Shown: positions 1-64,000 of the stretch, in pieces
Position numbering within the stretch: the first letter of the stretch is position 1
Layout of the letters: each line of letters starts with the position of its first letter
DNA from: Podarcis muralis
Taxonomy: Eukaryota
Assembly (NCBI RefSeq): GCF_964188315.1
Contig: NC_135667.1
Location: forward strand, 14,136,001-14,200,000
Direction of reading: 5' to 3'
DNA: 64,000 nucleotides
Position numbers and translations under genes: made by a program
Notes under the pieces: generated by a model
What the model saw: the letters and a program-made list of their open reading frames with translations, nothing else
Database searches by the model: none
Told to the model about the DNA's origin: nothing

Positions 1-751
1 AAGCTGCTCCTGCTGGAAGACAGCAAATATCCTCAGCAGGGAAGATACAGGAAATGTCTTACACTCCTCCTTTTTGACTGCATATCAACTGTGATTAATT
101 TACTGGTGTCCTTAGTAACAGCAGCACCTCCTTAGAACATTGTCTCCACATTTCACTTTCTAACTTTTTTTCCAGATGTCTGTCTGACTTTTTTTTTAAC
201 TGAAAGCTAATATAGGGTGGGGAAAGGAGGAGTGATAGGGTGGGGAAAGGAGGAGTGAACTTGAAGATAAATTAGAAATGTTACAAAATTCTGCCTCAAA
301 ATGAACTTAATTATGGAAATTCAGGTGTGGGGATTATGGGAATTCAGGTGCAGTTCAGAGATTTTTGAAATAATTCATTGAACTTTGTTCAATTGATCTA
401 CCGGTAGTTCATTCTAAACACTGAAACAAACCAATTGGGCTCCCAGTTCTTCCATTGCAGCAAACATTTGCAGTTTTTGAATTTGGTGCCTTTTTCTGTT
501 TCCCTGAACAGTGATATAAAAAAGGTGCAATATTCAAAAAAACGCTGAATTTAGTAGCATATTTAGGATCAGGAGTACACTTCGAGTTTGATGTCTGGAG
601 ATTAACAGGTGGGCCACCCACTTCAAGTGACCTACAGAAGGTGGGCCTCCTGGATGGATCTGAATCTTCCTGTTTGCTCTAGACCGCATGGAACAGGTCG
701 TTAAATAATGAGCAACAAGAAATAATTTGTGCCATGTCTTTTGAGTTTTAG

Positions 752-819
752 ATTTTGAGAAGTGGAATGCTGTTACCTGTAAAGAGAAAAATGCCTTTGT
801 CTGTAAACAATCATCCTAA
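752..819 (+). CDS. C-type lectin A, last coding exon (rest of gene lies upstream of the window)
   Basis: tttag| acceptor, phase 1; translates (D)FEKWNAVTCKEKNAFVCKQSS*, matching exon 6 of paralogs B, C and E (W-N-x-x-x-C...F-x-C-K); AATAAA at 1015-1020. Confidence 0.88.
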
Positions 820-1519
820 AGAAGATTGTAGTTCCCTTCGCTGGACTCTAGCCCGCTGGAAATCTTTCTGATCTCAGTACCTCCTCTTCCAGTCCTCAAA
901 GTGAAAGAGGGGTTCTCATTCATCACTTTAAAAATGACCATAACTGAAGAGCTGCCACTTTGGTTCCCCTCTTCTCCACAAATTTTTATTGTGCCTACAC
1001 CCCACTATGAACTTAATAAATTCTCTTGGATGCACATATTTCCTGGTGTGTTTCTGTCCTTCGCAATCCACTCAGACTGCTCTAAGATGATCATCCAAGA
1101 AATATATGGGAAGTTGGCTTATACTAAGTCAGACCATAGGTCCATCTAACTCAATAATAGACACATTGAATGGCAGTGGATTTCCAGGTTCATTCAGACA
1201 GGGGACATTCTCTGTCCCACCTGTAGATGCTGGAGATTTATCTTGGGACACCTAAGGTGGACTGCAAGGGTCTCCTTTCATAAGTGTGAAAGTACAAGAG
1301 AACATTTCACTAGATGGTGCTTCGATTGAAGCAACCCTACATTGCCAGCTGCACCTATGCAATTTCCTGTCCTCTGTGGCATACACACCGTACCACAAAC
1401 ATTGACATCTGACACCAAGGTCACTTCAACACCATACATTTAAAGCACTCTTTACATCACAGTTATAGCTTCGTCCAAAGAATTCTGGGAAATGCACTTT
1501 GTTAAGGGTGCTGAGTTAT

Positions 1520-2334
1520 TATGGATGGCTGCTAAGAGATTGAGGTTGAATCCTGACAAGACAGAAGTACTGTTTTTGGGGGACAGGAAGCGGGCAGGTG
1601 TGGAGGATTCCCTGGTCCTGAATGGGGTAACTGTGCCCCTGAAGGACCAGGTGCGCAGCCTGGGAGTCATTTTGGACTCACAGCTGTCCATGGAGGCACA
1701 GGTCAAATCTGTGTCCAGGGCAGCTGTTTACCAGCTCCATCTGGTACGTAGGCTGAGACCCTATCTGCCTGCGGACTGTCTCGCCAGAGTGGTGCATGCT
1801 CTGGTTGTCTCCCGCTTGGACTACTGCAATGCGCTCTACGTGGGGCTACCTTTGAAGGTGACTCGGAAACTACAACTAATCCAGAATGCGGCAGCTAGAC
1901 TGGTGACTGGGGGCAGCCGCCGAGACCATATAACACCGGTCTTGAAGGACCTACATTGGCTCCCAGTACGTTTCCGAGCACAATTCAAAGTGTTGGTGCT
2001 GACCTTTAAAGCCCTAAATGGCCTCGGTCAAGTATACCTGAAGGAGCGTCTCCACCCCCATCATTCTGCCCGGACGCTGAGGTCCAGCGCCGAGGGCCTT
2101 CTGGCGGTTCCCTCATTGCGAGAAGCAAAGCTACAGGGAACCAAGCAGAGGGCCTTCTCGGTAGTGGTGCCCGCCCTGTGGAACGCCCTTCCAGCAGATG
2201 TCAAAGTGATAAACAACTACCTGACATTCAGAAGAATGGGAAGTTTTTAACGTGTGATATTTTACTGTATTTTTGGTTTCTATGGAAGCTGCCCAGAGTG
2301 GCTGGGGAGGCCCAGCCAGATGGGCGGGGTATAA

Positions 2335-2368
<34 letters not shown>
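1520..2368 (+). mobile_element. L2 LINE, 5'-truncated, (TAT)n tail
   Basis: RLRLNPDKTEVL, LDYCNALYVGLP and LHWLPVRFRAQFKVL motifs (ORF 1492-2250); 3' end gcccagagtggctgggg...gggcggggtat followed by a TAT microsatellite. Confidence 0.92.
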
Positions 2369-2389
2369 GAGTCCTCACAGTGTGGGATA

Positions 2390-3185
2390 ACCAGTCTTCT
2401 ATAGCCACATTTTTGCACGGCCAGATCTAGGAAGAGATTTATATGGAACAGCCCCAATGTTTTATCAAACCAAAGTGCATCTAGTATGCAAACTTCAGAA
2501 GGGGCTTTATGGATTAAAATATGCTGCTGGAGCATGGAATGAGAAACTATAGAGCATGCTCAAAGAGCTGGGGTACACACAAGGTCATGCAGACATGTGT
2601 GTGTAAACCAAGTGCAAAAAATAAATAGTTTTCTTACGTTTTGGCATTTGTGGATAATCTAATGATTGTAACTGAGAATAACCAAGACTATACAGAGGTT
2701 GTGGAATACCTGAGCAAAGAAGTACAGTCGTACCTTGGAAGTTGAATGGACTCCGTTCCGGAAGTCTGTTCGACTTCCAAAATGTTTGGAAACCAAAGCG
2801 TGGCTTCTGATTGGCTGCAGGAAGCCGCAGAAGCCCTGTCAGTCGTTCAGCTTCCAAAAGAATGTTTGAAAACTGGAACAGTCACTTCCGGGTTTTGATC
2901 GTTTAGGAGCTGAAATGTTTGAGAACTAGGCTGTTCGAAAACCATGGTAGAGCTGTAGAGGTAAAGGAAATGGGAACTGTTTCTTTCAAATAGTGAGAGA
3001 AGAGCTTGGATCTTATCTCCTAATTCAAAAGCAAAAGGTTATTGAATTTCTTGACAGCCTAGGGCTGAAAGAAACCAAGCAAGTAGCCACTCCAATGGTG
3101 ACTGATTTTCTAGAGGGTAAAGATGAATCTGAACTCTTGCCAGACAACAGCCAATACAGGTCAGCTGCAGCACAGCTCCTGTACT
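2390..3185 (+). mobile_element. Ty1/Copia reverse transcriptase remnant (degenerate), interrupted by a MITE
   Basis: Frame-broken peptides resembling TFLHG..EIYMEQP, VCKLQKGLYGLK, AFVDNLMI and ATPM...QYRSAAAQLLYL, typical of Copia RT (RVT_2). Confidence 0.75.
2723..2957. mobile_element. Tc1/mariner (Tigger-like) MITE
   Basis: TA-cagtcgtaccttgg ... ccatggtagagctg-TA: imperfect TIRs with a TA target duplication; inserted into the Copia remnant. Confidence 0.8.
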
Positions 3186-4339
3186 TGTGTGGTCAGGCAC
3201 CCCACCCTCATCGCCCGACTTCCAGAAAGAATCAGACAGGACAAAATTACCTTTTGGATCAAATCAGGCCACAACTTTATGGATTACAGATGTAAGAGGG
3301 CCAGCCCTAGTCCAAAGTAAGACCCTCCGCATTCCACCAGCATTGAGTGATTTTCATTCTAGCTGCCACACACACACAAAAAAAGCTCCATAGGTTTTTA
3401 TGTGTAATCTTGGAGGTTTATCTTCCCATAACCCAAGTAATGCCAACATAAGAGACATAGTAGCATTTGTATTGAAAATGGGGCTTATTTCTCTGAACGC
3501 ATTGGGCGAATAGTTGAGCATTCAACTACAACTCCACCACAGATGAAGATAAGATCCTTGAATCATATACCCCCTCCAGCAGCTGGGGTCTACATTATTA
3601 GTCAGGCAGGACAATCTTGGAGGTGTGGAGATACCATCTCTGAAGAAGCCTTAGCAAAGTTTCCCTCATTTTAGCTGACACTGATTTTAACAGGCTCTCA
3701 AATCTCCTTAGGATTTGACACCACCCACAAATAAGCTTATTTTGTGTGTCCTGTCCTTTATTTTAATTCCTCGAGTCAGATCATTTTCTCTGATCAATGC
3801 AGCCAAAGCTTCCTATAGTAGAGAGAGAGCAAAAAGGAGAGAGGAAAGGGGACAACCTTGCATCCAATTGGAAAGAGATCTGAATCAATGTTGTTCATTC
3901 TCACTGTCGCATGGTGCTCATATACCCATAACACAGATATGATTACATATCCACACACATCCTGCTAAAAACATTCCTGTTTAGACAAGCCTACTCATAT
4001 GCTTAGATAATGGTGGAAATTTTGATCTGTTTTGGTATTTTAACTTTTGTATGTTTTAAAGCAGGGCTGTAAATATTTCTTGATTTCACTGTTTTATTTA
4101 TGGTAAACTGCTTTGAGGTTTTTCACAATCTAACGGTGTATAAATTTTTACGAAATAAATAAACTCTCTCAACCAGACTTCCAACCTGTAATTTACACCA
4201 AGCTGCATTACAAGGGATGTTAGAAGCTGTTATCTCTCTCCCAAGTGTGGATAATTGCAAATAACTGTTGGAAACCACAAGGTCAGCCATGCCCCATGAT
4301 CCTTATCAAAAGTTGCGCAAATGCCTTTGGATTTGTATA

Positions 4340-4500
4340 GCTGCAACTATTTCTTAACATGGGTGACTTGGCTATAGTGGTAGAGCAGGCATGGCCAACC
4401 ACATAGTTGGCTTGCACAATGAGCTACAGTTGCTCAAGTCCCTTCTTTTGCAGGACACTGTTAGATGTGCAGGAGCCCTGCCACCTTTTGCCTCTGGCCA
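4340..4500. repeat. Unclassified ~150 bp repeat, copy 1 of 3 (others ~7480-7620 and ~20620-20770)
   Basis: Shared tgcaactatttcttaaca..ggtgacttggctatag...gagctacagttgctcaagt..cttctt.tgcag sequence; no ORF or TIR recognised. Confidence 0.75.
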
Positions 4501-4569
4501 CCCTTGACACGGAATAGCAGGGCCGGCCCAAGATGGAAATTACCAAAGGTAACCTCAAGTCACAGATGT

Positions 4570-5720
4570 TTTCTTTTCTTTTTTTGTTAGATCATTTTTA
4601 TTAATTTTCCAATAAAAGACATCCAATTGACATATCAAATCATAATCCAAAAAAACTGAAATAAAAAAGGTCAAATGATCTTCCTAATTGTAATTTTTAA
4701 TTTTATGACTTCCCATAGTCTGAAACTTGAAGCATGTTCAAATCTCATCGATATTTCCATATTTCCACACCTCGATTTTAACTCTACAGGTATTTTCTTT
4801 TCTTTTCTTATTTTTGAAATAATTTTTATTTGATTTTACAATTATAACAATACAAAATACATATCCATATTTGGAGATTTCTCCAAATCTCTAGACTTCC
4901 CACCTTTCCCTCCATGCGTCCTATTATAAACCTTTTCAACTGAATATTATCTCATCATCCAAATTTTAGGTCTCTCCATTTTATCCATAATATCTTCTAC
5001 ATTACAAGTGTTATTGTAATCCTGCTAATGTTTTTATCTGCTTACAGTGGTCTCTGAAGTAAATTAAAATTCCCCTCCATTCTTTATTGAAGTTTTGGTA
5101 TTCTTAGTTCCTGAGCTTTCTGGTCAGTTTTGCCATTTCAACAGCTTTATTTGCCATTCTTCTCTGGTAGGGACTTTGTCTTCTTTCCATCTCTGGGCTA
5201 GTAGCATCTGTGTGGCTGTTGTTGCATACATAAAAAGTATTTCCTGCTCCTTTGGAATATCAGCACCTTTTGTTGTTGCTTAGTCGTTTAGTCGTGTCCG
5301 ACTCTTCGTGACCCCATGGACCAGAGCACGCCAGGCACCTCTGTCCTCCACTACTTCCCGCAGTTTGGTCAAACTCATGCTGGTAACCTCGAAAACACTA
5401 TCCAACCATCTCGTCCTCTGTTGCCCCCTTCTCCTTGTGCCCTCCATCTTTCCCAGCATCAGTGTCTTCTCCAGGGAGTCTTCTCTTCTCATGAGGTGGC
5501 CAAAGTACTGGAGCCTCAGCTTCATGATCTGTCCTTCCAGTGAGCACTCAGGGCTGATTTCCTTAAGAATGGATGCGTTTGATCTTCTTGCAGTCCATGG
5601 GACTCTCAAGAGTCTTCTCCAGCACCATAATTCAAAAGCATCAATTCTTCGGCACCTACAATTCCTAATAAAAAAGCTTCTGGTTGTTGTTTTTTTAAAA
5701 TAAAAGTTATTTTAAAAAGC
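4570..5720 (-). mobile_element. L1-clade LINE 3' fragment(s), interrupted by BovB
   Basis: Reverse strand reads LFMYATTATQMLLAQRWKEDKVPTREEWQIKL, homologous to the ORF2 C-termini at 25613-26774 and 27000-27644; boundaries approximate. Confidence 0.7.
5269..5651 (-). mobile_element. RTE-BovB LINE 3' fragment
   Basis: ORF 5280-5609 VPWTARRSNASILKEI...YFGHLMRREDSLEKTLMLGK...WRALVHGVTKSRTRLND is the BovB C-terminus; (CAA)n-type tail; candidate TSD gcacct at 5263-5268 and 5652-5657. Confidence 0.92.
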
Positions 5721-6335
5721 CATAGGTGTTTTCAAACCTATGCACTGAGCATTTATCCCTCAGGAAAAGTAGCCGCAAACAGTTCAGACTTAAAATTGTT
5801 GCACACCACTCTACTCTCCAAGCAGTGTGAGATTCCAGGAGTTCTGGGCTCTTACCCAGAGTTTGTGGTTCCTTTTGGACAATGAGGCACAGTGGCGACT
5901 ATGGTGTCTTTATGATATAGGGCTCATTTACACATGTATACAACCTGAGCCTATGATGCAGGAGTTCACAGTGTCAACCAAAGGGTCTTGTTTCTGTCAT
6001 TACCACAAGCTTGGATTCAAGCAGAAATCAAACACGGCTCTCAAACTTTGCTCTGACTCTCTCTCCGGCTTTCTTCTAGGTCACACAACTCCCAAACTCT
6101 ATTCCAAATTCTATCTTTGCCTACTGAGCTGGGAGAATGGCCCCACCTATTTTCTGGAGAGTAGGGCAAAGGGAAAACCACTTGGACATGTGCCTAGAAA
6201 ACATGGGTAAAGTGGAAAACTGCTCAAACCCATGCTTTCTAGCCACGGGACAAGCAGAAATTTGGATAAGCCTGCACTCAACATGGTCTCTAGTTGCAAA
6301 TTGGCAAGCACTGCAGATCTCTAAGCAGTGGAGCT

Positions 6336-6873
6336 GCTTGGATTTCTGCAATGTGCTCTACGTGGGGCTACCTTTGAAGGTGACCCAGAAACTACAACTA
6401 ATACAGAATGTGGCAGCTAGACTGGTGACTGGGAATGGCCACCGAGACCACATAACACCGGTCTTAAAAGACCTACATTGGCTCCCAGTACGTTTCCGAG
6501 CACAATTCAAAGTGTTGGTGCTGACCTTTAAAGCCCTAAACAGCCTCGGCCCAGTAGACATGAAGGAATGTCTCCACCCCCATTGTTTAGCCTGTACTCT
6601 GAGGTCCAGCTCCGAGGGCCTTCTGGTGGTTCCCTCACTGCGAGAAGTGAGATTACAGGGAACCAGACAGAGGGCCTTCTCGGTAGTGGCACCCGCCTTT
6701 TGGAACACCCTGCCTTCAGATGTCAAGGAAATAAACAACTACCTGACTTTTAGAAGACATCTGAAGGCAGCCCTGTATTGCGAAGGTTTTAAAGTTTGAA
6801 GTTCTATTCTGTATTTAGTATTCTGTTGGGAGCCTCCCAGAGTGGCTGGGGAAACCCAGCCAGATGGGCGGGG

Positions 6874-6914
<41 letters not shown>
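6336..6914 (+). mobile_element. L2 LINE 3' fragment with (AAT)n tail
   Basis: LDFCNVLYVGLP...LHWLPVRFRAQFKV; same 3' end as the other L2 copies. Confidence 0.92.
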
Positions 6915-7864
6915 GGAGTCAGCAACTGTGCTGCAGCATTTTGCAGTAACCAGCTTCCAGCTCAAGTGTGAGGGAAGCCTTGAATATGGTGATTGCACCA
7001 ACCCACTGTCAAACCTGTTGTTTTCTGATCTACAGGGGATATCTGGGCTTCCACCAAGAAAGCGGGATCAAGGAGCATCCTCAGACTGCATACCTGCTCC
7101 TTCAGAGGAAGTGCAACTCCACCCATTCGGATACAGGAACCACTTACTCACAGTGCCTTCATCTTGTTCAGATTTATATTCCCCAAACTATGCATATATC
7201 ATACTGATATCCCACCTCTCAACCATCCAGAACTGTTCTTTCAGAGGGATCCAAGCTGCCAAGGTACTCAGAAAGTGTAAGGTAGGATGCATCTGGGATT
7301 TGGGCAGCAGAATGGCGCCCATACAACTCTAGGGGGCTTTAAGGATTAGCAGCAAGACTAAATTCATTTATTCACAAGGTGCATTTCTATGCAAATATGG
7401 AGATAAGAACACTGGGGTACATTGCAGGGATTTTGTAAACTATTATCTCAATCTGACCAGCAAACCATCTGCCAATATTTCTCAACCAGTGTGACTTAGT
7501 TATAATGGTGGCACACGCATTGGCAACCATGACGTTGGTTTGCAGAGCTTGTGCAATGAGCTGCAGCTGCTCAAGTTTCTTCTTCTGCAGAACTTAGATG
7601 CACAGGACCAATGGCAGACCTTGGGGGTCTCCCATTTCAGCAGTGCCTTGTGTGATGCCAAAATCTGGCACCCCTTTCCCCTCCGTTCTACATCATTATT
7701 GTGGGCCAAATCTGAGGTGCCCCCAGGGCTCCATGCTCAGGGTAACTGAACCAGTCATGCTCCCCCAAATCAGCCTCTGGCAGGAGCCCAGTCAACTTTT
7801 GCATCAGGCCACCATAGATACTTTTTAGTTTTCTGCCATTTATTTCCTTCCGGAAGTGCCAGCT

Positions 7865-7865
<1 letters not shown>

Positions 7866-7900
<35 letters not shown>
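7866..7900. repeat. (GT)n microsatellite (others at ~11802-11843 and ~56420-56459)
   Basis: Pure GT dinucleotide run. Confidence 0.95.
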
Positions 7901-7902
<2 letters not shown>

Positions 7903-8429
7903 CTGAGCACTTTGGGGCCCCTGAATAATTTTGGGGCCATAGCTGAGCCCCTTCAATGTTCAGGGGGTGGAGGAGGTTATGCGCAGGGCAGTGACGTCTG
8001 TGGCCGCCTCTCCTTCTGCAGCTGCCAGAGAAAGAGGCCTCAGCTCCTCCTGACGTGGTGTACTCCAAGCAACCCAAGCACCAGCTCCTCTTCTTCCTCC
8101 TCCTCCTCCTCCTCCTCCTCTGCACTTGGGATGTTAGGATCACACTGCTTGGAATGCACAGTGCTAGGCATGTGTTTGATGTCACAGGCATGCACAAAAT
8201 GCTGTTAGCCCTACAATGGTAGCAAATGAGAACTGGCACCAATAAGAGATTTTCTTCTGGGCTTATAGCCTAAATATTGGGGGGGGGCTCAGCCCCCGCC
8301 TCAAAATATTAAGGGGACTGAAGCTCCTTGCACCCCCTATACCCAGTGCTCCTGTTAGCAATTACTCTGAATATCCACCCAATCAATTTGTCTGTGGCTT
8401 TCGGTGCCTTTTCTCTCTTAATCTGTAGT

Positions 8430-8500
8430 CCATATATGGGTAAGTGCTTCATCTTTCTTCCTGCCTTTCCATGCCCTGCCCTAGCCCAGCTCTATATAAG
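8430..8500 (+). promoter_or_regulatory. Lectin B core promoter: CArG box CCATATATGG (8430-8439) and TATATAAG (8493-8500)
   Basis: Both motifs recur at the same spacing in the lectin C promoter; non-coding exon 1 (~8520-8577) ends at gg|gtaagt. Confidence 0.75.
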
Positions 8501-8782
8501 AATGATCCCAGCAGCCTGAGACACAGACCTGCCACTGTAGGAAGCACCATTCATATCCTGAACAGGACAGAGCTTGGGTAAGTTGCAGGTCGGGATGAGC
8601 GAATCTGACAATTTTGGTCTCTTTCAGTCTTTCACATCAGCTGCCAATTTTCTTTTTAAAAAACCAGAATAACAGTGAACTTCTTCCAATCTACACATTT
8701 CTGGAATCATTTCTCCTTTCTGTAATGCACTTCTAATGCTATTTTCATGTATATGGGCATTTTTATGCATGCTGTATCCTAG

Positions 8783-9037
8783 TACAGTGGAACCTTGGAA
8801 GCCGAACGCCTTTGAACTCGAACTTTTTGGCTCCCGAAGGATCGAAAAACGGATGTGATTGTTCCGGTTTCCGAATGATTTTCGGAAGCCGAATGTCCAG
8901 CGCAGCTTCAGCGGCTTCTGATTGGCTGTAGCATGCTCCTACAGCCAATTGGAAGCTGTGCCTTGGTTTCTGAACTGTTTTGGGAGTAGAACAGACTCTT
9001 GGAATGGATTGGATTCAGAAACCAATGTAGGACTGTA
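8783..9037. mobile_element. Tc1/mariner (Tigger-like) MITE in lectin B intron 1
   Basis: TA-cagtggaaccttgg ... ccaatgtaggactg-TA; absent from the homologous position of lectin C intron 1. Confidence 0.78.
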
Positions 9038-10163
9038 TTGCATCGTTCTACACATTCCATGGCTGTCGAACTGCACTGCCCATCATGTCTGTTCTGAGGA
9101 ACTGAAACCAGATTTTAAGGAAGCACGGCTTTCGAAGAAATGGGACACTACCCGCCTTCCTTAGATACTAAAACTGATGAGGATTTGTCCCATGAAAATT
9201 TTCTCAAATTCATTCATGAGCCCAGTCAGCTGTAGTCAGTCCTTTTGTGCAGCAAGCATCCTAAGGAGACACTGCAGGGGAAGGGAATCGGTGGGATAAG
9301 CAAAGGGGCAGGAAAATTCACTGTGCTTGATGCAACAAGGGCAAAGCTCCTGTGGATCTACGTCAAGCAGATTTCCTGACAATGCGGCTGCTGATTTGCA
9401 CTTTATTTGGGGGCTGCCATCTGTACTGCACTCTATGCACTCAATGAACTATCTGTATTCTTATGCCAGCAGAGCTCGATTGATTACTATCAATTGCTTT
9501 CCAGCAGAATCATAAGTGTGTTTGTGAGGTGGGACATGGCAGGTGACCTGCCACCATGAATCCTGGCACTGCCCAGGGCATAAGGTTTTGTGGGAGTTTT
9601 CTTTGTTGCCCTTCATTGGCTCCAATGGAAGGGGATAATTAGTTACACCATTTCCAGGCAGGTTCTGATGGTGTCCCACCTCTGGGGCCTCTTGCATGAA
9701 TCAATAAGATTGGATTAAGCAGATCCAAAGCAATCTCTGTCCTTCCTTTGCCTGTCTGTGGGGCTACCACCAGGGAGTACCCTTTGCTCCCTGAGCTCCC
9801 TGTGCCCTTCTGCCAACAAAGATCTTTTTCTTCCTGCCATCACCACATGGACAAAATGGCAATCAGTGGGGATAGGTTTTGATTTACTGTACTTTCCTTT
9901 CCATAAAAGGTCAACCAGAAGATGGAACATGGTCAGCACTGGGTGCCTCTGCACACGAACCTTATTTGACTCCATGATACTTCAACAATCGCCAACTTTA
10001 AGTTTTGGGTTCTCTCTTCTTTCTCTAATCTTCCCATTTATGATTTTAAGAACAGAAAATACTGATTTACTTCTTCCTGCTATCACCACATTGACAATGC
10101 CAATAAGTAAGGATAAGTTTTTAATTTGCTGCACATTTCCTTCCACTGAAGGTCAACCAGAAG

Positions 10164-10224
10164 ATGGGGGTTGTCACCTACCTTTGCCTTTTTGGTTTCC
10201 TGGTCTCCTATTCTTTCCCAGGAG
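10164..10224 (+). CDS. Lectin B exon 2 (signal peptide)
   Basis: ag|gtcaaccagaagATG; MGVVTYLCLFGFLVSYSFPG+G|gtgagt; 61 nt. Confidence 0.92.
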
Positions 10225-10629
10225 GTGAGTGCTTTAACAATTATCTGGGAATTCCCCAGAAATTTTAATTGGGGTTAAGCATTTATAAAAACAAAACTAC
10301 TTGTCAGATTTCCAGGTGATGGTAACCCAGCTAAGGCTGTTGGAATAAATAACCAGGCAATGGAAGCAGGTCCATTAGGGTGAATAGGGAACTGCCCTAC
10401 CAACCTCAGTCTGCTCTGAACCACTCCTCATATTCATATTTACAACCAGTCAGGGAGTGGCACTGCCTGTCATTGACTCTGAATCCACTTACTGTTTGCC
10501 TCCCTGCTTTCTGTCCCACTTTTCTGTGCAAATTTGTAGGTGAAGTAGGATTCCACAATGAAAATTGCATTCGAACAGCTTTTGTCCCCCCCCCCATCTT
10601 TTTCTTCTTTTACTCCTCTCTCCATACAG

Positions 10630-10721
10630 TAAAGGCCAGATCCTGTCCCAGGAATTGGCTGAAAGCCCAGGGCAGCTGCTATGCATATTTTGACTCTCAG
10701 AAAACTTGGTCTGAAGCTGAG
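10630..10721 (+). CDS. Lectin B exon 3
   Basis: catacag|; (V)KARSCPRNWLKAQGSCYAYFDSQKTWSEAE|gtaag; 92 nt. Confidence 0.95.
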
Positions 10722-11800
10722 GTAAGAAGCTGTTTCTCACCAACCAAGCTGTCACATCAGGTGCTGTCATGGGTTTCAGATGACATTTTTGTGAGGAGGG
10801 CTATCAGTGTGAGCTGTTGGGAGACAATACCTGGCCAGCATCTTGGTATAATCAAAAGAGAGTTGCTCACCCATTGTGTTCAATTAACCTGTTTCCACAG
10901 GAGCCAAGAAAGCTTAATTAACAGTCAGGAGAGATGGCCTGGCAAGAAGGTACCATCTCACAAGTGAAAAGATGTGAGATATCTCTGCCCCTTTGTCCCT
11001 CCAGCTTGCATGTGAGCAGGAGGGACCTCAGGGCTCACTCAGCTGGGGGGGGGGGGAGTGGAGCCTTCCCACCCCCAAGCCAAGCAGCGCAAACAAGATG
11101 TGTCATCCTCAGCTCTGCAGGGTGTTGGGATGAAAGTGCCTCATCTCTTGCAATGAGAGCTGTGGCCGTTTTACCCCATGCCTTGAGGGCTGGGGCCAAT
11201 ACAGATTGTTGTTTCAACATCATGGTGTATCGACAGATTGTGATGTTTGGCTGGTGATACATCATGGTGTTGAAAACCTGACATCACCCAGCTAGTTAAG
11301 AACAACTATTTCAAACATTAAGATAATAGTTAAATTCAAGGATAAGCTCCAAAACCAGATTAAAACACAGGTCAACATTCTGCATAACTGCATAGGCTTG
11401 TCTAAACAAAGATGTTTCCAGCATCGGCTGAAAAGAGTTCAGCCAAATCATGACAATGAGCATCCTTCCTGCATTCATCCCAGTTTTTGTGTATGAGCTT
11501 CAAGGTGGTTTTCTTGCACCAAGATTGAGTGCTTTAAGCACCTTTAATTGCACTCGTGTGCAGCAGGTCCAGCAGGTTTCTTTAGTTTCCCAGCAGGTCC
11601 AGAGGATGGAGAAAGGGGCCTGGCTCCACTCACAGCATTTTCTTCACCCCTTTTTCTCTCTTCCTTCCTCAGCTGCTTTAGTTCCTATTTGAAAAACTTC
11701 CAACTCTCCACCACTGGTGTTTTATGATTTTTAAATAATTGTTATTGCTTATTTGACAAGTTGTGAACCACTCTGGGAAAGCTTTGTGGGAAAGAGTCTT

Positions 11801-11845
<45 letters not shown>

Positions 11846-11887
11846 GTAATAGCAGTTGAACTTATTTACTTGCTTGGCTATTCTCAG

Positions 11888-12028
11888 AATGAGTGCCTAA
11901 GCTATGGCTGTGGGAGCCATCTTGCCTCCATCCTCAATGAGAAAGAGTCAGATGTGGTGGCCAATTACATCTCTGCACACCAGAAAAATGCAAGCCAGGT
12001 TTGGATTGGGCTGCATGATCCCACTGAG
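11888..12028 (+). CDS. Lectin B exon 4
   Basis: ttctcag|; NECLSYGCGSHLASI...VWIGLHDPTE|gtgagt; 141 nt; WIGL motif. Confidence 0.95.
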
Positions 12029-12570
12029 GTGAGTTGCCTTTACTTTCTCAATTTCAGGCCATTGTCACTGAGTAACAGCTTCTTAGCATCACCATTCCAT
12101 CCTTATCCGAATCGTCTCCCCATGTGACTCCAATATGTGACTTTTCCACAATTTTCTTATAGAATCCTCCTCTAATATTGTTGTGGTAGTGGGGAGATGA
12201 TTAACATATTCAATCCTCCTGGCAAACTGGGAATAATATCCCCTCACTCACCCAAGTTTAGGATGTTCCACCATTCTCCAGCAGAGTTTCTTGTTCTTTG
12301 AGGAAAATAAGTGGCTCACGTAAATGTAAACTAAGCTTTGAATAATAAAGAAAACTGTAACAAAATAACAAAATAAGAGAAACTAAATACAACAACATGA
12401 GGCTAGTCTGAGGCAAGAAGCGAGAAGATGCAGTTGGTCCCTCTTAACTGATATTCTTAACGGAACACAGACACTGAAGGGAGGGGCTCCGGAGCAAAAC
12501 ACACAAGTCCCGCCCACCAGATACCAAGCACTCTACTATTCAAATTAGGTCCCAGTGTTTTTCCTACAAA

Positions 12571-12824
12571 TACAATCGTACCTGGTTCTCGAACACCTTG
12601 TGACTCAAATGTTTTGGCTTCCAAACACCGTAAACCCGGAAGTGAGTTTTCCAGTTTGTAAACGTTCTTTGAAACCCTAACGTCTGATGTGACTTCCGTA
12701 GCTTCTGATTGAGTGCAGGAAGCTCCTGCAGCCTATTGGAAGCCACACTTTGGTTTTTGAATGTTTTCGAAATTCGAACGGGCTTCCGGAAAGGATTCCA
12801 TTAGAGAACCAAGGTACAACTGTA
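12571..12824. mobile_element. Tc1/mariner (Tigger-like) MITE in lectin B intron 4
   Basis: TA-caatcgtacctgg ... ccaaggtacaactg-TA; same family as 2723-2957. Confidence 0.78.
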
Positions 12825-12936
12825 TCTCCATCATAAACTGGCAATAGCTTCATAACTGGCCAACTCTCCACGTGATCTTTGCATTGGCCGCCTCGTTTCG
12901 AATGAATGTATGATCTGTTCTATCACATTGCTGCAG

Positions 12937-13051
12937 AAAGGACATTGGAGGTGGTTGGATGACGAGATCTACAATTACAAACGCTGGGATTCTCATCGCC
13001 CAGACAACTACAACAATGAAGAATATTGTGTGCATCTGCTAAAGGACGCAG
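12937..13051 (+). CDS. Lectin B exon 5
   Basis: ctgcag|; KGHWRWLDDEIYNYKRWDSHRPDNYNNEEYCVHLLKDA+G|gtaagc; 115 nt. Confidence 0.95.
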
Positions 13052-13724
13052 GTAAGCAAGCAATTTGTAGGGACTGATCAAAAAAAGGTTTCATGCCTAT
13101 CACTCCATCAGTTTCAAGTATTTCAAAGGGTAGTATCTGATTTTAAAAACCAGAAAAATCAAACTCAAAATACTCTGGTTAGTCATTGCTACTGATGGTT
13201 CATTCATTTGAAAAGGTTTACTCTGGGTATTAGATGAGTAAATACAGTGGCAGAGCTTCATGCTCTGGCACTGGGGGGGCGGAGAGCAGGTGGGGGCGGG
13301 GCTGGTGCACATCCTGGGGGCAGGGGGGGCTGCTTGCAGGGCTGGGGTGCCCAGCACTGGTGGGGGGAAGCCACGATGGCACCCTGCCCAGATCGCCCTG
13401 CTAGGGGCAGGGCACTCCCCTCTCACTCCTCATCCTCTGCCAGTGAGTGGATACACTCTCAGCCTGGTGCTTCTCTGTACTAAGGTTCACAAGTCAATAT
13501 CTCTGGAGATCTGACCAGAAGTGGTCCAACTTATTGATCCTTTAGGGACACTTCCAATCATACCATGAAGCAGAATCTTTTTCTGCAGTCAACCTTCATT
13601 CTTCGGTTGCATGTGATCACATATTTTGTTCAGAAAACAGTGGTTGCCAAACTAAGGTCTGGGTTATGCCATCTTATATTCTATCATGTTTCTTAACAAA
13701 ATGATTAGGCTCAAAGAGCATTTT

Positions 13725-13880
13725 TCTTCTTCTTCTTCTTCTTCTTCTTCTTCTTCTTCTTCTTCTTCTTCTTCTTCTTCTTCTTCTTCTTCTTCTATAC
13801 CCCACTCATCTGACTGGGTTTCCCCAGCAACTCTGGGTGGCTCCCAACAGAATATTAAAAGCACAATATAACATATAAGA
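13725..13880 (-). mobile_element. L2 3' tail fragment with (GAA)n microsatellite tail
   Basis: Reverse complement of the L2 3' end (cccagagttgctggggaaacccagtcagatgagtggggtat) abutting (TTC)n. Confidence 0.85.
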
Positions 13881-14214
13881 CTTTGAAGCCAGGTGATCAG
13901 TGAGTGACCTTCATATGTTTTGTTAGTTCTGGGTCACAGCCCTGCTGTGAGTCTTGAAAAGTCCAGACTCACTGGAACAAACTCTGGGGTTGGGGCAAAT
14001 GTTGAAAATGCTTTTAAATTTAAAATTTTTAATCTGTGGCGTTTTAAATTTGGGTTTTTTGTTTTGTTTTTGCTCTGTCGGGGGGGGGGGGGATAAACAT
14101 TTAGTTGGGCCTGGGGATTAGTTTAACTTTAGTATAATTATAAATTGTTTGTTGCTGTTGCTTTCTACTGCTTTATTGGTTCATTGTATAGTTTGTATTC
14201 TGTTCTGAAGGGGA

Positions 14215-17058
14215 GAGGGTCAGGACTGTCTGGGAGTGGGCCCCAGTCAACAGAATGGCTGGGGTGCACTTGGACACCTGATCTCAGTGATCATGGGTAG
14301 GAGGAGGCGTGACGCTAAGACCAGACCATGTCATTAACGAGGAGGCAGGTTTAGTTGTTGTTTGAAGACTATCCCTGCCTCTGGGTCTGGTCTTGACCAC
14401 AAGGATACTGGAATCAACAAGGGAGACCCACATTACCTGAAGGTGCTGCTGTGCAATGCCAGGTCAATGATTCACAAGACCACTGAGATCCACGGCAGGA
14501 TGGAGGACTTGACCTGGCATGTGTAACAGAGACTTGGCTGGATGAAGAAGATGGCCCTGTCCTTGCCACTGCTTGTCTACCAGGTTTCTCTTACACAGCA
14601 ACCCAGCTCATATGGGCGGGGAGGCGAGGTTGCAGTGAGTTTTAGGAAGTCAATAGCTTGCACCAGGCGTCCTATTGGGAAGACCCAGTTTTCTGAGCGT
14701 GTGTTCTGGAAGTTGGACAACAGGGGCAGTACAGGATTCCTTTGGTGTACTGACCTCTCTGCTGTACCAAGGATTCCCTGCCTGAGCTGCTTCAGGTGGT
14801 GGCGGATGTTCTCCTGGAGACACCTAGTTTGGTTGTCCTAGGGGATTTAACATCCATGCTGATACGACCTTACAAGGCACTGCTTGGGACTTCGTGAAAA
14901 GCATGACCTCCATGGGGATGTCCCTGAATGAATTTCACCCAACTCATTGTTGCGGACATGCCTTAGACCTGGAGTTCACCTCTATGGATGTGGGTGATCT
15001 GACACTAAGTAAAAGCGAAACAAAAGAAGTGCCATGGTCAGATCACTTCCTGGTGCCACAACCCTTTCCCTCTGCAGGGAGGTGGGACTGATTTGGACCC
15101 CCCCTCCACTTAATGGATTCAAATGGTTTCCAGAGTGTAGTAGGGGATGTTTTATCTCATGTTGATGGCCTTTCAGCTGATTCCCCGGTGGCCCGCTGGA
15201 ATGCGGAGTTAAGCAGAGCTATCGACTGTCTGGCTCCAAAGCGCTCTCTCCAACTGCATGGAGCCTGGCAGCCTCATTGTTTTCCCCAAACCTGAGGGTG
15301 ATGAAACAATCACTGTGGTGGCAATAGCGCCAGTGGTGGAAATTGGACCAGAAACGGGTTAGAGCTCAACGTCAAACCTACCAAGTGGCAATAGCGACGG
15401 TGAAGAGGTCCTTCTTCACTGCCTCTATTGCATCTGCAGAAAACAGCAGCAGGAGACTCTTTCAGGTGGTTCACAGTCTAACAGAACCACCTTCACCATT
15501 GGGGCCTGGTAAGGACCCCAAGATCTCCTGCATTGATTTTGCAACTTTTTTGCAGGCAAAGCCGCTCAGATTCGGAAAGAGGTAGATGCCATCATGGGAG
15601 CAGGGCTGGAGCAGGAGAGTGCTAGAGTCCTGTCTATTCCAGTTGCATGGGATCAGTTCCAATCTGTTACCTCCGAGGATGTGGACAGGCTGCTTGGATG
15701 AGTGAAACTGACCACCTGTCTCCTCGATCCTTGCCCATCCTGGCTCATAAAAGTGAGCCGGGAAGGGCAGGGTGATGGGCTCCGGGGGATAGTGAATGCT
15801 TCCCTCTGTGAGCAAGCGTTCCCGGAACCGCTGAAAGAGGCAGTTATTAAACTGCGTCTTTAAAAAACATCTTTGGACATGGCCAATATGGACAACTATC
15901 ACCCAGTATCAAATCTTCCATTCTTGGGCAAAGTGACTGAGCAGGTGGTTGCTGAACAACTCCAAGCACGCCTGGAGGATGCGGACCATTTGGATCCCTT
16001 CCAATTGGGATTCAGGCCTCATCATGGGACTGAAACTGCCTTGGTCACGCTGGTCAATGATCTCTGGTGGACTAGGGACAAAGGTGAAAGCTGTTTCCTA
16101 GTTCTGCTGGATCCCTCAGCGGCCTTTGATACCATCAACCATGGCAACCTTCTGGACTGTCTAGAGGCGCTAGGAGCTGGGGGCACTGTTATATAGTGGT
16201 TCTGCTCCTTCCTCCTGGGCCATGTTCAGAAAGTGGTGGTGGGGGCGAGTGCTCAGACCCCTCACTTGTTGGGTGCCTCAGGGTTCTGTCCTCTCCCCCA
16301 TGCTTTTCAACATCTACATGCAGCCGCTGGGAGAGATCATCAGCGGGTTTGGGCTGGGTGTTCATCAGTATGCGGATGATACCCAGCTCTACCTCTCTTT
16401 CAAATCAGAACCAGTGAAGGCGGTGAAGGTCCTTTTTGAGTGTCTGGAGGCAGTTGGGGGATGGATGGCAGCTAACAGATTGAGGCTGAATCCTCACAAG
16501 ACAGAAGTACTGTTTTGGGGGGACAGGGGGATGGCAGGTGTGGAGGACTCTCTATGTTCTGAATGGGGTAGCTGTGCACCTGAAGGACCAGATGTGCAGC
16601 CTGGGACTCATTTTAGACTCACAGCTGTCCATGGAGGCATAGGCCAATTCTGTGTTCAGGGCAGCTGCCTACCAGCTCCATCTGGTAAGCAGGCTGAGAC
16701 CCTACCTGCCTGCAGACTGTCTTGCCAGAGTGGTGCATGCTCTAGTTATCTCTCGCTTGGACTACTGCAATGCGCTCTGTGTGGGGCTACCTTTGAAGGT
16801 GAGCCAGAAACTACAACTAATGCAGAATGCGGCAGCTAGACTGGTGACTGGGAGTGGCTGCAGAGACCATATAACACTGGTCCTGAAAGACCTACATTGG
16901 CTCCCACTACGTTTCTGAGCACAATTCAAAGTGTTGGTGCTGATCTTGAAAGCCCTCAATGGACTCAGCCCAGTATACCTGAAGGAGTGTCTCCACCCCC
17001 ATCGTTCAACCTGGGCACAGAGGTCCAGCTCTGAGGGCCTTTTGGTGGTTCCCTCACT
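14215..17058 (+). mobile_element. Long degenerate L2 LINE (APE endonuclease + RT) in lectin B intron 5
   Basis: KVLLCNARSM..K and LACVTETWL (APE); [42 protein letters not shown] and YADDTQLY (RT); many frameshifts; 3' tail missing. Confidence 0.92.
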
Positions 17059-17089
17059 ATTATTAAAGTCTGAATCCATTTTATTCCCC

Positions 17090-17332
17090 CAGTGTGGTGT
17101 GGTGTAGTGGTTAAGAGCGGTGGACTCGTAATCTGGTGAACTGGGTTTGATTCCCCGCTCCTCCACATGCAGCTGCTGGGTGACCTTGGGCCAGTCACAC
17201 TTCTCTGAAGTCTCTCAGCCCCACTCACCTCACAGAGTGTTTGTTGTGGGGGAGGAAGGGAAAGGAGAATGTTAGCCGCTTTGAGACTCCTTAAAGGGAG
17301 TGAAAGGCGGGATATCAAATCCAAACTCTTCT
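17090..17332 (+). mobile_element. tRNA-derived SINE (squamate family, exact name uncertain)
   Basis: A-box gtgtagtggtt and B-box gtttgattcc; near-identical copy at 35001-35240. Confidence 0.85.
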
Positions 17333-17413
17333 ACACATTGGGGAAAGGAATAATAGGCAATAAGAAGTAACTTTCCTTATTTCTTGAATTACAATTTTTG
17401 TTTTGAATTTCAG

Positions 17414-17475
17414 GTTTTAAGAAGTGGAATGACGTAAAATGCAACAACAAGTACGCCTTCATCTGCAAGCAATAA
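17414..17475 (+). CDS. Lectin B exon 6
   Basis: tttcag|; (G)FKKWNDVKCNNKYAFICKQ*; WND motif. Confidence 0.95.
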
Positions 17476-20400
17476 CTCTAAAGGAGACTTCCCTTCTCCA
17501 CTGTGTTGGCTGGGAAGCTTCCTTGACATTATATGTATTTCTGCTCTCTCTCATCACTTTCAAAATAGCCATTGCTATAGAGATGCCTCTTCAATTTCCC
17601 CCTTCCCTTTGAAATTTTCTTGGACCTGCAGCAGAGCATCATCTTAATAAATTCTCTTCCATGCATATTTTCCTTATTGCATTGCTGTTCTGCTTTGTCC
17701 ATCCATACTTACAAGCACGGCCACCCCACCCATGAGGCAAGGTGAAGTTCTTGCCTCAGACGGCAAGCTGGGATGGGTAGCAGATTGGCCTTCTGCTCTT
17801 GTTGACTGTCTCCTCTGTCTCCACCAGCCTGCCCTGCTTGCATCCACATTCCCTCCTATAATGCAAGGACATCATAGATGATAGGAGAGACCTGCCCCTG
17901 TTACATGGGTGCATTATGTATGTGCCCTGAGGGAATGGCAAAGAGAATGATGATGAGGGCATTGGCACTGGAAGGCCTTTTCTGGGTGAGTGCCAGCTGC
18001 CCACAAGTGGGGACCTGGGGGTGAGTGACAGGGGTGTCATGTAAGCTGGAATCGCATGGGGTGGCAGGAGCTGAAGTCACAGGAGGAGAGGTTATCCTGG
18101 CTCTGCCTTTACCTCTTCCACAAACCCAAGTGCTCAATCCCTTCCTGAAGCCATTTACTAGGTACTGGAGTCAGGAACATTGGCATGTTGCTGTTAGTTA
18201 GGATAAGCCTGACTTTCAGCATAGCTGACAAGAAAGGCTGTAGAGGATTGGTTCCTCCTTTGCAAGGTGTGTAGTTCTTGGGCAGGCAGGTGAAGCAGGA
18301 AAGAACAGCATCCCCTACCATGTAAAGGAGGCCCATTGTCTTTTAGACTTCTTAACTATGATTCTTGGGGGTGCAATTTTCTCATTTGCTTCAGTTGCCA
18401 GGATGCCTTGGGCTGGCCCTGCCTTGGGGACACTTCTTCTACCATCACCGCTGCTCACAACACACAGAGCATTCATACCTCAAAGTAGCTACAAATTCCC
18501 ATCCTAAAGCACACTCATTTTCTCAGAGCTCCTCAGAGCATGTGACTGTTGGGATATGTCCGGGGAGACGGGGGCAATTGACAGGCCCCCAGCTGGCTCC
18601 AGCCCACCGGCCAGCAGCCGGGCGAACTCCGGTTCTTGGATCAGCATCAAAACTGCAACTCAAGCCTCAGAGACCTTTAGAGACTGAGCACGCAAGCTAG
18701 CAGAGATAAGAACTCTTTGCAACAGAAGTAGCGGACAGAGGCATATGTAAGCATATTTACAAGCATTTATTCAGCATCAGGACAAAGGAAAAAATATGTC
18801 TGCTTCCCTTTGTGTCCAAGCAAATGGCACAGGCAAAAGCTATATACAACGGAAGTTGCCAGCAGACTGTGCTGGAAGTAAATAGACATGTGACATACAA
18901 CAACTCTACATGCCTGTTCTAAAGGTGGAACGAAACTATATCCTAGCAGTGACCTCTGACAAGGCCTGGGATGCTGCATTGTTCATTCGACCAGCCCCAG
19001 CAAAAGCTGCCTAGATCTTCCAGTGCAGCCTGGAATAAAAGGAGAAATACTCTTAAGCATTCACAAAACATTTTGCCAATCACGATAAACAGAAAATTAC
19101 AACCCATGTGTTTAAGTAAGAATTTTAACTTGCTGCACCTGTGAGATGTTTGATGGCTTTATGGTTGTATTTCTGATTCATTTTATATTTTTTGTTTTGT
19201 GGAATGGCTACGGTCTATCAATAAGCAACAGCCCCGTGGTGACAAGCAGACATGGCAAATGGGGTGGGGCATAGGCGTTTCACAAATGTTTTCTCAGTAG
19301 GAAGAAAGCCTTGATCTTTCAAGCAAGGTAATTCTGAGTAGCCACCCAATTGCCTTTTATACTGTAAAGGCAGTACTGTATACTGTACTTGGGGAGTGAC
19401 TGAAATAATGTCGAAGCGGAGGAAAGTGCTTTAACAAACACATCTCAGAACAGAAGCAGACTTTCGTCCTTTGCCTGATGTCAGGGCTAGCAGCAAATAT
19501 CACCAACTTGCCCTGTTCCTTTTCTGCTGTTCTGGGAGGCTCCCCTCCAGAGTCCCAGGTTCCTTCCTCTGATTCCTTAGCAGCAGCAATTATGTGATTA
19601 AGGATCCTTAGCAATGATGCTGCATGTCAAAGGCTCAGATGGTTGCCTCTATGTTCCTTTTATCCCCTCACACCCGGTGACCCTGTTTGTACTATTTAAT
19701 TGCCTTTAAATGTATTAAGAACTGTAACTCAACCGGAATGGTACGGATTGCTGTCTTATAATGATGACGTTGCACCAGGACTCATGCCTGCAAGCATTCC
19801 AGACTCTGAGCTTTTCTTTTCTTAAAGTAAGTCTCTACCTGCCTAGAAGGAAACCTAGCAGTTTCTCTGACAGACATCTAACATGCCAGCAAGTGTCTAA
19901 TGAGGCCAGTGGGATGCATGGGCTCTTGCCATTATCAAACACAGTTTGCTTTGGGGTGGGAATTTGTAGCTATTTTTAGGTTTGACTGCAGTGTGCAGCA
20001 CTGCTGGGGGCAGGGTCCCTTAGGTGCTGTGCTCCTCGTTCCCTGTGACCACCACCTAAATTTGAGTTGGTGCTCTTGGACCTTGAGTGGCAAAGATGGA
20101 TGGACTGTGAAGGTCATAGTCATGGGTTGCCGCAAATGGCTGCGGAGAGCATGCCTTGATCACGGTGAAGGCTAGATTGCCGAGAGCGGCTAGGGGGAAA
20201 CACAAGGGTGCTGTGCTCAAAACTCAAAAGGAAGTTTTGGGTGCAGGGTTTCGGCTGTGCCAAATTGCGAGCTCGCCTGATAACCCCACCACTCTGAAAG
20301 GGGAGGTGGGGGGGGGGGAAGACAAGGTTGAGCCAAAGCACAAGAATCCATTGCTAATCCCTCCCCCTGATGAGAAGCCTCAGGCTCCGGCTGTAAAGCG

Positions 20401-21080
20401 GTTAATGTCTGTTGAGGGAGGGGGCCCAACCCATTTGCCGTCTTGCCCTGACCCCCCTAGTCCCACTTCACCTCACCGGGAAGAGAGCTTTGCTTGATTA
20501 CATTTCAACACTTGCTGGATCCAGGGATTAGAGGGGTCTGGCACCCCGCTCCCAACTCATAACATTACTATGTCAAATTGACCTCTGCACCATCTATTTC
20601 TTTACAACTATTTCTTAACAAATGCAACTATTTCTTAACAAGGGTGACTTGGCTATAGGGGTGGAATAGGCATTAGAAACCACTCTTTGGGTTTGCAGAA
20701 CTTGCACAAAGAGCTACAGTTGGTCAAGTTCCTTCTTCTGCAGAACAGTTACATTTGCAGGATCCCTTTCACCTTTTGCACCAGGTCATACTTATTATCT
20801 ACTTGCAAATTTATTCCACCTCTTTCCTTCTGATTTTATGTGCCTCTCTGCCAGGGGTGCCAGCTTGGGGGTGGGGCTGAGCTCTTTGGGCGCCCCAAAT
20901 GATTTTTTTGGCTGGGGCGGAGCTCCCATAATATTCAGGGGACAGAGGAGGCTGGGCACCAAGCCGCAGTTCCCATGGCTGGTTTCTCCTCCCCCCCCCC
21001 CGGATGTTCCTCTTTTCTGTGTGTATTATTTTTATTAATTTTTTCTATTTTACAATTCAGTATATTCATTTAAACAACCT

Positions 21081-21604
21081 TTCCTAGTTTCCTAGTTCTG
21101 CTGGATCTCTCAGCAGCCTTTGACACCATCGACCATAGCATCCTTCTGGACCGTCTAGAGGGGCTGGGAGCTGGGGGCACTGTTATACGGTGGTTCCGCT
21201 CCTTTCTCCTGGGACGTGTCCAGAAAGCGGTGTTGGGGGATGAGTGTTCAGACCCCTGGGGTCTCACTTGTGGGGTGCCTCAGGGTTCTGTCTTCTCCCC
21301 CATGCTTTTTAATAGCTATATGCAGCCGCTGGGAGAGATCATCAGGGGGTTTGGGCTGGGTGTTCATCAGTATGCAGAATACACCCAGCTCTACCTCTCT
21401 TTTAAATCAGAACCAGTGAAGGGGGTGAAGGTCCTGTGTGAGTGCCTGGAGGTGGTTGGAGGATGGATGGCGACTAACAGATTGAGGTTGAATCCTGACA
21501 AGACTGAAGTACTGTTTTGGGGGGACAGGTGGGTGTGGGGGACTCCCTGGTCCTGAATGGGGTAACTGTGCCCCTGAAGGACCAGGTGCGCAGCCTGGGA
21601 GTGA
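21081..21604 (+). mobile_element. L2 RT fragment (unit 1 of a tandem L2 composite)
   Basis: LVLLDLSAAFDTIDH...GVPQGSV...; at ~21604 the sequence jumps back to an earlier L2 position. Confidence 0.88.
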
Positions 21605-22855
21605 TCTCCGGCGGTCTAGGGACAAAGGTGAGAGCTGTTTCCTAGTTCTGCTGGATCTCTCAGCGGCCTTTGATACCATCGACCATAGCATCCTTCTGGA
21701 CCGTCTTGAAGGTCTGGGAGCTGGGGCCACTGTCATACAGTGGTTCTGCTCCTTCCTCCTGGGCCGTGTTCAGAAAGTGGGGGGGGGGATGAGTGTTCAG
21801 ACCCCTGGGCTCTCACTTGTGGGGTGCCTCAGGGTTCTGTCCTCTCCCCCATGCTTTTCAACATCTATATGCAGCCACTGGGAGAGATCATCAGGGGGTT
21901 TGGGCTGGGTGTTCATCAGTATGCGGATGATTCCCAGCTCTATCTCTCTTTCAAATCAGAACCAGTGAAGGCGGTGAAGGGCCTGTGTGAGTGCCTGGAG
22001 GCGGTTGGAGGTTGGATGGCGGCTAACAGATTGAGGTTGAATCCTGACCAGACAGAAATACTGTTCTTGGGGGACAGGGGGATGGCAGGTGTGGAGGACT
22101 CTCTGGTCCTGAATGGGGTAACTGTGCACCTGAAGGACCAGGTGCGCAGCCTGGGAGTCATTTTGGACTCGCAGCTATCCATGGAGGCACAGGTCAAATC
22201 TGTGTCCAGGGCAACTGTTTACCAGCTCCATCTGGTACGTAGGCTGAGACCCTATCTGCCTGCGGACTGCCTCGCCAGAGTGGTGCATGCTCTGGTTATC
22301 TCCCGCTTGGACTACTGCAATGCGCTCTACGTGGGGCTACCTTTGTAGGTGACCCGGAAACTACAACTAATCCAGAATGCGGCAGCTAGACTGGTGACTG
22401 GGAGTGGCCGCCGAGACCACATAACACCGGTCTTAAAAGACCTACATTGGCTCCCAGTACGTTACCAAGCACAATTCAAAGTATTGGTGCTGACCTTTAA
22501 AGCCATAAATGGCCTCAGTCCTGTATACCTGAAGGAGCGTCTCCACCCCCATTGTTCTACCTGGACACTGAGGTCCAGCACCCAGGGCCTTCTGGTGGTT
22601 CCCTCAATGCGAGAAGCCAAGTTACAGGGAACCAGGCAGAGGGCCTTCCCGGTAGTGGCGCCCTCCCTGTGGAACACCCTCCCACCAGATGTCAAAGAGA
22701 ACAACTACTACCAGACTTTTAGAAGACATCTGAAGGCAGCCCTGTTCAGGGAAGCTTTTAATGTTTGATGTATTAGAGTATTTTAATATTTTTTTTTGGA
22801 AGCCGCCCAGAGTGGCTGGGGAAGCCCAGCCAGATGGGCGGGGTAGAAATAATAA

Positions 22856-22905
<50 letters not shown>

Positions 22906-22916
22906 TACTACTACTA
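21605..22916 (+). mobile_element. L2 RT to 3' end with (TAT)n(TAC)n tail (unit 2)
   Basis: ORFs 21740-22348 and 22349-22768 ([31 protein letters not shown]), split by one in-frame stop. Confidence 0.92.
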
Positions 22917-22918
22917 CA

Positions 22919-23484
22919 GTTATCTCCTGCTTAGACTACTGCAATGCGCTCTACATGGGGCTACCTTTGAAGGTGACCCAGAAACTACAATTAATCCAGA
23001 ATGCGGCAGCTAGACTGGTGACCTGGAGTGGCCACCGGGACCACATAACACTGGTCCTGAGAGATCTGCATTGGCTCCCACTATGTTTCCGAGCACAATT
23101 CAAAGTGTTGGTGCTGACCTTTAAAGCCCTAAATGGCCTTGGTCCTGTATACCTGAAGGAGCGTCTCCACCCCCATCATTCACCCCGGACAGTTTGATCC
23201 AGCACCGAGGGCCTTCTGGCGGTTCCCTCATTGCGAGAAGTGAGGTTATAGGGAACCAGACAGGGGGCCTTCTCGGTAGTGGTGCCCGCCCTGTGGAATG
23301 CCCCCCTTCAACTGTGAAGGAAATAAGCAAAATAAGCAGCTATCTTCTTTTTAAAAGACATCTGAAGGCAGCCCTGTTTAGGGAAGTTTTTAATATTTAA
23401 TGCTGTATTTTTTTTAACACTTGATTGGAAGCAGCCCAGAGTGGCTGGAGAAACTCAGGCAGATGGGAGGGGTATAAATAATAA

Positions 23485-23523
<39 letters not shown>
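22919..23523 (+). mobile_element. L2 3' fragment with (TAT)n tail (unit 3)
   Basis: Starts at LDYCNALY directly after the tail of unit 2. Confidence 0.9.
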
Positions 23524-23526
<3 letters not shown>

Positions 23527-23528
23527 CT

Positions 23529-23830
23529 GAAATTGTCAATGACTTCCCTTCTCTTTCCATGGTTCATTTTGCATATTACAAATCCCTGCATATTTTACAT
23601 AAACTAAACCATTCAGTACTCCATTATGACATCCATCAAAACTTGTTTACACTGTTGAATTTATCTTAATGCTGCCAACGCTTTCAAGTGCACAGAATTC
23701 TCCACCATACATTCAAGAAACATTTTCCAATCTTCTTGTTCTCTTATTCGATAGGATAGGTCCACAAGCTGCACATATTCCATCAGTTTAAGTCGCCATT
23801 CTTCTTTAGTTGGGACCTCGCTCGTTTTCC
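23529..23830 (-). mobile_element. L1-clade 3' fragment (probably continues at ~21010-21075 across the L2 composite)
   Basis: EEWRLKLMEYVQLVDLSYRIREQEDW resembles the ORF2 C-terminus of the other L1 copies. Confidence 0.7.
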
Positions 23831-24169
23831 AGCCCCTGGCTCCTCCTCTTGGCATGATTCCAAGCATCATGCAGCATGTGGGACACTCAAGACATGGTGC
23901 CCGTGACATCACTTGCATGGTGTCGGAACCTTTTCCCCCGACCGCCACAGGAAGAGGAGGAGAAGCCAGGGTTCAGGACACTTGGCCAAGTGATGTCACA
24001 AATGCACACACACCAACTATTGCGTGTGTGATGTCACACATGTACACAACAACACCCCCCCCCCCAATTCTGCTTCATAAGTTCTGCCCTTGAGAGATGC
24101 CTTCTGAGGGGGGGCGAACTAGATGTCACATTAAACATGGTCCAGACAATTAATATAGTAGCAGGCATA

Positions 24170-24526
24170 AAGGTAAAGGTAAAGGGACCCCTGACCATTA
24201 GATCCAGTTGTGGCCAACTCTGGGGTTGCAGTGCTCATCTCACTTTATTGGCCGAGGGAGCCAGCGTACAGCTTCCGGGTCATGTGGCCAGCATGACTAA
24301 GCCACTTCCGGCGAAACCAGAGTAGTGCACGGAAACGCCATTTACCTTCCCGTCGAAGCGGTACCTATTTATCTACTTGCACTGTGACGTGCTTTTGAAC
24401 TGCTAGGTTGGCAGGAGCAGGGACCGAGCAACAGGAGCTCAACCCGACGCGGGGATTCAAACCGCCGACCTTCTGATGGGCAAGTCCTAGGCTCTGTGGT
24501 TCAACCCACTGCGCCCCCCATGTCCC
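24170..24526 (-). mobile_element. Sauria SINE
   Basis: Reverse complement of the gggac..tgggttgaaccacagagcctagg head and (ACCTTT)n tail; 14-bp TSD tagtagcaggcata at 24156-24169 and 24527-24540. Confidence 0.93.
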
Positions 24527-25016
24527 TAGTAGCAGGCATAGAGAGTTCCAATTTTCCTCTGGACTTCAGTGCGTGCACAGAGGAGAGAGACGCCTTCCCT
24601 TGTCCACTGCAGTCTCAACAGAAGTTGTTCTGCCAGAGCTGCTGTGACTCCTAGAATGGTAGCCAATGAGAGTGGGGAGCAATGACAGATTTCCCTCTGG
24701 GGTAATAGTTGTTTGGTGGGGTGATGTGGGGCAGGGGGAGCAGAGCTTAATCAGGGCTAGACCAAGGGACAAAACTTTGGTTCCAGTTACTACAGGGGCC
24801 TGCCATGCTGGTGTTGTACAACACAGCTAATGTGGGTGGGACTGGGGTGGGTCAGGGTGGTGTCAAGTTTGTGGCTATCTGAATGCAGCAGCAGCAGCAG
24901 AGGGGACTTGGCATTAGGGCAAGCATATTAGCAATTGCTCTGAATATTCACGCAATCAAAATGTTGGTGGTTTTCAGTGGAATTTGAAACCGGCCTTTTC
25001 TCTCTTGATCTGTACT

Positions 25017-25087
25017 CCATATATGGAAAAGTGGTTCATCTTTCTTCCCTCTTTTCCATGCCCTTCCCTGGCCAAGTTCTATATAAG
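25017..25087 (+). promoter_or_regulatory. Lectin C core promoter: CArG box CCATATATGG (25017-25026) and TATATAAG (25080-25087)
   Basis: Alignable to the lectin B promoter; non-coding exon 1 (~25107-25164) ends at gg|gtaagt. Confidence 0.75.
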
Positions 25088-25366
25088 AATGGGCCCCACA
25101 GCCTGAGAAACCAACTTGCCACGGCGGAAAGCAGCATCCATCACCTCAACGGGACGGAGCTTGGGTAAGTTGGAGGTCGGGATGGGTGAATCTGACAGAT
25201 TTGGTCTCTTGCAGTCTTCCACATCAGTTGGCATTTTTTAAATTTAAAAAATCATTATTTTAGTAAATTTCTGCTAATTGACACATTTCTGCGAACATTT
25301 CTCCTTTCTATAATGCATTTTACATGTTATTTTCATATACATATGCATTTCTACACACTGTATCCT

Positions 25367-26774
25367 TTTTTTTAAAGTCATCATCCTCATATGGATCCTT
25401 CATTTTCATTCTAACTCATATATATATATTAACATATAATTTATAAAATGTACCACAAAACTTTTACAATCTTTTTAGACTTCCATCAGCACCTCTGATG
25501 ATCCACCATTTTAACCACTTCTTATGCATTTCTTAACTTTATATTGCCTTTACATCTCTTAACAAATCATCCTTCCCCTTCTCCATTTTTGCAATACTTC
25601 CAATAATACTCCTCACAAAACTTCTTGCAAACCTACAAACGTTGTCTGATCTTCACAAATACTTTTCAAATAGTCCATAAATTTACTCCAGTCTTCCATG
25701 AATTTATGGTCCCGCTGGTTTCGAATCCTTCCTGTTAGTTTATCTAGTTCTGCATAGTCCATTAACTTCATTCTCCATTCTTCAATCATCAGTAATTCTT
25801 CTAGCTTCCATTTTTGGGCCAGTAATATTCTTGCTGCTGTTATTGCATATAAAAAGAGCTTACATTCCTTTCTATTTATATCACTCCCCACAATGCCCAG
25901 TAAAAATGCTTCTGGTTTCTTTATGAATGTATATTTCAACATTTTTTTCATCTCATTATATATCGTCTCCCAGAAGCATTTTACTTTTTTACATTCCCAC
26001 CACATGTGATAAAATGTTCTCTCTTTTTCTTTACATTTCCAACATTTATTACTAACTTTATACATTTTTGCTAACTTGACAGGTGTTATATACCATCTAT
26101 ACATCATTTTCATCGCATTTTCTTTGCGGGCCTTGCATGCAGTAAATTTTAAACCTTCTTTCCATAATTTTACCCAATCACTCAGCTGTATATTATACCC
26201 AAAATCTTTGGCCCAGTGAATCATAACCGACTTAACCTCCTTGTCCTTCAAATGCCATTCAAGCAGCAGTTTATACATTTTAGACAAAATTTTAGAATCA
26301 TTACTTAATATCTCTAATTCAAACTTTGATCCACTTTCATCAAATCCTTTTTCTTTAGAGTCCTGTTTAAACATTTCATTGACCTGGCGGTAGTGTAGCC
26401 AATCATTTACACATTCTTTAATTTCTTCATATGGTTTCATTTTCCATTTACTTCCTTCCATATATATTAACTTCCCATATGTTATCCATTTCCCACTCAT
26501 ATTGACCTTTTTCACACTCATCGCTTCTAATGGAGATAACCAATGCGGTGTTTTTCGTTCCAATAGGTTTTTATACCTATCCCATATTTCTATTAGAGAT
26601 CTTCGAAATATATGGCTTCCAAATCTTTTACGGACTTTTGACTTATTATACCATAAATATGCGTGCCACCCAAATCTATTATCATAACCTTCCAAATCCA
26701 GCAATTCCGTATTTTCTAGTTTCACCCATTCCTTCAACCAACAGAGGCAAGATGCCTCATAAGACAATTTCAAA
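25367..26774 (-). mobile_element. L1-clade LINE, 5'-truncated, in lectin C intron 1
   Basis: Open ORF2 C-terminus with the CWKC...FYHMWWEC cysteine knuckle; poly(A) (T-run at ~25367); 17-bp TSD tctacacactgtatcct at 25350-25366 and 26775-26791. Confidence 0.93.
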
Positions 26775-26986
26775 TCTACACACTGTATCCTAGTCCTTGC
26801 ATTTCCCTTCACATTACTTGGCTGGGGAACTGCACTTCCAATCTGAAGAAATACATGCAAATCAGGTGGACTTCCTTATGTATGCAAAGTGGAACGTATT
26901 TTCCCCACGTTCCTAGTTGAAGGTGGCCACCAACTCTGTTCTGACATTGTGGCTGCTGTATCACACTTAGAGTAATGGAAATCAGA

Positions 26987-27895
26987 AGTACTTTCAAAAA
27001 TGTATAATTTGCTGCTGAAATGGAACACACAAGACGAAATGGTTAAATCGGCAATGATAAAGTGGGCACAGGATATTGGACATAATATTATGTTTGAGGA
27101 TTGGGAAAGGTTGTGGACCACCGGGCTGAACTTCACTGCATGCAATGCTCTGAAGGAAAACGTAATGAAAATGATATATAGATGGTACATGACCCCAGCT
27201 AAATTGGCTAAAATATACCATTCGTCTGATAACAAATGTTGGAAATGTAAGGAAAATGAAGGAACATTCTTTCACCTCTGGTGGACTTGCCCTAGAGTGA
27301 GGACCTTCTGGGAGATGATATATAACGAGTTAAAAAAGGTGTTTAAGTATACCTTTACCAAGAAACCAGAGGCCTTCCTCCTGGGCATTGTCGGCCAGAA
27401 TGTGTTAAAGAAGGATAGAACATTTTTCATGTATGCAACAACGGCAGCAAGGATATTGATCGCCAAGAATTGGAAGACTCAAGATCTACCCACACTGGAA
27501 GAATGGCAGATGCAGCTGATGGAATATATGCAACTAGCTGAGATGACTGGCAGAATCCGAGACCTGGGAGAAGAAAGAGTCGAGGAAGACTGGAAGAAGT
27601 TCAAGATCTATCTACAAAAGTACTGTAATTTGGCTGAATGTTGATAGGGATGTCAGAGCAGAAATAACTGTCTATCACTAAACTAGATACAAATCTAATT
27701 ACATTTTAATGACTGAACTTAAGATTATGAACAAGATGATAATTTGCTTGGATATAATTTTATAACGATGTAAGTGAGTGCGGGAGGTGTGAGGGAGTCC
27801 AAAGTATTATTGAAAGGATGCTAAATAACCAATGTTTCTTTATTAAATATGCATTGTATTGGAAAATTTTAATAAAAACATTTATAAAAAAAAAA
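26987..27895 (+). mobile_element. L1-clade LINE, 5'-truncated, second insertion in lectin C intron 1
   Basis: ORF 27000-27644 (CWKC...FFHLWWTC); 3' UTR with AATAAA and poly(A); 19-bp TSD tagagtaatggaaatcaga at 26968-26986 and 27896-27914. Confidence 0.93.
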
Positions 27896-28489
27896 TAGAG
27901 TAATGGAAATCAGATTTTTCACATATAAGGAAGCTCAGCCTTTGAGAAAATAGGAGTCTAGTGGCACTCCTTAGATGCTAGAACTCATGGCAATTTGTTC
28001 CATGAATATTTCCTCAAATATCATGCAGCAGTTGTCTTCATAGAGATGACTCAGCCAGCCATAGTCCATCATTTTGTCTCTACAGTGTCCTAAGGGAACA
28101 CTACAGAGGAAGGGAACTCTGCAGGTAAGAGGATGGGAACAAAACTAGGATTGGTTGGCTCTGCCTGTCATTGACTCTGGCTCCACCTATCATTGGTCTT
28201 CTTGCCTTCTGCCCTACCAGCCCCAATGGACACCAGCCTCCACTTGTCCAGAAGAGTCAGTGGTCAGCACTAGTTGCATCTGCACACTAAGCTTATTTGA
28301 CTCCATGATACTTCAACAATCGCCAACTTTTAAGTTTTGGGTTCTCTCTTCTTTCTCTAATCTTCCCATTTATGATTTCAAGGACAGAAAATGCTGGTTT
28401 TCTTCTTCCTGCTATCACCACATTGGCAATAAGTAAGGATAGGGTTTTAATTTGCTGCACATTTCCTTCCACAAAAGGTCAGCCAGGAC

Positions 28490-28550
28490 ATGGGGGTTGT
28501 CACCTACCTTTGCCTTCTTGGTCTCCTGGTCTCCAATTCTTTCCCCGGAG
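28490..28550 (+). CDS. Lectin C exon 2 (signal peptide)
   Basis: MGVVTYLCLLGLLVSNSFPG+G|gtgagt; 61 nt. Confidence 0.92.
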
Positions 28551-29016
28551 GTGAGTGTTTTAACAATTATCTGGGAATTTCCCAAAAATCTTAATAGGGG
28601 CTAAGCATTTATGAAAATAAAAAGTAATTGTTATATTTCCAGGTGATGGTAACCCAGCTAAGGCTGTTGGAATAAATAATCAGGCAATTGAAGCTGGTTC
28701 ATTAGAATGAATAGGGAATTGCCCTACCAACCTCAGTCTGCCCTGAACCACTCCTCAGATTCATATTGACAACCAGTCAGGGAGTGGCACTGCCTGTCAT
28801 TGCCTCTGGATCCACTTTCTGTTGGTCTCCCTGCCTTCTGTCTCACCAATTCAACTGGACACTAGCCACCTCTGAAAGCACAAAGGTTTAAATTACCTGT
28901 GCTTCCTCACTGGAATAAGCAAAAGTACAAGTAAAGTGAGATTTCACATTAAAAACAGTCTTCTTACAACTTTTGTCCCACCCTCTTTTTCTTCCTGTAC
29001 TCTTCTTTCCATACAG

Positions 29017-29108
29017 CAAGGGCCAGATACTGTTCCAGGGGTTGGCTGAGAGCGCTGGGCAACTGCTATGCATATTTTGATAGTCTAAAGTCATGGTCTG
29101 CAGCTGAG
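29017..29108 (+). CDS. Lectin C exon 3
   Basis: catacag|; (A)RARYCSRGWLRALGNCYAYFDSLKSWSAAE|gtaag; 92 nt. Confidence 0.95.
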
Positions 29109-29584
29109 GTAAGAAGTTGGTTCTCACCAACCAAGCTGTAGCATAAGATATTGTTGTGGGTTGCACATGAGATCTTTTTGAGGAGGGCTATGTATGTGAG
29201 TTGTCCTGAGACAATACCTGGCCAACATTTCAAATTGAGTTGCTCACCCAACATGTCCAAGGGATGTGTTTCCATGGGAGCCACGAAGGCTTAATTAACA
29301 GTCAAGACTCCTCAAGGGTGGCAACTTAAATAAAATAAGGGGCGTGGAAGTGGCTGGTAAGCCCTGCTCTGCACAATCGATCACAAGACATGGCACACAC
29401 ACACACCCCATTGGAATGGCAATGCCCATCACCTTTGGGAACCCGCCCCCTCAAATATTTTATTGGGGGGCTAAAGGGACCTTGGCCCAAAAGAGTTGGA
29501 TCCTGTGGTCAGGAGGGATGGCCTGGCCAGAATGTATCCACTCACCATTAGGAAGAGGCAAGTCATCTCTCTTACTGAAAAGAA

Positions 29585-29738
29585 TACAATGGTACCTCGG
29601 GTTAAGCACTTAATTCATTCCGGAGGTCCGTTCTTAACCTGAAACTGTTCTTAACCTGAAGCACCACTTTAGCTAATGGGGCCTCCTGCTGCTGCCGTGC
29701 CGCCGGAGCACAATTTCTGTTCTCATCCTGAAGCAAAG
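29585..29738. mobile_element. Tc1/mariner MITE, truncated (same family as 33863-34092)
   Basis: TA-caatggtacctcgggttaag left end; followed by an L2 3' tail fragment (~29741-29847). Confidence 0.75.
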
Positions 29739-29967
29739 TTTAGGGAAGTTTTTAATGTCTGATGTTTTATCATGTTCTTAATATTTTGTTGTCTTGGGAG
29801 GGAGGTCCGGTCAGATGGGTGGGAGATAAGTTGTTGTTGTTGTTGTCATGTTGTCTTTTTGATACATTGTGAACCACTTTGGGCACCATTATGTGGGAAA
29901 GTGTCCTACAGTTAAGCGGATGATGATAGTGGTGGCAGAATGACTTTAGTGCCTTCTCTATTCTCAG

Positions 29968-30108
29968 ATTGCATGCCAAAGCCATGGCCGTGGGACCCAT
30001 CTGGCTTCTATACACACAGAGCAAGAGTCAGCCTTGGTGGCCAAGTACATCTACTCAAAGCAGAAGAGAAAATATAATGTCTGGATTGGTCTCTATGATC
30101 CCTATGAG
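29968..30108 (+). CDS. Lectin C exon 4
   Basis: ttctcag|; IACQSHGRGTHLASI...VWIGLYDPYE|gtgagt; 141 nt. Confidence 0.95.
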
Positions 30109-30495
30109 GTGAGTTCCCTTCAATTACTCTATTCCAGGTCATCATCACAGCACAGTGGCTCCTTAGCAATGCCATCCTATCATCTCCCAGGCTGCATCCC
30201 ATAATTATTTCTCCAATATTTTACATAGGGGCCAGGCATGCTGGGTTCCACCCCACATTAGGGGTGCCCACACATGCAACACGTTGCCGCTCCCTGCCAG
30301 CCCCCCACAGAGAACATTTTGTGGGTGCCTCAGCACCCATGGCCCTGCATTGATGGTGCTTATGGTAGGGGCTTCTTCTCTAATGTCTCCATCATAGCTT
30401 GCAAGAGCTTCCTGCTGAGCAACCTCCTCTGAAGATCCTTGCACTGAGCTACAAACCTCCTTGGTCAAATGAGCTGTTCCTTCTCTTTTCTACAG

Positions 30496-30610
30496 AACCG
30501 AGATTGGAAGTGGCCTGATGATTCAATCTTTAATTACAGCAACTGGAACGGATGGGAGCCAAACAACTCTGACGGCAAGGAGTATTGTGTGGAGCTGAAA
30601 CGTAGGACAG
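30496..30610 (+). CDS. Lectin C exon 5
   Basis: ctacag|; NRDWKWPDDSIFNYSNWNGWEPNNSDGKEYCVELKRRT+G|gtagga; 115 nt. Confidence 0.95.
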
Positions 30611-31227
30611 GTAGGAAAACTATTTGCATGCCTGAGAAAAAAGGCGTTTTCACCTTGAATGCTACATTACCCTCCGATTCCCTATAAATTTCCAACCTTT
30701 CTCAGGGTTGCATCTGACTAAATTGCACTGAAAATACCTCTGTCAATAGACCCAAATTAACCACCACTAATTAAAGTCTATTGATTTTAAGGGATCCAAT
30801 TATGAGTCATATTTAACCTTCAACCAGGTGTTCGCTTGTAGAAATGTTTACAGATCAATTACTCTGGCTAGCAGTGGTCCATTCATTTAGCATTTAGCAT
30901 CACTGCCCAACACACCAGGAGGCTTCAGCTGTAGCTCATCTACATAGTTTAGTTGCCTGTGTTTTATTTGCATGCATACTCATTTACATATTATATTCTG
31001 GAAACAGTGGTTTTTCAAGTGGGCCATGTCATATTATTTTCTACAGTATTTCTCTAAGAAGTGGTTAAAGTCAGATAAAGAAACAAAATAAGGCGTCACA
31101 TTAAAAAAGACCCGATTTCAGCTGCAAATTTTGAATCAGGAGCACACATGAGGTTGAAGTCAGGCAACTGTCGGATGGGCAACCCACATGGGGTCGGTCA
31201 TTTCTGGATCAGTCTATCCTGCCCAAT

Positions 31228-31410
31228 CTAGGGTTGCCATACGTCCGGATTTTCCCAGACATGTTCGGGAATCGGGGCCTGAAAATGGCATCTGGGCAGC
31301 AAAGCAGCAAAATGTCTGGGAAAACCCGGACATATGGCAACCAGGGCTATTTTCAAAGGAAAATGTTTCAAACATGCTTTAAAAGCTGGAAATTTGGGGT
31401 GGTGGGGTGG
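31228..31410. mobile_element. Probable non-autonomous hAT-like DNA element
   Basis: ctagggttgccatacgtccgg end and internal gaaaacccggacat(a/t)tggcaacc inverted sub-repeats; TSD not resolved. Confidence 0.5.
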
Positions 31411-31865
31411 TGGAAGGGAGATGTTCACACAAAAAACCCTCAAAAAAAGAAAAAAGCTCAGGCCGGCCCTCACTTGTTCCTGGTGCACCTTGCAATTTCA
31501 ATTTGAGTTAACTGGGCATGATCTGAGTGCACATTTGCCCAGATGGATGGCATGTGCGCAGAGCGGTGGCGGCTGCCGAAAGGAGTCAAGCACCCCGGGC
31601 TCAGTGCAAGTCAGGAGGAAGCCCAGTTGGTGATTGTCCCAAAGCCGCTTACCTTGAATAGGGGCCTGAATAGGGTTCAGGGAGGGAGGCGGTGTAAGGC
31701 CCGAGCAAAAAGAAAAGAAAAGAGCTCAACAAGTTTGTCCGGATTTTTAGTATCTGAAATATACCCTAGTCAAATCCAATTCCTAACCCAGACTCCAAAC
31801 CACATCCATTTGGTTATGTAATAATGGGCAAGAAATAGTAACTTTTGTCGTGTCTTGAATTTTAG

Positions 31866-31933
31866 GTTTCCGAAAGTGGAATGATGAACCTTGTCAGCAT
31901 TTGAATACCTATATCTGCAAAAAAGAGCTTTAA
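31866..31933 (+). CDS. Lectin C exon 6
   Basis: ttttag|; (G)FRKWNDEPCQHLNTYICKKEL*. Confidence 0.95.
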
Positions 31934-32645
31934 AGGAGACTGGAGTTCCCAACTCTGCCTGCTTAGTGGATGTGTCTCTGATCTCATTCCTTCCTCTCCC
32001 ATCCATCAAAGGGGAAAAAACAGCTCTTCTTCATTTTTAAAATAACCTCTTCTATAGAGCTACCTCTGTGGTCTTCCCATTCACTTGGAAGTTTCCTTGT
32101 TACTTCTGCAAAATATAATCCTAATAAACTCGCTTACGTGTATTCTGTTTTCACTGAGTCCATCCTTATTGCTCCAGTTCCAGTACCATATATCTGAAGA
32201 CTGGGGAAGGGGCAATTCCTGCACTGGAGTTCCCAGGGAAAAGAAGCACATTGTATCTAAGGGGCCCCAGTCCAGCACTGTCGCCGATACCTGACAAGGC
32301 ACTCAGGGCAACATGTAGGTGAAACTTCCTATCCCAAACCCAACGTCTTTTCTCAGAGGTGCTCAGCAGAGCTGGTACTAAAGCTGGGATTTTGAGAGCT
32401 GGGGACAGGGGGAAAAGTAAGGGGATCCCAGACTACCTGACCAGTGCCAAATCCTGGGATGCTAAACCAAACATCCCTGCCCCAATTGCTCACCTGTAGG
32501 CCCTTCTCTGTGCTAGACATGAGTGATTTTGTCTGGCTGGAATGACTATGATTGTCTGGATGGTGGATAGAGAGATAGGAGTAAAGCAGCCTCTGACCTT
32601 TGCCTGGCTTGAAGGCAGTCTACTGTGCAAAGGCAAGAGTCCCCA

Positions 32646-32788
32646 TCACCACCACCACCACCACCATCAATTATTATTTATACCCCGTCCATCTGGCTGG
32701 GTTTCCCCAGCCACTCTGGGAGGCTCCCAACAGTATATTAAAAACACGATAAAACGTCAAACATTAAAAACTTCCCTAAACAGGGCTG
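32646..32788 (-). mobile_element. L2 3' tail fragment
   Basis: Reverse complement of the L2 3' end with a TAA/GGT-type tail. Confidence 0.82.
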
Positions 32789-33862
32789 ATACATAACATT
32801 CCTTGTATTATATACTGTGAAGCAATGTTGGAAATTTTCATGAGGTTAGAGAAAAACCTACCTGGTTAATCATTAAGGAGCTGGGCCTGGACTGTATCTC
32901 TGTGGGCTTAGTCACAAGATGATTAGCTCACAGTCACATGAAAGGGATTGCATTTCAGGTCTATGCATATGTTAATTGCAGGCATCCATGTCGGGTGTGG
33001 TGCCTTCTTTTAAGTTCTGTGAGCAAAGCTTTTGAACCACATTTTTGGACTGGATAATTTTTATTTCAATGCAAGAGTCTGTTTTGTTCTTCCAGTGGCT
33101 TCCATGTGTGTCAAACCAATAATCTCAGCAGGTCATCCGTGAGGAAATGTTGCCCTCAGTTCTGGTTTCTCTTGATTTCTCATTTCTCCAAACTTGAGTT
33201 CCTCACATTTCCACAACTATTGGTGAAAGGTTTGGGGGCGTTTTTTGGGGTTGGGGTGAGTAAATTCACCAGCACTTTCACAAACATTTCTTCTAACGTG
33301 CACATGTCGGCACTCAGTGTTTCCCAACCTACAAAGTACTGATCTGAAATATAACATAGTTTTGCACATTATTTTCACCAACACATGATTGTTAATGTGC
33401 TGTCTTCAGTTATATATGCATTACGCTGCTTGGCCACCAATCTGCATTTCAAAACCTGGAGAAGTGCCAAGGTCTAAAGGATGGCTGTTTTACAGCAGTT
33501 GTATTATTTTGGAAAGTGCAAATTAGGGAGATATGCTTCAAACATAGTGTGAATTGAATGTCTTCTCCACCCCTTCTGTGGTCAATCCTGCAGTGGTACA
33601 TGTGGATATCAATGAAGGTGCAACCAGTGTGGGTTTACTCATCTCTGCCCTGCTACTTCTCCTCATGCAGTTCAGCACAGGATCTTGTGTGTCTTGTTCA
33701 GGATGTGGGTAAGGTTAAGCAGGTGTGCCAGTTTTAGTTTCTGTCTGTTTCTCATCCCCCCCATCTTTAATTCAGCTCTCCACATCTGCACATCATTGTT
33801 TGTTTGTTTTTTAAAATATTTATGTAGATTCATCAGCATTTTAGTGTGAATTTATCCCAATA

Positions 33863-34092
33863 TACAGTGGTACCTTGGGTTAAGTACTTAATTCATTCCA
33901 GAGGTCCGTACTTAACCTGAAACTGTTCTTAACCTGAAGCACCACTTTAGCTAATGGGGCCTCCTGCTGCCGCTGCGCTGCCGGAGCACGATTTCTGTTC
34001 TCATCCTGAAGCAAAGTTCTTAACCTGAAGCACTATTTCTGGGTTAGCGGAGTCTGTAACCTGAAGCGTATGTAACCTGAGGTACCACTTTA
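33863..34092. mobile_element. Tc1/mariner MITE, full length
   Basis: TA-cagtggtaccttgggtt ... aacctgaggtaccactt-TA TIRs. Confidence 0.82.
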
Positions 34093-34199
34093 AGCATGTT
34101 TTTTAAAAGCAATTTCCCCCAGTACAATGCATTTTTACACTTATCTATGAATTTGTATGAACAATAGTTTTGGGATTTTTTTATATACGTTACCTGAGG

Positions 34200-34325
34200 A
34201 CAGCATTGCAAAATTCAGAGAAGTGTGAGTTTCAAAGGTTGGCTGTGTTTCAGCTCATGAATTGTTTTTAGAAAGTGTGAGTAGGCCTGGTTTTCATTTT
34301 GAACTGAATTGAACTTCTCCCCCAT
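34200..34325. repeat. Unclassified dispersed repeat (related copies ~33440-33560, ~41970-42130, ~54740-54900, inverted ~49670-49790)
   Basis: Shared ttcaaagg.tggctgtgtttcagctc...aaagtgcaaatt...gaactgaatt motif string. Confidence 0.6.
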
Positions 34326-35000
34326 CCTCAGTCTTGGTTAAGCAATAGGCAAACCGGGGGGGGGGGGGTGCTGGGTGGTGGCATCAGGCAGAGGCATAAG
34401 ACTATAGGCTTATAGAGGTGTAAGAAAAATCTAACCCAGGGAAGCTGCTCAGGGAGATCTTTGGCACTGATGTGTGTCTCTGTCTCTCTCTGTGCTGTGA
34501 CATTTAGGCATAATAAAACCTGTGACCTGACTATCCTACTGATTGTGACCATTTATGCAAAAGAGAAGAGAGCTAGGAAAATGGACACGGGGCCATTAGA
34601 TGCACCAAGCCCATGCAAGCAAAGTAAAACAAAATGGAGGATGTCCAGCTAGTGCTCAGTATTGTCCCTTATTCATGTCTGTTATGTTCAGTTAAAACAA
34701 GTCTGCGAAAGGACTGGGTAACTTGCTATTGTTGAATTGCCATCTTTTGATATTGCTTAATGCTTCCGATCCTTGAATTTGCATTTGTATGTTAGGAAAT
34801 ACTCATGGTCAGTTCCTCATTTGGAAACACTGACTTTGGGGTGGGGCGGGGAATGTGTGCCTGAGAATATTGAACAGCTTTTTCTTAACTAGAAGCTCTA
34901 GGCAGCATTTTCCTGGGGCAGGAATCTGGTTTAAAATTTAGTGTAGCATTCCAGAACATGGCGCTGGTCAGGTTAAATGGGATTCCCTTGCAATTTCCCA

Positions 35001-35240
35001 GTGTGATGTAGTGGTTAGGAGTGGTAGTCTCGTAATCTGGGGAACCGGGTTTGATTCCCCGCTCCTCCACATGCAGCTGCTGGGCGACCTTGGGCTAGTC
35101 ACGCTCCTCTGAAGTCTCTCAGCCCCACTCACCTCACAGAGTGTTTGTTGTGGGGGAGGAAGGGAAAGGAGAATGTTAGCCGCTTTGAGACTCCTTAGGG
35201 TAGTGATAAAGTGGGATATCAAATCCAAACTCTTCTTCTT
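35001..35240 (+). mobile_element. tRNA-derived SINE (same family as 17090-17332)
   Basis: Near-identical to 17090-17332; A and B boxes; (TCT)n end. Confidence 0.85.
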
Positions 35241-35683
35241 TCCCTGTCCTCATTTTGTGGCTTCTAAAATTCTGGATTTCATATCAACTGCGCTGAGCAG
35301 CTCTAAGGAAAGGTGTTTGTTTTGGGGATGAAATTTGTGGTGACATCTGGATTTGAGTGCCTTGTGTGTTGTGAACAGCAGTGCTAGACACAGTGAGAGT
35401 TAGACACAGCACACCCCTGTTCCTGGGACTCTCATGCAAGGAGTGACTCCTTATCGTGAGATTTGTGCTCTGAGAATTGGTGCTGTAAGGACTGATGGGA
35501 TGAGAAGGACAGAATCATGACAAGAAATATATGCATAAGAGATTATTAGGAGTACATTGTATTGAAACCTATCTTGGAAATAATGGATGAGAGTTGATCA
35601 CTGAGGGATTGGAGAGGAGGTAATGATTCCAGAGAGCTGTCCATCAATCACAGAAGGCACAGTTGGGAATGACAGTTGCTGGA

Positions 35684-35763
35684 TTAGAGTTTTTTCTTGC
35701 AGATGTAGCTGTTGAGTTGGTTGCAGTTTCTATCATTCCATTTCACAAAACTGTAAACGGTTT
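35684..35763 (-). CDS. Lectin D exon 6 (acceptor choice uncertain, see findings)
   Basis: ttctcttttaaag|AA ACC GTT TAC AGT TTT GTG AAA TGG AAT GAT...; (E)TVYSFVKWNDRNCNQLNSYICKKKL*. The alternative CAG 13 nt downstream is out of frame. Confidence 0.75.
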
Positions 35764-36389
35764 CTTTAAAAGAGAACAAATGACAGAATTAGGTCCAGAA
35801 GTTAGGAGGCACATGAAGAATAAATAGTCTGGATTAATTTTGCTTTCTGATCTTAGATTTTCTACATCCCTTAGTCAACACTTTCCCTATGGTGAGGAGA
35901 ATACACAACTCAGACTTTAGCCTGGCAACCAGTTTTCAGAATACAACATGAATGTGATGGCGGTGGTGGTGATGGTTGCTACAAATTGCATACCACCCTT
36001 CATCCAAATATCCCAGGGCAGTTGTCACGTACAATTTACTATGCAGATAGGCTGTAACTGAACCATTCTACATTGTGGTATGTTGGAAGTGACCCTAAAT
36101 GCTGAACAAATAAATCACTGCTGTTCCACTCTACAGAGTAATTATCTTTGCTGTAAAGAAACAAATACCTGACCAACAGTTGTATCCAACTAACGCATAC
36201 TCAGAGTATACTCCTTAAAATTAATGGACTTTCATAAAATACTAACCTGGGTCTGCTGATTTTGATGGAACTATTTTGAGTATGACTTACAATCCTGAGA
36301 GAAGTAGGACATTGATGGAGAAGTGTGTGGCCATGTGGAACTCAACATCTAATTGTTATTTTGTCAGACATTGCAAATGGTTTCCTTAC

Positions 36390-36516
36390 CTGGAAAATAT
36401 AGGAGCTCCACACAATGCTCATAAGGGGCCCAGTCGTCTGGTGTGGTTGGGTACCAGGATTTGTAACCTTCGTCGAACTTGTAGACTGATCCATCAGGCC
36501 ACCTCCAACGCCCATT
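36390..36516 (-). CDS. Lectin D exon 5
   Basis: cttgcag|; NGRWRWPDGSVYKFDEGYKSWYPTTPDDWAPYEHCVELLYFP+G|gtaagg; 127 nt (12 longer than paralogs). Confidence 0.93.
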
Positions 36517-36760
36517 CTGCAAGATTGAGACATTATAGATCATGTAAGTAAGGAAATGAGGAGCCTGGTGTCAATATTATCTGGATATGTTGGTCTGTGG
36601 GAAGGTAGTGCCAGCTATGAATGAGACAGAGGAGGAGCTGCATGGAAAATAATATTGATGTAGCATGTGGGGTTCATTCTTGGATATTATTATATGAGGA
36701 TGCTAAGGAGCCACTACTCTATGACAACGACTTTGAATAGAGCAAGTGAAGGCAACTCAC

Positions 36761-36892
36761 GTAATGAAGCCCAATCCATACGTTGCTTTGTTCTTGCTGG
36801 GATGCGGAGATGTGCTTGGCAATCAGGGCTGTCTCATCCACATTAAGGATAGAGGCAAGGTGAGCCCTATGGCCATAGCTACGGCATGCAGT
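36761..36892 (-). CDS. Lectin D exon 4
   Basis: ttcttag|; TACRSYGHRAHLASILNVDETALIAKHISASQQEQSNVWIGLHY|gtgagt; 132 nt (9 shorter than paralogs). Confidence 0.92.
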
Positions 36893-38129
36893 CTAAGAAT
36901 GGAGAAAGAATGAAAGACGTTTTGCCACAACCGCCATCAGAACATGTTTCTTTATATACCACTTTCCCCAAAAAGTCATTCCCATAGTGTCTCACAACAC
37001 ATCAGATAACAACAGTTCAAAAACCATATCTCACTAAAAGGAATGATGCAGAGTTGGAGCTTTGCAAATGTGAACAAGTTTGTGGAACATCAACATTTTT
37101 ATTTATTTCTCTGAAATTTGACTTTCAAGAGGCAGGTCTTACTGGTAGACTGTAAGGAATTAGTGTCACATACCAAGTTGCGAGGCTTAAACTTTTGTGC
37201 ACTAATGGCACCTCCAGATCGACAGCATTTCACACAAGGAATTCAAGCACATAACAGGAAGTGTAGGTTTGCATAATTAATCCACTTAAACAAATAAATG
37301 AACAAATGTAGGAGCATGTTCTTGCCTCCTCATCTAGGGTGAATGCTGGATGAGTGGTCAATTAAAAGGTCATCTGGAGAAACCCTAAGCCGGTCTTCCT
37401 ACAAACCCTTTTTTTTTTAATGTAGAACTTTTAGGTGGAAGCATTTTTATGCAGAATGTTGAAAAAGCTGCAAAAGGTTACAGAAAGGGAGTATTACATT
37501 TAAATAGAGGCAAGGAAAGTTGAACTTGGGAGATTTGCTTTGCAATGCCTAATTTATTTTAACTTGAGCTCTGGAACCCAAATGATCAGGACTGCATCCA
37601 ACCTGCTGCATTCCTTTCACAGCACTGCAGACCACACAGCATACACTGTTATGTCACCCTTGCACTGAAAAGTTGCAGGGGTGCAGTACATACGTAATGT
37701 TTGGTAAATTGCCTTTGGAATTAGGTCACTGGGTGCTTTTTGACATTGTAAAAATACTATTCTGCAAATATATAGGCTGAGCATAGGCAGAAGATCAAAC
37801 ACTCCCATAGACTGCCAAAATCTGAAGTTCATACATGAGTTCTCTAGGGAGACAGCCAGAGCCATGAAATGTTTTGCGAACCCAGTCTCAGATCTGTTTC
37901 AGAACTGCAGTCTATTCTACTTTTCCACACAAAGATTTCTTCCCTCTTCTCCCGGTGGGAGGGGAGGATTTGGCATAACTGTCACATTCTCAGCTCCCAC
38001 GGAGACGCTTCACTGGAACATAAAGTGACCAACTCTCTTTTGTTAAGTCTGAGATGCTGGACAGGTATTGTTCCCGGGCAAGGATAGTCCTACTCACAGA
38101 AATCTGATAGGAGCCCAAAAGATGTAAAT

Positions 38130-38750
38130 TAGAAACATTAGGGAGAACTTTCTGTCAGCAAGATCTGTTTGACATAGGAAAGTTGTGGCCTCTCTTTCCT
38201 TGGAGGTTTTTAAGCCATGGTCGGATGGCCATCTGTCATGGATGCTGTGGCGATCACACAGGGTCCCCGGACGTTTGACGGTCTATTGACCCTGTGCCAC
38301 CACTGCGATTGCCTCTTCGCTGCCACCACCCCGTTTCTCTTCGGGGACACACGGAGTCCAGACAGTTGTTAACATTAACAAATAATCAAGTTTATTTGTA
38401 TAAGCATGAACAAATAACAACTTCAAACTGATTATTCCAACTATCTATCTGTCTCCACCTAACACTTCCTCTCACTCTCTCACCACACAACTTGACCAAC
38501 CCACAGACTCTTACTTCTCCAACTCCCAACGCTCAACTCTCAACTAACTTCCACACACCTCCGACTCTAACTTTTACTCCTCCCCTTGCATTCTCTCTGG
38601 CCAATCACATCACACTCATTTAACCCTTTCCTTATGACCCACCTAGGAGGCAAATGCCACAGATGCTTTAGTTGAGATTTCTACATTGCAAGGGTTTGGA
38701 CTAAATGACCCTTGGAATACCTTCCAATTCTATTATTCTATGATTCTATT
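38130..38750 (+). mobile_element. CR1 LINE 3' fragment, split by a solo LTR
   Basis: ggatggccatctgtcatggatgc|tttagttgagatt...ggactaaatgaccctt...ccaattctattattctatgattctat, the CR1 (ATTCTATG)n-type terminus. Confidence 0.75.
38246..38661 (-). mobile_element. Solo LTR (416 bp) in lectin D intron 3
   Basis: TGTGGC...GCCACA terminal inverted repeats; 5-bp TSD gatgc at 38241-38245 and 38662-38666; AATAAA on the - strand at 38391-38396. Confidence 0.88.
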
Positions 38751-38780
38751 ACATCTTGGTTGAGGAGAAATATTTCTTAC

Positions 38781-38872
38781 CTCAGCATCTCTCCATGACA
38801 ACTTGGTATCAAAATATCCATAGCAATTACCCTGGTTTTGCAGCCAACCATCAGGACAGGACAGGGCCTTGG
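38781..38872 (-). CDS. Lectin D exon 3
   Basis: cctcatag|; (A)KALSCPDGWLQNQGNCYGYFDTKLSWRDAE|gtaag; 92 nt. Confidence 0.95.
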
Positions 38873-39459
38873 CTATGAGGAGAAAGGAACAAATAGTAAG
38901 AAGGTTGTTCTTTATGTGAAATCTTATTTTAGCTACACTGCTAAAAGGGGTGACTGCTTTGAGCAATCACAGATAATTTTGAAACCAATGAATATAGGTC
39001 TAACCTAAACCATTGCTCTAATAGCCTTAACTGGGTAACCATCGCTTGAAAATATAACAAGCACTATTGATATAATGCCACTTAACCCAGATAAAGATTT
39101 CTACAGCTCCTCTCATGCTTTTTTGGTCTCATGGCCTGCCTCAAAGATGAGCTATGTAGACTGAAAGGGGCAAGGCAATGTAAAACTGCAGAAAGAGAGA
39201 CAGGCAGACAGAGCATAAAAGTGTGAAAGAAGGCAGAGTGTGAAAGAAGGATTGTCCCCAAGGAGGGAATAGAGAACTGGCTGGAGACACAACAGCTGAG
39301 GATAAGCTGAGGAGAAACAACAGCTGAGGATAAGAAGAGCAGCACAGGTTAAAAGCGTGAAACAGAGAGATAAGGAGGTGGAGGAGGTTATATGCAAGGG
39401 AGGTTATATGCAGAGGGAAGGGGAAAAGTGAAGAAAGGAGAGAAATAGATTGAGAAAAT

Positions 39460-39970
39460 AAGAGAAGCTTTTTTACTAGGAATTCTAGGTGCATAAATAC
39501 CAAAGGAGCAGAAAAGACTATTCATGTATGTGACGACAGCTGCGCAAATACTATTGGTCCAGAGATGGAAGGAAGATAAAGTTCCGACCAGAGAAGAATG
39601 GTTGATAAAGATGATGGACTACGCTGAAATGGCAAAAATGACTGGGAAGATCAGGAATCAAGAAGATAATACATTTAATAAAGGATGGGGGGGGGATTTA
39701 TAAGTTACCTTGAAGAATACTGCAAACAATTAAAAACATTGGCAGAATTATAACAACACTTGTAACGTAACAAGTGCTATGGTATGACTTGAATTTTAAG
39801 AATAAATAGAGAACATTATATGATGCAGGTGGGTAAAGGTTAACAATGGAAGCCATGGAGGAGTAGAGGGAAGTCTAAGGATTCAGGGAATCCTATATTT
39901 TTATGATTTTGATTTATATTTGAGTGAAAATGTTAAATGTAAAACTGAATTATTATTATTATTTTAAAAG
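39460..39970 (+). mobile_element. L1-clade 3' fragment in lectin D intron 2
   Basis: EAFLLGILGA...LFMYVTTAAQILLVQRWKEDKVPTREEWLIKMMDYAEMAKMTGKIRNQ. Confidence 0.8.
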
Positions 39971-40451
39971 AGAAAACAAGAGAAGCAGAAAGATGGTAAG
40001 GGCAAGAATAAGCACTACCAAAGGAGGATTCTTATTCCAGCAGAGCCCAGATGTGAATAGAGAACCAAAATATTCAAAGAGTGCAATAGGACTGTCATTT
40101 GGTGAACAGTGTTCTTTCCTTGAGGATATGTTTGAAAGACAATATTATCTTGGAAGCTTTCTCAGAGTAACATTATCTCAAACTTGACATTGCTAAGCAA
40201 GCTTGAATTCCTGAATTGTGATAGTAACTAGGATTACAAGCCCAAGAAGGGTTGATATAAAGAGTAAGATAGTAAGGGAATATTAATCATAATTCTCTTG
40301 TGTCTGCATTCTTGATTGCCTGCCATAATATTATGACTTAGACTTAAAAGGGGGGGAATAAATGAATTAATTATATTTATATGGACACCTGAAGGACTAG
40401 GGGTAAATAGTTTGCATTGGGTAATTCTAAAAAATTGGTTAAAATGCTCAC

Positions 40452-40518
40452 CTCCTGGAAAAGAACCGGAGACCAGGACTCCAAGAAGACAACAGGCGAA
40501 GGAGGTAACAAATCCCAT
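40452..40518 (-). CDS. Lectin D exon 2 (signal peptide)
   Basis: aaag|gtctaccacaagATG; MGFVTSFACCLLGVLVSGSFPG+G|gtgagc; 67 nt. Confidence 0.92.
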
Positions 40519-40785
40519 CTTGTGGTAGACCTTTTGTGGAAGAGGAATGTACAGTGAATTCAACAAATACCTCCACTGATTGCCATTCATCCCAAGTGGT
40601 GATGGAAGAAAGAAGGACATAAACATTGTCTACTCTTAAATCACAATTCTACTTTATTTGAACTTCTAAGAACTATGAAGATTAGAGAAAGATGAAAGAA
40701 ACAAAAGCTTGACGTTTATCAGTGTTGACGATTCATTGAGCTATACAATGTTGAGATTAGAAGGGACCTTGGAGACCATATGCTC

Positions 40786-40830
<45 letters not shown>

Positions 40831-41890
40831 TTTATTTATATCCCGCCCTCCCCAGCTGGAGCCGGGCTCAGGGTGGCTAACAACAATAAAACAGTACAAA
40901 AGTACAACATAAACAACATTCTAAAATCATTCATTATAAAAATTAATTAATTCAAGCCACTAGCAACCATTGGGCCAGAGCTCCGCGAAGATTGCCGAGG
41001 GAGGGAGTCAGGCTGTGCCCTGGCCAAAGGCCTGGTGGAACAGCTCTGTCTTGCAGGCCCTGCGGAAAGATGTCAAGTCCCGCAGGGCCCTGGTCTCTTG
41101 TGACAGAGTGTTCCACCAGATCGGAGCCACAGCCGAAAAAGCCCTGGCTCTAGTTGACGCCAGCCTAACTTCTCTGTGGCCTGGGACCTTCAAGATGTTT
41201 TTATTTGAAGACCGTAAGTTTCTCTGTGGGGCATACCAGGAGAGTCGGTCCCGTAGGTACGAGGGTCCTAGGCCATATAGGGCTTTAAAGGTTAAAACCA
41301 GCACCTTAAACCTGATCCTGTACTCCACCGGGAGCCAGTGCAGCTGGTATAGCACCGGGTGAATGTGATCTCGCAGCGAAGACCGCGTAAGGAGTCTCGC
41401 TGCAGCATTCTGCACCCGCTGGAGTTTCTGGGTCAGTCTCAAGGGCAGCCCCACGTAGAGCGAGTTACAATAATCCAGTCTGGAGGTGACCGTCGCGTGG
41501 ATCACAGTGGCTAGGTCAGGGCGAGAGAGGTAAGGAGCCAACTGCTTAGCTTGGCGGAGATGGAAAAATGCCGCCTTTGTTATAGCTGCAATCTGCGCCT
41601 CCATGGAAAGGGAGGTATCGAAGATTACACCCAAACTCTTAACAGACGGTGCTGGCACTAATTGCACCCCCGCAAGAGATGGGAGTTGCCCCCCCAATCC
41701 CATATCGCCCCTTCCCAACCACATGACCTCTGTCTTCGAAGGATTTAGCTTCAACCGGCTCCCACGTAACCATCCAGCCACAGCTTCCAAACATCTGGTC
41801 AGTGTGTCTGGGGCCGAGTCAGGATGGCCATCCATCAACAGATAGAGTTGGGTGTCATCGGCATACTGATGGCAACCCAGCCCAAAACTT
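40786..41890 (-). mobile_element. L2 LINE, second subfamily, 5'-truncated, in lectin D intron 1
   Basis: [10 protein letters not shown]; ORF 41008-41838 (LKLNPSKTEV, LDYCNSLYVGLP, LHWLPVEYRIRFKV); (TTA)n tail. Confidence 0.92.
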
Positions 41891-42148
41891 CCTCATTTGA
41901 GGAATCTCCAACAATATGCATTTCTATTAACACCTTCCCCAAGTACATCATTTTTGTATGCGTTACACAGCTGAAGAAATTCCATGAGAAATTCAACTGT
42001 GTTGAAAAATTCAAAGAGATACAAATTTCAAAGGGTGGCTATGTTTCAGCTCTCATATTGTTTCAGATAGTGCAAATTCAATAAGTATGTCTTTAAATGG
42101 AATCTGAACTGAATTTCTGCCCCATCCCCAACCCCACCTCCAACTTAC

Positions 42149-42248
42149 CCAGGTCCAGTCCTTTTGAGGTGATGGGTAACTCTTTCCACAGGCAAGCCTG
42201 ACTCCCAAGTTGGCTGCCTTAATTATTATATGAAGCTTTGTCAGGTCA
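42149..42248 (-). promoter_or_regulatory. Lectin D non-coding exon 1 (donor after 42149) and TATA-like box (~42225-42231)
   Basis: Reverse strand catataataattaaggcagcc...ctgg|gtaagttgg, homologous to exon 1 of B, C and E. Confidence 0.7.
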
Positions 42249-43156
42249 GAGGCAGGGGAAAGGAGGAAGGAATTTCAACCCTTTAGACATACATAAAGTA
42301 CAGATGACGAAGGAAAGGCTGTACTTCAAATACTCATAAAAACACATGATTGGTTGCATGAATGTCCCTAGGTATTTATGTGAAAGGTGATGGAAAAGTA
42401 AATATTCTAAATACAATAATAAAAGACTTAACTAGAATCAAAGAACAGGTCTACCATCTGGAGATAAACCCAAATCCGGGAGGGGCACTTCCTTCACCAC
42501 TTTCTATTTTGAAACTGAAAGGTGTCAGTGAAGGGGAGTGCTGAGTCTGTTCAAAGAGCCACCCTCACTTCAGGTAGTGCAAAGTTGACCTGTAACAAGA
42601 CTGGCCCGCATCCTTCATAAAGGGAGAGGCTGCCTTGGAATATTTCCCAGAATCCTCTGCCACATGCAAGACGTTCCCTAGCAGATGAGTCAACGTGGCA
42701 AGAATTCCATAAAACCCAAACTGTGGAAACCACTCATGTTATTCATGTTTAAAATTGGGACTTGGCGAGGTCTAGGTTTTACATGAAAATGGGAAATATC
42801 TGAGGGGAGCTAAACTCCTCCCTCCTCTTTGCTTCCTCATGCTATTTAACTCCCCCCTCCTTGGCTCATTTCTGAGATTGGGATATAAGTTCCTGTGGTG
42901 ATGGAGGGTGGGGAGCTTAGACTGGGGACTGTTCTTCTTCTTCTACTACTACTACTACACACACACCCTTGTTTTCTTCTTCTTTAGATGCTATTTTTCC
43001 TACCTGGCTTATTTGAGGGCAGCTCCAGCAGAGTGGAAGGCAAGGTTCCATCCAAATGGAAGCTGGAGACACAAACTGGGTTTCTGGAATGCTTTCTTTG
43101 GTTGTGCACCTGGTAGCTCTCAGTGGCAGCCATGTTGTCTCCATAATACACTAGGA

Positions 43157-43593
43157 CAGGCATGTCCAACTCTACAGACTGTGATCTACTCCCAGTATAT
43201 AAAGAAAACTGGCAGTGATCTACCGATTGTTGTTGAGCTTTTTTTTAGGGGGGAGTTAGCAGAGTTCTTGAGCTTTTTTTGGAGGGGGGCACCACAGTTG
43301 TTCAGCTTTCTTTTTAGGGGGGTAACAGTTGTTCAGCTTTTATGGAGACGGATTGCATAACATTGATTGCACAACAGTCCACTGACCTTCCTCCTTTCCC
43401 CACTCTGATGCCAATGCTGGAAATACAACCTTTCAAAGCTGTACTGGCAGCAAAAAGGGACACAGTGCTGGGGGTGGGGTGCGTTATGATCTCTCAGGAA
43501 CAAACGGGTGATCACTTCTTTTTCTCCCATGATTGACCGGGAGCACACCGACAATCTATCTGTTGATCATGGTCATCTGGTTGGACATTACTG
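43157..43593. mobile_element. hAT (Charlie-like) MITE
   Basis: caggcatgtccaac ... gttggacattactg TIRs; 8-bp TSD cactagga at 43149-43156 and 43594-43601. Confidence 0.88.
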
Positions 43594-45246
43594 CACTAGG
43601 AGTTTCATGAACAGACACGGTCTTCTGTAGAACACCACAAAAACATTGACGTTTCCATGATATATATTTTTTGGGTGGGAGTAGTAATCCCTACCCCCAC
43701 CCCAAGTGTCCCTTATCCTCTGGGGCATTGTAGAAAAAAGAAGAAGGCTGGTGGCCACTGGGGCCAAAAGACTTTTTAAAATTGGGTATCCTTAAGGATA
43801 TTAAATGTGGGTACAGGGTTGACAATCTGTTTTACTGAGATGTCAACTGTATTCTAAAATCTGGGTTTACGCAACAATGCACACCCCACAGATGACTTAA
43901 ACACTGTTTGATGTCTTGCATGTCTTAATGACCCATCAAGGATAAAAAGAATATAGCCGATGTTTCAAATTGCCTCAAAAGCAGTATTTTTTAATGGATT
44001 CCATATTTAGGCAGTACCAGAGGTCCTGCAGCAGGGTACATTCCCCAAATAGAGTTTACCCTTTGAGTCATTGCTTGGGGGAGTTGCAGGGGCAAGACTG
44101 TGCCACCCACCGTCAGTTAGAAATGGAATTGTTATTCAGGTCATGGGAGAAAAACAGGTCTGATTCAAGGTGCACCTGGGTGAAGGAAGTTTGGTTTTAC
44201 AGGGTCTCCCTGGGTGGGAGGTAGGGGGAAGGAGAGTATTTATAGAGCTAATATATTTTGATGGTTTCAAGGAAGCATGCTGGGAAGAAAGCAAATAGGC
44301 TGGACTAATACATTTAAGAAGGATTGAAACCAGTGCATTTGATCACAATGTGTTCTTTCCCCCTCTTTGTTTAAAGGACTTGGCACCACTTTCATGAGTT
44401 ACTTACCACTTTTATGGACTTTATATCAACTTTGCAGATGTAGATAGTTAATGTTTTAACTGCTGTTTATGGCTTAGGGCGTTCATCAAATATGGGCTAG
44501 ACTTATGAATACCGAGGCACACATGGAGGCTATGCCGTCAGAGCACCTATAATGCTTCCTTGTTGAAATAGTCAGAGTCTAAAGGTCAGGACCTTTTGGC
44601 AGGCTAAAAGCCTGACTGGTAAAGGAAGTAGTGCTAGAACCTTTTGAGATCTCCCTCTACCTGCATGAGGCTTGGGGTCACATCAACCCTGAAAACAATG
44701 GAGAATTGTTTCTGAAAGGGTGTATCCTGTTTCATTTTACCAGTACAGAACCGAATTCTGAGTGAGGGAGACATGGCAAGCTGTGAGAGAAAAGGACAAA
44801 TCAAAATGCAGAAAATTTGGCATGTTGGGGGGTGGGGTGGTCAAAAAGAGATTGGAACTCAGCAATAGTTCTCACTTCTTCTTTACTTAATTTTCAGATG
44901 GCATAGCAAACCATTCCCAAACAGCACTGCTTTGGACAGCTCTGGAGATACTACTTACCAGATTAGGAATGATAGTTTCTGAGATCAAGGAATGGGTTCT
45001 GGTCCATGTTTGGATACCATTGGACACCAACTTGAATACAGATGGTGGACGGGGACCTTCAAAATTGCACGTATTTTGACACCTGTTAAAAATGGCTGCA
45101 GCCCCACGGGACTTGGGGAATCCCGGGATTCATTAGCATTTATCATTCACTGCGCCAGCCAATCGGCTGGCGGTGGGGGCGGGCTTAGTAGGGGGCATTT
45201 AAGGTCGGGGCAGCCCGTGCTCACCCCTTTCTTTCGCAATTCATCT

Positions 45247-45534
45247 ATGGTCGAGCAATTTAGAGACCACAGGGTCTGCTTTTGGACGGACAGCCAAGCA
45301 GTGGTGTCTGTTTTAAATAAACAATCTTCCTGTTCGCCTAGAGTAGCGTGGCTTTTACAGTATTTTGTCCTTTCCTGCCTTTGGCTAAACTTGTATGTCT
45401 CAGCCAAATTTGTACCGGGTATTGATAACAACGTCTCGTTTCCAGATGGATCGCTTTCGCTCATTGGCGCCGGATGCACAGCAGCTGCCTCAGCCATTTC
45501 CGGAGCACCTCTGGAGTATTGGCAATGAGAAGTG
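45247..45534 (+). pseudogene. DIRS-type RNase H C-terminal remnant
   Basis: HRVCFWTDSQAVVSVLNKQSSCSPRVAWLLQYFVLSCLWLNLYVSAKFVPGIDNNV / SRFQMDRFRSLAPDA, with a frameshifting deletion of the ADAL-type motif near 45433. Confidence 0.85.
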
Positions 45535-46425
45535 ATAAAGGGAGTATTGTCAGCAGTTGCTCCCTCAACCCTAAGATCCTATAATAAGGCGTGGTCAGAT
45601 TTCACATCATTCCGTCGGAAAAAAGGGCTATTTAAGCTGGGCAGGTCCCCAGCTTAGTCGGAGGTTTTAGAATATCTAGTGCACCTCCGCGACTTAGGGC
45701 GGGCTCCCAAAACCCTCAATATTCATTCCGCAGCAATATTGTTCTTCTGCAAAGCTCTGTTCTCAGTCGACCCCTGCGCACACTTTGTGGTGCGGAAGCT
45801 TTTGGAAGGCTGGCGTCGGGCACAACCTCCTAGCCCCGATAGCAGAAGACCCATAACTTATGACATACTCATGCAAATATGTAAGAAGCTCAGGGTCATC
45901 TGCAGTTCTAGGTATGAGGCCAGGCTATTTTCCACAGCTTTTTCATTCGCCTTCTTTTGCTCCTTGCGCATAGGCGAGGTGGTCTGTGAGGACAAACCGG
46001 ATAGAAATAACAGGGGGCTCCTCTTAGAGGACGTGACCTTGTCAAGCTCAGAGGTAATCCTGAAAATTCACAGCTGAAAGACTGATCAGCTTGGTAGAGG
46101 GGCCCTAATCCGCCTGCAGGCTACTCAGAAGGCCGGCCCTTGCCCAGTAAAGGACGCAAGAAAATTCTTGTGCTGAAGACCAAAAGCCAGTGGCTCTTTC
46201 TTCATACACGCAGATGGCTCTCGCCTGTCAAAGCACCAGTTCACGAGGGTTATGCGCAAGGCAATCGCTGCCATTGGGCTTCCAACTGAGGAGTACACCG
46301 CACATTCTTTCTGCATCGGGGCTGCGACCACTGCCGTGCACATGGGTTTACTGGCGGAGAGGATAATGGATATGGGACGGTGGAAGTCGAACGCTTACAA
46401 GGGATACATCCGGAAACCATGGTAA
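45529..46425 (+). pseudogene. Tyrosine recombinase (phage-integrase family) of the YR element, inactivated
   Basis: One frame: APSTLRSYNKAW...FFCSLRIGE...HS*KTDQLGRG...CPV...YTAHSFCIGAATT...GRWKSNAYKGYIR*. Three internal stops, and the catalytic HSFR reads HSFC. Confidence 0.9.
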
Positions 46426-46480
46426 CATTCCTTTCCCCATCAGCCCCCCTGACCCGGCTCTCTTGCTCTTTTATTTTCAG

Positions 46481-47055
46481 GTGTCAGGGCGGTGCGTCTG
46501 TGGATCATCGGCCACAGCATTGCCCACTGGGCAAGATTGTGTGCGGTTACCAGGGGCTGGTGCGACGATCTGCAGCTCCCAAACAATGTTGAAGTTTCCT
46601 GGATCACGCGTCGGGGAATGCGTTGGGAGGAATTCTTCCCAGCAGTTACAAAAAGAATTGCTTCTGAAGGCCCACTGGAGGTGGTGGTCATCCAACTGGG
46701 CGAGAACGACCTAGCTTACAGAAAGGGGGTGGACTTAATGTGGCATATTTTCAATGACCTGGGGGAGTTGCGGTCCTCCTATCCAAATCTAACAATTATC
46801 TGGTCATCTTTGCTTGAGAGGAGCGTGTGGAGGGATTACAAAAATCCTGTGGCTGTGAATAGAGCCAGGAGGATCCTTGAGTGCTTGGTGGCACATAGAG
46901 TGGCTGCGATGGGTGGCCCGGTCATTGATAACCCAGGCATCCAGTTTAGCAAGGAGGCCCTCTACCGCAGGGATGGCGTGCATTTCTCCGATGCTGGTAA
47001 CTATATTTGGCTTGCTGACATTTTCCAGGGGATCAGGGATTGGTTACAGGTCTGA
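46481..47055 (+). CDS. SGNH/GDSL-family hydrolase ORF of the YR element (intact, no ATG, preceded by a splice acceptor)
   Basis: Blocks WIIGHS (I), RRGM (II), QLGEND (III) and RDGVH (V) all present; open for 187 codons from GTG 46492; ctcttgctcttttattttcag| acceptor ends at 46480. Confidence 0.85.
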
Positions 47056-47954
47056 GGGTATTGGCGGCGAGCCTGGCTCATGTGGTGGTAAGAATTGGCA
47101 GGGGTATTATTATGCAAATGAGTTGGGGGGAGGAATGCCATCACCTCCCCCAAATGTTGAAGGGTAGTTCGTTAAAGGACTCCGGGGGGTGTCGCCTCAT
47201 CCGAAACCTATGGAGGCTAGGGCCTAAAGCATGCTCCCGAGCGGTAACCCCTCAGGGAGCCCCTAGGGATGTGCATCTCAGGGGCTCCCCCTGTTGGCGC
47301 TTAACCCTTCCCGGTTTTATACTGGTTAGTCTGATAGGGCCAATGCCTAAAGCCAATACTGCTCTTACCTGTAATCAATAAAGTTGTGGCCATTTTTCGC
47401 CCATTAACCTAATTTCTGGTGTCCTGTGTCTTTATTCCATCTGTGGGAGGGGGGGGGGGAATCACCACGCAATTGGATGTCTTTTTGAGTCAAAGTGGTG
47501 GACTGAATCTTGAAAAAACTGCACTGATGTTGATGTCTTGCTTGATGCCGTGCATGATATAAGCAGCAGTGCAGGGATGATGCTCCTTAGGTACAATGTC
47601 CCTGCTTCCCTGGGACTTCCAAGAAAGGAGTGCAACTCACCCACCCCCGTCGTGTTGAGATTTGCAATACTGGAAGTGGAGTTGTAAGTACGGCTGGATG
47701 GAGGAGGATAGCAGTGCACTAGGAAGTATATGCCTAGGAGAGAATTTATTAGGATTACACAGAGCTGAAGCCACAAGAAAATGTCAAAGATGGAGACTGA
47801 AGAAGACAACGCTATAGACATGAATGTTTATTTTAGAGTCATTGGAGACAGCTGGTCTTTCTCTTTGAGGGATGTCGGAGGAGAAAATGATACCAGAGGC
47901 ATCTGACTTCAGTCGAAACTCCCAGCTGGCACTGTTGGGAACTGCAGGACTGCT

Positions 47955-48022
47955 TTACAGCTCTTGCTTGCAAATGAAGGTATTCATTTCATCACAGATT
48001 CTATCATTCCACTTCCGTAAAT
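47955..48022 (-). CDS. Lectin E exon 6
   Basis: tttcag|; (D)LRKWNDRICDEMNTFICKQEL*; 68 nt. Confidence 0.95.
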
Positions 48023-48332
48023 CTGAAATTTGAGATAATAGACTCATACATCAGTTTGGCAACCACTGTTTTCTGGATAAAATATATAAGTGAAGATAAT
48101 TACATGCAACCAACCTATGCAGACTGGATGTAGTCAAAGCCTTCTAACTCATGCTCAACAAATGGACCCCTGCTGATTTGGTGTACAGAGTAATTAATTT
48201 GTGAACCTTGGTACAGATAAGCACATGGCTGAGTGTTGTATCCAACCAACTCAATCTCAGAGTAAACTCTTTAAATTTAATGGATTGTAGGTAGCAATGA
48301 GGTATGAGTGATGATTGTAGGTAGTGATAAGA

Positions 48333-48687
48333 GGGACGCGGGTGGCGCTGTGGGTTAAACCACAGAGCCTAGGACTTGCTGATCAGAAGGTCGGTGGTTC
48401 GAATCCCCGTGACGGGGTGAGCTCCCGTTGCTGGGTCCCTGCTCCTGCCAACCTAGCAGTTCGAAAGCACGTCAAAGTGCAAGTAGATAAATAGGTACCG
48501 CTTCGGTGGGAAGGTAAACGGTGTTTCCGTGCGCTGCTTTGGTTCGCCAGAAGTGGCTTAGTCATGCTGGCCACTTGACCCGGAAGCTGTACGCCGGCTC
48601 CCTCGGCCAATAAAGCGGGATGAGCGCAGCAACCCCAGAGTCGGTCACGACTAGACCTAATGGTCAGGGGCCCCTTTACCTTTACCT
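48333..48687 (+). mobile_element. Sauria SINE in lectin E intron 5
   Basis: gggacgcgggtggcgctgtgggttaaaccacagagcc head, B-box ggttcgaatcc, (ACCTTT)n tail; ~11-bp TSD taggtagtgat at 48318-48328 and 48687-48697. Confidence 0.93.
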
Positions 48688-48820
48688 AGGTAGTGATGAC
48701 TAAGTACAACTTTGTTAGATACAATCTTGAGAAATATTGGCAACGGATGAAGAAGCAGATGGCAATGTAAAATCCAAGATGCAAATGTCTTCTTCTCAAC
48801 CCTGGAAATGTTTTCCTTAC

Positions 48821-48935
48821 CAGAGCCGTGCAGCAACTCCACACAATACTCCACGCCATCCACGTTGTTTGGTTCCCCTGTTTTCCAGCTTCGGTAATTG
48901 AAGGTTGATTCATCAGCCCACCTCCAACGCCCATT
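48821..48935 (-). CDS. Lectin E exon 5
   Basis: cctgcag|; NGRWRWADESTFNYRSWKTGEPNNVDGVEYCVELLHGS+G|gtaagg; 115 nt. Confidence 0.95.
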
Positions 48936-49444
48936 CTGCAGGAATGATATGGAAGAGATCATGCAGTCATTTGAAATGAGGAGCTCCGTTAAAAGATCAT
49001 GTGGAGCATTGAAACAAAATAAAGAAATTCCTTCCAGTAGCACCTTAGAGACCAACTAAGTTTGTTATTGGGTTGTTATGTGGAGCATTGGTCAGAGTGA
49101 AGCGATTGCCATTTAGGATGGAGATATTAGAGGACCCCCATAAACATAATGGAGAAGTTAAATATTGGATTAATCCTGGGAGATGATTGAGATAAGGACT
49201 GAATGGTGGTGTTAAGAAGCCACTATTCAATGATTAGGGGTGCCAACTTGAATAAAATATTGGGAAGGGAGCTGGTAAGGCAAGGCCCCTATAATCTATC
49301 ACACATTTGAATGACAGTGCCCAATAATGGGGGGAAGGGGCTGGCCCCCTCAAATATTTTATGGGGGGAGGGACCTCAGCCCCTAGGAGTTGGCTCCTAC
49401 ATCACTGACAATGGCCTGAAATAGAATAAGAGTAGACAACTCAC

Positions 49445-49585
49445 CTGCCGGGGATCTTGGAGCCCAATCCAAACATTACTTGGATTTTTCTGGTATGTGG
49501 CAATGTGCTTGGCTACCAAGGCTGCCTCTTTCTCAGTGAGGATAGAGGCAAGGTGGGTCCCACGGCCATAGCTCTGGCACTCAAT
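49445..49585 (-). CDS. Lectin E exon 4
   Basis: tttttag|; IECQSYGRGTHLASI...VWIGLQDPRQ|gtgagt; 141 nt. Confidence 0.95.
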
Positions 49586-50691
49586 CTAAAAATGGAAGAA
49601 ACGAAGGATACTTTGTCACAATTCAATGCCCCACTAGCATGGGCGGGGGATGAATTCAATTCAGTTCCCATTTAAAAGCCAATCCCTCACGTTCAAATTG
49701 TCCAACAAGAAGAAAAAAAGATAAGGAAGGAAGGAAGGAGACTGAAACACAGCCATATATTGAAATTCACACTTAAAGAGCATGCATTAGGGGAAAGTCT
49801 GCATTAAAAGGAATCCATGGGTGAAGACAACATGTACAATGAATCATATGAGGGGAAAGGTACAAAACTGCATAGAAAACTGTGTTTGCCAGGATAAATT
49901 TGAACTAAAATGCTGAAGAATTTTCATGAGAAATAAATAAATAAACAAACAAACAAATGACAGATTGCTGCAGAAATGTGAGGAACGGAATTTAAAATTG
50001 GAAGAATGAGATACTGCAAGAAAAACACACACCACATATTCGTACCTACCAATACCAAAGTGAAATTCTCAAAAGGTGAGGTTCCCTGTGGAACTTGTCA
50101 GATGCAATGTTACTATTCTGACAGCACCTCCAGGCTCTGAGTATTTTGCATGAGGAATTGAAGGACATACCAACGTACAATTAGAGGGAATAAAAATGAT
50201 CTGTGATTTTAGGGCAATAAATCTACTACAGAAACAATAATTTTTGAGGTTAGGAAAGTGATGGAGAAATGCTTAGAAAAGTGTGGGATGGATGGACGAT
50301 TAATAGGATGTTATATAAACACTCATGCAAATTAAGATGAATGTTCATTGTTGTATAATCTCTCTACATTCTAATAGCCACTTAAGGTTTTTGAAACCAA
50401 ATAAGGAAACATAGCTGAATACAAATATCACATGAGGGAGCTGTAAACTGGTCTAACAAACTGAAAATCAGCATTATTTTAATTGTTAATATTGTGAAAG
50501 CTTCAGAAAGACAGAATATGTGTTTGGCTATATTTAAGGAAATCTGAGCTTTGAAGGATTTCCTTTGGAATATCAAACTGATATTAGCTCAAGCTCTGCA
50601 ATCCAGGAGGTTAACTTTCCATCCATCTGGCTGCATTCTTTTTTTGACACTCCAGACCACACAACCCACTAGTAAACCATAGGATGTAAAC

Positions 50692-50926
50692 CAGCCTTTC
50701 TCAACCTGTGGGTCCCCAGATGTTGTTGAACTACAACTCCCATCACCCCTGGCTAGCAAGGCCAGAACTCAGGGATGATGGGAGTTGTACATAGCTGTCA
50801 ACGTTCCCCCTTTTTAAAGGGAAATTCCCTTATTCTGAATAGGATTCCTTGCAAGAAAAGGGAAAAGTTGACAGCTATGGAGTTGTAGTACAACAACATC
50901 TGGGGACCCACAGGTTGAGAACTGCT
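50692..50926. mobile_element. Palindromic MITE with a nested 90-bp hAT-type mini-element (50790-50879)
   Basis: Outer ends tttctcaacctgtgggtccccagatgttg ... caacatctggggacccacaggttgagaa; inner TIRs catagctgtcaac/gttgacagctatg with 8-bp TSD gagttgta (50782-50789, 50880-50887). Confidence 0.88.
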
Positions 50927-51059
50927 TAAACCAACCCGTTCTCTAAAGCTATGAAGATTTGCAGGAGTGTAGCATTTACCTTGGGTTGGTAAAGCCACTT
51001 CCGCGCTGGAGAGGAGGTGGGGTTGTGGGCCCCATGCCCACTTCACATGCATGGGGGCT

Positions 51060-51767
51060 GACTCACAGCCCCCACAAGACTGGAGGAATCCTCGGACATG
51101 TCATCCCCATGGCCAGCCAATCGGCTGGCCAGGGAGGCGTGGCCTGGGCTAATTAGGGCTGGTGCGGCTAAGGATTTCCCTCTCTTCTTCGCTCCAGCTG
51201 CTCTGATTTCCCACCCCGCCCACCCTTAGGTTTGGCTCTACGACATTGCTATGGACTTCGGTTGGTCGCCGTCAAGGGGCCTGGTAGGAATTTTTTCCAC
51301 TTGGCAAATTGGCACCAACCATTTGGTTTTTCGCCTACCTCGTAGCAAATCGTCACAACATCCTCAGCATTGGCGGTTAGGCATTGGTAAGGGTGTTGTT
51401 ATGCAGATGGGGGGGGGGGAGGAAGCGCCATCACCTTCCCCCAAAGTGAAGGGTAGTCCGGTAAAGGATTCCGGGGGGGCGTTGCCCTGTCTGAAGCCTA
51501 TGGAGGTGTGGGCCTAAGGCACGCCCCCGAGCGGTGACCCCGGGGGAGCTCCTAGTTGATGTACATCAGCAGGACTCCCCCTACTGTCGGCTAACCCTTG
51601 CCGGTCTTCAAGCAATCAGGCCGAAGCCGGTTAGTCGATAGGACCAATGCCTAAGCCAATACCGCTCAATTCCTGCAATCAATAATGGGCCTTTTTCGCC
51701 CATTAACCTTAAACGCTGTGTCTTGTGTCTTATTTTCCAAGGGGGGAGGCGGGTACTCGCCAGGCAA
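51060..51767 (+). mobile_element. Coding-less relative of the YR element (terminal segments joined) in lectin E intron 3
   Basis: ~51067-51135 aligns to ~45100-45175 and ~51368-51767 aligns to ~47058-47472; no ORFs between. Confidence 0.8.
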
Positions 51768-52133
51768 ATCCCTTTGGAAGTCACAGGAAGCTAAGTGGCC
51801 TCTTGTAATATCTGAGTCTATTCACAAATATGCATGTTGAGCACAGGTGGAGGGTCAAAACAAACACTTCAATAAGCCCAAGTTTGCATATTCCAAATGA
51901 TCTCTACAGAGGCAAACAATGTCTGACCCCCCCCCCCCCTTTTTAGCCCACATGCCTTTTCCTAAAACTGCACACTATTGTTCTTTTCATGCACAGATGA
52001 CTTCTTTCTTCTCCTGGGTTGGTAAACTACTTCACCTTATCATAACAAATCAAATCTCTTTTGTTCAGTCTAAGATGCTTCTCGTGTACTTTCACATAAC
52101 ATTATGCTTTCGTAGGAGAGGGATGTGCCTTAC

Positions 52134-52225
52134 CTCAGCATCTTCCCATGACATCTTAAAATCAAAATAAGCATAGCAGTTGCCCTGGTTTTGCATCCAG
52201 TCCCTGGGACATGAGCTGGTCTTCG
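52134..52225 (-). CDS. Lectin E exon 3
   Basis: catacag|; (A)KTSSCPRDWMQNQGNCYAYFDFKMSWEDAE|gtaag; 92 nt. Confidence 0.95.
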
Positions 52226-52382
52226 CTGTATGGAGAAAGAAGGAAGAAAAGAAAGAGGTTTGCTCTTTAGCTATATCATTAGTGATTCCATGAGGAAAAC
52301 ACATAATATTTTAAAACCCTGCTCTTTTGTCCCAATAGGATTAGCTGGGCAAGCTCTCCATTCAAAATCTAAGGAGTACCTT

Positions 52383-52383
<1 letters not shown>

Positions 52384-52433
<50 letters not shown>

Positions 52434-52848
52434 TTTATTTATATCCCGCCCTCCCCAGCCGAAGCCGGGCTCAGGGCGGCTAACAACAATAAAATAGTAC
52501 AACATTCTAAAATCATTTCACTATAAAATTAATTCAAATCAAATTGATGGCAACCATTAGGCTAAAGTTCTGTGAAGATTGCCAAAGGAGGGAGTCAGGC
52601 TGTGCCCTGACCAAAGGCCTGGTGGAACAACTCTGTCTTGCAGGCCCTAGGGAAAGATGTCAAGTCCCTCAGGGCCCTAGTCTCTTGTGACAGAGCGTTC
52701 CATCAGATTGGAGCCACAGCCGAGAAAGCCCTGGCTCTAGTTGAGGCCAGCCTAACCTCTCTGTGGTCTGGGACCTTCAGGATGTTTTTGTTTGAAGACC
52801 CTAAGTTACTCTGTGGGACATACCAGGAGAGGCAGTCCCGTAGGTACG
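52384..52848 (-). mobile_element. L2 LINE 3' fragment (second subfamily) in lectin E intron 2
   Basis: Closely similar to 40786-41260, with a (TTA)n tail. Confidence 0.9.
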
Positions 52849-52908
52849 ACTGCTTAGTGACTGCTTAGTCCTATGCCAGACTTCTGGGTGATTTGGTATA
52901 ATGCTCAC

Positions 52909-52975
52909 CTCCTGGGAAAGAACTCGAGACCAGAATTCCAAGAAGGTAAAGGCTGAACTTGGTGACGAATCCCAT
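52909..52975 (-). CDS. Lectin E exon 2 (signal peptide)
   Basis: ttccaaag|gtaaacaaaggaagATG; MGFVTKFSLYLLGILVSSSFPG+G|gtgagc; 67 nt. Confidence 0.92.
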
Positions 52976-53399
52976 CTTCCTTTGTTTACCTTTGGAAAAG
53001 AGTAATGTACCATGAATTCAAGAGGTGCATTCATGGAATGTCATTGATCCAGAATGGTGATTGAAGAGAGGGGAAAGTAAGTATTTTTCTGTATTTTTCT
53101 GTATTTAAAATAACAATTATCTTTTATTTGAACTTTTATTTGAAGTTTAGAGGAAGAAGAAAGAATTTAAAGTTTCAAATTGTCAGGGTTGATGAATCAT
53201 ACACGCTAATGGGACTTCCACACTAGGAATTTAAATGTGGAATTGCCATTCTTTGCCTGGTAAAAGTGGAGTGAACTGTAAAAGTGGAGCTGTTGAAATG
53301 TAGAAAGCTTTATAGAGAAAGGTTGGAGACCATTGAGCAGGTGACTGTAAAACCCTCCAGCTGGAAGCACCTTAATTCTGGTATCTGTTTTCTGTATGG

Positions 53400-53592
53400 C
53401 AGGGGTGGCCAACTCCCAAGAGACTGCGATCTAGTCACAGAGTTAAAAACTGGCAGTGATCTACCCGCTTTTGCGGGGGTTCAGATCAAAGTTGTTGAGC
53501 TTCTTTGGAAGGAGCCAGTGATCTACCAGTGATCTACCACAGACATCCAGTGATCTACCGATAGATCACAAACTACCTGTTGGATGTGCCTG
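53400..53592. mobile_element. hAT (Charlie-like) MITE in lectin E intron 1
   Basis: caggggtggccaac ... gttggatgtgcctg; TSD ctgtatgg/ctatatgg (7 of 8 match); gatctacc repeats shared with 43157-43593. Confidence 0.82.
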
Positions 53593-54916
53593 CTATATGG
53601 AAAACGATTTACTCCCAAGCAAATGTGATGATTCAATATCAGGGTTGTTCCCCCCCCTCCAATGATCTTAACCTAGATTTCAATCTACTTTCTGCATTGT
53701 CCAGGCAGCTACACGTAAACAAACGGTTTTGCATATTCCTTATGTCAGAGGTATGTCATGTGGCCCTTTTAGAGGGTGTTGGACTGGAACTATCATCATT
53801 CTCAACCATTAGACATACTTTCTGGGGCTGATGGGAGTTGGAGTCCAGCAATATTTTGAGGTCTCAGGATTTCCCACCCCCTCCTAATGCAAACTCCAGG
53901 ATGTCAGCAGGAGTTGTAATTTGAACACACACCTTTCTTTCTCAAACAATCTCCATCTAATTGGCAGTAATCTAAGCAATCTGGATGTAGTGGGGATCTC
54001 CCCTGGATTTGAGTGCACTGGTCTCTTTCTTTTTTTAAAAAAATGCTTCTCCCTCTCAAAGTCTCCCAGTCATTCTTATCTTCTGAGCATCTATCCTCTT
54101 GCTCCCTTTCCAAACCAGCCTCAGAAACAGTGTCTAGTTTAACATAAAATGCAGGGGGCTTTAGTCCCATTCCTTCCTTAACTGTAGTAACTGTGTAAAT
54201 TAAGATTTTATATAGTGCAAACAAAATAGGAAACCCCATTAATACTTCATCCCTTGGTGCAGCCATAAGTTATGAGAGAGAAGAGCACACCTCCTCTGTA
54301 AGAGTATCCTGTAAGAATAGTAATGTACAGTATTGCTCTCAATCACACCATCAAGTCATCCTTTTTTTGCATATCTAGCAAAGCAAATAATCATGTTTGA
54401 GAAAGTTTGATGTCCTGTGTGTTTCTTTCCTGTGGCTTCAACCTGTGATTGGTTGCCTCCTAAATTTGATGGATAGGATATTGGAAAATTCTGCACCTGT
54501 ATTGGTTGAGGCACTATTTGGTGATGGTGCCTCTGCTCTGGCAGAGGAGGGTTTGGCTGGAAAATGGCATGGCTAGTTTGGCTGGTATGGGGTAGCCCAC
54601 TAGCATTATCCATCTAAACAAGGAGATATGGAGGGGCAGAGGCAGGACAGAGGTGGCCTTGCATGTGCTGAATAAAAATCACTGGAATTATCAAGGTGTT
54701 TCCCTCCCCTCGCCAATGATCTTTACTGATCTTACACAGCTGGGGAAATTCAATGGGAAATTCAACTGTGTTGAAAAATTCAAAGAGGAACCAATTTCAA
54801 AGGGTGGCTGTGTTTCAGCTCTCATATTGTTTCAGACAGTGCAAATTCAATAAGTTTGTCTTTGAATGGAAACTGAACGGAATTTCTCTCCATCCCCAAC
54901 CTCAATTCCAACTTAC

Positions 54917-55016
54917 CCAGGTTCAGTCCTGTTGAGGTGGTGGATTCCTCTTTCTACAGGCAAGTCTGTCTCCCAAGTTGGCTGCCTTAATTCTTATATG
55001 GAGCTTAGTCAGGTCA
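54917..55016 (-). promoter_or_regulatory. Lectin E proximal promoter and non-coding exon 1 (donor after 54917; ATATAAG 54993-54999)
   Basis: Closely homologous to the lectin D promoter/exon 1. Confidence 0.7.
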
Positions 55017-55454
55017 GAGGCAGGGGAAAGGAGGAATGAATGTTTAAAATTGGGGCTTGGCGAGGTCTAGTTTTTAGAAGAAAATAGGAAATGACTGAGG
55101 GGAGCTAAACTCCTCTCCACTCTTTGCCTCCTCATGCTATTTAATTTCCCCCTCTTTGGCTTAACTGGAATATAAGTAACTGTGGTGATGGAGGGTGGGG
55201 AGCTTAAACTGGGGAGTGTTCTACTTCTTCTACTACACACATGCCCTTGCTTCCTTCTCCTCAACTTCTCAACCCACAAACCCACATAGTATATGTATAC
55301 TCACTTACCTGTGGAAACTGAATGGGACTTTGCTGGAAGAAGGATGAGGACAGATATTTGGGTATAGGGTATAATGCTAGTGAGAGCCCCCAATACAAAA
55401 TATAAATCAGTAGCCATAGCATCAGAAATGAGTTTGCGATTGTCTCCAACTTAC

Positions 55455-55538
55455 CCAAGTTTCGTCCTGTGAGGTGATGGATATAGCGTTATGCAGGGGC
55501 AAGTTTGTCTCTGAAGCTGCTGCCTCGATTCTTATATA
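55455..55538 (-). promoter_or_regulatory. Second (distal) lectin-type promoter and non-coding exon 1 upstream of gene E
   Basis: TATATAAGAAT (55531-55538) followed by a sequence alignable to B/C exon 1 and an intact tgg|gtaagttgg donor. Confidence 0.7.
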
Positions 55539-56416
55539 GATCTTGGTGAAGCTGGGAGTTGGGGCAGGGAAGGGGAAAGGATGAAAGTTCAATCACTTGC
55601 CATATGTTGAGTAGATATGGATAGGAGAAATATGTTTCAATTTCCCTGAAATTACCACAATTAGTCCATTCAGTATACAGTTAGGTTTCTGGCAATGGGT
55701 TGGAAAGCAAATACCCTAAATAAAATAAGCACACATAATTGACATCAGATGATGCATCTACCATCTGGGGCTTAGTCCATATCTAGGTGGAGTACTTTTT
55801 TGATATGTTTGATTTTAAAATGAAAGGGGAACAGAGTGCACGTTTTGCTCAAGGGCACAGACTTCGCATTGTTGCGAAGAATGGCCAGCTTCCTTCAAAA
55901 TGGAGTGTTTACATTGTAACATTTCCCAGTATCCTCTGCTACATGAAGGGATTCCATGATAGGCAAATCCACGTGGCAAAGATTTAATGAAGCCACAACT
56001 GTGAAAATAGCTTCTATAAATTCAAACTAGTTTCCTTTTTAAATCTACATTTAAAAATGGAACTTGGTGAAGTCCATTTTTTCCCATGAAAATGAAAGAT
56101 GATTTCTTTCATTCTTTCAGGGAGAACTGAGATCTCAATCTCTTTGCTGTCCATGCTCTTTTACTTTAGGTTTTCCTCCTCCCTGGTTCAATTCGAGGAT
56201 TTCCAGGATTGTTTTTAGATATGCTGTAAGCCGCCCAGAGTGGCTGGGTTGTTGTTGTTGTTGTTATGGCTGGGAGAAAATCTAGGCAGGGATAAGGGTG
56301 GGTTTCATCTCCCATCACCCCCCACTAGCATCCAGTTGACTCAATTATTTATTATTTATTGAAATTATATACCACCCAATACCCAGAGGTCTCGGGGTGG
56401 TTCACTTATAAAGATC

Positions 56417-56461
<45 letters not shown>

Positions 56462-56519
56462 CCATAGCTCAATAATACCTCCCCCCAAAGAGCCACATAC
56501 ACAAGCGTATGGGATGTTG

Positions 56520-56760
56520 CTCAGGTCAACCAAAGACCTAGTTAAAAGTGAATGTTTTTGCCTGGCACTTAAAGGTTGTTAATGAAGGCGCCAGGTAAAC
56601 TTCCCTGGGGAGAGCATTCCACAGACGGGGAGCCACTGCAGAGAAGGCCCATTCTCATGTTGCCACCCTCCAGTCCTCTCGAGGAGGTGACACACGAAGG
56701 AGAGCCTCAGAAGATGATCTCATATTCATATGGAAAGAGGCTGTTCTATCACCAGAATAT
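56520..56760 (-). mobile_element. Degenerate L2-like 3' fragment (third family)
   Basis: gagagcattccacagacggggagccactgcagagaaggcc resembles the reverse complement of the L2 RAFSVAAP..WNALP region. Confidence 0.55.
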
Positions 56761-57843
56761 TATGGAAAGAGGTGGAACCTACTACTAGAGTATTGTGTGG
56801 ATAGCCCCTGGTATCTGCTACTAAACCTCTGTGGCCGCTGTATTTTTCTGGTGACAGCAATTTCCTCACACACAGCCCCTCACAGCACTTGGGTGCTTAT
56901 GGAAAAAAGACATCCACCAGGGCAGAGATAGGAGTTTTGTTTGTTTGTTTTGAAGAGCATCTAGAGTGGGTGTAAGTAGGGATGCTGGTCTGAATATCTC
57001 TTTTACAGGAACAGAGAAAATATTCTCACAGCATCCAGAAGTCTGAGTTTAAACATGTATGTCCACTGTCATATTATTTAAATTACGCTTGATGCTTTGC
57101 ATGTTTGTATGGTCCACTGGGGATTTTTTTTCTTAACACACACATACACACACGTCACACGTCTTTTGCGTATAAAGTTTAATTCAGACTTTTCACAATA
57201 CAATAAAAAGAAACTATTCAAAACAGAAAAGGATAAAAAGAAAAGAATGAAACAAAAGAAGAAAAAGAGCCAGATGAATATAAAGTTCTCTCTCACATAT
57301 ATCCTAACTTTGAGCAATGAAATTTGTTTAAAAGATACATTTATTATGTAGGAACTGTATAATTATGGTCTTCCTGGGATCAAGGTCATGTCCCACCGAC
57401 TTCTAATTTATTTTGGTAAGCAGAATGGTAAACTAGCACGAATTAACAAGAGCTCAAATGATTTTGATGTCCTATTTTTCAATCACTCAGCAGCTACTCC
57501 ATTTTCAATCCTGCTGCAAATTGCTTCCACATAACATTCCATTTGGACAACACCCTGGTGAAGCAGACCCCTGTAAGTAACAGTATTATGGCCTCAGCCT
57601 AATGTGTAGCAATTAGCGTGTTGTCCTAGGCACTGGGAAACCAGGGTCCAAATTCCCATTCAGCCATGGGTCAGATGCCATCTCTCAATCTAAGCTTCTT
57701 CAGAGTTGTTGAGAAAACAATAGCAAGAGAGGGAGAATTATGTGATCCTTGGATGGCATAGAAGATGGAATATAAAAACAAAGGAAATAACATCTCCTTG
57801 CCCCAAATTAAGGTCCCCGACTAATGGCATCTCTTTCGCCTTC

Positions 57844-58754
57844 TCAACTATGGTCATCCTTCTTCCTTACTAACCTCTCTCTACTGTTCATCTCAGGTCT
57901 AAGTATAATGATGAAGATTTTAGGGAGGAAGATGCAACCCAGTAAGCCAGCAGTAGAGGCCAAGATGGAGAAGATCTCCACAGCCACCATGTATTTCCCT
58001 TTGGTGCTCAGATAAGTGGGGACAAAGGACAGCCAAACACTGCAGAAGACCAGCATGCTGAAGGTAATCAACTTGGCTTCATTGAAAGTATCAGGCAACT
58101 TCCTGGCAAAGAAAGCCACAGAGAAGCTCACAATGGCCAAAAGACCCATGTAGCCGAGAATAAGGTGGAACATGATGTCGGAGCCTTCATTGCACTGCAC
58201 TATGATCTGCCCATCCTGGGAGTGCAGGTCAAACTCTGGGAATGGGGGAGAGGATGCCAGCCACCCAAGACAGATGCCAGCTTGAATGAGAGAACAGAAG
58301 GTGATAAGGGATCCTGCCAGTCTCTTCCCAAGCCATTTCCTCAGGCTGTTCCCAGGCTTGGTCACCATGAATGCCAAAACCACAGTGAGGGTTTTGGCTA
58401 ACACACAAGCCACAGCAATGGAGAAGACGATGCCAAAGACGGTTTGCCTCAAGACACAGGTCACCTTTGTAGGCCTGCCAATGAATAAGAAGGAGCAGAG
58501 AAAGCAGAGAAGCAGAGAAGAGAGCAAGGTGCAGGTGATGCCCCAGTTGTTGGCTTTGACAATGGGAGTGTTCCAGTGCAGACCGAAGGTCCCCATCACA
58601 ACAACTGTGACCAGAGAAAGCAGGAGAGCCAAGGAGGCCAGAATTGCCCCCAAGGGCTCCTCATAGGATAGGTAGCTTATTTTTTTCAGAATACATTGGT
58701 CCTGAAAGGCATTTGGGTATTGATCATCTGAGCATTTCTCACATTGATCTGCAT
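57844..58754 (-). CDS. V2R exon 6 (end of cysteine-rich domain + 7TM)
   Basis: actttcag|AT GCA GAT; DADQCEKC...LSYEEPLG...NTPIVKANN...[23 protein letters not shown]...[11 protein letters not shown]. Confidence 0.96.
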
Positions 58755-59528
58755 CTGAAAGTGAGAAGCATTCTTTTAGCATTTCTGGAAGCAATGATTA
58801 TTAATATGATTGATACCGTCTGTTATGCTGTACACGAAACATATTACTGAACTGATGAACCAAAGCCTAATTTTTCAACTAAGTGATGGTTCCTCCATGA
58901 GCATCTCAGCTGTACTAATCAATCCATTCATATTTATTTGTCATGGTTAGAGTATACTGATTGATTTCAGTCTTTTCCCCTTAAACATGTCTCTCTCTGC
59001 ATCCAGCCCCATGTCTTTGCATTTCAAGGCTTGCAGCCCAAGTGTTTCTACACTTTCCATAATTGAATTTGGGAGTGGATGAAACAGCCAGGTCGCCTGT
59101 CATTTGCTCACTGGGAAAATCTATATTTGACAAGAAATAACTGTGCCTAAGGACTGAAACTGTGGGGATACAATAGAGAAAATTGTTCACTAGTTGTTAA
59201 TCACAGAAGTTGAAAATCTGTTGGCTGCTGGTTCAATGCTGACAAAAAGGGAATCTATGGAGTGCAATCCTCCTTATTTCTTCCCAGATGTATGTCATCC
59301 TGATTTCAATGGTGGTTACTCCCATGTGGACGCTATTTTACACTATATACTCTTGAATGGCTATCCAAAGGGGAGGAGAGAGGAAAGGGCAATATGTATC
59401 AGTAACATATAAACACATGTGCTTGGGGTCTATGACAGAAAATAAGCGGACACAATAAGACTAAGAAATGAATGTCTGTGTTGGAGAGGAAGATTGGAAT
59501 TCCAGTTGACTTGGGTTTCTTCACTTAC

Positions 59529-59655
59529 CCTTCTGGACTGAAATCCTCCCTTTAGGGCACTGAACACAGTCATAGCAACAGATTTGCTTTCCCTGCTGGG
59601 GAAACATACTCTGTCCAGGGTGGCAGCTCTCAACACAGATGGAAATGGGCAGCAT
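59529..59655 (-). CDS. V2R exon 5 (cysteine-rich domain)
   Basis: attag|; MLPISICVESCHPGQSMFPQQGKQICCYDCVQCPKGRISVQK+G|gtaagt. Confidence 0.93.
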
Positions 59656-60948
59656 CTAATGGTAATGACAAGCAAGGGATTTTGAATAGAATAAGCTTGC
59701 TTCTCTCCAGAACTCTTATTGACATCTACGTCCACTTTGCAGCAGAAAGGTCACAGGACTGAAATTAGAGGATGACTGTCAAGCATTTCTTCCCTGGGCA
59801 AACATCAGGCCCCCCAATAAAGATGCTTTGTGCTGTCACTTAACCATTTGGCTAGCCCAGCACATGTCTGAATGGCAAAGAGAAGCTAGTGCCAACCTTC
59901 TCCTTCTTGATAAATTGATTCCTCATAACCCAATGCTGATTCCCTCCTGGAGGGAGAGGAGAGCTGGAATAAGGAGCCGGCAGCAGATGCTGCTTCTCCT
60001 TCTTACCAATTGTACTTGAACTTTCAGATTAAATTATACAATGCAGGTAGGTGTTACTTACATTGCTAATACATCTTAGGTATATTTTTATCTCAGATAA
60101 ATACTGTTACAGACTGACAGCAGCACAACAGAACATTCCTGCTGCTTTGTTTAGATTGCTCATAACTGCCATAGCTGTAGAAATTTACATAACGATTCCC
60201 TCTTATAATATGTGTGTTTTTTGTGGGGGGCCATTGGGTTTTTTATTTTCATTATGTATTATGTATGTATTCATTATGTATTATGTGATTTTTTTATGTT
60301 GATTTTATTCTGTGAACTGCCCTGAGACCTCCAGTTATATGGCAGTGTATAAATTCATTCATTCATTCATTCATTCCATCCATCAATCAATTTCTTCAGG
60401 CATATGACAGCACAGCATTCTATAGCCTTCTGAGCATCAGCCCTTTCCTTAGCCTTTTGGATGCTTTCATCCCACACTTTATGGCCAAGCCTGTATGGAG
60501 TTTGGCCTCATTATCAGCCTGATGGAGACCAACATCCTGGGACAGGATATCACCGGCACTCCATCCATCAACATTAGTGACCACACACTTCAGGTGGTAG
60601 ATGATTTTCTTTCTACCTGACTCCATATGGTGGGACAGAGTCTGAAACCATGATTGTTGCCAACAACACATTTGGAACACAACAGTCCCTTTTAGAGAGC
60701 TTTAAACACTTGCAAATTCCTCACTCAGAAAGACCTTGTTCTTAACCCTAAGCTCCTAATTAGCTTCAAACTAGTTCTGGATCAACAAATTTGAACAAAG
60801 TAACAAAGATAGTATTTGATCATGGAGTACTAGAGCTTTCCTCCCCACACTTCTCCTTTGTAGCCCTCTGTGTTTTCCTGGATCCCCTGATCTTCTCATT
60901 AAAGATGATGATGGATGATAATTAAAACAAAAAAATGGTCACACCCAC

Positions 60949-61176
60949 CTGCTTGAACTTGGGATTCCATGCAATGGCACTTCCATCCACTGCGAATTCT
61001 TTTCCTAGGGGGGCCTGAGGGTCCATTCTCCCCACTCGGATTCTCTGGAAGGACTTATTGGGAAATGTGACCAAGTTGAGGAGATCATAGCCACCTGCCT
61101 GCTGCCCCTTCTCATCCAAAGAGATTTCTTCCCCAGCACTGTTGTTGAAGTGGATGTTCTTCAGGAAGGAGTGAAG
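60949..61176 (-). CDS. V2R exon 4
   Basis: atctag|; LHSFLKNIHFNNSAGEEISLDEKG...YDLLNLVTFPNKS...WNPKFKQ|gtgggt; 228 nt. Confidence 0.94.
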
Positions 61177-61294
61177 CTAGATTGCAGGAGAAAAAAAGAC
61201 ACAGACCTTGGAGGCTAATACACTCTCTCTTTTCGATTTCCCAGTTGGACCTTTGGCTTTTTACTACCATTCATCAGTATGTTCTAGGATGCTG

Positions 61295-61469
61295 AAAGCT
61301 GCCTTACTGTGAGTGAAATCATTGCTCTATATAGCCCAGTCATTTCTACACTGGTTGCTATTGGCTCTCTAGGGTTTCAGAGTCTTTCCCATCATGATCT
61401 TGAGATGTTGGGGTTTGAACATGGGACCTTCTGAATGAAAGCAGATGTTCTGCCATTGAGCTGTAAGCC
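61295..61469 (-). mobile_element. Degenerate tRNA-derived SINE in V2R intron 3
   Basis: Reverse strand head cttacagctcaatggcagaacatctgc...gaaggtcccatgttcaaaccc with A/B-box-like motifs; a related fragment is at ~1170-1250. Confidence 0.5.
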
Positions 61470-61915
61470 TTTCCAGTTCCAATATTAAGAGACATGACTT
61501 GGTATGCTTTTCGACTTGCCATGGATTCTGGGTAATTCAGAAACCTCCTCCATTAACACCTGAAACTGCCTTGTGCTGAGTCAAACCATTGTTCTCTGTA
61601 GCCCAGAACTGTCTACTCTGAATGGCCACAGTTCTATTTGGCATACATTCAAGGTTTCAACCGAGTTCTTATAACAGAGGACACCCCTCATCCTTGTGCA
61701 GCCCCAAGTAGGAGAATCCTGGATGGATTAATTTAAAGAGCTTTGAATGTGTAGCTTCCAAAGCATGTGGCCTTTAACTGAGATCAAGTCCCTCCCAATG
61801 ATAGAGCTCACCACTGAAAATCCCCAAGGCCTCTCCTCCACGCCAAGGCTCAGCTGTTGAAACATATGAACCAGTAATAATAACTACAAACACAGATGAG
61901 AGTAGTTGACAATAC

Positions 61916-62764
61916 CTGCCAGGGCTTAACTTTTTGCTGTCTCCCTTTCTCACCCAGTACTTTCCGTTTGGCTCTTGAGGAATACATGCTATGGAGAGCA
62001 TGTGCTATTGCATGGACGGCATTGTAGATGGTGTAGCTCTGGCTGGATATTTCCATTTCAAACACGGGTCCAGTGAGTTTCTCCAGCTTCTTCCTCCCAG
62101 TGCAGTGTTCCTGAGTTGTGTGAATTAGATTGTGATCTGGGAATGAACAGAGGAATGCACTGGCCCAGAACTGCTGGATGAAATAAAGATTTGGCTGCCA
62201 TGGATTTATGGTCTGTAGAAAGTTCTGAAACCCAGGAACTGGATTTGAATGGAGTGTAAATGACAAAGTGCCATTGAAGGATTTTGAAGGAAAATTGCCT
62301 CCAACCGGCACTGCAGTGAAATCCCATTGAGCTGTTGTAATCCACACCCTCTCCACTGGGTACATAGAGAAAACCTCAAGGGAGATTAAAACCAGTCTCA
62401 AACCCTCTAGTGACTGACTGTCTCCATAGACAAGAATCACATTCATTTCCCTCCTTGTGAGAACAAACATGATTGGTCTCAATTTTTGTTGAACTAGCTC
62501 ATTAGGTAAAAATTTTGTCACTAGTGGGATCACCAATGTCCAAGAAATGCAGAGATTTTTCTGGGAAAGCCTTGGTCTGAGAGTACGAAGGAAGGTTTCT
62601 CCACTGTCATCATCTGAAACAAGGAGGCCAATCCAGTTCCACCCAAACTTCCTGAGTAGCCAAACAATGCCATCATACTGAGCTTCTTCATTGGGGACCA
62701 TTTGGAAGAAGGAAGGGAAGCGCCTTTGGTCACTCAGCCCTGGATCCAAGGAGCCATAGCTGAG
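61916..62764 (-). CDS. V2R exon 3 (Venus-flytrap domain)
   Basis: ccctttag|; LSYGSLDPGLSDQRRFPSFFQMVPNEEAQYDGIVWLLRKFGWNWIGLL...YTIYNAVHAIAHALH...PWQ|gtatt; 849 nt. Confidence 0.95.
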
Positions 62765-63231
62765 CTAAAGGGAAAAGATTTATATTTTTAAGAATTCAAA
62801 GACCATCTATTTGTTCAAAGAAAGAATACTTCTCTATTGTTGTGGTTAACCACCTGCTCTTACTTTTCTAAGTATACACCACTGACATTATTACATCTCA
62901 GGTTAGGAGAAGTTTCTAAGCCGGAGGCTGCATGCTCCCGTGATTATAAGCTTTGCAGCATGAACAGGTTTGGAAGAATCAGAGATTGAATGATTAGTAT
63001 TATGGGTTTATCCCCCCCCCCCCGCTGAAATCCCAATTGTAATTGAGATGGCAGTGTAGGCAACACATCGCTAGGAGGCTTTAACACAGTGACAGTACCC
63101 AAGAATGTCTAATGTAGGACACAAGTGTAGAAAACATGATGTAACGGGACTGAAAGCTAACATGGATGCTCTTTTTGGGTATTCTGTGTATGTCTGCCCT
63201 TGTGGTTGTATCTATGTATCTACACACATAC

Positions 63232-63523
63232 CTGTGGAATCTTGTAGGTGTTTAATATATTGGCCATCTCAATGGAGTTTTGGGAGGTGAGCCCTCCAAC
63301 GACGGCAATTAATTTATCTTCCCCATTACAGTGGTAATTGGGGGGATTTCGTTGTCCCATGAAAAGAAGAGCAAGAGTGTTCCAACAAGTTTGCAAAGGA
63401 TTAAAAGCATTCTCATAAAATGTTGATCCCAGTGTGATGTTGGATAAGAATTTGGCATTCTTGTTGATCTCTTGCATGGCAAAGACGAAGGCAAGAACAT
63501 GCTGGTAGTTTTTCGGGATCACA
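63232..63523 (-). CDS. V2R exon 2
   Basis: cattgcag|; VIPKNYQHVLAFVFAMQEINKN...NITLG...PPNYHC...AVVGGLTSQNSIEMANILNTYKIPQ|gtatgt; 292 nt. Confidence 0.95.
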
Positions 63524-63740
63524 CTGCAATGAGACAAAGAATGACTGCAAACATGACAGAAGAGAAACAACTGTGTTGAAGTTTTCATTTTGATTCATGC
63601 ATGTCTTTCACTTGGATGTTTCAGCCTACAGGACATTAACATTTTATTCAAACTAATGATACTACAGCAGTCTCCTAAGATATTATGATTAGATGTTCAG
63701 TATGTAAATGGTAGATTCAAGTAGATCCATTGTTGTGTTC

Positions 63741-63741
<1 letters not shown>

Positions 63742-63784
<43 letters not shown>

Positions 63785-64000
63785 TTATTTATACCCTGCC
63801 CATCTGGCTGAGTCTCCCCAGCCACACTCTGGGCAGCTCCCAATCAAGTATTAAAAACAATACAGCGTTAAATATTAAAAACTTCCCTGAACAGGGCTGC
63901 CTTCAGATGTCTTTTAAAGATAGGATAGCTACTTATTTCCTTCACATCTGAAGGGAGGGTGTTCCACAGGGTGGGCGCCACCACCGAGAAGGCCCTCTGT
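63742..64000 (-). mobile_element. L2 3' end with (TTA)n tail in V2R intron 1 (runs off the window)
   Basis: Reverse complement of the L2 3' end, same family as 22919-23523. Confidence 0.9.

Follow-up and report, generated by a model that had tools for sequence, protein, structure and literature searches.

What family do the lectin genes of this locus belong to, and what became of it? The window (the whole 64,000-nucleotide stretch of Podarcis muralis DNA that was analyzed, lying on C13) carries genes A to E, which the sequence-only reading had taken for a five-member cluster in a lizard exploring odd ligand motifs, and for a possible model of the substrate from which venom C-type lectins (CTLs) arose. 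The features of the window are as follows.

752..819, plus strand: last coding exon of gene A (WNA); exons 2-5 of A lie upstream of the window, at C13:14132885-14135695
8493..8577, plus strand: TATA box and non-coding exon 1 of gene B, donor GT at 8578
10152-10224, 10630-10721, 11888-12028, 12937-13051 and 17414-17475, plus strand: coding exons of gene B (156 aa)
12997..13005, plus strand: site motif RPD of B
25080..25164, plus strand: TATA box and non-coding exon 1 of gene C, donor GT at 25165
28478-28550, 29017-29108, 29968-30108, 30496-30610 and 31866-31933, plus strand: coding exons of gene C (158 aa)
30556..30564, plus strand: site motif EPN of C
40530-40452, 38872-38781, 36892-36761, 36516-36390 and 35763-35684, minus strand: coding exons of gene D (165 aa)
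36436..36444, minus strand: site motif TPD of D
42149..42230, minus strand: TATA box and non-coding exon 1 of gene D, donor GT at 42148
52989-52909, 52225-52134, 49585-49445, 48935-48821 and 48022-47955, minus strand: coding exons of gene E (160 aa)
48867..48875, minus strand: site motif EPN of E
54917..54998, minus strand: inner TATA/exon-1 module of E, upstream of exon 2, 89-90% identical to the D module
55455..55538, minus strand: outer TATA/exon-1 module of E

The coding exons of B to E are bounded by AG and GT, with intron phases 1, 0, 0 and 1, and since each of these genes also has a TATA box and a non-coding exon 1 ending at a GT donor (E carries two such modules), the common six-exon, same-phase layout holds. 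The motifs read earlier were also confirmed (RPD in B, EPN in C and E, TPD in D; WND in B-E and WNA in A), as were the net charges of 0 (B), +5 (C) and -4 (E), with the count starting at residue 22 for B and C and at residue 24 for E; a cut three residues later gives -2, +3 and -5, respectively. A hydrophobic N-terminus of 20-22 residues is encoded on exon 2, from which secretion is predicted, and no further domain accompanies the single complete C-type lectin domain (CTLD), whose conserved cysteines and tryptophans are those of group VII, or REG-like, proteins. Pfam Lectin_C matches D and E, and 20 columns are invariant across 46 aligned sequences. The exon-5-type pattern occurs four times in the window, versus zero in each of 20 shuffles.

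Gene A enters the window with its last exon alone; its model equals P0061 (100% over 138 aa), and no first exon could be found for it. Gene B, whose mature chain contains 7 Cys, has a recent twin upstream, G7. C is basic and E acidic, and the sequence of E is the same as P0281. Compared with E, D has one 3-aa deletion and two 4-aa insertions. D stays in frame only if splicing uses the AAG acceptor at 35763, upstream of a nearer CAG that leads to a stop; the AAG model is identical to database protein P0062, and a transcript-like contig from a related organism (run X5) shows this acceptor in use. With this acceptor, the candidate description of D as a frameshifted pseudogene was ruled out. The structure predicted for D shows the canonical fold, at a mean pLDDT of 85.4.

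The five genes are thus real, but the total is larger than was supposed: B, C, D and E are intact members of a tandem array of 13 small single-domain lectin genes at C13:14.035-14.207 Mb, all 13 of which yield complete and open models of exons 3-6. The array sits inside the RNase A cluster, with a KLHL33-type BTB gene, an APEX1-like exo/endonuclease and a class C GPCR as neighbours. Database entries already exist for at least A, D, E and F, and literature searches, covering few subscription journals, returned no title describing a C13 lectin array. The array represents a real but fairly ordinary lectin family of REG4-like type, shaped by birth and death of copies; arrays of tandem lectin genes that differ in motif are otherwise common, which limits the surprise.

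The explanation that we favour, with a probability of about 0.6 for the array, its defence role and the two origins of snake lectins taken as a whole, is the following. A to E are members of the 13-gene REG4-like array, with products predicted to be secreted; on the grounds of homology and neighbourhood, these are likely to serve in defence by binding patterns at surfaces and in glands. After duplication the copies would have divided tissues and ligands among themselves. The classic venom lectins would stem from a separate locus, on C10, and the orphan snake gland lectins from the C13 family.

By the CTLD rules of Drickamer and Weis, EPN confers binding of mannose/GlcNAc/fucose-type sugars and QPD of galactose-type sugars. 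All five ligands of Ca2+ site 2 (E/Q-P-N/D, Glu and WND) are present in C and E, which by these rules would bind mannose/GlcNAc/fucose-type sugars, and QPD is carried by F, G1, G2 and G4, which would bind the galactose type. B and D keep four of the five ligands; having lost the first Glu/Gln, they would be weak sugar binders or have a different ligand. Gene A has the motif QPG, a Lys in place of the conserved Glu and two of the five site-2 ligands, and its product is probably not a Ca2+-dependent lectin. RPD and TPD constitute natural single-position variants of the textbook motif, placed beside EPN and QPD paralogues.

Relatives of these genes were found in lizards, snakes and the tuatara, and all 13 array genes fall into one lepidosaur clade (96/83). 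Phylogeny was based on a quick tree of 115 rows and a careful tree of 53 of those rows, both of them lacking the classic venom lectins; monophyly of A-F was neither established nor rejected (p-AU 0.25), in trees of 135 columns with many open forks. Three lineages from the left end of the array are squamate-wide, while the close matches of A-F, among the hits found, are confined to lacertids. A-F also evolve faster, with pairwise dN/dS values of ∼0.37-0.61 versus 0.13-0.18 among G1, G2 and G4. The earlier view of single-domain REG-like lectins that multiply by birth and divergence, their site motifs varying from copy to copy, is supported. The idea that odd motifs were explored by lizards in particular fares poorly, given the lepidosaur-wide range of the family, the squamate-wide lineages and the recurrence of such motifs: of 101 aligned proteins, 27 lack both EPN and QPD. 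Some motifs read by regular expression (SHN, PPK, KSK) may be misread, and the last exon of one C10 model, c10_73558, is wrong. Motif variety has already been published for snake lectins (PMC4999846; PMC8742412).

Among the sequencing runs, D is spliced in X1 and X5. In X1, whose status as RNA is a guess of the tool, the exon bins of D reach depths of 12,000-67,000, compared with 20-70 in repeat-free intron bins, and a loose end matches the exon 4/5 junction. D thus appears very abundant in this one run, contig depth being a poor measure of expression. Expression of D is borne out; no exon signal of B or C was seen in any of the four runs examined. Reads of an E/F-type gene occur in a separate run, X16, with 73 and 84 junction reads at the exon 3/4 and 2/3 joints of E, whereas its exon-6 bin has depth 0. 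In exons 3-4, E is identical to F at 83 of 92 and 129 of 141 positions, and in exon 6 at 48 of 68. Expression of E in this run was therefore not accepted as shown, and the reads are likely to come from F.

The missing exon signal of B and C bears on an alternative account of the odd motifs, which we consider improbable, namely that relaxed constraint among redundant copies largely explains them, with B, G7 and perhaps C drifting without a distinct ligand. The B/G7 pair, with a dN/dS of ∼1.2 (18 non-synonymous and 4 synonymous differences), would fit such drift, as would the distance of B from its nearest relative among the hits (59% identity). Yet every one of the exon 3-6 models is open, TPD and both insertions of D are the same in three Podarcis entries, and four lacertid species retain QPG. 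RPD has two or more origins, one of them independent in an iguanian lineage (p-AU 0.0012).

The likeness to REG4 consists of a putative signal peptide followed by one CTLD, with an ECQSYGxG-HLASIL stretch common to both. REG4 is the best match for exon 4 of E (51 bits to human REG4 versus 30 to venom lectins, among solved structures) and, among single-domain proteins, for D, whose scores against single-domain structures are 93.6 bits for REG4, 85.5 for struthiocalcin-1, and 76.5 and 73.1 for venom lectins. A profile search with alignment A1, in which REG4 (163 bits) outranked venom lectins (155 and 153), was discounted, since A1 holds two REG4-type rows. In the quick tree, REG4, turtle lectins, one C10 gene and the C13 family group together at an SH-aLRT of 94, with their order unresolved. 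Unlike human REG4, which in the alignment lacks both features, most of the array copies retain EPN or QPD and WND. The location also differs: REG4 lies at PHGDH-HMGCS2-NOTCH2, with its orthologues expected between HMGCS2/PHGDH and NOTCH2/SEC22B, while the array, in 13 copies, is found on C13 among RNase A genes. No lectin exons were detected in the 150 kb around PHGDH/HMG-CoA synthase (C5:1.38-1.53 Mb, a stretch in which NOTCH2 is unconfirmed), consistent with the absence of REG4 from its usual locus in lepidosaurs reported in section 12 of PMC8144736.

The avian eggshell lectins (ovocleidin-17, struthiocalcin; XCA-1/2) share the fold and score lower than REG4. D and perhaps other odd-motif copies might work as they do, not in defence but as structural or mineral-binding matrix proteins of a secretion, for instance eggshell or a skin-gland plug, an alternative that we regard as unlikely. 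In its favour, the sources of D name it struthiocalcin-1-like or dromaiocalcin-1-like, struthiocalcin-1 outscores the venom lectins, and D, besides its apparent abundance in X1 and its missing first Ca2+ ligand, is 98% identical across the three Podarcis entries. Against this, REG4 scores higher still and D lies inside the C13 clade. The flanks of the XCA/OC-17 locus given in PMC8144736 are LMF2, NCAPH2, TYMP, ODF3B, CPT1B and CHKB, and LMF matches occur on C10 and C14 alone, the C13 array being flanked by the RNase A, KLHL33-type and APEX1-like genes; no lectin exons were found in C10:75.09-75.29 Mb, the stretch around the C10 LMF gene. The main text of a paper on the femoral gland proteome of the sand lizard does not contain the word 'lectin'.

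The classic venom lectins (BJcuL, rattlesnake lectin) and the snaclecs have the same fold and length as the array products (for D, TM 0.88-0.90 by target and 35-38% identity), and share WND and the conserved Glu with array copies. In contrast, B-E lack the C-terminal CQC and, for the most part, HLAS[IF]H, WTDRS and CYK.F. A lectin cluster separate from that of C13 occupies the end of C10, with lectins at 72.9-74.1 Mb; on the same chromosome, phospholipase B lies at 44.8 Mb and hyaluronidases at 19.7 Mb. On viper ma-6, rows of Table S1 of PMC12758475 place CTL at 0.95-1.30 Mb, PLB-1 at 32.3 Mb and HYAL-1 at 65.7 Mb; at chromosome scale, this three-marker order corresponds to C10 inverted, and not to C13. 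By this gene order, the classic viper venom lectins and snaclecs most likely descend from a C10-type locus, on a chromosome other than that of the array. The Vipera venom CTLs are located on chromosome 6 (nine in one species).

A rival history, in which the classic venom lectins and snaclecs began in the C13 cluster and later moved to another chromosome, we hold to be very improbable in view of this collinearity. The C10:73.55 Mb gene points the same way: among 115 rows it alone has the BJcuL stretches CYK.F and LCQ, and it shares a third, WTDRS, with a single other row. What speaks for such an ancestry is that scores of BJcuL and rattlesnake lectin are nearly equal across loci (for whole BJcuL, 128.8 bits with the C10 gene, 123.7 with the G2 orthologue and 120.0 with the E orthologue), that Foldseek ranked these two venom lectins first for the model of D, that snake gland transcript sets contain members of the family, and that the PGCHLAS stretch of its snake clade, present in 9 of 115 rows, recurs in the venom lectins. 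A search with the C10 exon yielded one protein from three candidates, none a venom lectin. In a HMMER search with P0001, short single-lectin proteins made up 3 of the 150 rows listed (P0240, P0007 and P0082), multi-domain lectins dominating.

The snake gland transcripts lead back to the favoured reading, with its two loci. All 13 genes share one clade with Hypsiglena/Boiga-type entries; those labelled Hypsiglena and Philothamnus lie inside the C13 clade, nearer to G1-G6 (96/98) than to A-E. The orphan or atypical gland CTLs of Hypsiglena, Boiga and Phalotris treated in PMC4999846 would thus be of the same family as the array, the database entries being equated with those transcripts from species names and source type. 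They differ in that they group with G1-G6, not A-E, and in that a Cys precedes the HLAS stretch. The tree published there puts the Hypsiglena and Boiga transcripts outside the typical venom CTL clades, and the available passages of that paper describe neither a genomic locus nor a lizard array. With the viper array collinear with C10 and the snake gland transcripts beside G1-G6, the proposal that the window models the substrate of venom CTLs finds little support.

A more speculative history, offered tentatively, would have a REG4 copy move into the RNase A cluster in the lepidosaur ancestor and found the array; snakes would then have drawn oral-gland lectins from both the C10-type locus and this one, and D, with TPD and three indels, would have become a dominant secreted protein of one wall lizard tissue, binding a new sugar or something other than a sugar. 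Automatic names such as BpLec-like, Cal-like, struthiocalcin-like and REG4-like blur three different loci. Once the loci are separated, studies of venom and of eggshell gain the proper lizard comparison, C10 serving for the classic venom lectins and the C13 array for the orphan gland lectins, and the appearance in snake glands of lectins from two loci provides a useful lead.

A tblastn search over 464 kb of C13, the Podarcis muralis chromosome that carries the window, detected 13 lectin genes at 14.035-14.207 Mb, and the exon 3-6 models are open in all 13. The sequence-only reading was right in recognizing a lectin cluster but, with five genes (A-E), underestimated its size. The array order, with the three-residue Ca2+/sugar-site motifs, is:

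First part: G1 QPD, G2 QPD, G3 EPN with WID, G4 QPD, G5 APT, G6 APN, G7 RPD
Second part: A QPG with WNA, B RPD, C EPN, D TPD, E EPN, F QPD

We assign a probability of about 0.6 to the view that this is a real, intact, partly annotated array, related to the single-CTLD protein REG4, which has undergone birth-and-death evolution and likely serves surface or gland defence. The literature search found no publication on the C13 lectin array.

The site motifs of B, C, D and E were found exactly where first reported, and the occurrence of WND in B-E and WNA in A was confirmed, as was the shared architecture: each of B, C, D and E has an upstream TATA box and non-coding first exon, AG/GT at the splice boundaries and intron phases 1,0,0,1, and the open frames after splicing encode 156, 158, 165 and 160 aa, respectively. 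The reading frame of D requires the upstream AAG acceptor at 35763, which gives the database protein P0062. The exon-5 pattern occurred four times in the window and in none of 20 shuffles. The net charges claimed (about 0 for B, +5 for C, -4 for E) were reproduced for one choice of cleavage site, the other shifting them by 1-2. Identical database proteins carry the label P. muralis; existing annotation covers at least A, D, E and F, and for C there is a cluster member from the same species (P0287). Another entry, P0002 (UniRef A0A670J5X8), combines E exons 2-4 with D exons 5-6 and is probably a gene-model error fusing these neighbours. A seventh, unpaired-looking Cys occurs in the mature chains of B (exon at window 11888-12028, plus strand), G7 and A, which could permit dimers. 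Two promoter regions were delimited:

Window 54880-55550, minus strand: double promoter of E, two TATA/non-coding exon-1 modules
Window 42110-42330, minus strand: promoter module of D

The inner module of E is 89-90% identical to that of D, which suggests that one promoter was copied from, or converted by, its neighbour.

The homologue search with P0001, the orthologue of E, yielded 112 proteins from 127 candidates, predominantly from lizards and snakes but also from tuatara, turtles, lungfish and one mammalian REG4. In the careful tree (53 rows picked from 115; classic venom lectins are absent from the trees), a single lepidosaur clade holds all 13 array genes (96/83). G1/G2/G4, G3 and G5/G6 cluster with skink, cordylid, anguimorph, iguanian and snake sequences, and these lineages are therefore squamate-wide; the close partners of A, C, D, E and F are exclusively lacertid. 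G7 is the partner of B, and these two group with C and one Anolis row (94/85). The A-F set was neither supported nor rejected as monophyletic (p-AU 0.25). Pairwise dN/dS was 0.13-0.18 among G1, G2 and G4, and 0.37-0.61 in the tested A-F pairs; the value for B/G7, about 1.2, is based on few changes. The proposed birth-and-divergence family is supported. Exons 3-4 had lower dS than exons 5-6 in 10 of 11 (non-independent) pairs, perhaps because 5' halves have been exchanged.

The variety of site motifs is real, yet not unusual: among 101 rows from outside the C10 group (see below), QPD was read in 45, EPN in 27 and 13 different other motifs in 27, two being unread. Sceloporus and Anolis sequences of the G5/G6 lineage likewise carry RPD; one single RPD clade was rejected (p-AU 0.0012). 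The EPN and WID of G3 (C13:14064538-14068022) are kept in lacertids, Rhineura, Hemicordylus, Anolis and two snakes, and this non-canonical site is therefore conserved across squamates. CTLD rules define five Ca2+ site-2 ligands. By these established rules, applied to sequence, C and E keep all five, B and D four, and A two. The predicted structure of D (pLDDT 85.4) retains the canonical fold, with TM values of about 0.89 against venom lectins and 0.87 against the eggshell lectin struthiocalcin, and is uninformative on ligands.

For exon 4 of E, the score against REG4 (51 bits) exceeded those against venom lectins (30) and struthiocalcin (24). The 150 kb of chromosome C5 surrounding PHGDH and HMG-CoA synthase yielded no lectin exon, in line with PMC8144736, according to which REG4 is missing there in both lepidosaurs and turtles. 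An LMF gene is present on chromosome C10. Descent of the C13 family from a relocated REG4 copy is plausible.

The suggestion that the cluster models the substrate of venom lectins was for the most part not supported. C10 carries another lectin group, about 20 single-domain genes that are more divergent and show motifs including QPS, EPH, EPS and QAS:

C10 72.87-73.19 Mb, 73.53-73.56 Mb and 74.12 Mb: lectin genes

In Bothrops insularis (PMC12758475), ma-6 carries the lectin/snaclec array from 0.95 to 1.30 Mb, followed by PLB-1 (32.3 Mb) and HYAL-1 (65.7 Mb). On C10 the order runs the other way: two hyaluronidases (19.7 Mb), a phospholipase B (44.8 Mb), then the lectins (72.9-74.1 Mb), the marker strands being inverted as collinearity expects. 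At chromosome scale, the position of the C10 group corresponds to that of the viper venom lectin array, the ma-6 markers matching C10 and not C13. Vipera venom CTLs are placed on chromosome 6, in one species 9 (PMC12573727). The gene at C10:73.55 Mb scored 128.8 bits to the classic venom galactose-binding lectin BJcuL, and an entry of the same gene 92.5 to REG4; BJcuL and REG4 scores were about equal for the orthologues of G2 (123.7/123.7) and E (120.0/121.5). Against a C10 origin counts PGCHLAS, common to venom lectins and the C13-family snake clade. Entries labelled Hypsiglena and Philothamnus fall inside the C13 family, closer to G1-G6 than to A-E (53-row tree). The classic venom lectins are probably linked to a chromosome other than C13.

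10.1101/006031 reports reptile CTLs in several tissues and argues that venom CTLs stem from a widely expressed gene, and PMC8143647 mentions collectin-type lectins in iguana femoral glands. The word 'lectin' is absent from the main text of PMC9000839, and the portions available of PMC6062510, PMC8075977, PMC8975721, PMC13248559 and 10.1101/2024.07.29.605543 held no usable locus data.

For expression, D and E were compared with contigs of four sequencing runs, contig depth being a poor measure of expression. X1, taken as RNA on a tool guess, had depths of 12,000-67,000 in D-exon bins versus 20-70 in repeat-free intron bins, implying 1.0-1.7 x 10^5 on the exons themselves, and a loose contig end at 36516, the end of D exon 4; the exon-5 bins of B and C, with a depth of zero, served as silent control. 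X5 comes from another organism; one of its contigs links 35763 with 36761 via 127 letters, the length of D exon 5. No D signal was detected in X16 or X14; the E-type junction reads of X16 likely derive from F. Expression of D was supported by the X1 exon depth and exon-4 end; neither B nor C gave exon signal in any of the four runs, whose contigs cannot prove absence. Long X1 contigs of low depth (7-12) also cover window 18853-21115, a stretch between B and C without a gene model.

RNase A genes flank the array on both sides and also occur within it. Upstream are a KLHL33-type gene and one resembling APEX1; the gene order presumably matches human 14q11.2. Further features are:

Window 57847-62764, minus strand: vomeronasal type 2-like class C GPCR gene between E and F, ANF_receptor and 7tm_3 exons both open
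L014:6493-7554 (minus strand) and C13 14.253, 14.270, 14.281 and 14.292 Mb: copies of a 354-codon single-exon frame

This frame, repeated in tandem at least five times and in places alternating with RNase A copies, matched no Pfam family; atlas matches were to uncharacterised chordate clusters (0.94-0.98), and aerolysin/ETX-MTX2 leads were weak (0.78-0.79). An intron of G1 houses long retroelement-like open frames of 1374 and 375 codons (C13:14039444-14044488, minus strand).

Follow-up and report, generated by a model that had tools for sequence, protein, structure and literature searches.

Gene D and its neighbours in the lectin cluster

Gene D occupies the minus strand of the 64-kb window, the whole stretch of Podarcis muralis DNA that was analysed, and encodes a secreted C-type lectin in five coding exons that span 40518..35684. 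The coding part of exon 2 (40452..40518) starts with the ATG at 40518-40516, carries the signal peptide MGFVTSFACCLLGVLVSGSFPG and ends one base into a codon, with a G followed by gtgagc. Exon 3 (38781..38872), which begins with (A), carries the first two cysteines of the long-form CTLD. Exon 4 (36761..36892) is 132 nt long and ends with WIGLHY immediately followed by gtgagt, the D-P-x-E/Q stretch being absent. Exon 5 (36390..36516, 127 nt) contains a KFDE insertion and the sequence TPDDW and also ends one base, a G, into a codon. The coding part of exon 6 (35684..35763) reads (E)TVYSFVKWNDRNCNQLNSYICKKKL and terminates with the stop at 35686-35684. The acceptor in use, ttctcttttaaag, has its AG at 35764..35765 and places the start of exon 6 at 35763; a second AG, at the position equivalent to that of the paralogues (tttacag, 35751..35752), would start the exon at 35750 and now lies within exon 6. 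The 3' untranslated region extends over approximately 35480..35683, its end being placed where contig depth in runs X15 and X16 drops from 28,000-36,000 (bin 35479-35657) to 600-850 (bin 35300-35478).

The exons were searched singly, and full-length steps used the public protein XP_028559734.2. The translations of exons 3, 4, 5 and 6 are exact substrings of this RefSeq entry ('struthiocalcin-1-like [Podarcis muralis]', 165 aa), of which exon 2 encodes residues 1-22, exon 3 residues 24-53 and exon 6 residues 141-165, and the junction residues fit. Because the entry is the exact productive form, gene D is annotated as coding with the upstream acceptor and not as a pseudogene. The 165-aa product described in the earlier note therefore equals the RefSeq protein, and its warning that automated annotation may call the gene a pseudogene was not borne out. 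A correct coding model of gene D was already known, and the annotation is left unchanged by the present finding. In a search of 1.84 billion cluster representatives, among which D itself does not figure, exon 4 retrieved squamate proteins at no more than 66% identity; XP_028559734.2 surfaced as a weak match in a word search that started from a Thamnophis relative, and it was recognized when the retrieved proteins were aligned to the window. The other members of its 90% cluster are P. raffonei XP_053216778.1 (165 aa), P. lilfordi CAI5791087.1 (213 aa) and the older version.1 of the P. muralis entry, which departs from.2 at two residues (G18S and R57H). The searches recovered orthologues with more than 90% identity only from these two other Podarcis species, and the orthologue comparison proposed in the earlier note revealed the same C-terminal sequence in both. 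A search with XP_028559734.2 returned nothing above 56% identity outside its cluster, the chimeric model A0A670J5X8 excepted. Literature searches on Podarcis C-type lectins and lectin expression, the D accession and the RefSeq names found no paper on gene D.

The chimeric UniProt entry A0A670J5X8 (168 aa, P. muralis) combines exons 2-4 of paralogue E (49445-52226) with exons 5-6 of D (36391-36519 and 35687-35763). The loose contig ends at 36516 carry the end of D's own exon 4, and the entry looks like a mis-joined gene model rather than a common read-through transcript. A further 5' exon 1 may lie upstream of exon 2. P. lilfordi CAI5791087.1 has an N-terminal extension of 48 residues, of which residues 5-45 match 44658-44780 (minus strand) at 95%, ~4 kb upstream of the gene D ATG; the extension may represent a coding reading of this exon 1, or else stem from an error of annotation. 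Sites of allelic variation in gene D occur at 38867 and in the regions of 40467 and 36883, and DNA run X2 has a C>T change at 38867 that converts Ala25 to Thr on the gene strand, just past the signal peptide. The introns harbor interspersed high-copy repeats (38164-38720 in intron 3, 39417-39774 and 35837-36015), over which the summed contig depth of X2 climbs from ~15 to values reaching 47,000; divergent contigs there number in the dozens, and false 'joints' are frequent.

A tblastn search of the window with the D exon peptides places gene D in a tandem cluster of five and yields three complete paralogues together with the tail of one more gene (745-816). Paralogue B (10635..17475, plus strand) is of the RPD type, and paralogues C (29022..31933, plus strand) and E (47955..52220, minus strand) are of the EPN type. 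E is the nearest upstream neighbour on the same strand as D and served as the reference for ancestral exon lengths. Exon 4 comprises 141 nt in B, C and E, where it ends with WIGL(H/Y/Q)-D-P-x-(E/Q) before gtgagt, as compared with 132 nt and the same gtgagt in D. Exon 5 comprises 115 nt in these paralogues and 127 nt in D, in which four added codons give SVY-KFDE-GYKSW. The motif is TPD in D, EPN in C and E, and RPD in B (exon 5, 12937-13050), so that D is not the sole member of the cluster with a non-canonical first motif residue. The comparison set for D comprised its four neighbours and another 40 tetrapod relatives; in the 46-sequence family alignment the loss of three residues after WIGLH, the gain of the four residues KFDE and the gain of four residues before WND are confined to the D clade, which identifies these length changes as lineage-specific and not chance variation. 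Invariant columns of this alignment include C28, C39, C56, C132, C153, C161, W92, G94 and W148. Every sequence feature that the earlier note recognized from the letters alone is borne out; these comparisons confirm an exon 4 that is three codons short, with WIGLHY running into the donor and DPxE/Q lost, a four-codon insertion and TPD in exon 5, and the retention of all six cysteines and WND.

Splicing at the start of exon 6

In all four paralogues, exon 6 is entered through tttYAG followed by RT TTN NNN AAG TGG AAT, so that the acceptor lies 11 nt ahead of TGG. At the ancestral position in D, tttacag is followed by T TTT GTG AAA TGG AAT, only 10 nt ahead of TGG, and the G carried from exon 5 joined to a start at 35750 reads V-L-stop. 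From the acceptor 13 nt upstream, ttctcttttaaag followed by AA ACC GTT TAC AGT TTT GTG AAA TGG, the sequence reads E-T-V-Y-S-F-V-K-W-N-D...KKKL-stop. Use of this acceptor lengthens D by four residues before WND relative to the paralogues, in keeping with the frame arithmetic (13 - 1 = 12 = 4 codons). The one-base deficit at the paralogue-equivalent acceptor and the restoration of the frame from the upstream site, both put forward in the earlier note, were reproduced. When D is aligned with the paralogues, about seven extra bases (GAAACCG) fall after the former pyrimidine tract and ahead of the former acceptor, and the 13 nt that are now coding are in part new sequence and in part former intron.

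The surroundings of the two sites differ. On the gene strand, 65 nt from 35829 to 35764 are free of AG, and the acceptor in use provides the first AG thereafter. The branch-point-like motifs CTAAC (A at 35802) and CTAAT (A at 35789) are located 38 and 25 nt upstream of it. Pyrimidines occupy 16 of the 20 positions preceding the used site as compared with 11 of 20 for the CAG at the ancestral position, which is preceded by the purine-rich sequence aaagaaaccg. Scanning is known to pick the first AG past the branch point and, with this layout, exclusive or near-exclusive use of the upstream acceptor is expected.

Contigs from one DNA run (X2) and three RNA-like runs, of which X15 and X16 are from P. 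muralis and X17 is from a closely related organism, were aligned to 35300-40650. All RNA evidence is in the form of assembled contigs, in which rare isoforms are dropped and which carry neither strand nor true abundance. X15 and X16 were classed as RNA by an automated guess that is supported by their spliced joints and by the contrast between exons and introns: mean word depth is 20,000-170,000 in exon bins and mostly ~10-80 in non-repeat intron bins, exon contigs being ~1000 times deeper than intron contigs, a contrast that is used only within each run because contig depth cannot rank genes. The joints 36516 to 36761 and 38872 to 40452 are present in X15, X16 and X17 and have CT..AC on the plus strand, corresponding to GT..AG on the gene strand. 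Contig record 17 of X17 spans 35588-35763, 36390-36516 and 36761-36894 with five mismatches and no gaps; it connects exon 5 with exon 6 at 35763. In the P. muralis runs, the loose contig ends at 36390 are AAACGGTTT (X15) and AAAACTGTAAACGGTTT (X16), which are the exact plus-strand letters of 35747-35763; this 17-mer occurs once in the window and matches neither the intron nor the letters expected for a junction at 35750. The comparison of the two possible junctions suggested in the earlier note thus shows 36390 joined to 35763 in all three runs. Gene D is strongly transcribed, its spliced mRNA being abundant in some samples. Almost none of gene D is present in X22, a third run from the same study as X15 and X16, which indicates that expression is specific to sample or tissue. 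Some X15 and X16 contigs end at 35689 and 35560 in the Illumina adapter letters GCTCTTCCGATCT; these ends are adapter read-through of a very deeply covered transcript, not biological ends.

Gene D is therefore intact and expressed, and its frame is kept by means of the upstream acceptor. Two other accounts of the exon 6 boundary were weighed. Differences of one base at splice sites are typical of assembly slips, and D has diverged further than any other member of the cluster, so that the missing base might be an assembly error or gene D a transcribed pseudogene. We regard this as hardly credible: an independent X2 DNA contig covers 35300-35853 without gaps and the RNA contigs agree with it, which establishes that the deficit is real, the same C terminus is encoded in the assemblies of three species, the frame is open through all exons, the structural residues are all kept, and dN/dS against the paralogues is below 1. 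According to the other account, the two AGs, 13 nt apart and the downstream one being a CAG at the ancestral position, form a regulated switch in which the upstream site gives the full lectin and the downstream site a product that ends after exon 5 and is without WND and two cysteines; with its stop codon in the last exon, such a transcript would be expected to escape nonsense-mediated decay. Such a switch, raised in the earlier note, seems very improbable. Among the best-supported joints and loose ends, those listed for the three RNA-like runs, none corresponds to a 36390 to 35750 junction, those at 36390 all being continued at 35763, although contigs drop rare forms and a rare truncated form would be compatible with them. 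In addition, the purine-rich sequence stands in place of a pyrimidine tract at the downstream site, and the upstream site is taken in the RefSeq models of two species as well as in the P. lilfordi model.

The reading of gene D as an intact lectin gene rescued by its upstream acceptor is borne out at each step. Measured against the family, the ancestral acceptor position of exon 6 is out of frame by one base; the spliceosome takes the first AG past the branch-point and pyrimidine region, 13 nt upstream; and 13 nt that align with intron, including bases absent from the paralogues, become coding, which restores the frame and extends the loop before WND by four residues. What preserves the frame is the choice of the first AG beyond the branch point as acceptor. 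The case presumably resembles the frame-preserving splice-site shifts that offset indels at exon edges (intron boundary sliding), and it provides a clean natural example of a gene surviving a frame-breaking change at an exon edge. The cost or benefit of the rescue lies in the four extra residues in the ligand-binding loop.

Fold and ligand-binding region

The 165-residue product consists of an N-terminal hydrophobic helix (residues 6-16) followed by one CTLD encoded by exons 3-6, with no other domain. Individual exons match the PF00059 profile (exon 4, E 3e-4, profile positions 11-47; exon 5, E 5e-3, 52-85; exon 6, E 6e-4, 87-107), and a precomputed PF00059 match is recorded for XP_028559734.2, the protein identical to D. 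The four core cysteines, the N-terminal pair of the long form and WIGL are all present. D has the organization of a REG/group VII free CTLD gene, with a signal peptide, a single CTLD and small exons, the domain being split over four of them. Structure prediction for the 165-aa form, one of the checks proposed at the outset, gave a confident CTLD: the AlphaFold2 model of XP_028559734.2, built with the 46-sequence alignment, has a mean pLDDT of 85.9, with the lowest confidence, 75-77, over residues 111-130, which form the most critical segment. Foldseek reported 500 matches, all with E ≤ 0.001, and those listed at the top are CTLDs without exception. The nearest are BJcuL (5f2q), struthiocalcin-1 (4uxm), the rattlesnake galactose lectin (1jzn) and lithostathine, with TM scores of 0.81-0.91 of target length (0.87-0.91 for 5f2q, 4uxm and 1jzn).

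In the model, WIGLHY forms a strand at residues 91-97, CVEL a strand at 132-135 and WND a strand at 148-151. These positions place all three length changes and TPD in or beside the long-loop region, which forms the calcium and sugar site in the CTLD fold. From the location of the three length changes and the replacement of Gln/Glu by Thr in this ligand region, we infer a rebuilt binding surface. The residues missing after WIGL are taken, from what is known of mannose-binding protein, to be ligands of the auxiliary calcium site, and this site (the D and E after WIGL) appears to be lost in D. At the principal site, four of the five side chains are kept (D124, E130, N149 and D150). WND (W148-N149-D150) and the Glu before the third cysteine (E130-H-C132) are present, and Trp126 follows TPD-D in the same way as a Trp follows QPD-D in the asialoglycoprotein receptor. 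The departure at calcium site 2 is the motif itself, T122-P123-D124 instead of EPN or QPD; the relatives have Q or E at its first position. In the usual arrangement a Gln or Glu here contacts the calcium ion as well as the sugar; substitution by Thr removes a side chain involved in both contacts, and calcium-dependent binding may therefore be lost.

The retention of four side chains at the principal site, together with the Trp after TPD-D, suggests ligand binding through one calcium ion, and we somewhat favour the view that D still binds a ligand in this way with a changed specificity. A plausible if less probable alternative is that D is intact and secreted and is no longer a lectin, presenting a calcium-independent surface like those of the REG proteins, struthiocalcin and ovocleidin-17. 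The replacement of QPD/EPN by TPD and the disappearance of the D-P-x-E stretch would both fit such a surface, as would the fact that the nearest solved relatives in sequence, REG4 and struthiocalcin-1, are not classical sugar binders. However, WND, E130 and D124 have been kept across a stem of 0.77 changes/site and are lost in REG4 and struthiocalcin, and Trp126 follows TPD-D as in the galactose-type receptors, observations that argue against this alternative.

Divergence of gene D and comparison with known lectins

In a tree of 49 proteins, the three Podarcis D proteins share a stem of 0.77 changes/site with tips of only 0.005-0.013 and are loosely grouped with paralogues E and B. Pairwise dN/dS between D and B, C or E, summed exon by exon, is 0.43-0.65, at dS values of 0.6-0.95 that are near saturation. 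For exons 5 and 6 together, dN/dS is 0.35-0.74 in pairs that include D as compared with 0.18-0.31 among the other paralogues. The pattern is best described as relaxed or faster change, not as demonstrable positive selection. Judged from these comparisons, gene D is an old duplicate under net constraint, with exons 5-6 changing somewhat faster, and not a decaying copy. Neofunctionalization is plausible in view of the length of the stem branch, the TPD motif and the indels unique to D. A more far-reaching proposal is that D is a neofunctionalised secreted lectin, to date seen in Podarcis alone, whose rebuilt loops (TPDDW, two four-residue insertions and the lost calcium site 1) confer a specificity unlike that of other vertebrate C-type lectins. 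We consider this rather doubtful; if it were true, the sample-specific expression at very high levels would point to a secretory role particular to this lineage, such as one in reproduction, mucosal defence or chemical signalling. With a high degree of confidence, the locus can be described as the intact gene for XP_028559734.2 that has undergone frame rescue and specifies a secreted CTLD of the REG4/squamate true-lectin group with rebuilt loops. D extends a known family by one divergent member and does not constitute a new type of system, and its case opens no long-standing question; as an unusually diverged, heavily expressed squamate REG4-like/true-lectin member it is a reasonable candidate for work on ligand and tissue.

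By its sequence relationships, gene D belongs to the REG4/squamate 'true C-type lectin' group. The squamate true lectins, including lizard and snake BpLec/LmsL/Cal-like proteins, belong to the same family as D by tree and by database names and have a common WIGL...WND framework with it. Among them, BJcuL (5f2q) and RSL (1jzn) are the best structural matches of D (TM 0.89-0.91 of target, 35-38% identity). Lectins of the BJcuL/RSL type have QPD and bind galactose through one calcium, whereas D lacks QPD, having TPD, and differs further in its extra loop residues and shorter post-WIGL segment. In snake-venom galactose lectins an extra cysteine links subunits into disulphide-bonded oligomers; mature D contains no cysteine beyond the six canonical ones. 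Since snake-venom lectins are members of the family, a reading of D as a toxin was considered and rejected: the host is a non-venomous lacertid, and nothing points to venom.

The avian eggshell matrix proteins struthiocalcin-1, dromaiocalcin-1 and ovocleidin-17 are the source of the RefSeq names given to D and to its P. raffonei orthologue. Struthiocalcin-1 has 39% identity to D and a TM score of 0.87. The name reflects similarity only; in the tree, the bird and turtle sequence that carries it is placed elsewhere, on long branches. REG4 (PDB 2kv3) and the group VII free CTLDs have, like D, a signal peptide and one long-form CTLD, and the cluster neighbours of D are named REG4-like in RefSeq. 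REG4 is the best solved sequence relative of D among single-domain proteins (E 1e-25; E 3e-9 with exon 4 alone). It has lost the motif and WND, the latter being replaced by WSS, whereas D keeps WND, E130 and D124 and has three loop length changes of its own.

Follow-up and report, generated by a model that had tools for sequence, protein, structure and literature searches.

An open SGNH hydrolase frame in a dead Ngaro-like retrotransposon of Podarcis muralis lies behind a splice acceptor conserved across its family

The window, the whole stretch of 64,000 nucleotides analysed here, contains on its forward strand a dead, internally deleted Ngaro retrotransposon in which an inactivated tyrosine recombinase (YR) gene is followed by an open SGNH hydrolase frame. 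The element starts with a remnant of the split direct repeat A1 (45093–45235), which is cut at both ends, retains A positions 66–208 and contains CCAAT, GC-box and TTTAA motifs that we take to be promoter-like. Leader, gag and RT are gone, in agreement with the initial annotation of a gag and RT deletion, and the A1 remnant directly abuts the C-terminal remnant of RNase H (45236–45535). The frameshift reported for the latter is a 14-nt deletion after 45432, which also damages the upstream part of a predicted second phase-1 splice acceptor (45426–45445, TTCCAG/AT, AG ending at 45445; a slash marks the junction) which, in intact relatives, gives access to the frame of YR. The YR coding region (45446–46425) is dead. 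Its frame at 45532–46425 carries the three stops already described (45655, 46075 and 46174) and the motif reading HSFC, to which a fourth stop near 45526, in the N-terminal part, has to be added (three TGA and one TAG). A 3′ splice signal composed of a CTGAC branch-like motif, a pyrimidine tract and CAG (46449–46480) precedes the hydrolase exon (46481–47055), and a single split direct repeat B (47083–47472), with the AATAAA at 47377 inside it as annotated, closes the element without A2–B2. On its left the element borders an old dispersed repeat, which led us to discard a putative host exon at 44898. No family-type gag donor motif is left anywhere in the 64-kb window; the dead YR still contains, at 45881 and 45912, two weak phase-1 donors accompanied by short ATG frames.

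The hydrolase frame is open from 46453 to 47055, 200 codons from stop to stop, with 190 whole codons behind the acceptor rather than the 187 counted originally. It has indeed no initiating ATG, the first Met (46618) lying 3′ of the catalytic Ser, and the catalytic motifs GHS, GEND and DGVH all read as claimed, together with RRGM. GEND is present in 44/44 and DGVH in 43/44 relatives, which were themselves picked by the GHS motif. The Pfam model Lipase_GDSL_2 (PF13472) matches the window protein with an E value of 4e-5, under the curated cut-off, and 35 of 37 aligned sequences at E<=0.01. A fold computed from the single sequence is poor (pLDDT 53.5) and the corresponding search of the PDB returned nothing relevant; the structure model derived from the 37-sequence alignment reaches a pLDDT of 88.4, and the top-scoring PDB entries for it are SGNH/GDSL hydrolases (E 3e-8, TM ~0.74). 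By modelled fold and motifs, the window ORF is an SGNH/GDSL hydrolase and a predicted esterase.

Full-length relatives show split direct repeats in the order A1, B1, A2, spacer, B2, and, ahead of YR, long ORFs for gag and RT/RNase H, RT being recognised by position and by the RNase H end motif; only the RNase H end is left in the window copy. A tyrosine recombinase takes the place of a DDE integrase in the window copy and its relatives alike. The window YR is 63% identical to a RefSeq XerD-like model and 76–89% identical to intact copies, and a fragment of it matches Phage_integrase (E 0.006, under the curated cut-off). Since PAT-like and VIPER-like elements have the same repeat pattern, as the consulted part of PMC6681497 describes, the assignment to Ngaro rests on this pattern together with the presence of a hydrolase in place of a methyltransferase.

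The phase-1 acceptor annotated at 46480 is present, CAG ending at this position and dividing a codon after its first base. Its conservation across the family is extensive. An in-frame ATG combined with the lack of a conserved acceptor, which had been named as evidence against splicing, is not what relatives display: CAG is found in 25/26 copies, preceded by a branch-like motif in 23/26, and an in-frame Met upstream of the hydrolase occurs in only 2/26. On a wider scale, 44 of 48 loci from three diverged family groups have a phase-1 acceptor, with differing first exon bases. The conservation has the shape of a branch site, pyrimidines and YAG, and the constraint on bases ends after the AG; indels directly upstream of the AG change the frame, but the exon itself shows no such shift. 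The spacer between YR and hydrolase differs in length and frame among intact copies, with stops 3–109 codons upstream. Judging from dN/dS values of 0.09–0.19 in 6/6 subfamily pairs, the family hydrolase is under purifying selection between subfamilies. The acceptor of the window copy is an inherited signal that intact relatives probably use for splicing; its family-wide conservation exceeds chance, which the open frame of the window copy does not.

A matching donor was expected in the leader or gag region, and the likely partner lies inside gag rather than in the leader. The phase-1 donor G/GTACNT (N being G, C or T) is found in 41/41 loci keeping the motif, the stretch being missing in 7/48; the copies are related, so that these are not 41 independent events, and the search demanded the amino acids G-T-S/Y, which leaves only third codon positions informative. 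For comparison, of the 1580 Gly codons elsewhere in the gag frame, 486 are GGT. The donor directly follows a Lys/Arg-rich stretch and is deleted in the window copy. Predicted database models on canonical GT–AG ends use it: 9 of 17 hydrolase-bearing models, including P0003 from another lacertid genus, join gag to hydrolase at G/GTACNT or the homologous place, the other 8/17 having other joins. On genome G000, RefSeq models P0001 and P0014 consist of a gag exon, a GT..AG intron of ~3.4 kb and a hydrolase exon, and P0026 joins gag to YR by GT..AG from the same donor. P0026 and the gecko model P0024 both join a gag-like start to the same YR residue at the second acceptor, whose position and phase had been predicted from conservation before the gene models were known. 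This acceptor reads CAG/AT in 39/41 hits; it falls within the RNase H motif ALSRFQ, and coding constraint can therefore account for part of its conservation. No conserved acceptor for RT was found in 13 copies. A search for intron-less genomic copies by means of three degenerate patterns of the junction, which covered hydrolase joins of family 1 and YR joins of families 1–2, gave 0 matches, a weak negative.

From the conservation, the phases and the models we infer that either join is spliced in cells. In intact copies, a single phase-1 donor inside gag would serve two acceptors: joined to the one in the RNase H/YR overlap it would give a Gag-N/YR protein, and joined to the hydrolase acceptor a Gag-N/SGNH protein of approximately 400 residues, while unspliced RNA would encode full Gag and RT/RNase H. 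If ZfL2-1 ORF1p is a guide, the basic stretch of the fusion might bind RNA, and its esterase membranes or acyl substrates. The spliced subgenomic RNA initially proposed for the hydrolase thus holds at the family level, given the branch-like site, the pyrimidine tract, CAG, the lack of a conserved ATG and the phase-1 donor. The accompanying idea of a stand-alone, env-like protein does not: with a donor located inside gag, splicing is predicted to yield a fusion of the Gag N terminus with the esterase. Overall, the first interpretation is partly supported, splice access being borne out at the family level and the sparing of this particular copy not. We put at roughly 0.8 the probability that the window copy is debris whose frame is open by chance and whose acceptor is inherited from relatives splicing the hydrolase onto the first 200–235 codons of gag. 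It is also probable, with somewhat less assurance, that squamate Ngaro elements have one shared gag exon and two alternative acceptors, in which case recombinase and esterase would both carry the Gag N terminus, frameshifting would play no part in making the recombinase, and the esterase fusion would be convergent with the ORF1p–esterase architecture of L2/CR1 LINEs.

The choice of donor deserves scrutiny, since a different one (G/GTAAGG or a leader exon) would either lengthen the Gag part of the fusion or produce an env-like protein on its own. A conservation scan ranked G/GTAAGG, a phase-1 site ahead of the gag CCCH finger, in first place; G/GTACNT, the donor with gene-model support, came fourth. 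At the former site GTAAG occurs in 15/15 family-1 copies, and a weight matrix gives this site the higher score; among comparable sites, Gly is always GGT in only 2/80 and Lys always AAG in 9/56. The 1.8-kb leaders, for their part, are too diverged for scanning across subfamilies. However, none of the 17 hydrolase-bearing models uses G/GTAAGG, the evidence for it comes from family 1 only, and both donors could be used; G/GTAAGG was rejected as main donor and kept as a rival, which we regard as unlikely. GCG/GTTT, a candidate donor in the leader where repeat A ends, was discarded as a weak motif with no ATG upstream. Locus L024, which joins at GCG/GTTT, was rejected as a spliced copy on account of a short duplication with microhomology.

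Less likely still, YR and hydrolase could be expressed by ribosomal frameshifting, read-through or internal initiation, the splice motifs and gene models being by-products. Frameshifting in the RNase H/YR overlap is the view quoted in print for YR expression, called probable by a review cited in the part of PMC13003380 consulted; the Xenopus Ngaro ORFs all overlap, according to the portion of PMC9210276 seen, and RNA data, which covered the donor-less window copy only, gave no junction read. Against this, no fixed read-through or shift fits the hydrolase, because the spacer and its stops vary between intact copies as described above, and the conservation follows the pattern of a branch site, pyrimidines and YAG, with the bases after AG unconstrained. 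Such an explanation is easier to entertain for YR than for the hydrolase.

The window copy itself shows no sign of having been spared. Private changes, absent from 20 other copies, number 13 non-synonymous, 1 synonymous and 0 stop over 190 hydrolase codons, and 11 non-synonymous, 4 synonymous and 2 stop over 298 YR codons (Fisher p 0.34). Ten of 12 checked hydrolase changes lead to residues seen in 0/36 homologues, outside one site, and two strike positions invariant in 36/36. No purifying selection after insertion is apparent from these figures, and the decay at the rate of YR that had been named as contrary evidence is observed in this copy. With 14 changes, the simulated chance of no stop is 0.57–0.65, in keeping with the original caveat that an intact 0.57-kb ORF may survive by chance; the Poisson chance calculated from the YR stop rate is 0.08–0.15. 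A hand-coded tally of 22 other copies, small in numbers, shows no bias between the two genes (16 with both intact, 2 with both broken, 2 with only YR and 2 with only the hydrolase broken). The frame is most likely still open by chance.

A ready-made exon for the host, as suggested initially, is hard to reconcile with the loss of donor and gag ATG and with decay at least as fast as that of YR. In two RNA-like runs, out of four runs compared, contigs pass through 46480/46481 without splicing; among the matches listed none is joined at 46481, two raw-read runs having zero depth there. Because the window copy has no donor, these contigs say nothing about intact copies. That the host keeps the hydrolase, as an exon within a host transcript or one driven by the element's promoter, is very improbable and already largely refuted: the open frame, the intact catalytic motifs and acceptor, the low-level coverage in 2/4 runs, the weak donors at 45881 and 45912 and a gene model of another lacertid with such an exon within an Ig-superfamily gene (P0002) speak for it, but the private changes and struck invariant residues, unspliced contigs running beyond the element's 5′ end, a left flank that is repeat rather than host exon, and, in X4, contigs that abut the 3′ terminus of a spliced lectin mRNA on the opposite strand, the depth being 123 there versus 5–10 on the element, speak against it.

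By itself, the window copy is thus ordinary debris. Its interest lies in the family, in which neither YR nor hydrolase has a start codon near its beginning: splicing onto gag would explain the expression of both, and also the portable phase-1 esterase exon in host gene models, and the shared gag exon names actual proteins to seek and exact junctions. A literature search, largely outside subscription journals and supplements, found no paper on Ngaro gag spliced to hydrolase or YR.

Retroviruses and gypsy (for env) as well as copia-type elements use spliced subgenomic RNAs. The proposed scheme resembles theirs in that a long intron containing the polymerase genes would be excised to give access to a 3′ ORF; unlike theirs, the Ngaro donor lies 200–235 codons within gag and would serve two acceptors, and in contrast with retroviral env the 3′ ORF is an esterase and no envelope protein. 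Closer relatives are the Xenopus elements DIRS-53_XT and DIRS-54_XT, which, as far as the main text of PMC9210276 goes, share with the full-length lizard copies the arrangement A1...B1-A2-B2, gag, RT/RH, YR and an SGNH hydrolase ORF after YR, whose function is unproven. They have four overlapping ORFs and that main text nowhere contains ‘splic’, whereas the lizard hydrolase is apart from YR, without ATG and behind an acceptor, and the window copy moreover lacks gag, RT, A2 and B2. In ZfL2-1 ORF1p, as presented in the passages of PMC3905857 consulted, an SGNH domain on the element's first protein comes after a helical N-terminal segment and an arginine-rich motif, much like the predicted Gag-N/SGNH protein, but lies within one ORF1 whereas in lizard Ngaro it would be joined by splicing. 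The family profile matches ZfL2-1 ORF1p (PDB 4c1b) with an E value of 0.003 and the fold with 1.6e-6 at rank 40; as bacterial GDSL hydrolases fit the model better than 4c1b, this likeness does not demonstrate a common origin.

The Ngaro element lies at 45093–47472 on the plus strand, and all the features that the initial annotation listed for it are borne out by its sequence. Its neighbour, tail to tail with it, is a C-type lectin gene on the minus strand, the last exon of which ends at about 47945 and the RNA of which extends to 47502. The core of the tyrosine recombinase (YR) is dead, with three internal stops and HSFC, to which a fourth stop near 45526 can be added, and RNase H is frameshifted by a 14-nt deletion. 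The hydrolase frame is open from 46453 to its stop at 47053–47055 and contains GHS, GEND and DGVH, as well as RRGM. It has no start ATG (first Met at 46618) and is preceded by a pyrimidine tract and a phase-1 acceptor CAG whose last base is 46480, with a CTGAC branch-like motif 32 nt 5′ of the exon; AATAAA follows at 47377. Among the split direct repeats, A1 is cut and B is single. The domain matches the Pfam SGNH hydrolase with an E value of 4e-5, under the curated cut-off, and a structure predicted from 37 sequences (pLDDT 88.4) has GDSL/SGNH entries as its top PDB matches (E 3e-8); by Pfam and by predicted fold, it is an SGNH hydrolase.

The window holds a C-type lectin gene cluster, with at least four genes in both orientations (11880–13700, 29957–32300, 36000–37640 and 47500–52270), together with SINE and LINE fragments, and the genome is matched at 95–100% identity by lacertid RefSeq proteins. 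The sequence flanking the element on the left (44900–45090) belongs to an older dispersed repeat, for which 40 matches were scored at 70–79% identity. A more diverged Ngaro element has left a solo A-spacer-B remnant at 51000–51767 on the plus strand, intronic to the lectin gene on the minus strand; over 51178–51767 this remnant is 75% identical to A2-B2 of another copy, L003.

A DNA search of the genome, in which the best 40 of 2920 candidates were scored, returned at least 81 matches, the nearest relatives being 85–93% identical to the window copy. Twenty 10-kb stretches display the Ngaro layout (A1, leader, gag, RT/RNase H, YR, hydrolase, B1, A2, spacer, B2), with a leader of ~1.8 kb and a gag of ~500 codons that has an ATG start and a CCCH finger; open frames persist in many of them. 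Two more-diverged groups were added through the RefSeq proteins P0001, P0026 and P0014. Many of the copies are clustered on one 30-Mb contig, C20 (14 of the first 30 loci). The A2-B2 spacer, more conserved than repeat A, carries a conserved short ATG frame of 11 codons (L003:3990–4026 and other copies). Three internally deleted copies are all broken at the 3′ end of repeat A (window 45235/45236; L005:456; L024:1495–1505) and rejoin at different places, L024 at the exact start of the hydrolase exon with a short duplication; such breaks may reflect premature strand transfer in reverse transcription.

Comparison of 26 copies, chosen by a pattern inside the exon, places the CAG at the same position in 25 and a branch-like motif 31–41 nt upstream in 23, and an upstream in-frame Met occurs in only 2; the spacer from YR to the AG differs between copies in both length and frame. 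A phase-1 acceptor is present in 44/48 loci of the three diverged groups, and the exon then opens with GT, AG, AA, AT or GA. Judged by this comparison of sequences, the hydrolase acceptor is a family signal. Between subfamilies, dN/dS is 0.09–0.19 for the hydrolase (6/6 pairs), which indicates that the enzyme serves the replicating element; it is 0.05–0.09 for YR and 0.06–0.14 for gag (non-saturated pairs only).

A splice-signal scan of 15 full-length copies, using weight matrices, ranks the hydrolase acceptor first; second comes an acceptor that lies where RNase H and YR overlap and is in phase 1 relative to YR. In gag, two phase-1 donors are invariant, one at offset 1249, which ranks first among donors, and one at offset 619, which ranks fourth; gene models retrieved after the scan indicate the offset-619 donor. 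The model P0001 (XP_077790728.1), on the same genome, joins 235 gag codons ending TCAG/GTACGT through a 3.4-kb intron ending TTTTCAG to the hydrolase; P0014 has this join too, in a group of much greater divergence, and in P0026 the same gag donor leads to TTTCAG/AT at the start of YR, the gecko model P0024 entering YR at the same residue. The gag join is at the homologous place in 9 of the 17 hydrolase-bearing models retrieved, including P0003 from another genus; the remaining 8 have YR-internal joins, host exons or none. The donor reads G/GTAC(G, C or T)T in 41/41 loci keeping the G-T-S/Y motif, the stretch being absent from 7/48; elsewhere in the gag frame, GGT makes up 31% of Gly codons and 28/64 of those before Thr. 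These loci are related by descent, with synonymous divergence between subfamilies of the window copy's group ranging from 0.5 to saturated. Three junction patterns matched no intron-less copies. The second donor-like site (L040 gag offset 1249), G/GTAAGG, is present in 15/15 copies of the window copy's group, just 5′ of the CCCH finger.

What is shown is the set of splice signals with the phase of each, the selection that acts on the hydrolase, and gene models with canonical ends; from these, one gag exon common to esterase and recombinase is predicted. Unspliced RNA would yield Gag and RT/RNase H, and the gag donor, spliced to either acceptor, would yield Gag-N/YR or Gag-N/SGNH, Gag-N being the part of gag 5′ of the candidate donor. 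This predicted exon has a Lys/Arg-rich and then an acidic stretch at its end, and includes neither the Gag core nor the zinc finger. The initial annotation's proposal of splice access to the hydrolase is supported for the family as regards the conserved acceptor, phase and matching donor, and is modified in that the donor lies in gag, predicting a Gag-N fusion. This shared-exon reading is the valuable part of the result. Having lost both donor and gag ATG, the window copy itself cannot make the Gag-N/SGNH fusion. At the gag/RT overlap (L040:4381–4520 and homologous places), the gag frame reads CCC TTT CGN in 36/37 hits of the three groups, and no conserved RT acceptor was found in 13 copies. 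The motif is a candidate +1 frameshift site, and may resemble a viral UCC UUU CGU motif.

Four runs were aligned over the locus, and two contig sets that cover the element, X1 and X4, are RNA by our guess. One X1 contig (45846–47396, depth 17) and one X4 contig (46214–46519, depth 5) run unspliced across 46480/46481, and no contig among those listed joins at 46481, rare forms being dropped by assembly; two raw-read runs have zero depth on the hydrolase. The contigs carry no strand information. Because coverage continues beyond the left end of the element to 44817 and spliced lectin mRNA reaches depth 123 in X4, transcription running on from the lectin gene would be a simple way to account for it; spliced lectin RNA is absent from X1. 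Expression and splicing of the lectin gene at 47500–52270 are seen in X4.

The suggestions that the window hydrolase has been spared while YR decays, and that it is a candidate for exaptation, are not upheld. Private changes, taken as bases that 20 other copies all lack, number 13 non-synonymous, 1 synonymous and 0 stop in the hydrolase (190 codons) and 11, 4 and 2 in YR (298 codons); the two do not differ significantly (Fisher p 0.34), and neither departs from what neutrality would give (p 0.22 and 1.0, respectively). Among 12 hydrolase changes checked, 11 give residues without counterpart in 36 homologues, and 2 fall at positions invariant in 36/36, one adjoining the catalytic His. Simulations that place 14 random changes leave the frame without a stop in 57–65% of 5000 trials, and the chance of this computed from the YR stop rate is 8–15%. 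Tallied by hand over 22 other copies, breaks do not favour either ORF. The window copy is an ordinary dead element. In another lacertid, the model P0002 (XP_033024283.1) places a hydrolase exon mid-way in an Ig-superfamily protein, which may point to exonisation or to a merged gene model.

Passages of PMC9210276 and PMC7192593 already describe Ngaro elements that carry an SGNH ORF, the function of which is unproven, and a review, as cited in part of PMC13003380, calls frameshifting probable for YR expression. A search covering the main texts of openly accessible papers found no description of gag-to-hydrolase or gag-to-YR splices. ORF1p of ZfL2-1 combines a coiled coil, an arginine-rich motif and an SGNH esterase and, in the relevant passages of PMC3905857, hydrolyses esters and binds negatively charged lipids; its structure matches the Ngaro hydrolase family profile weakly (E 0.003). 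By analogy, the predicted Gag-N/SGNH fusion may serve to hold RNA or particles of the element at membranes, or act in deacylation.
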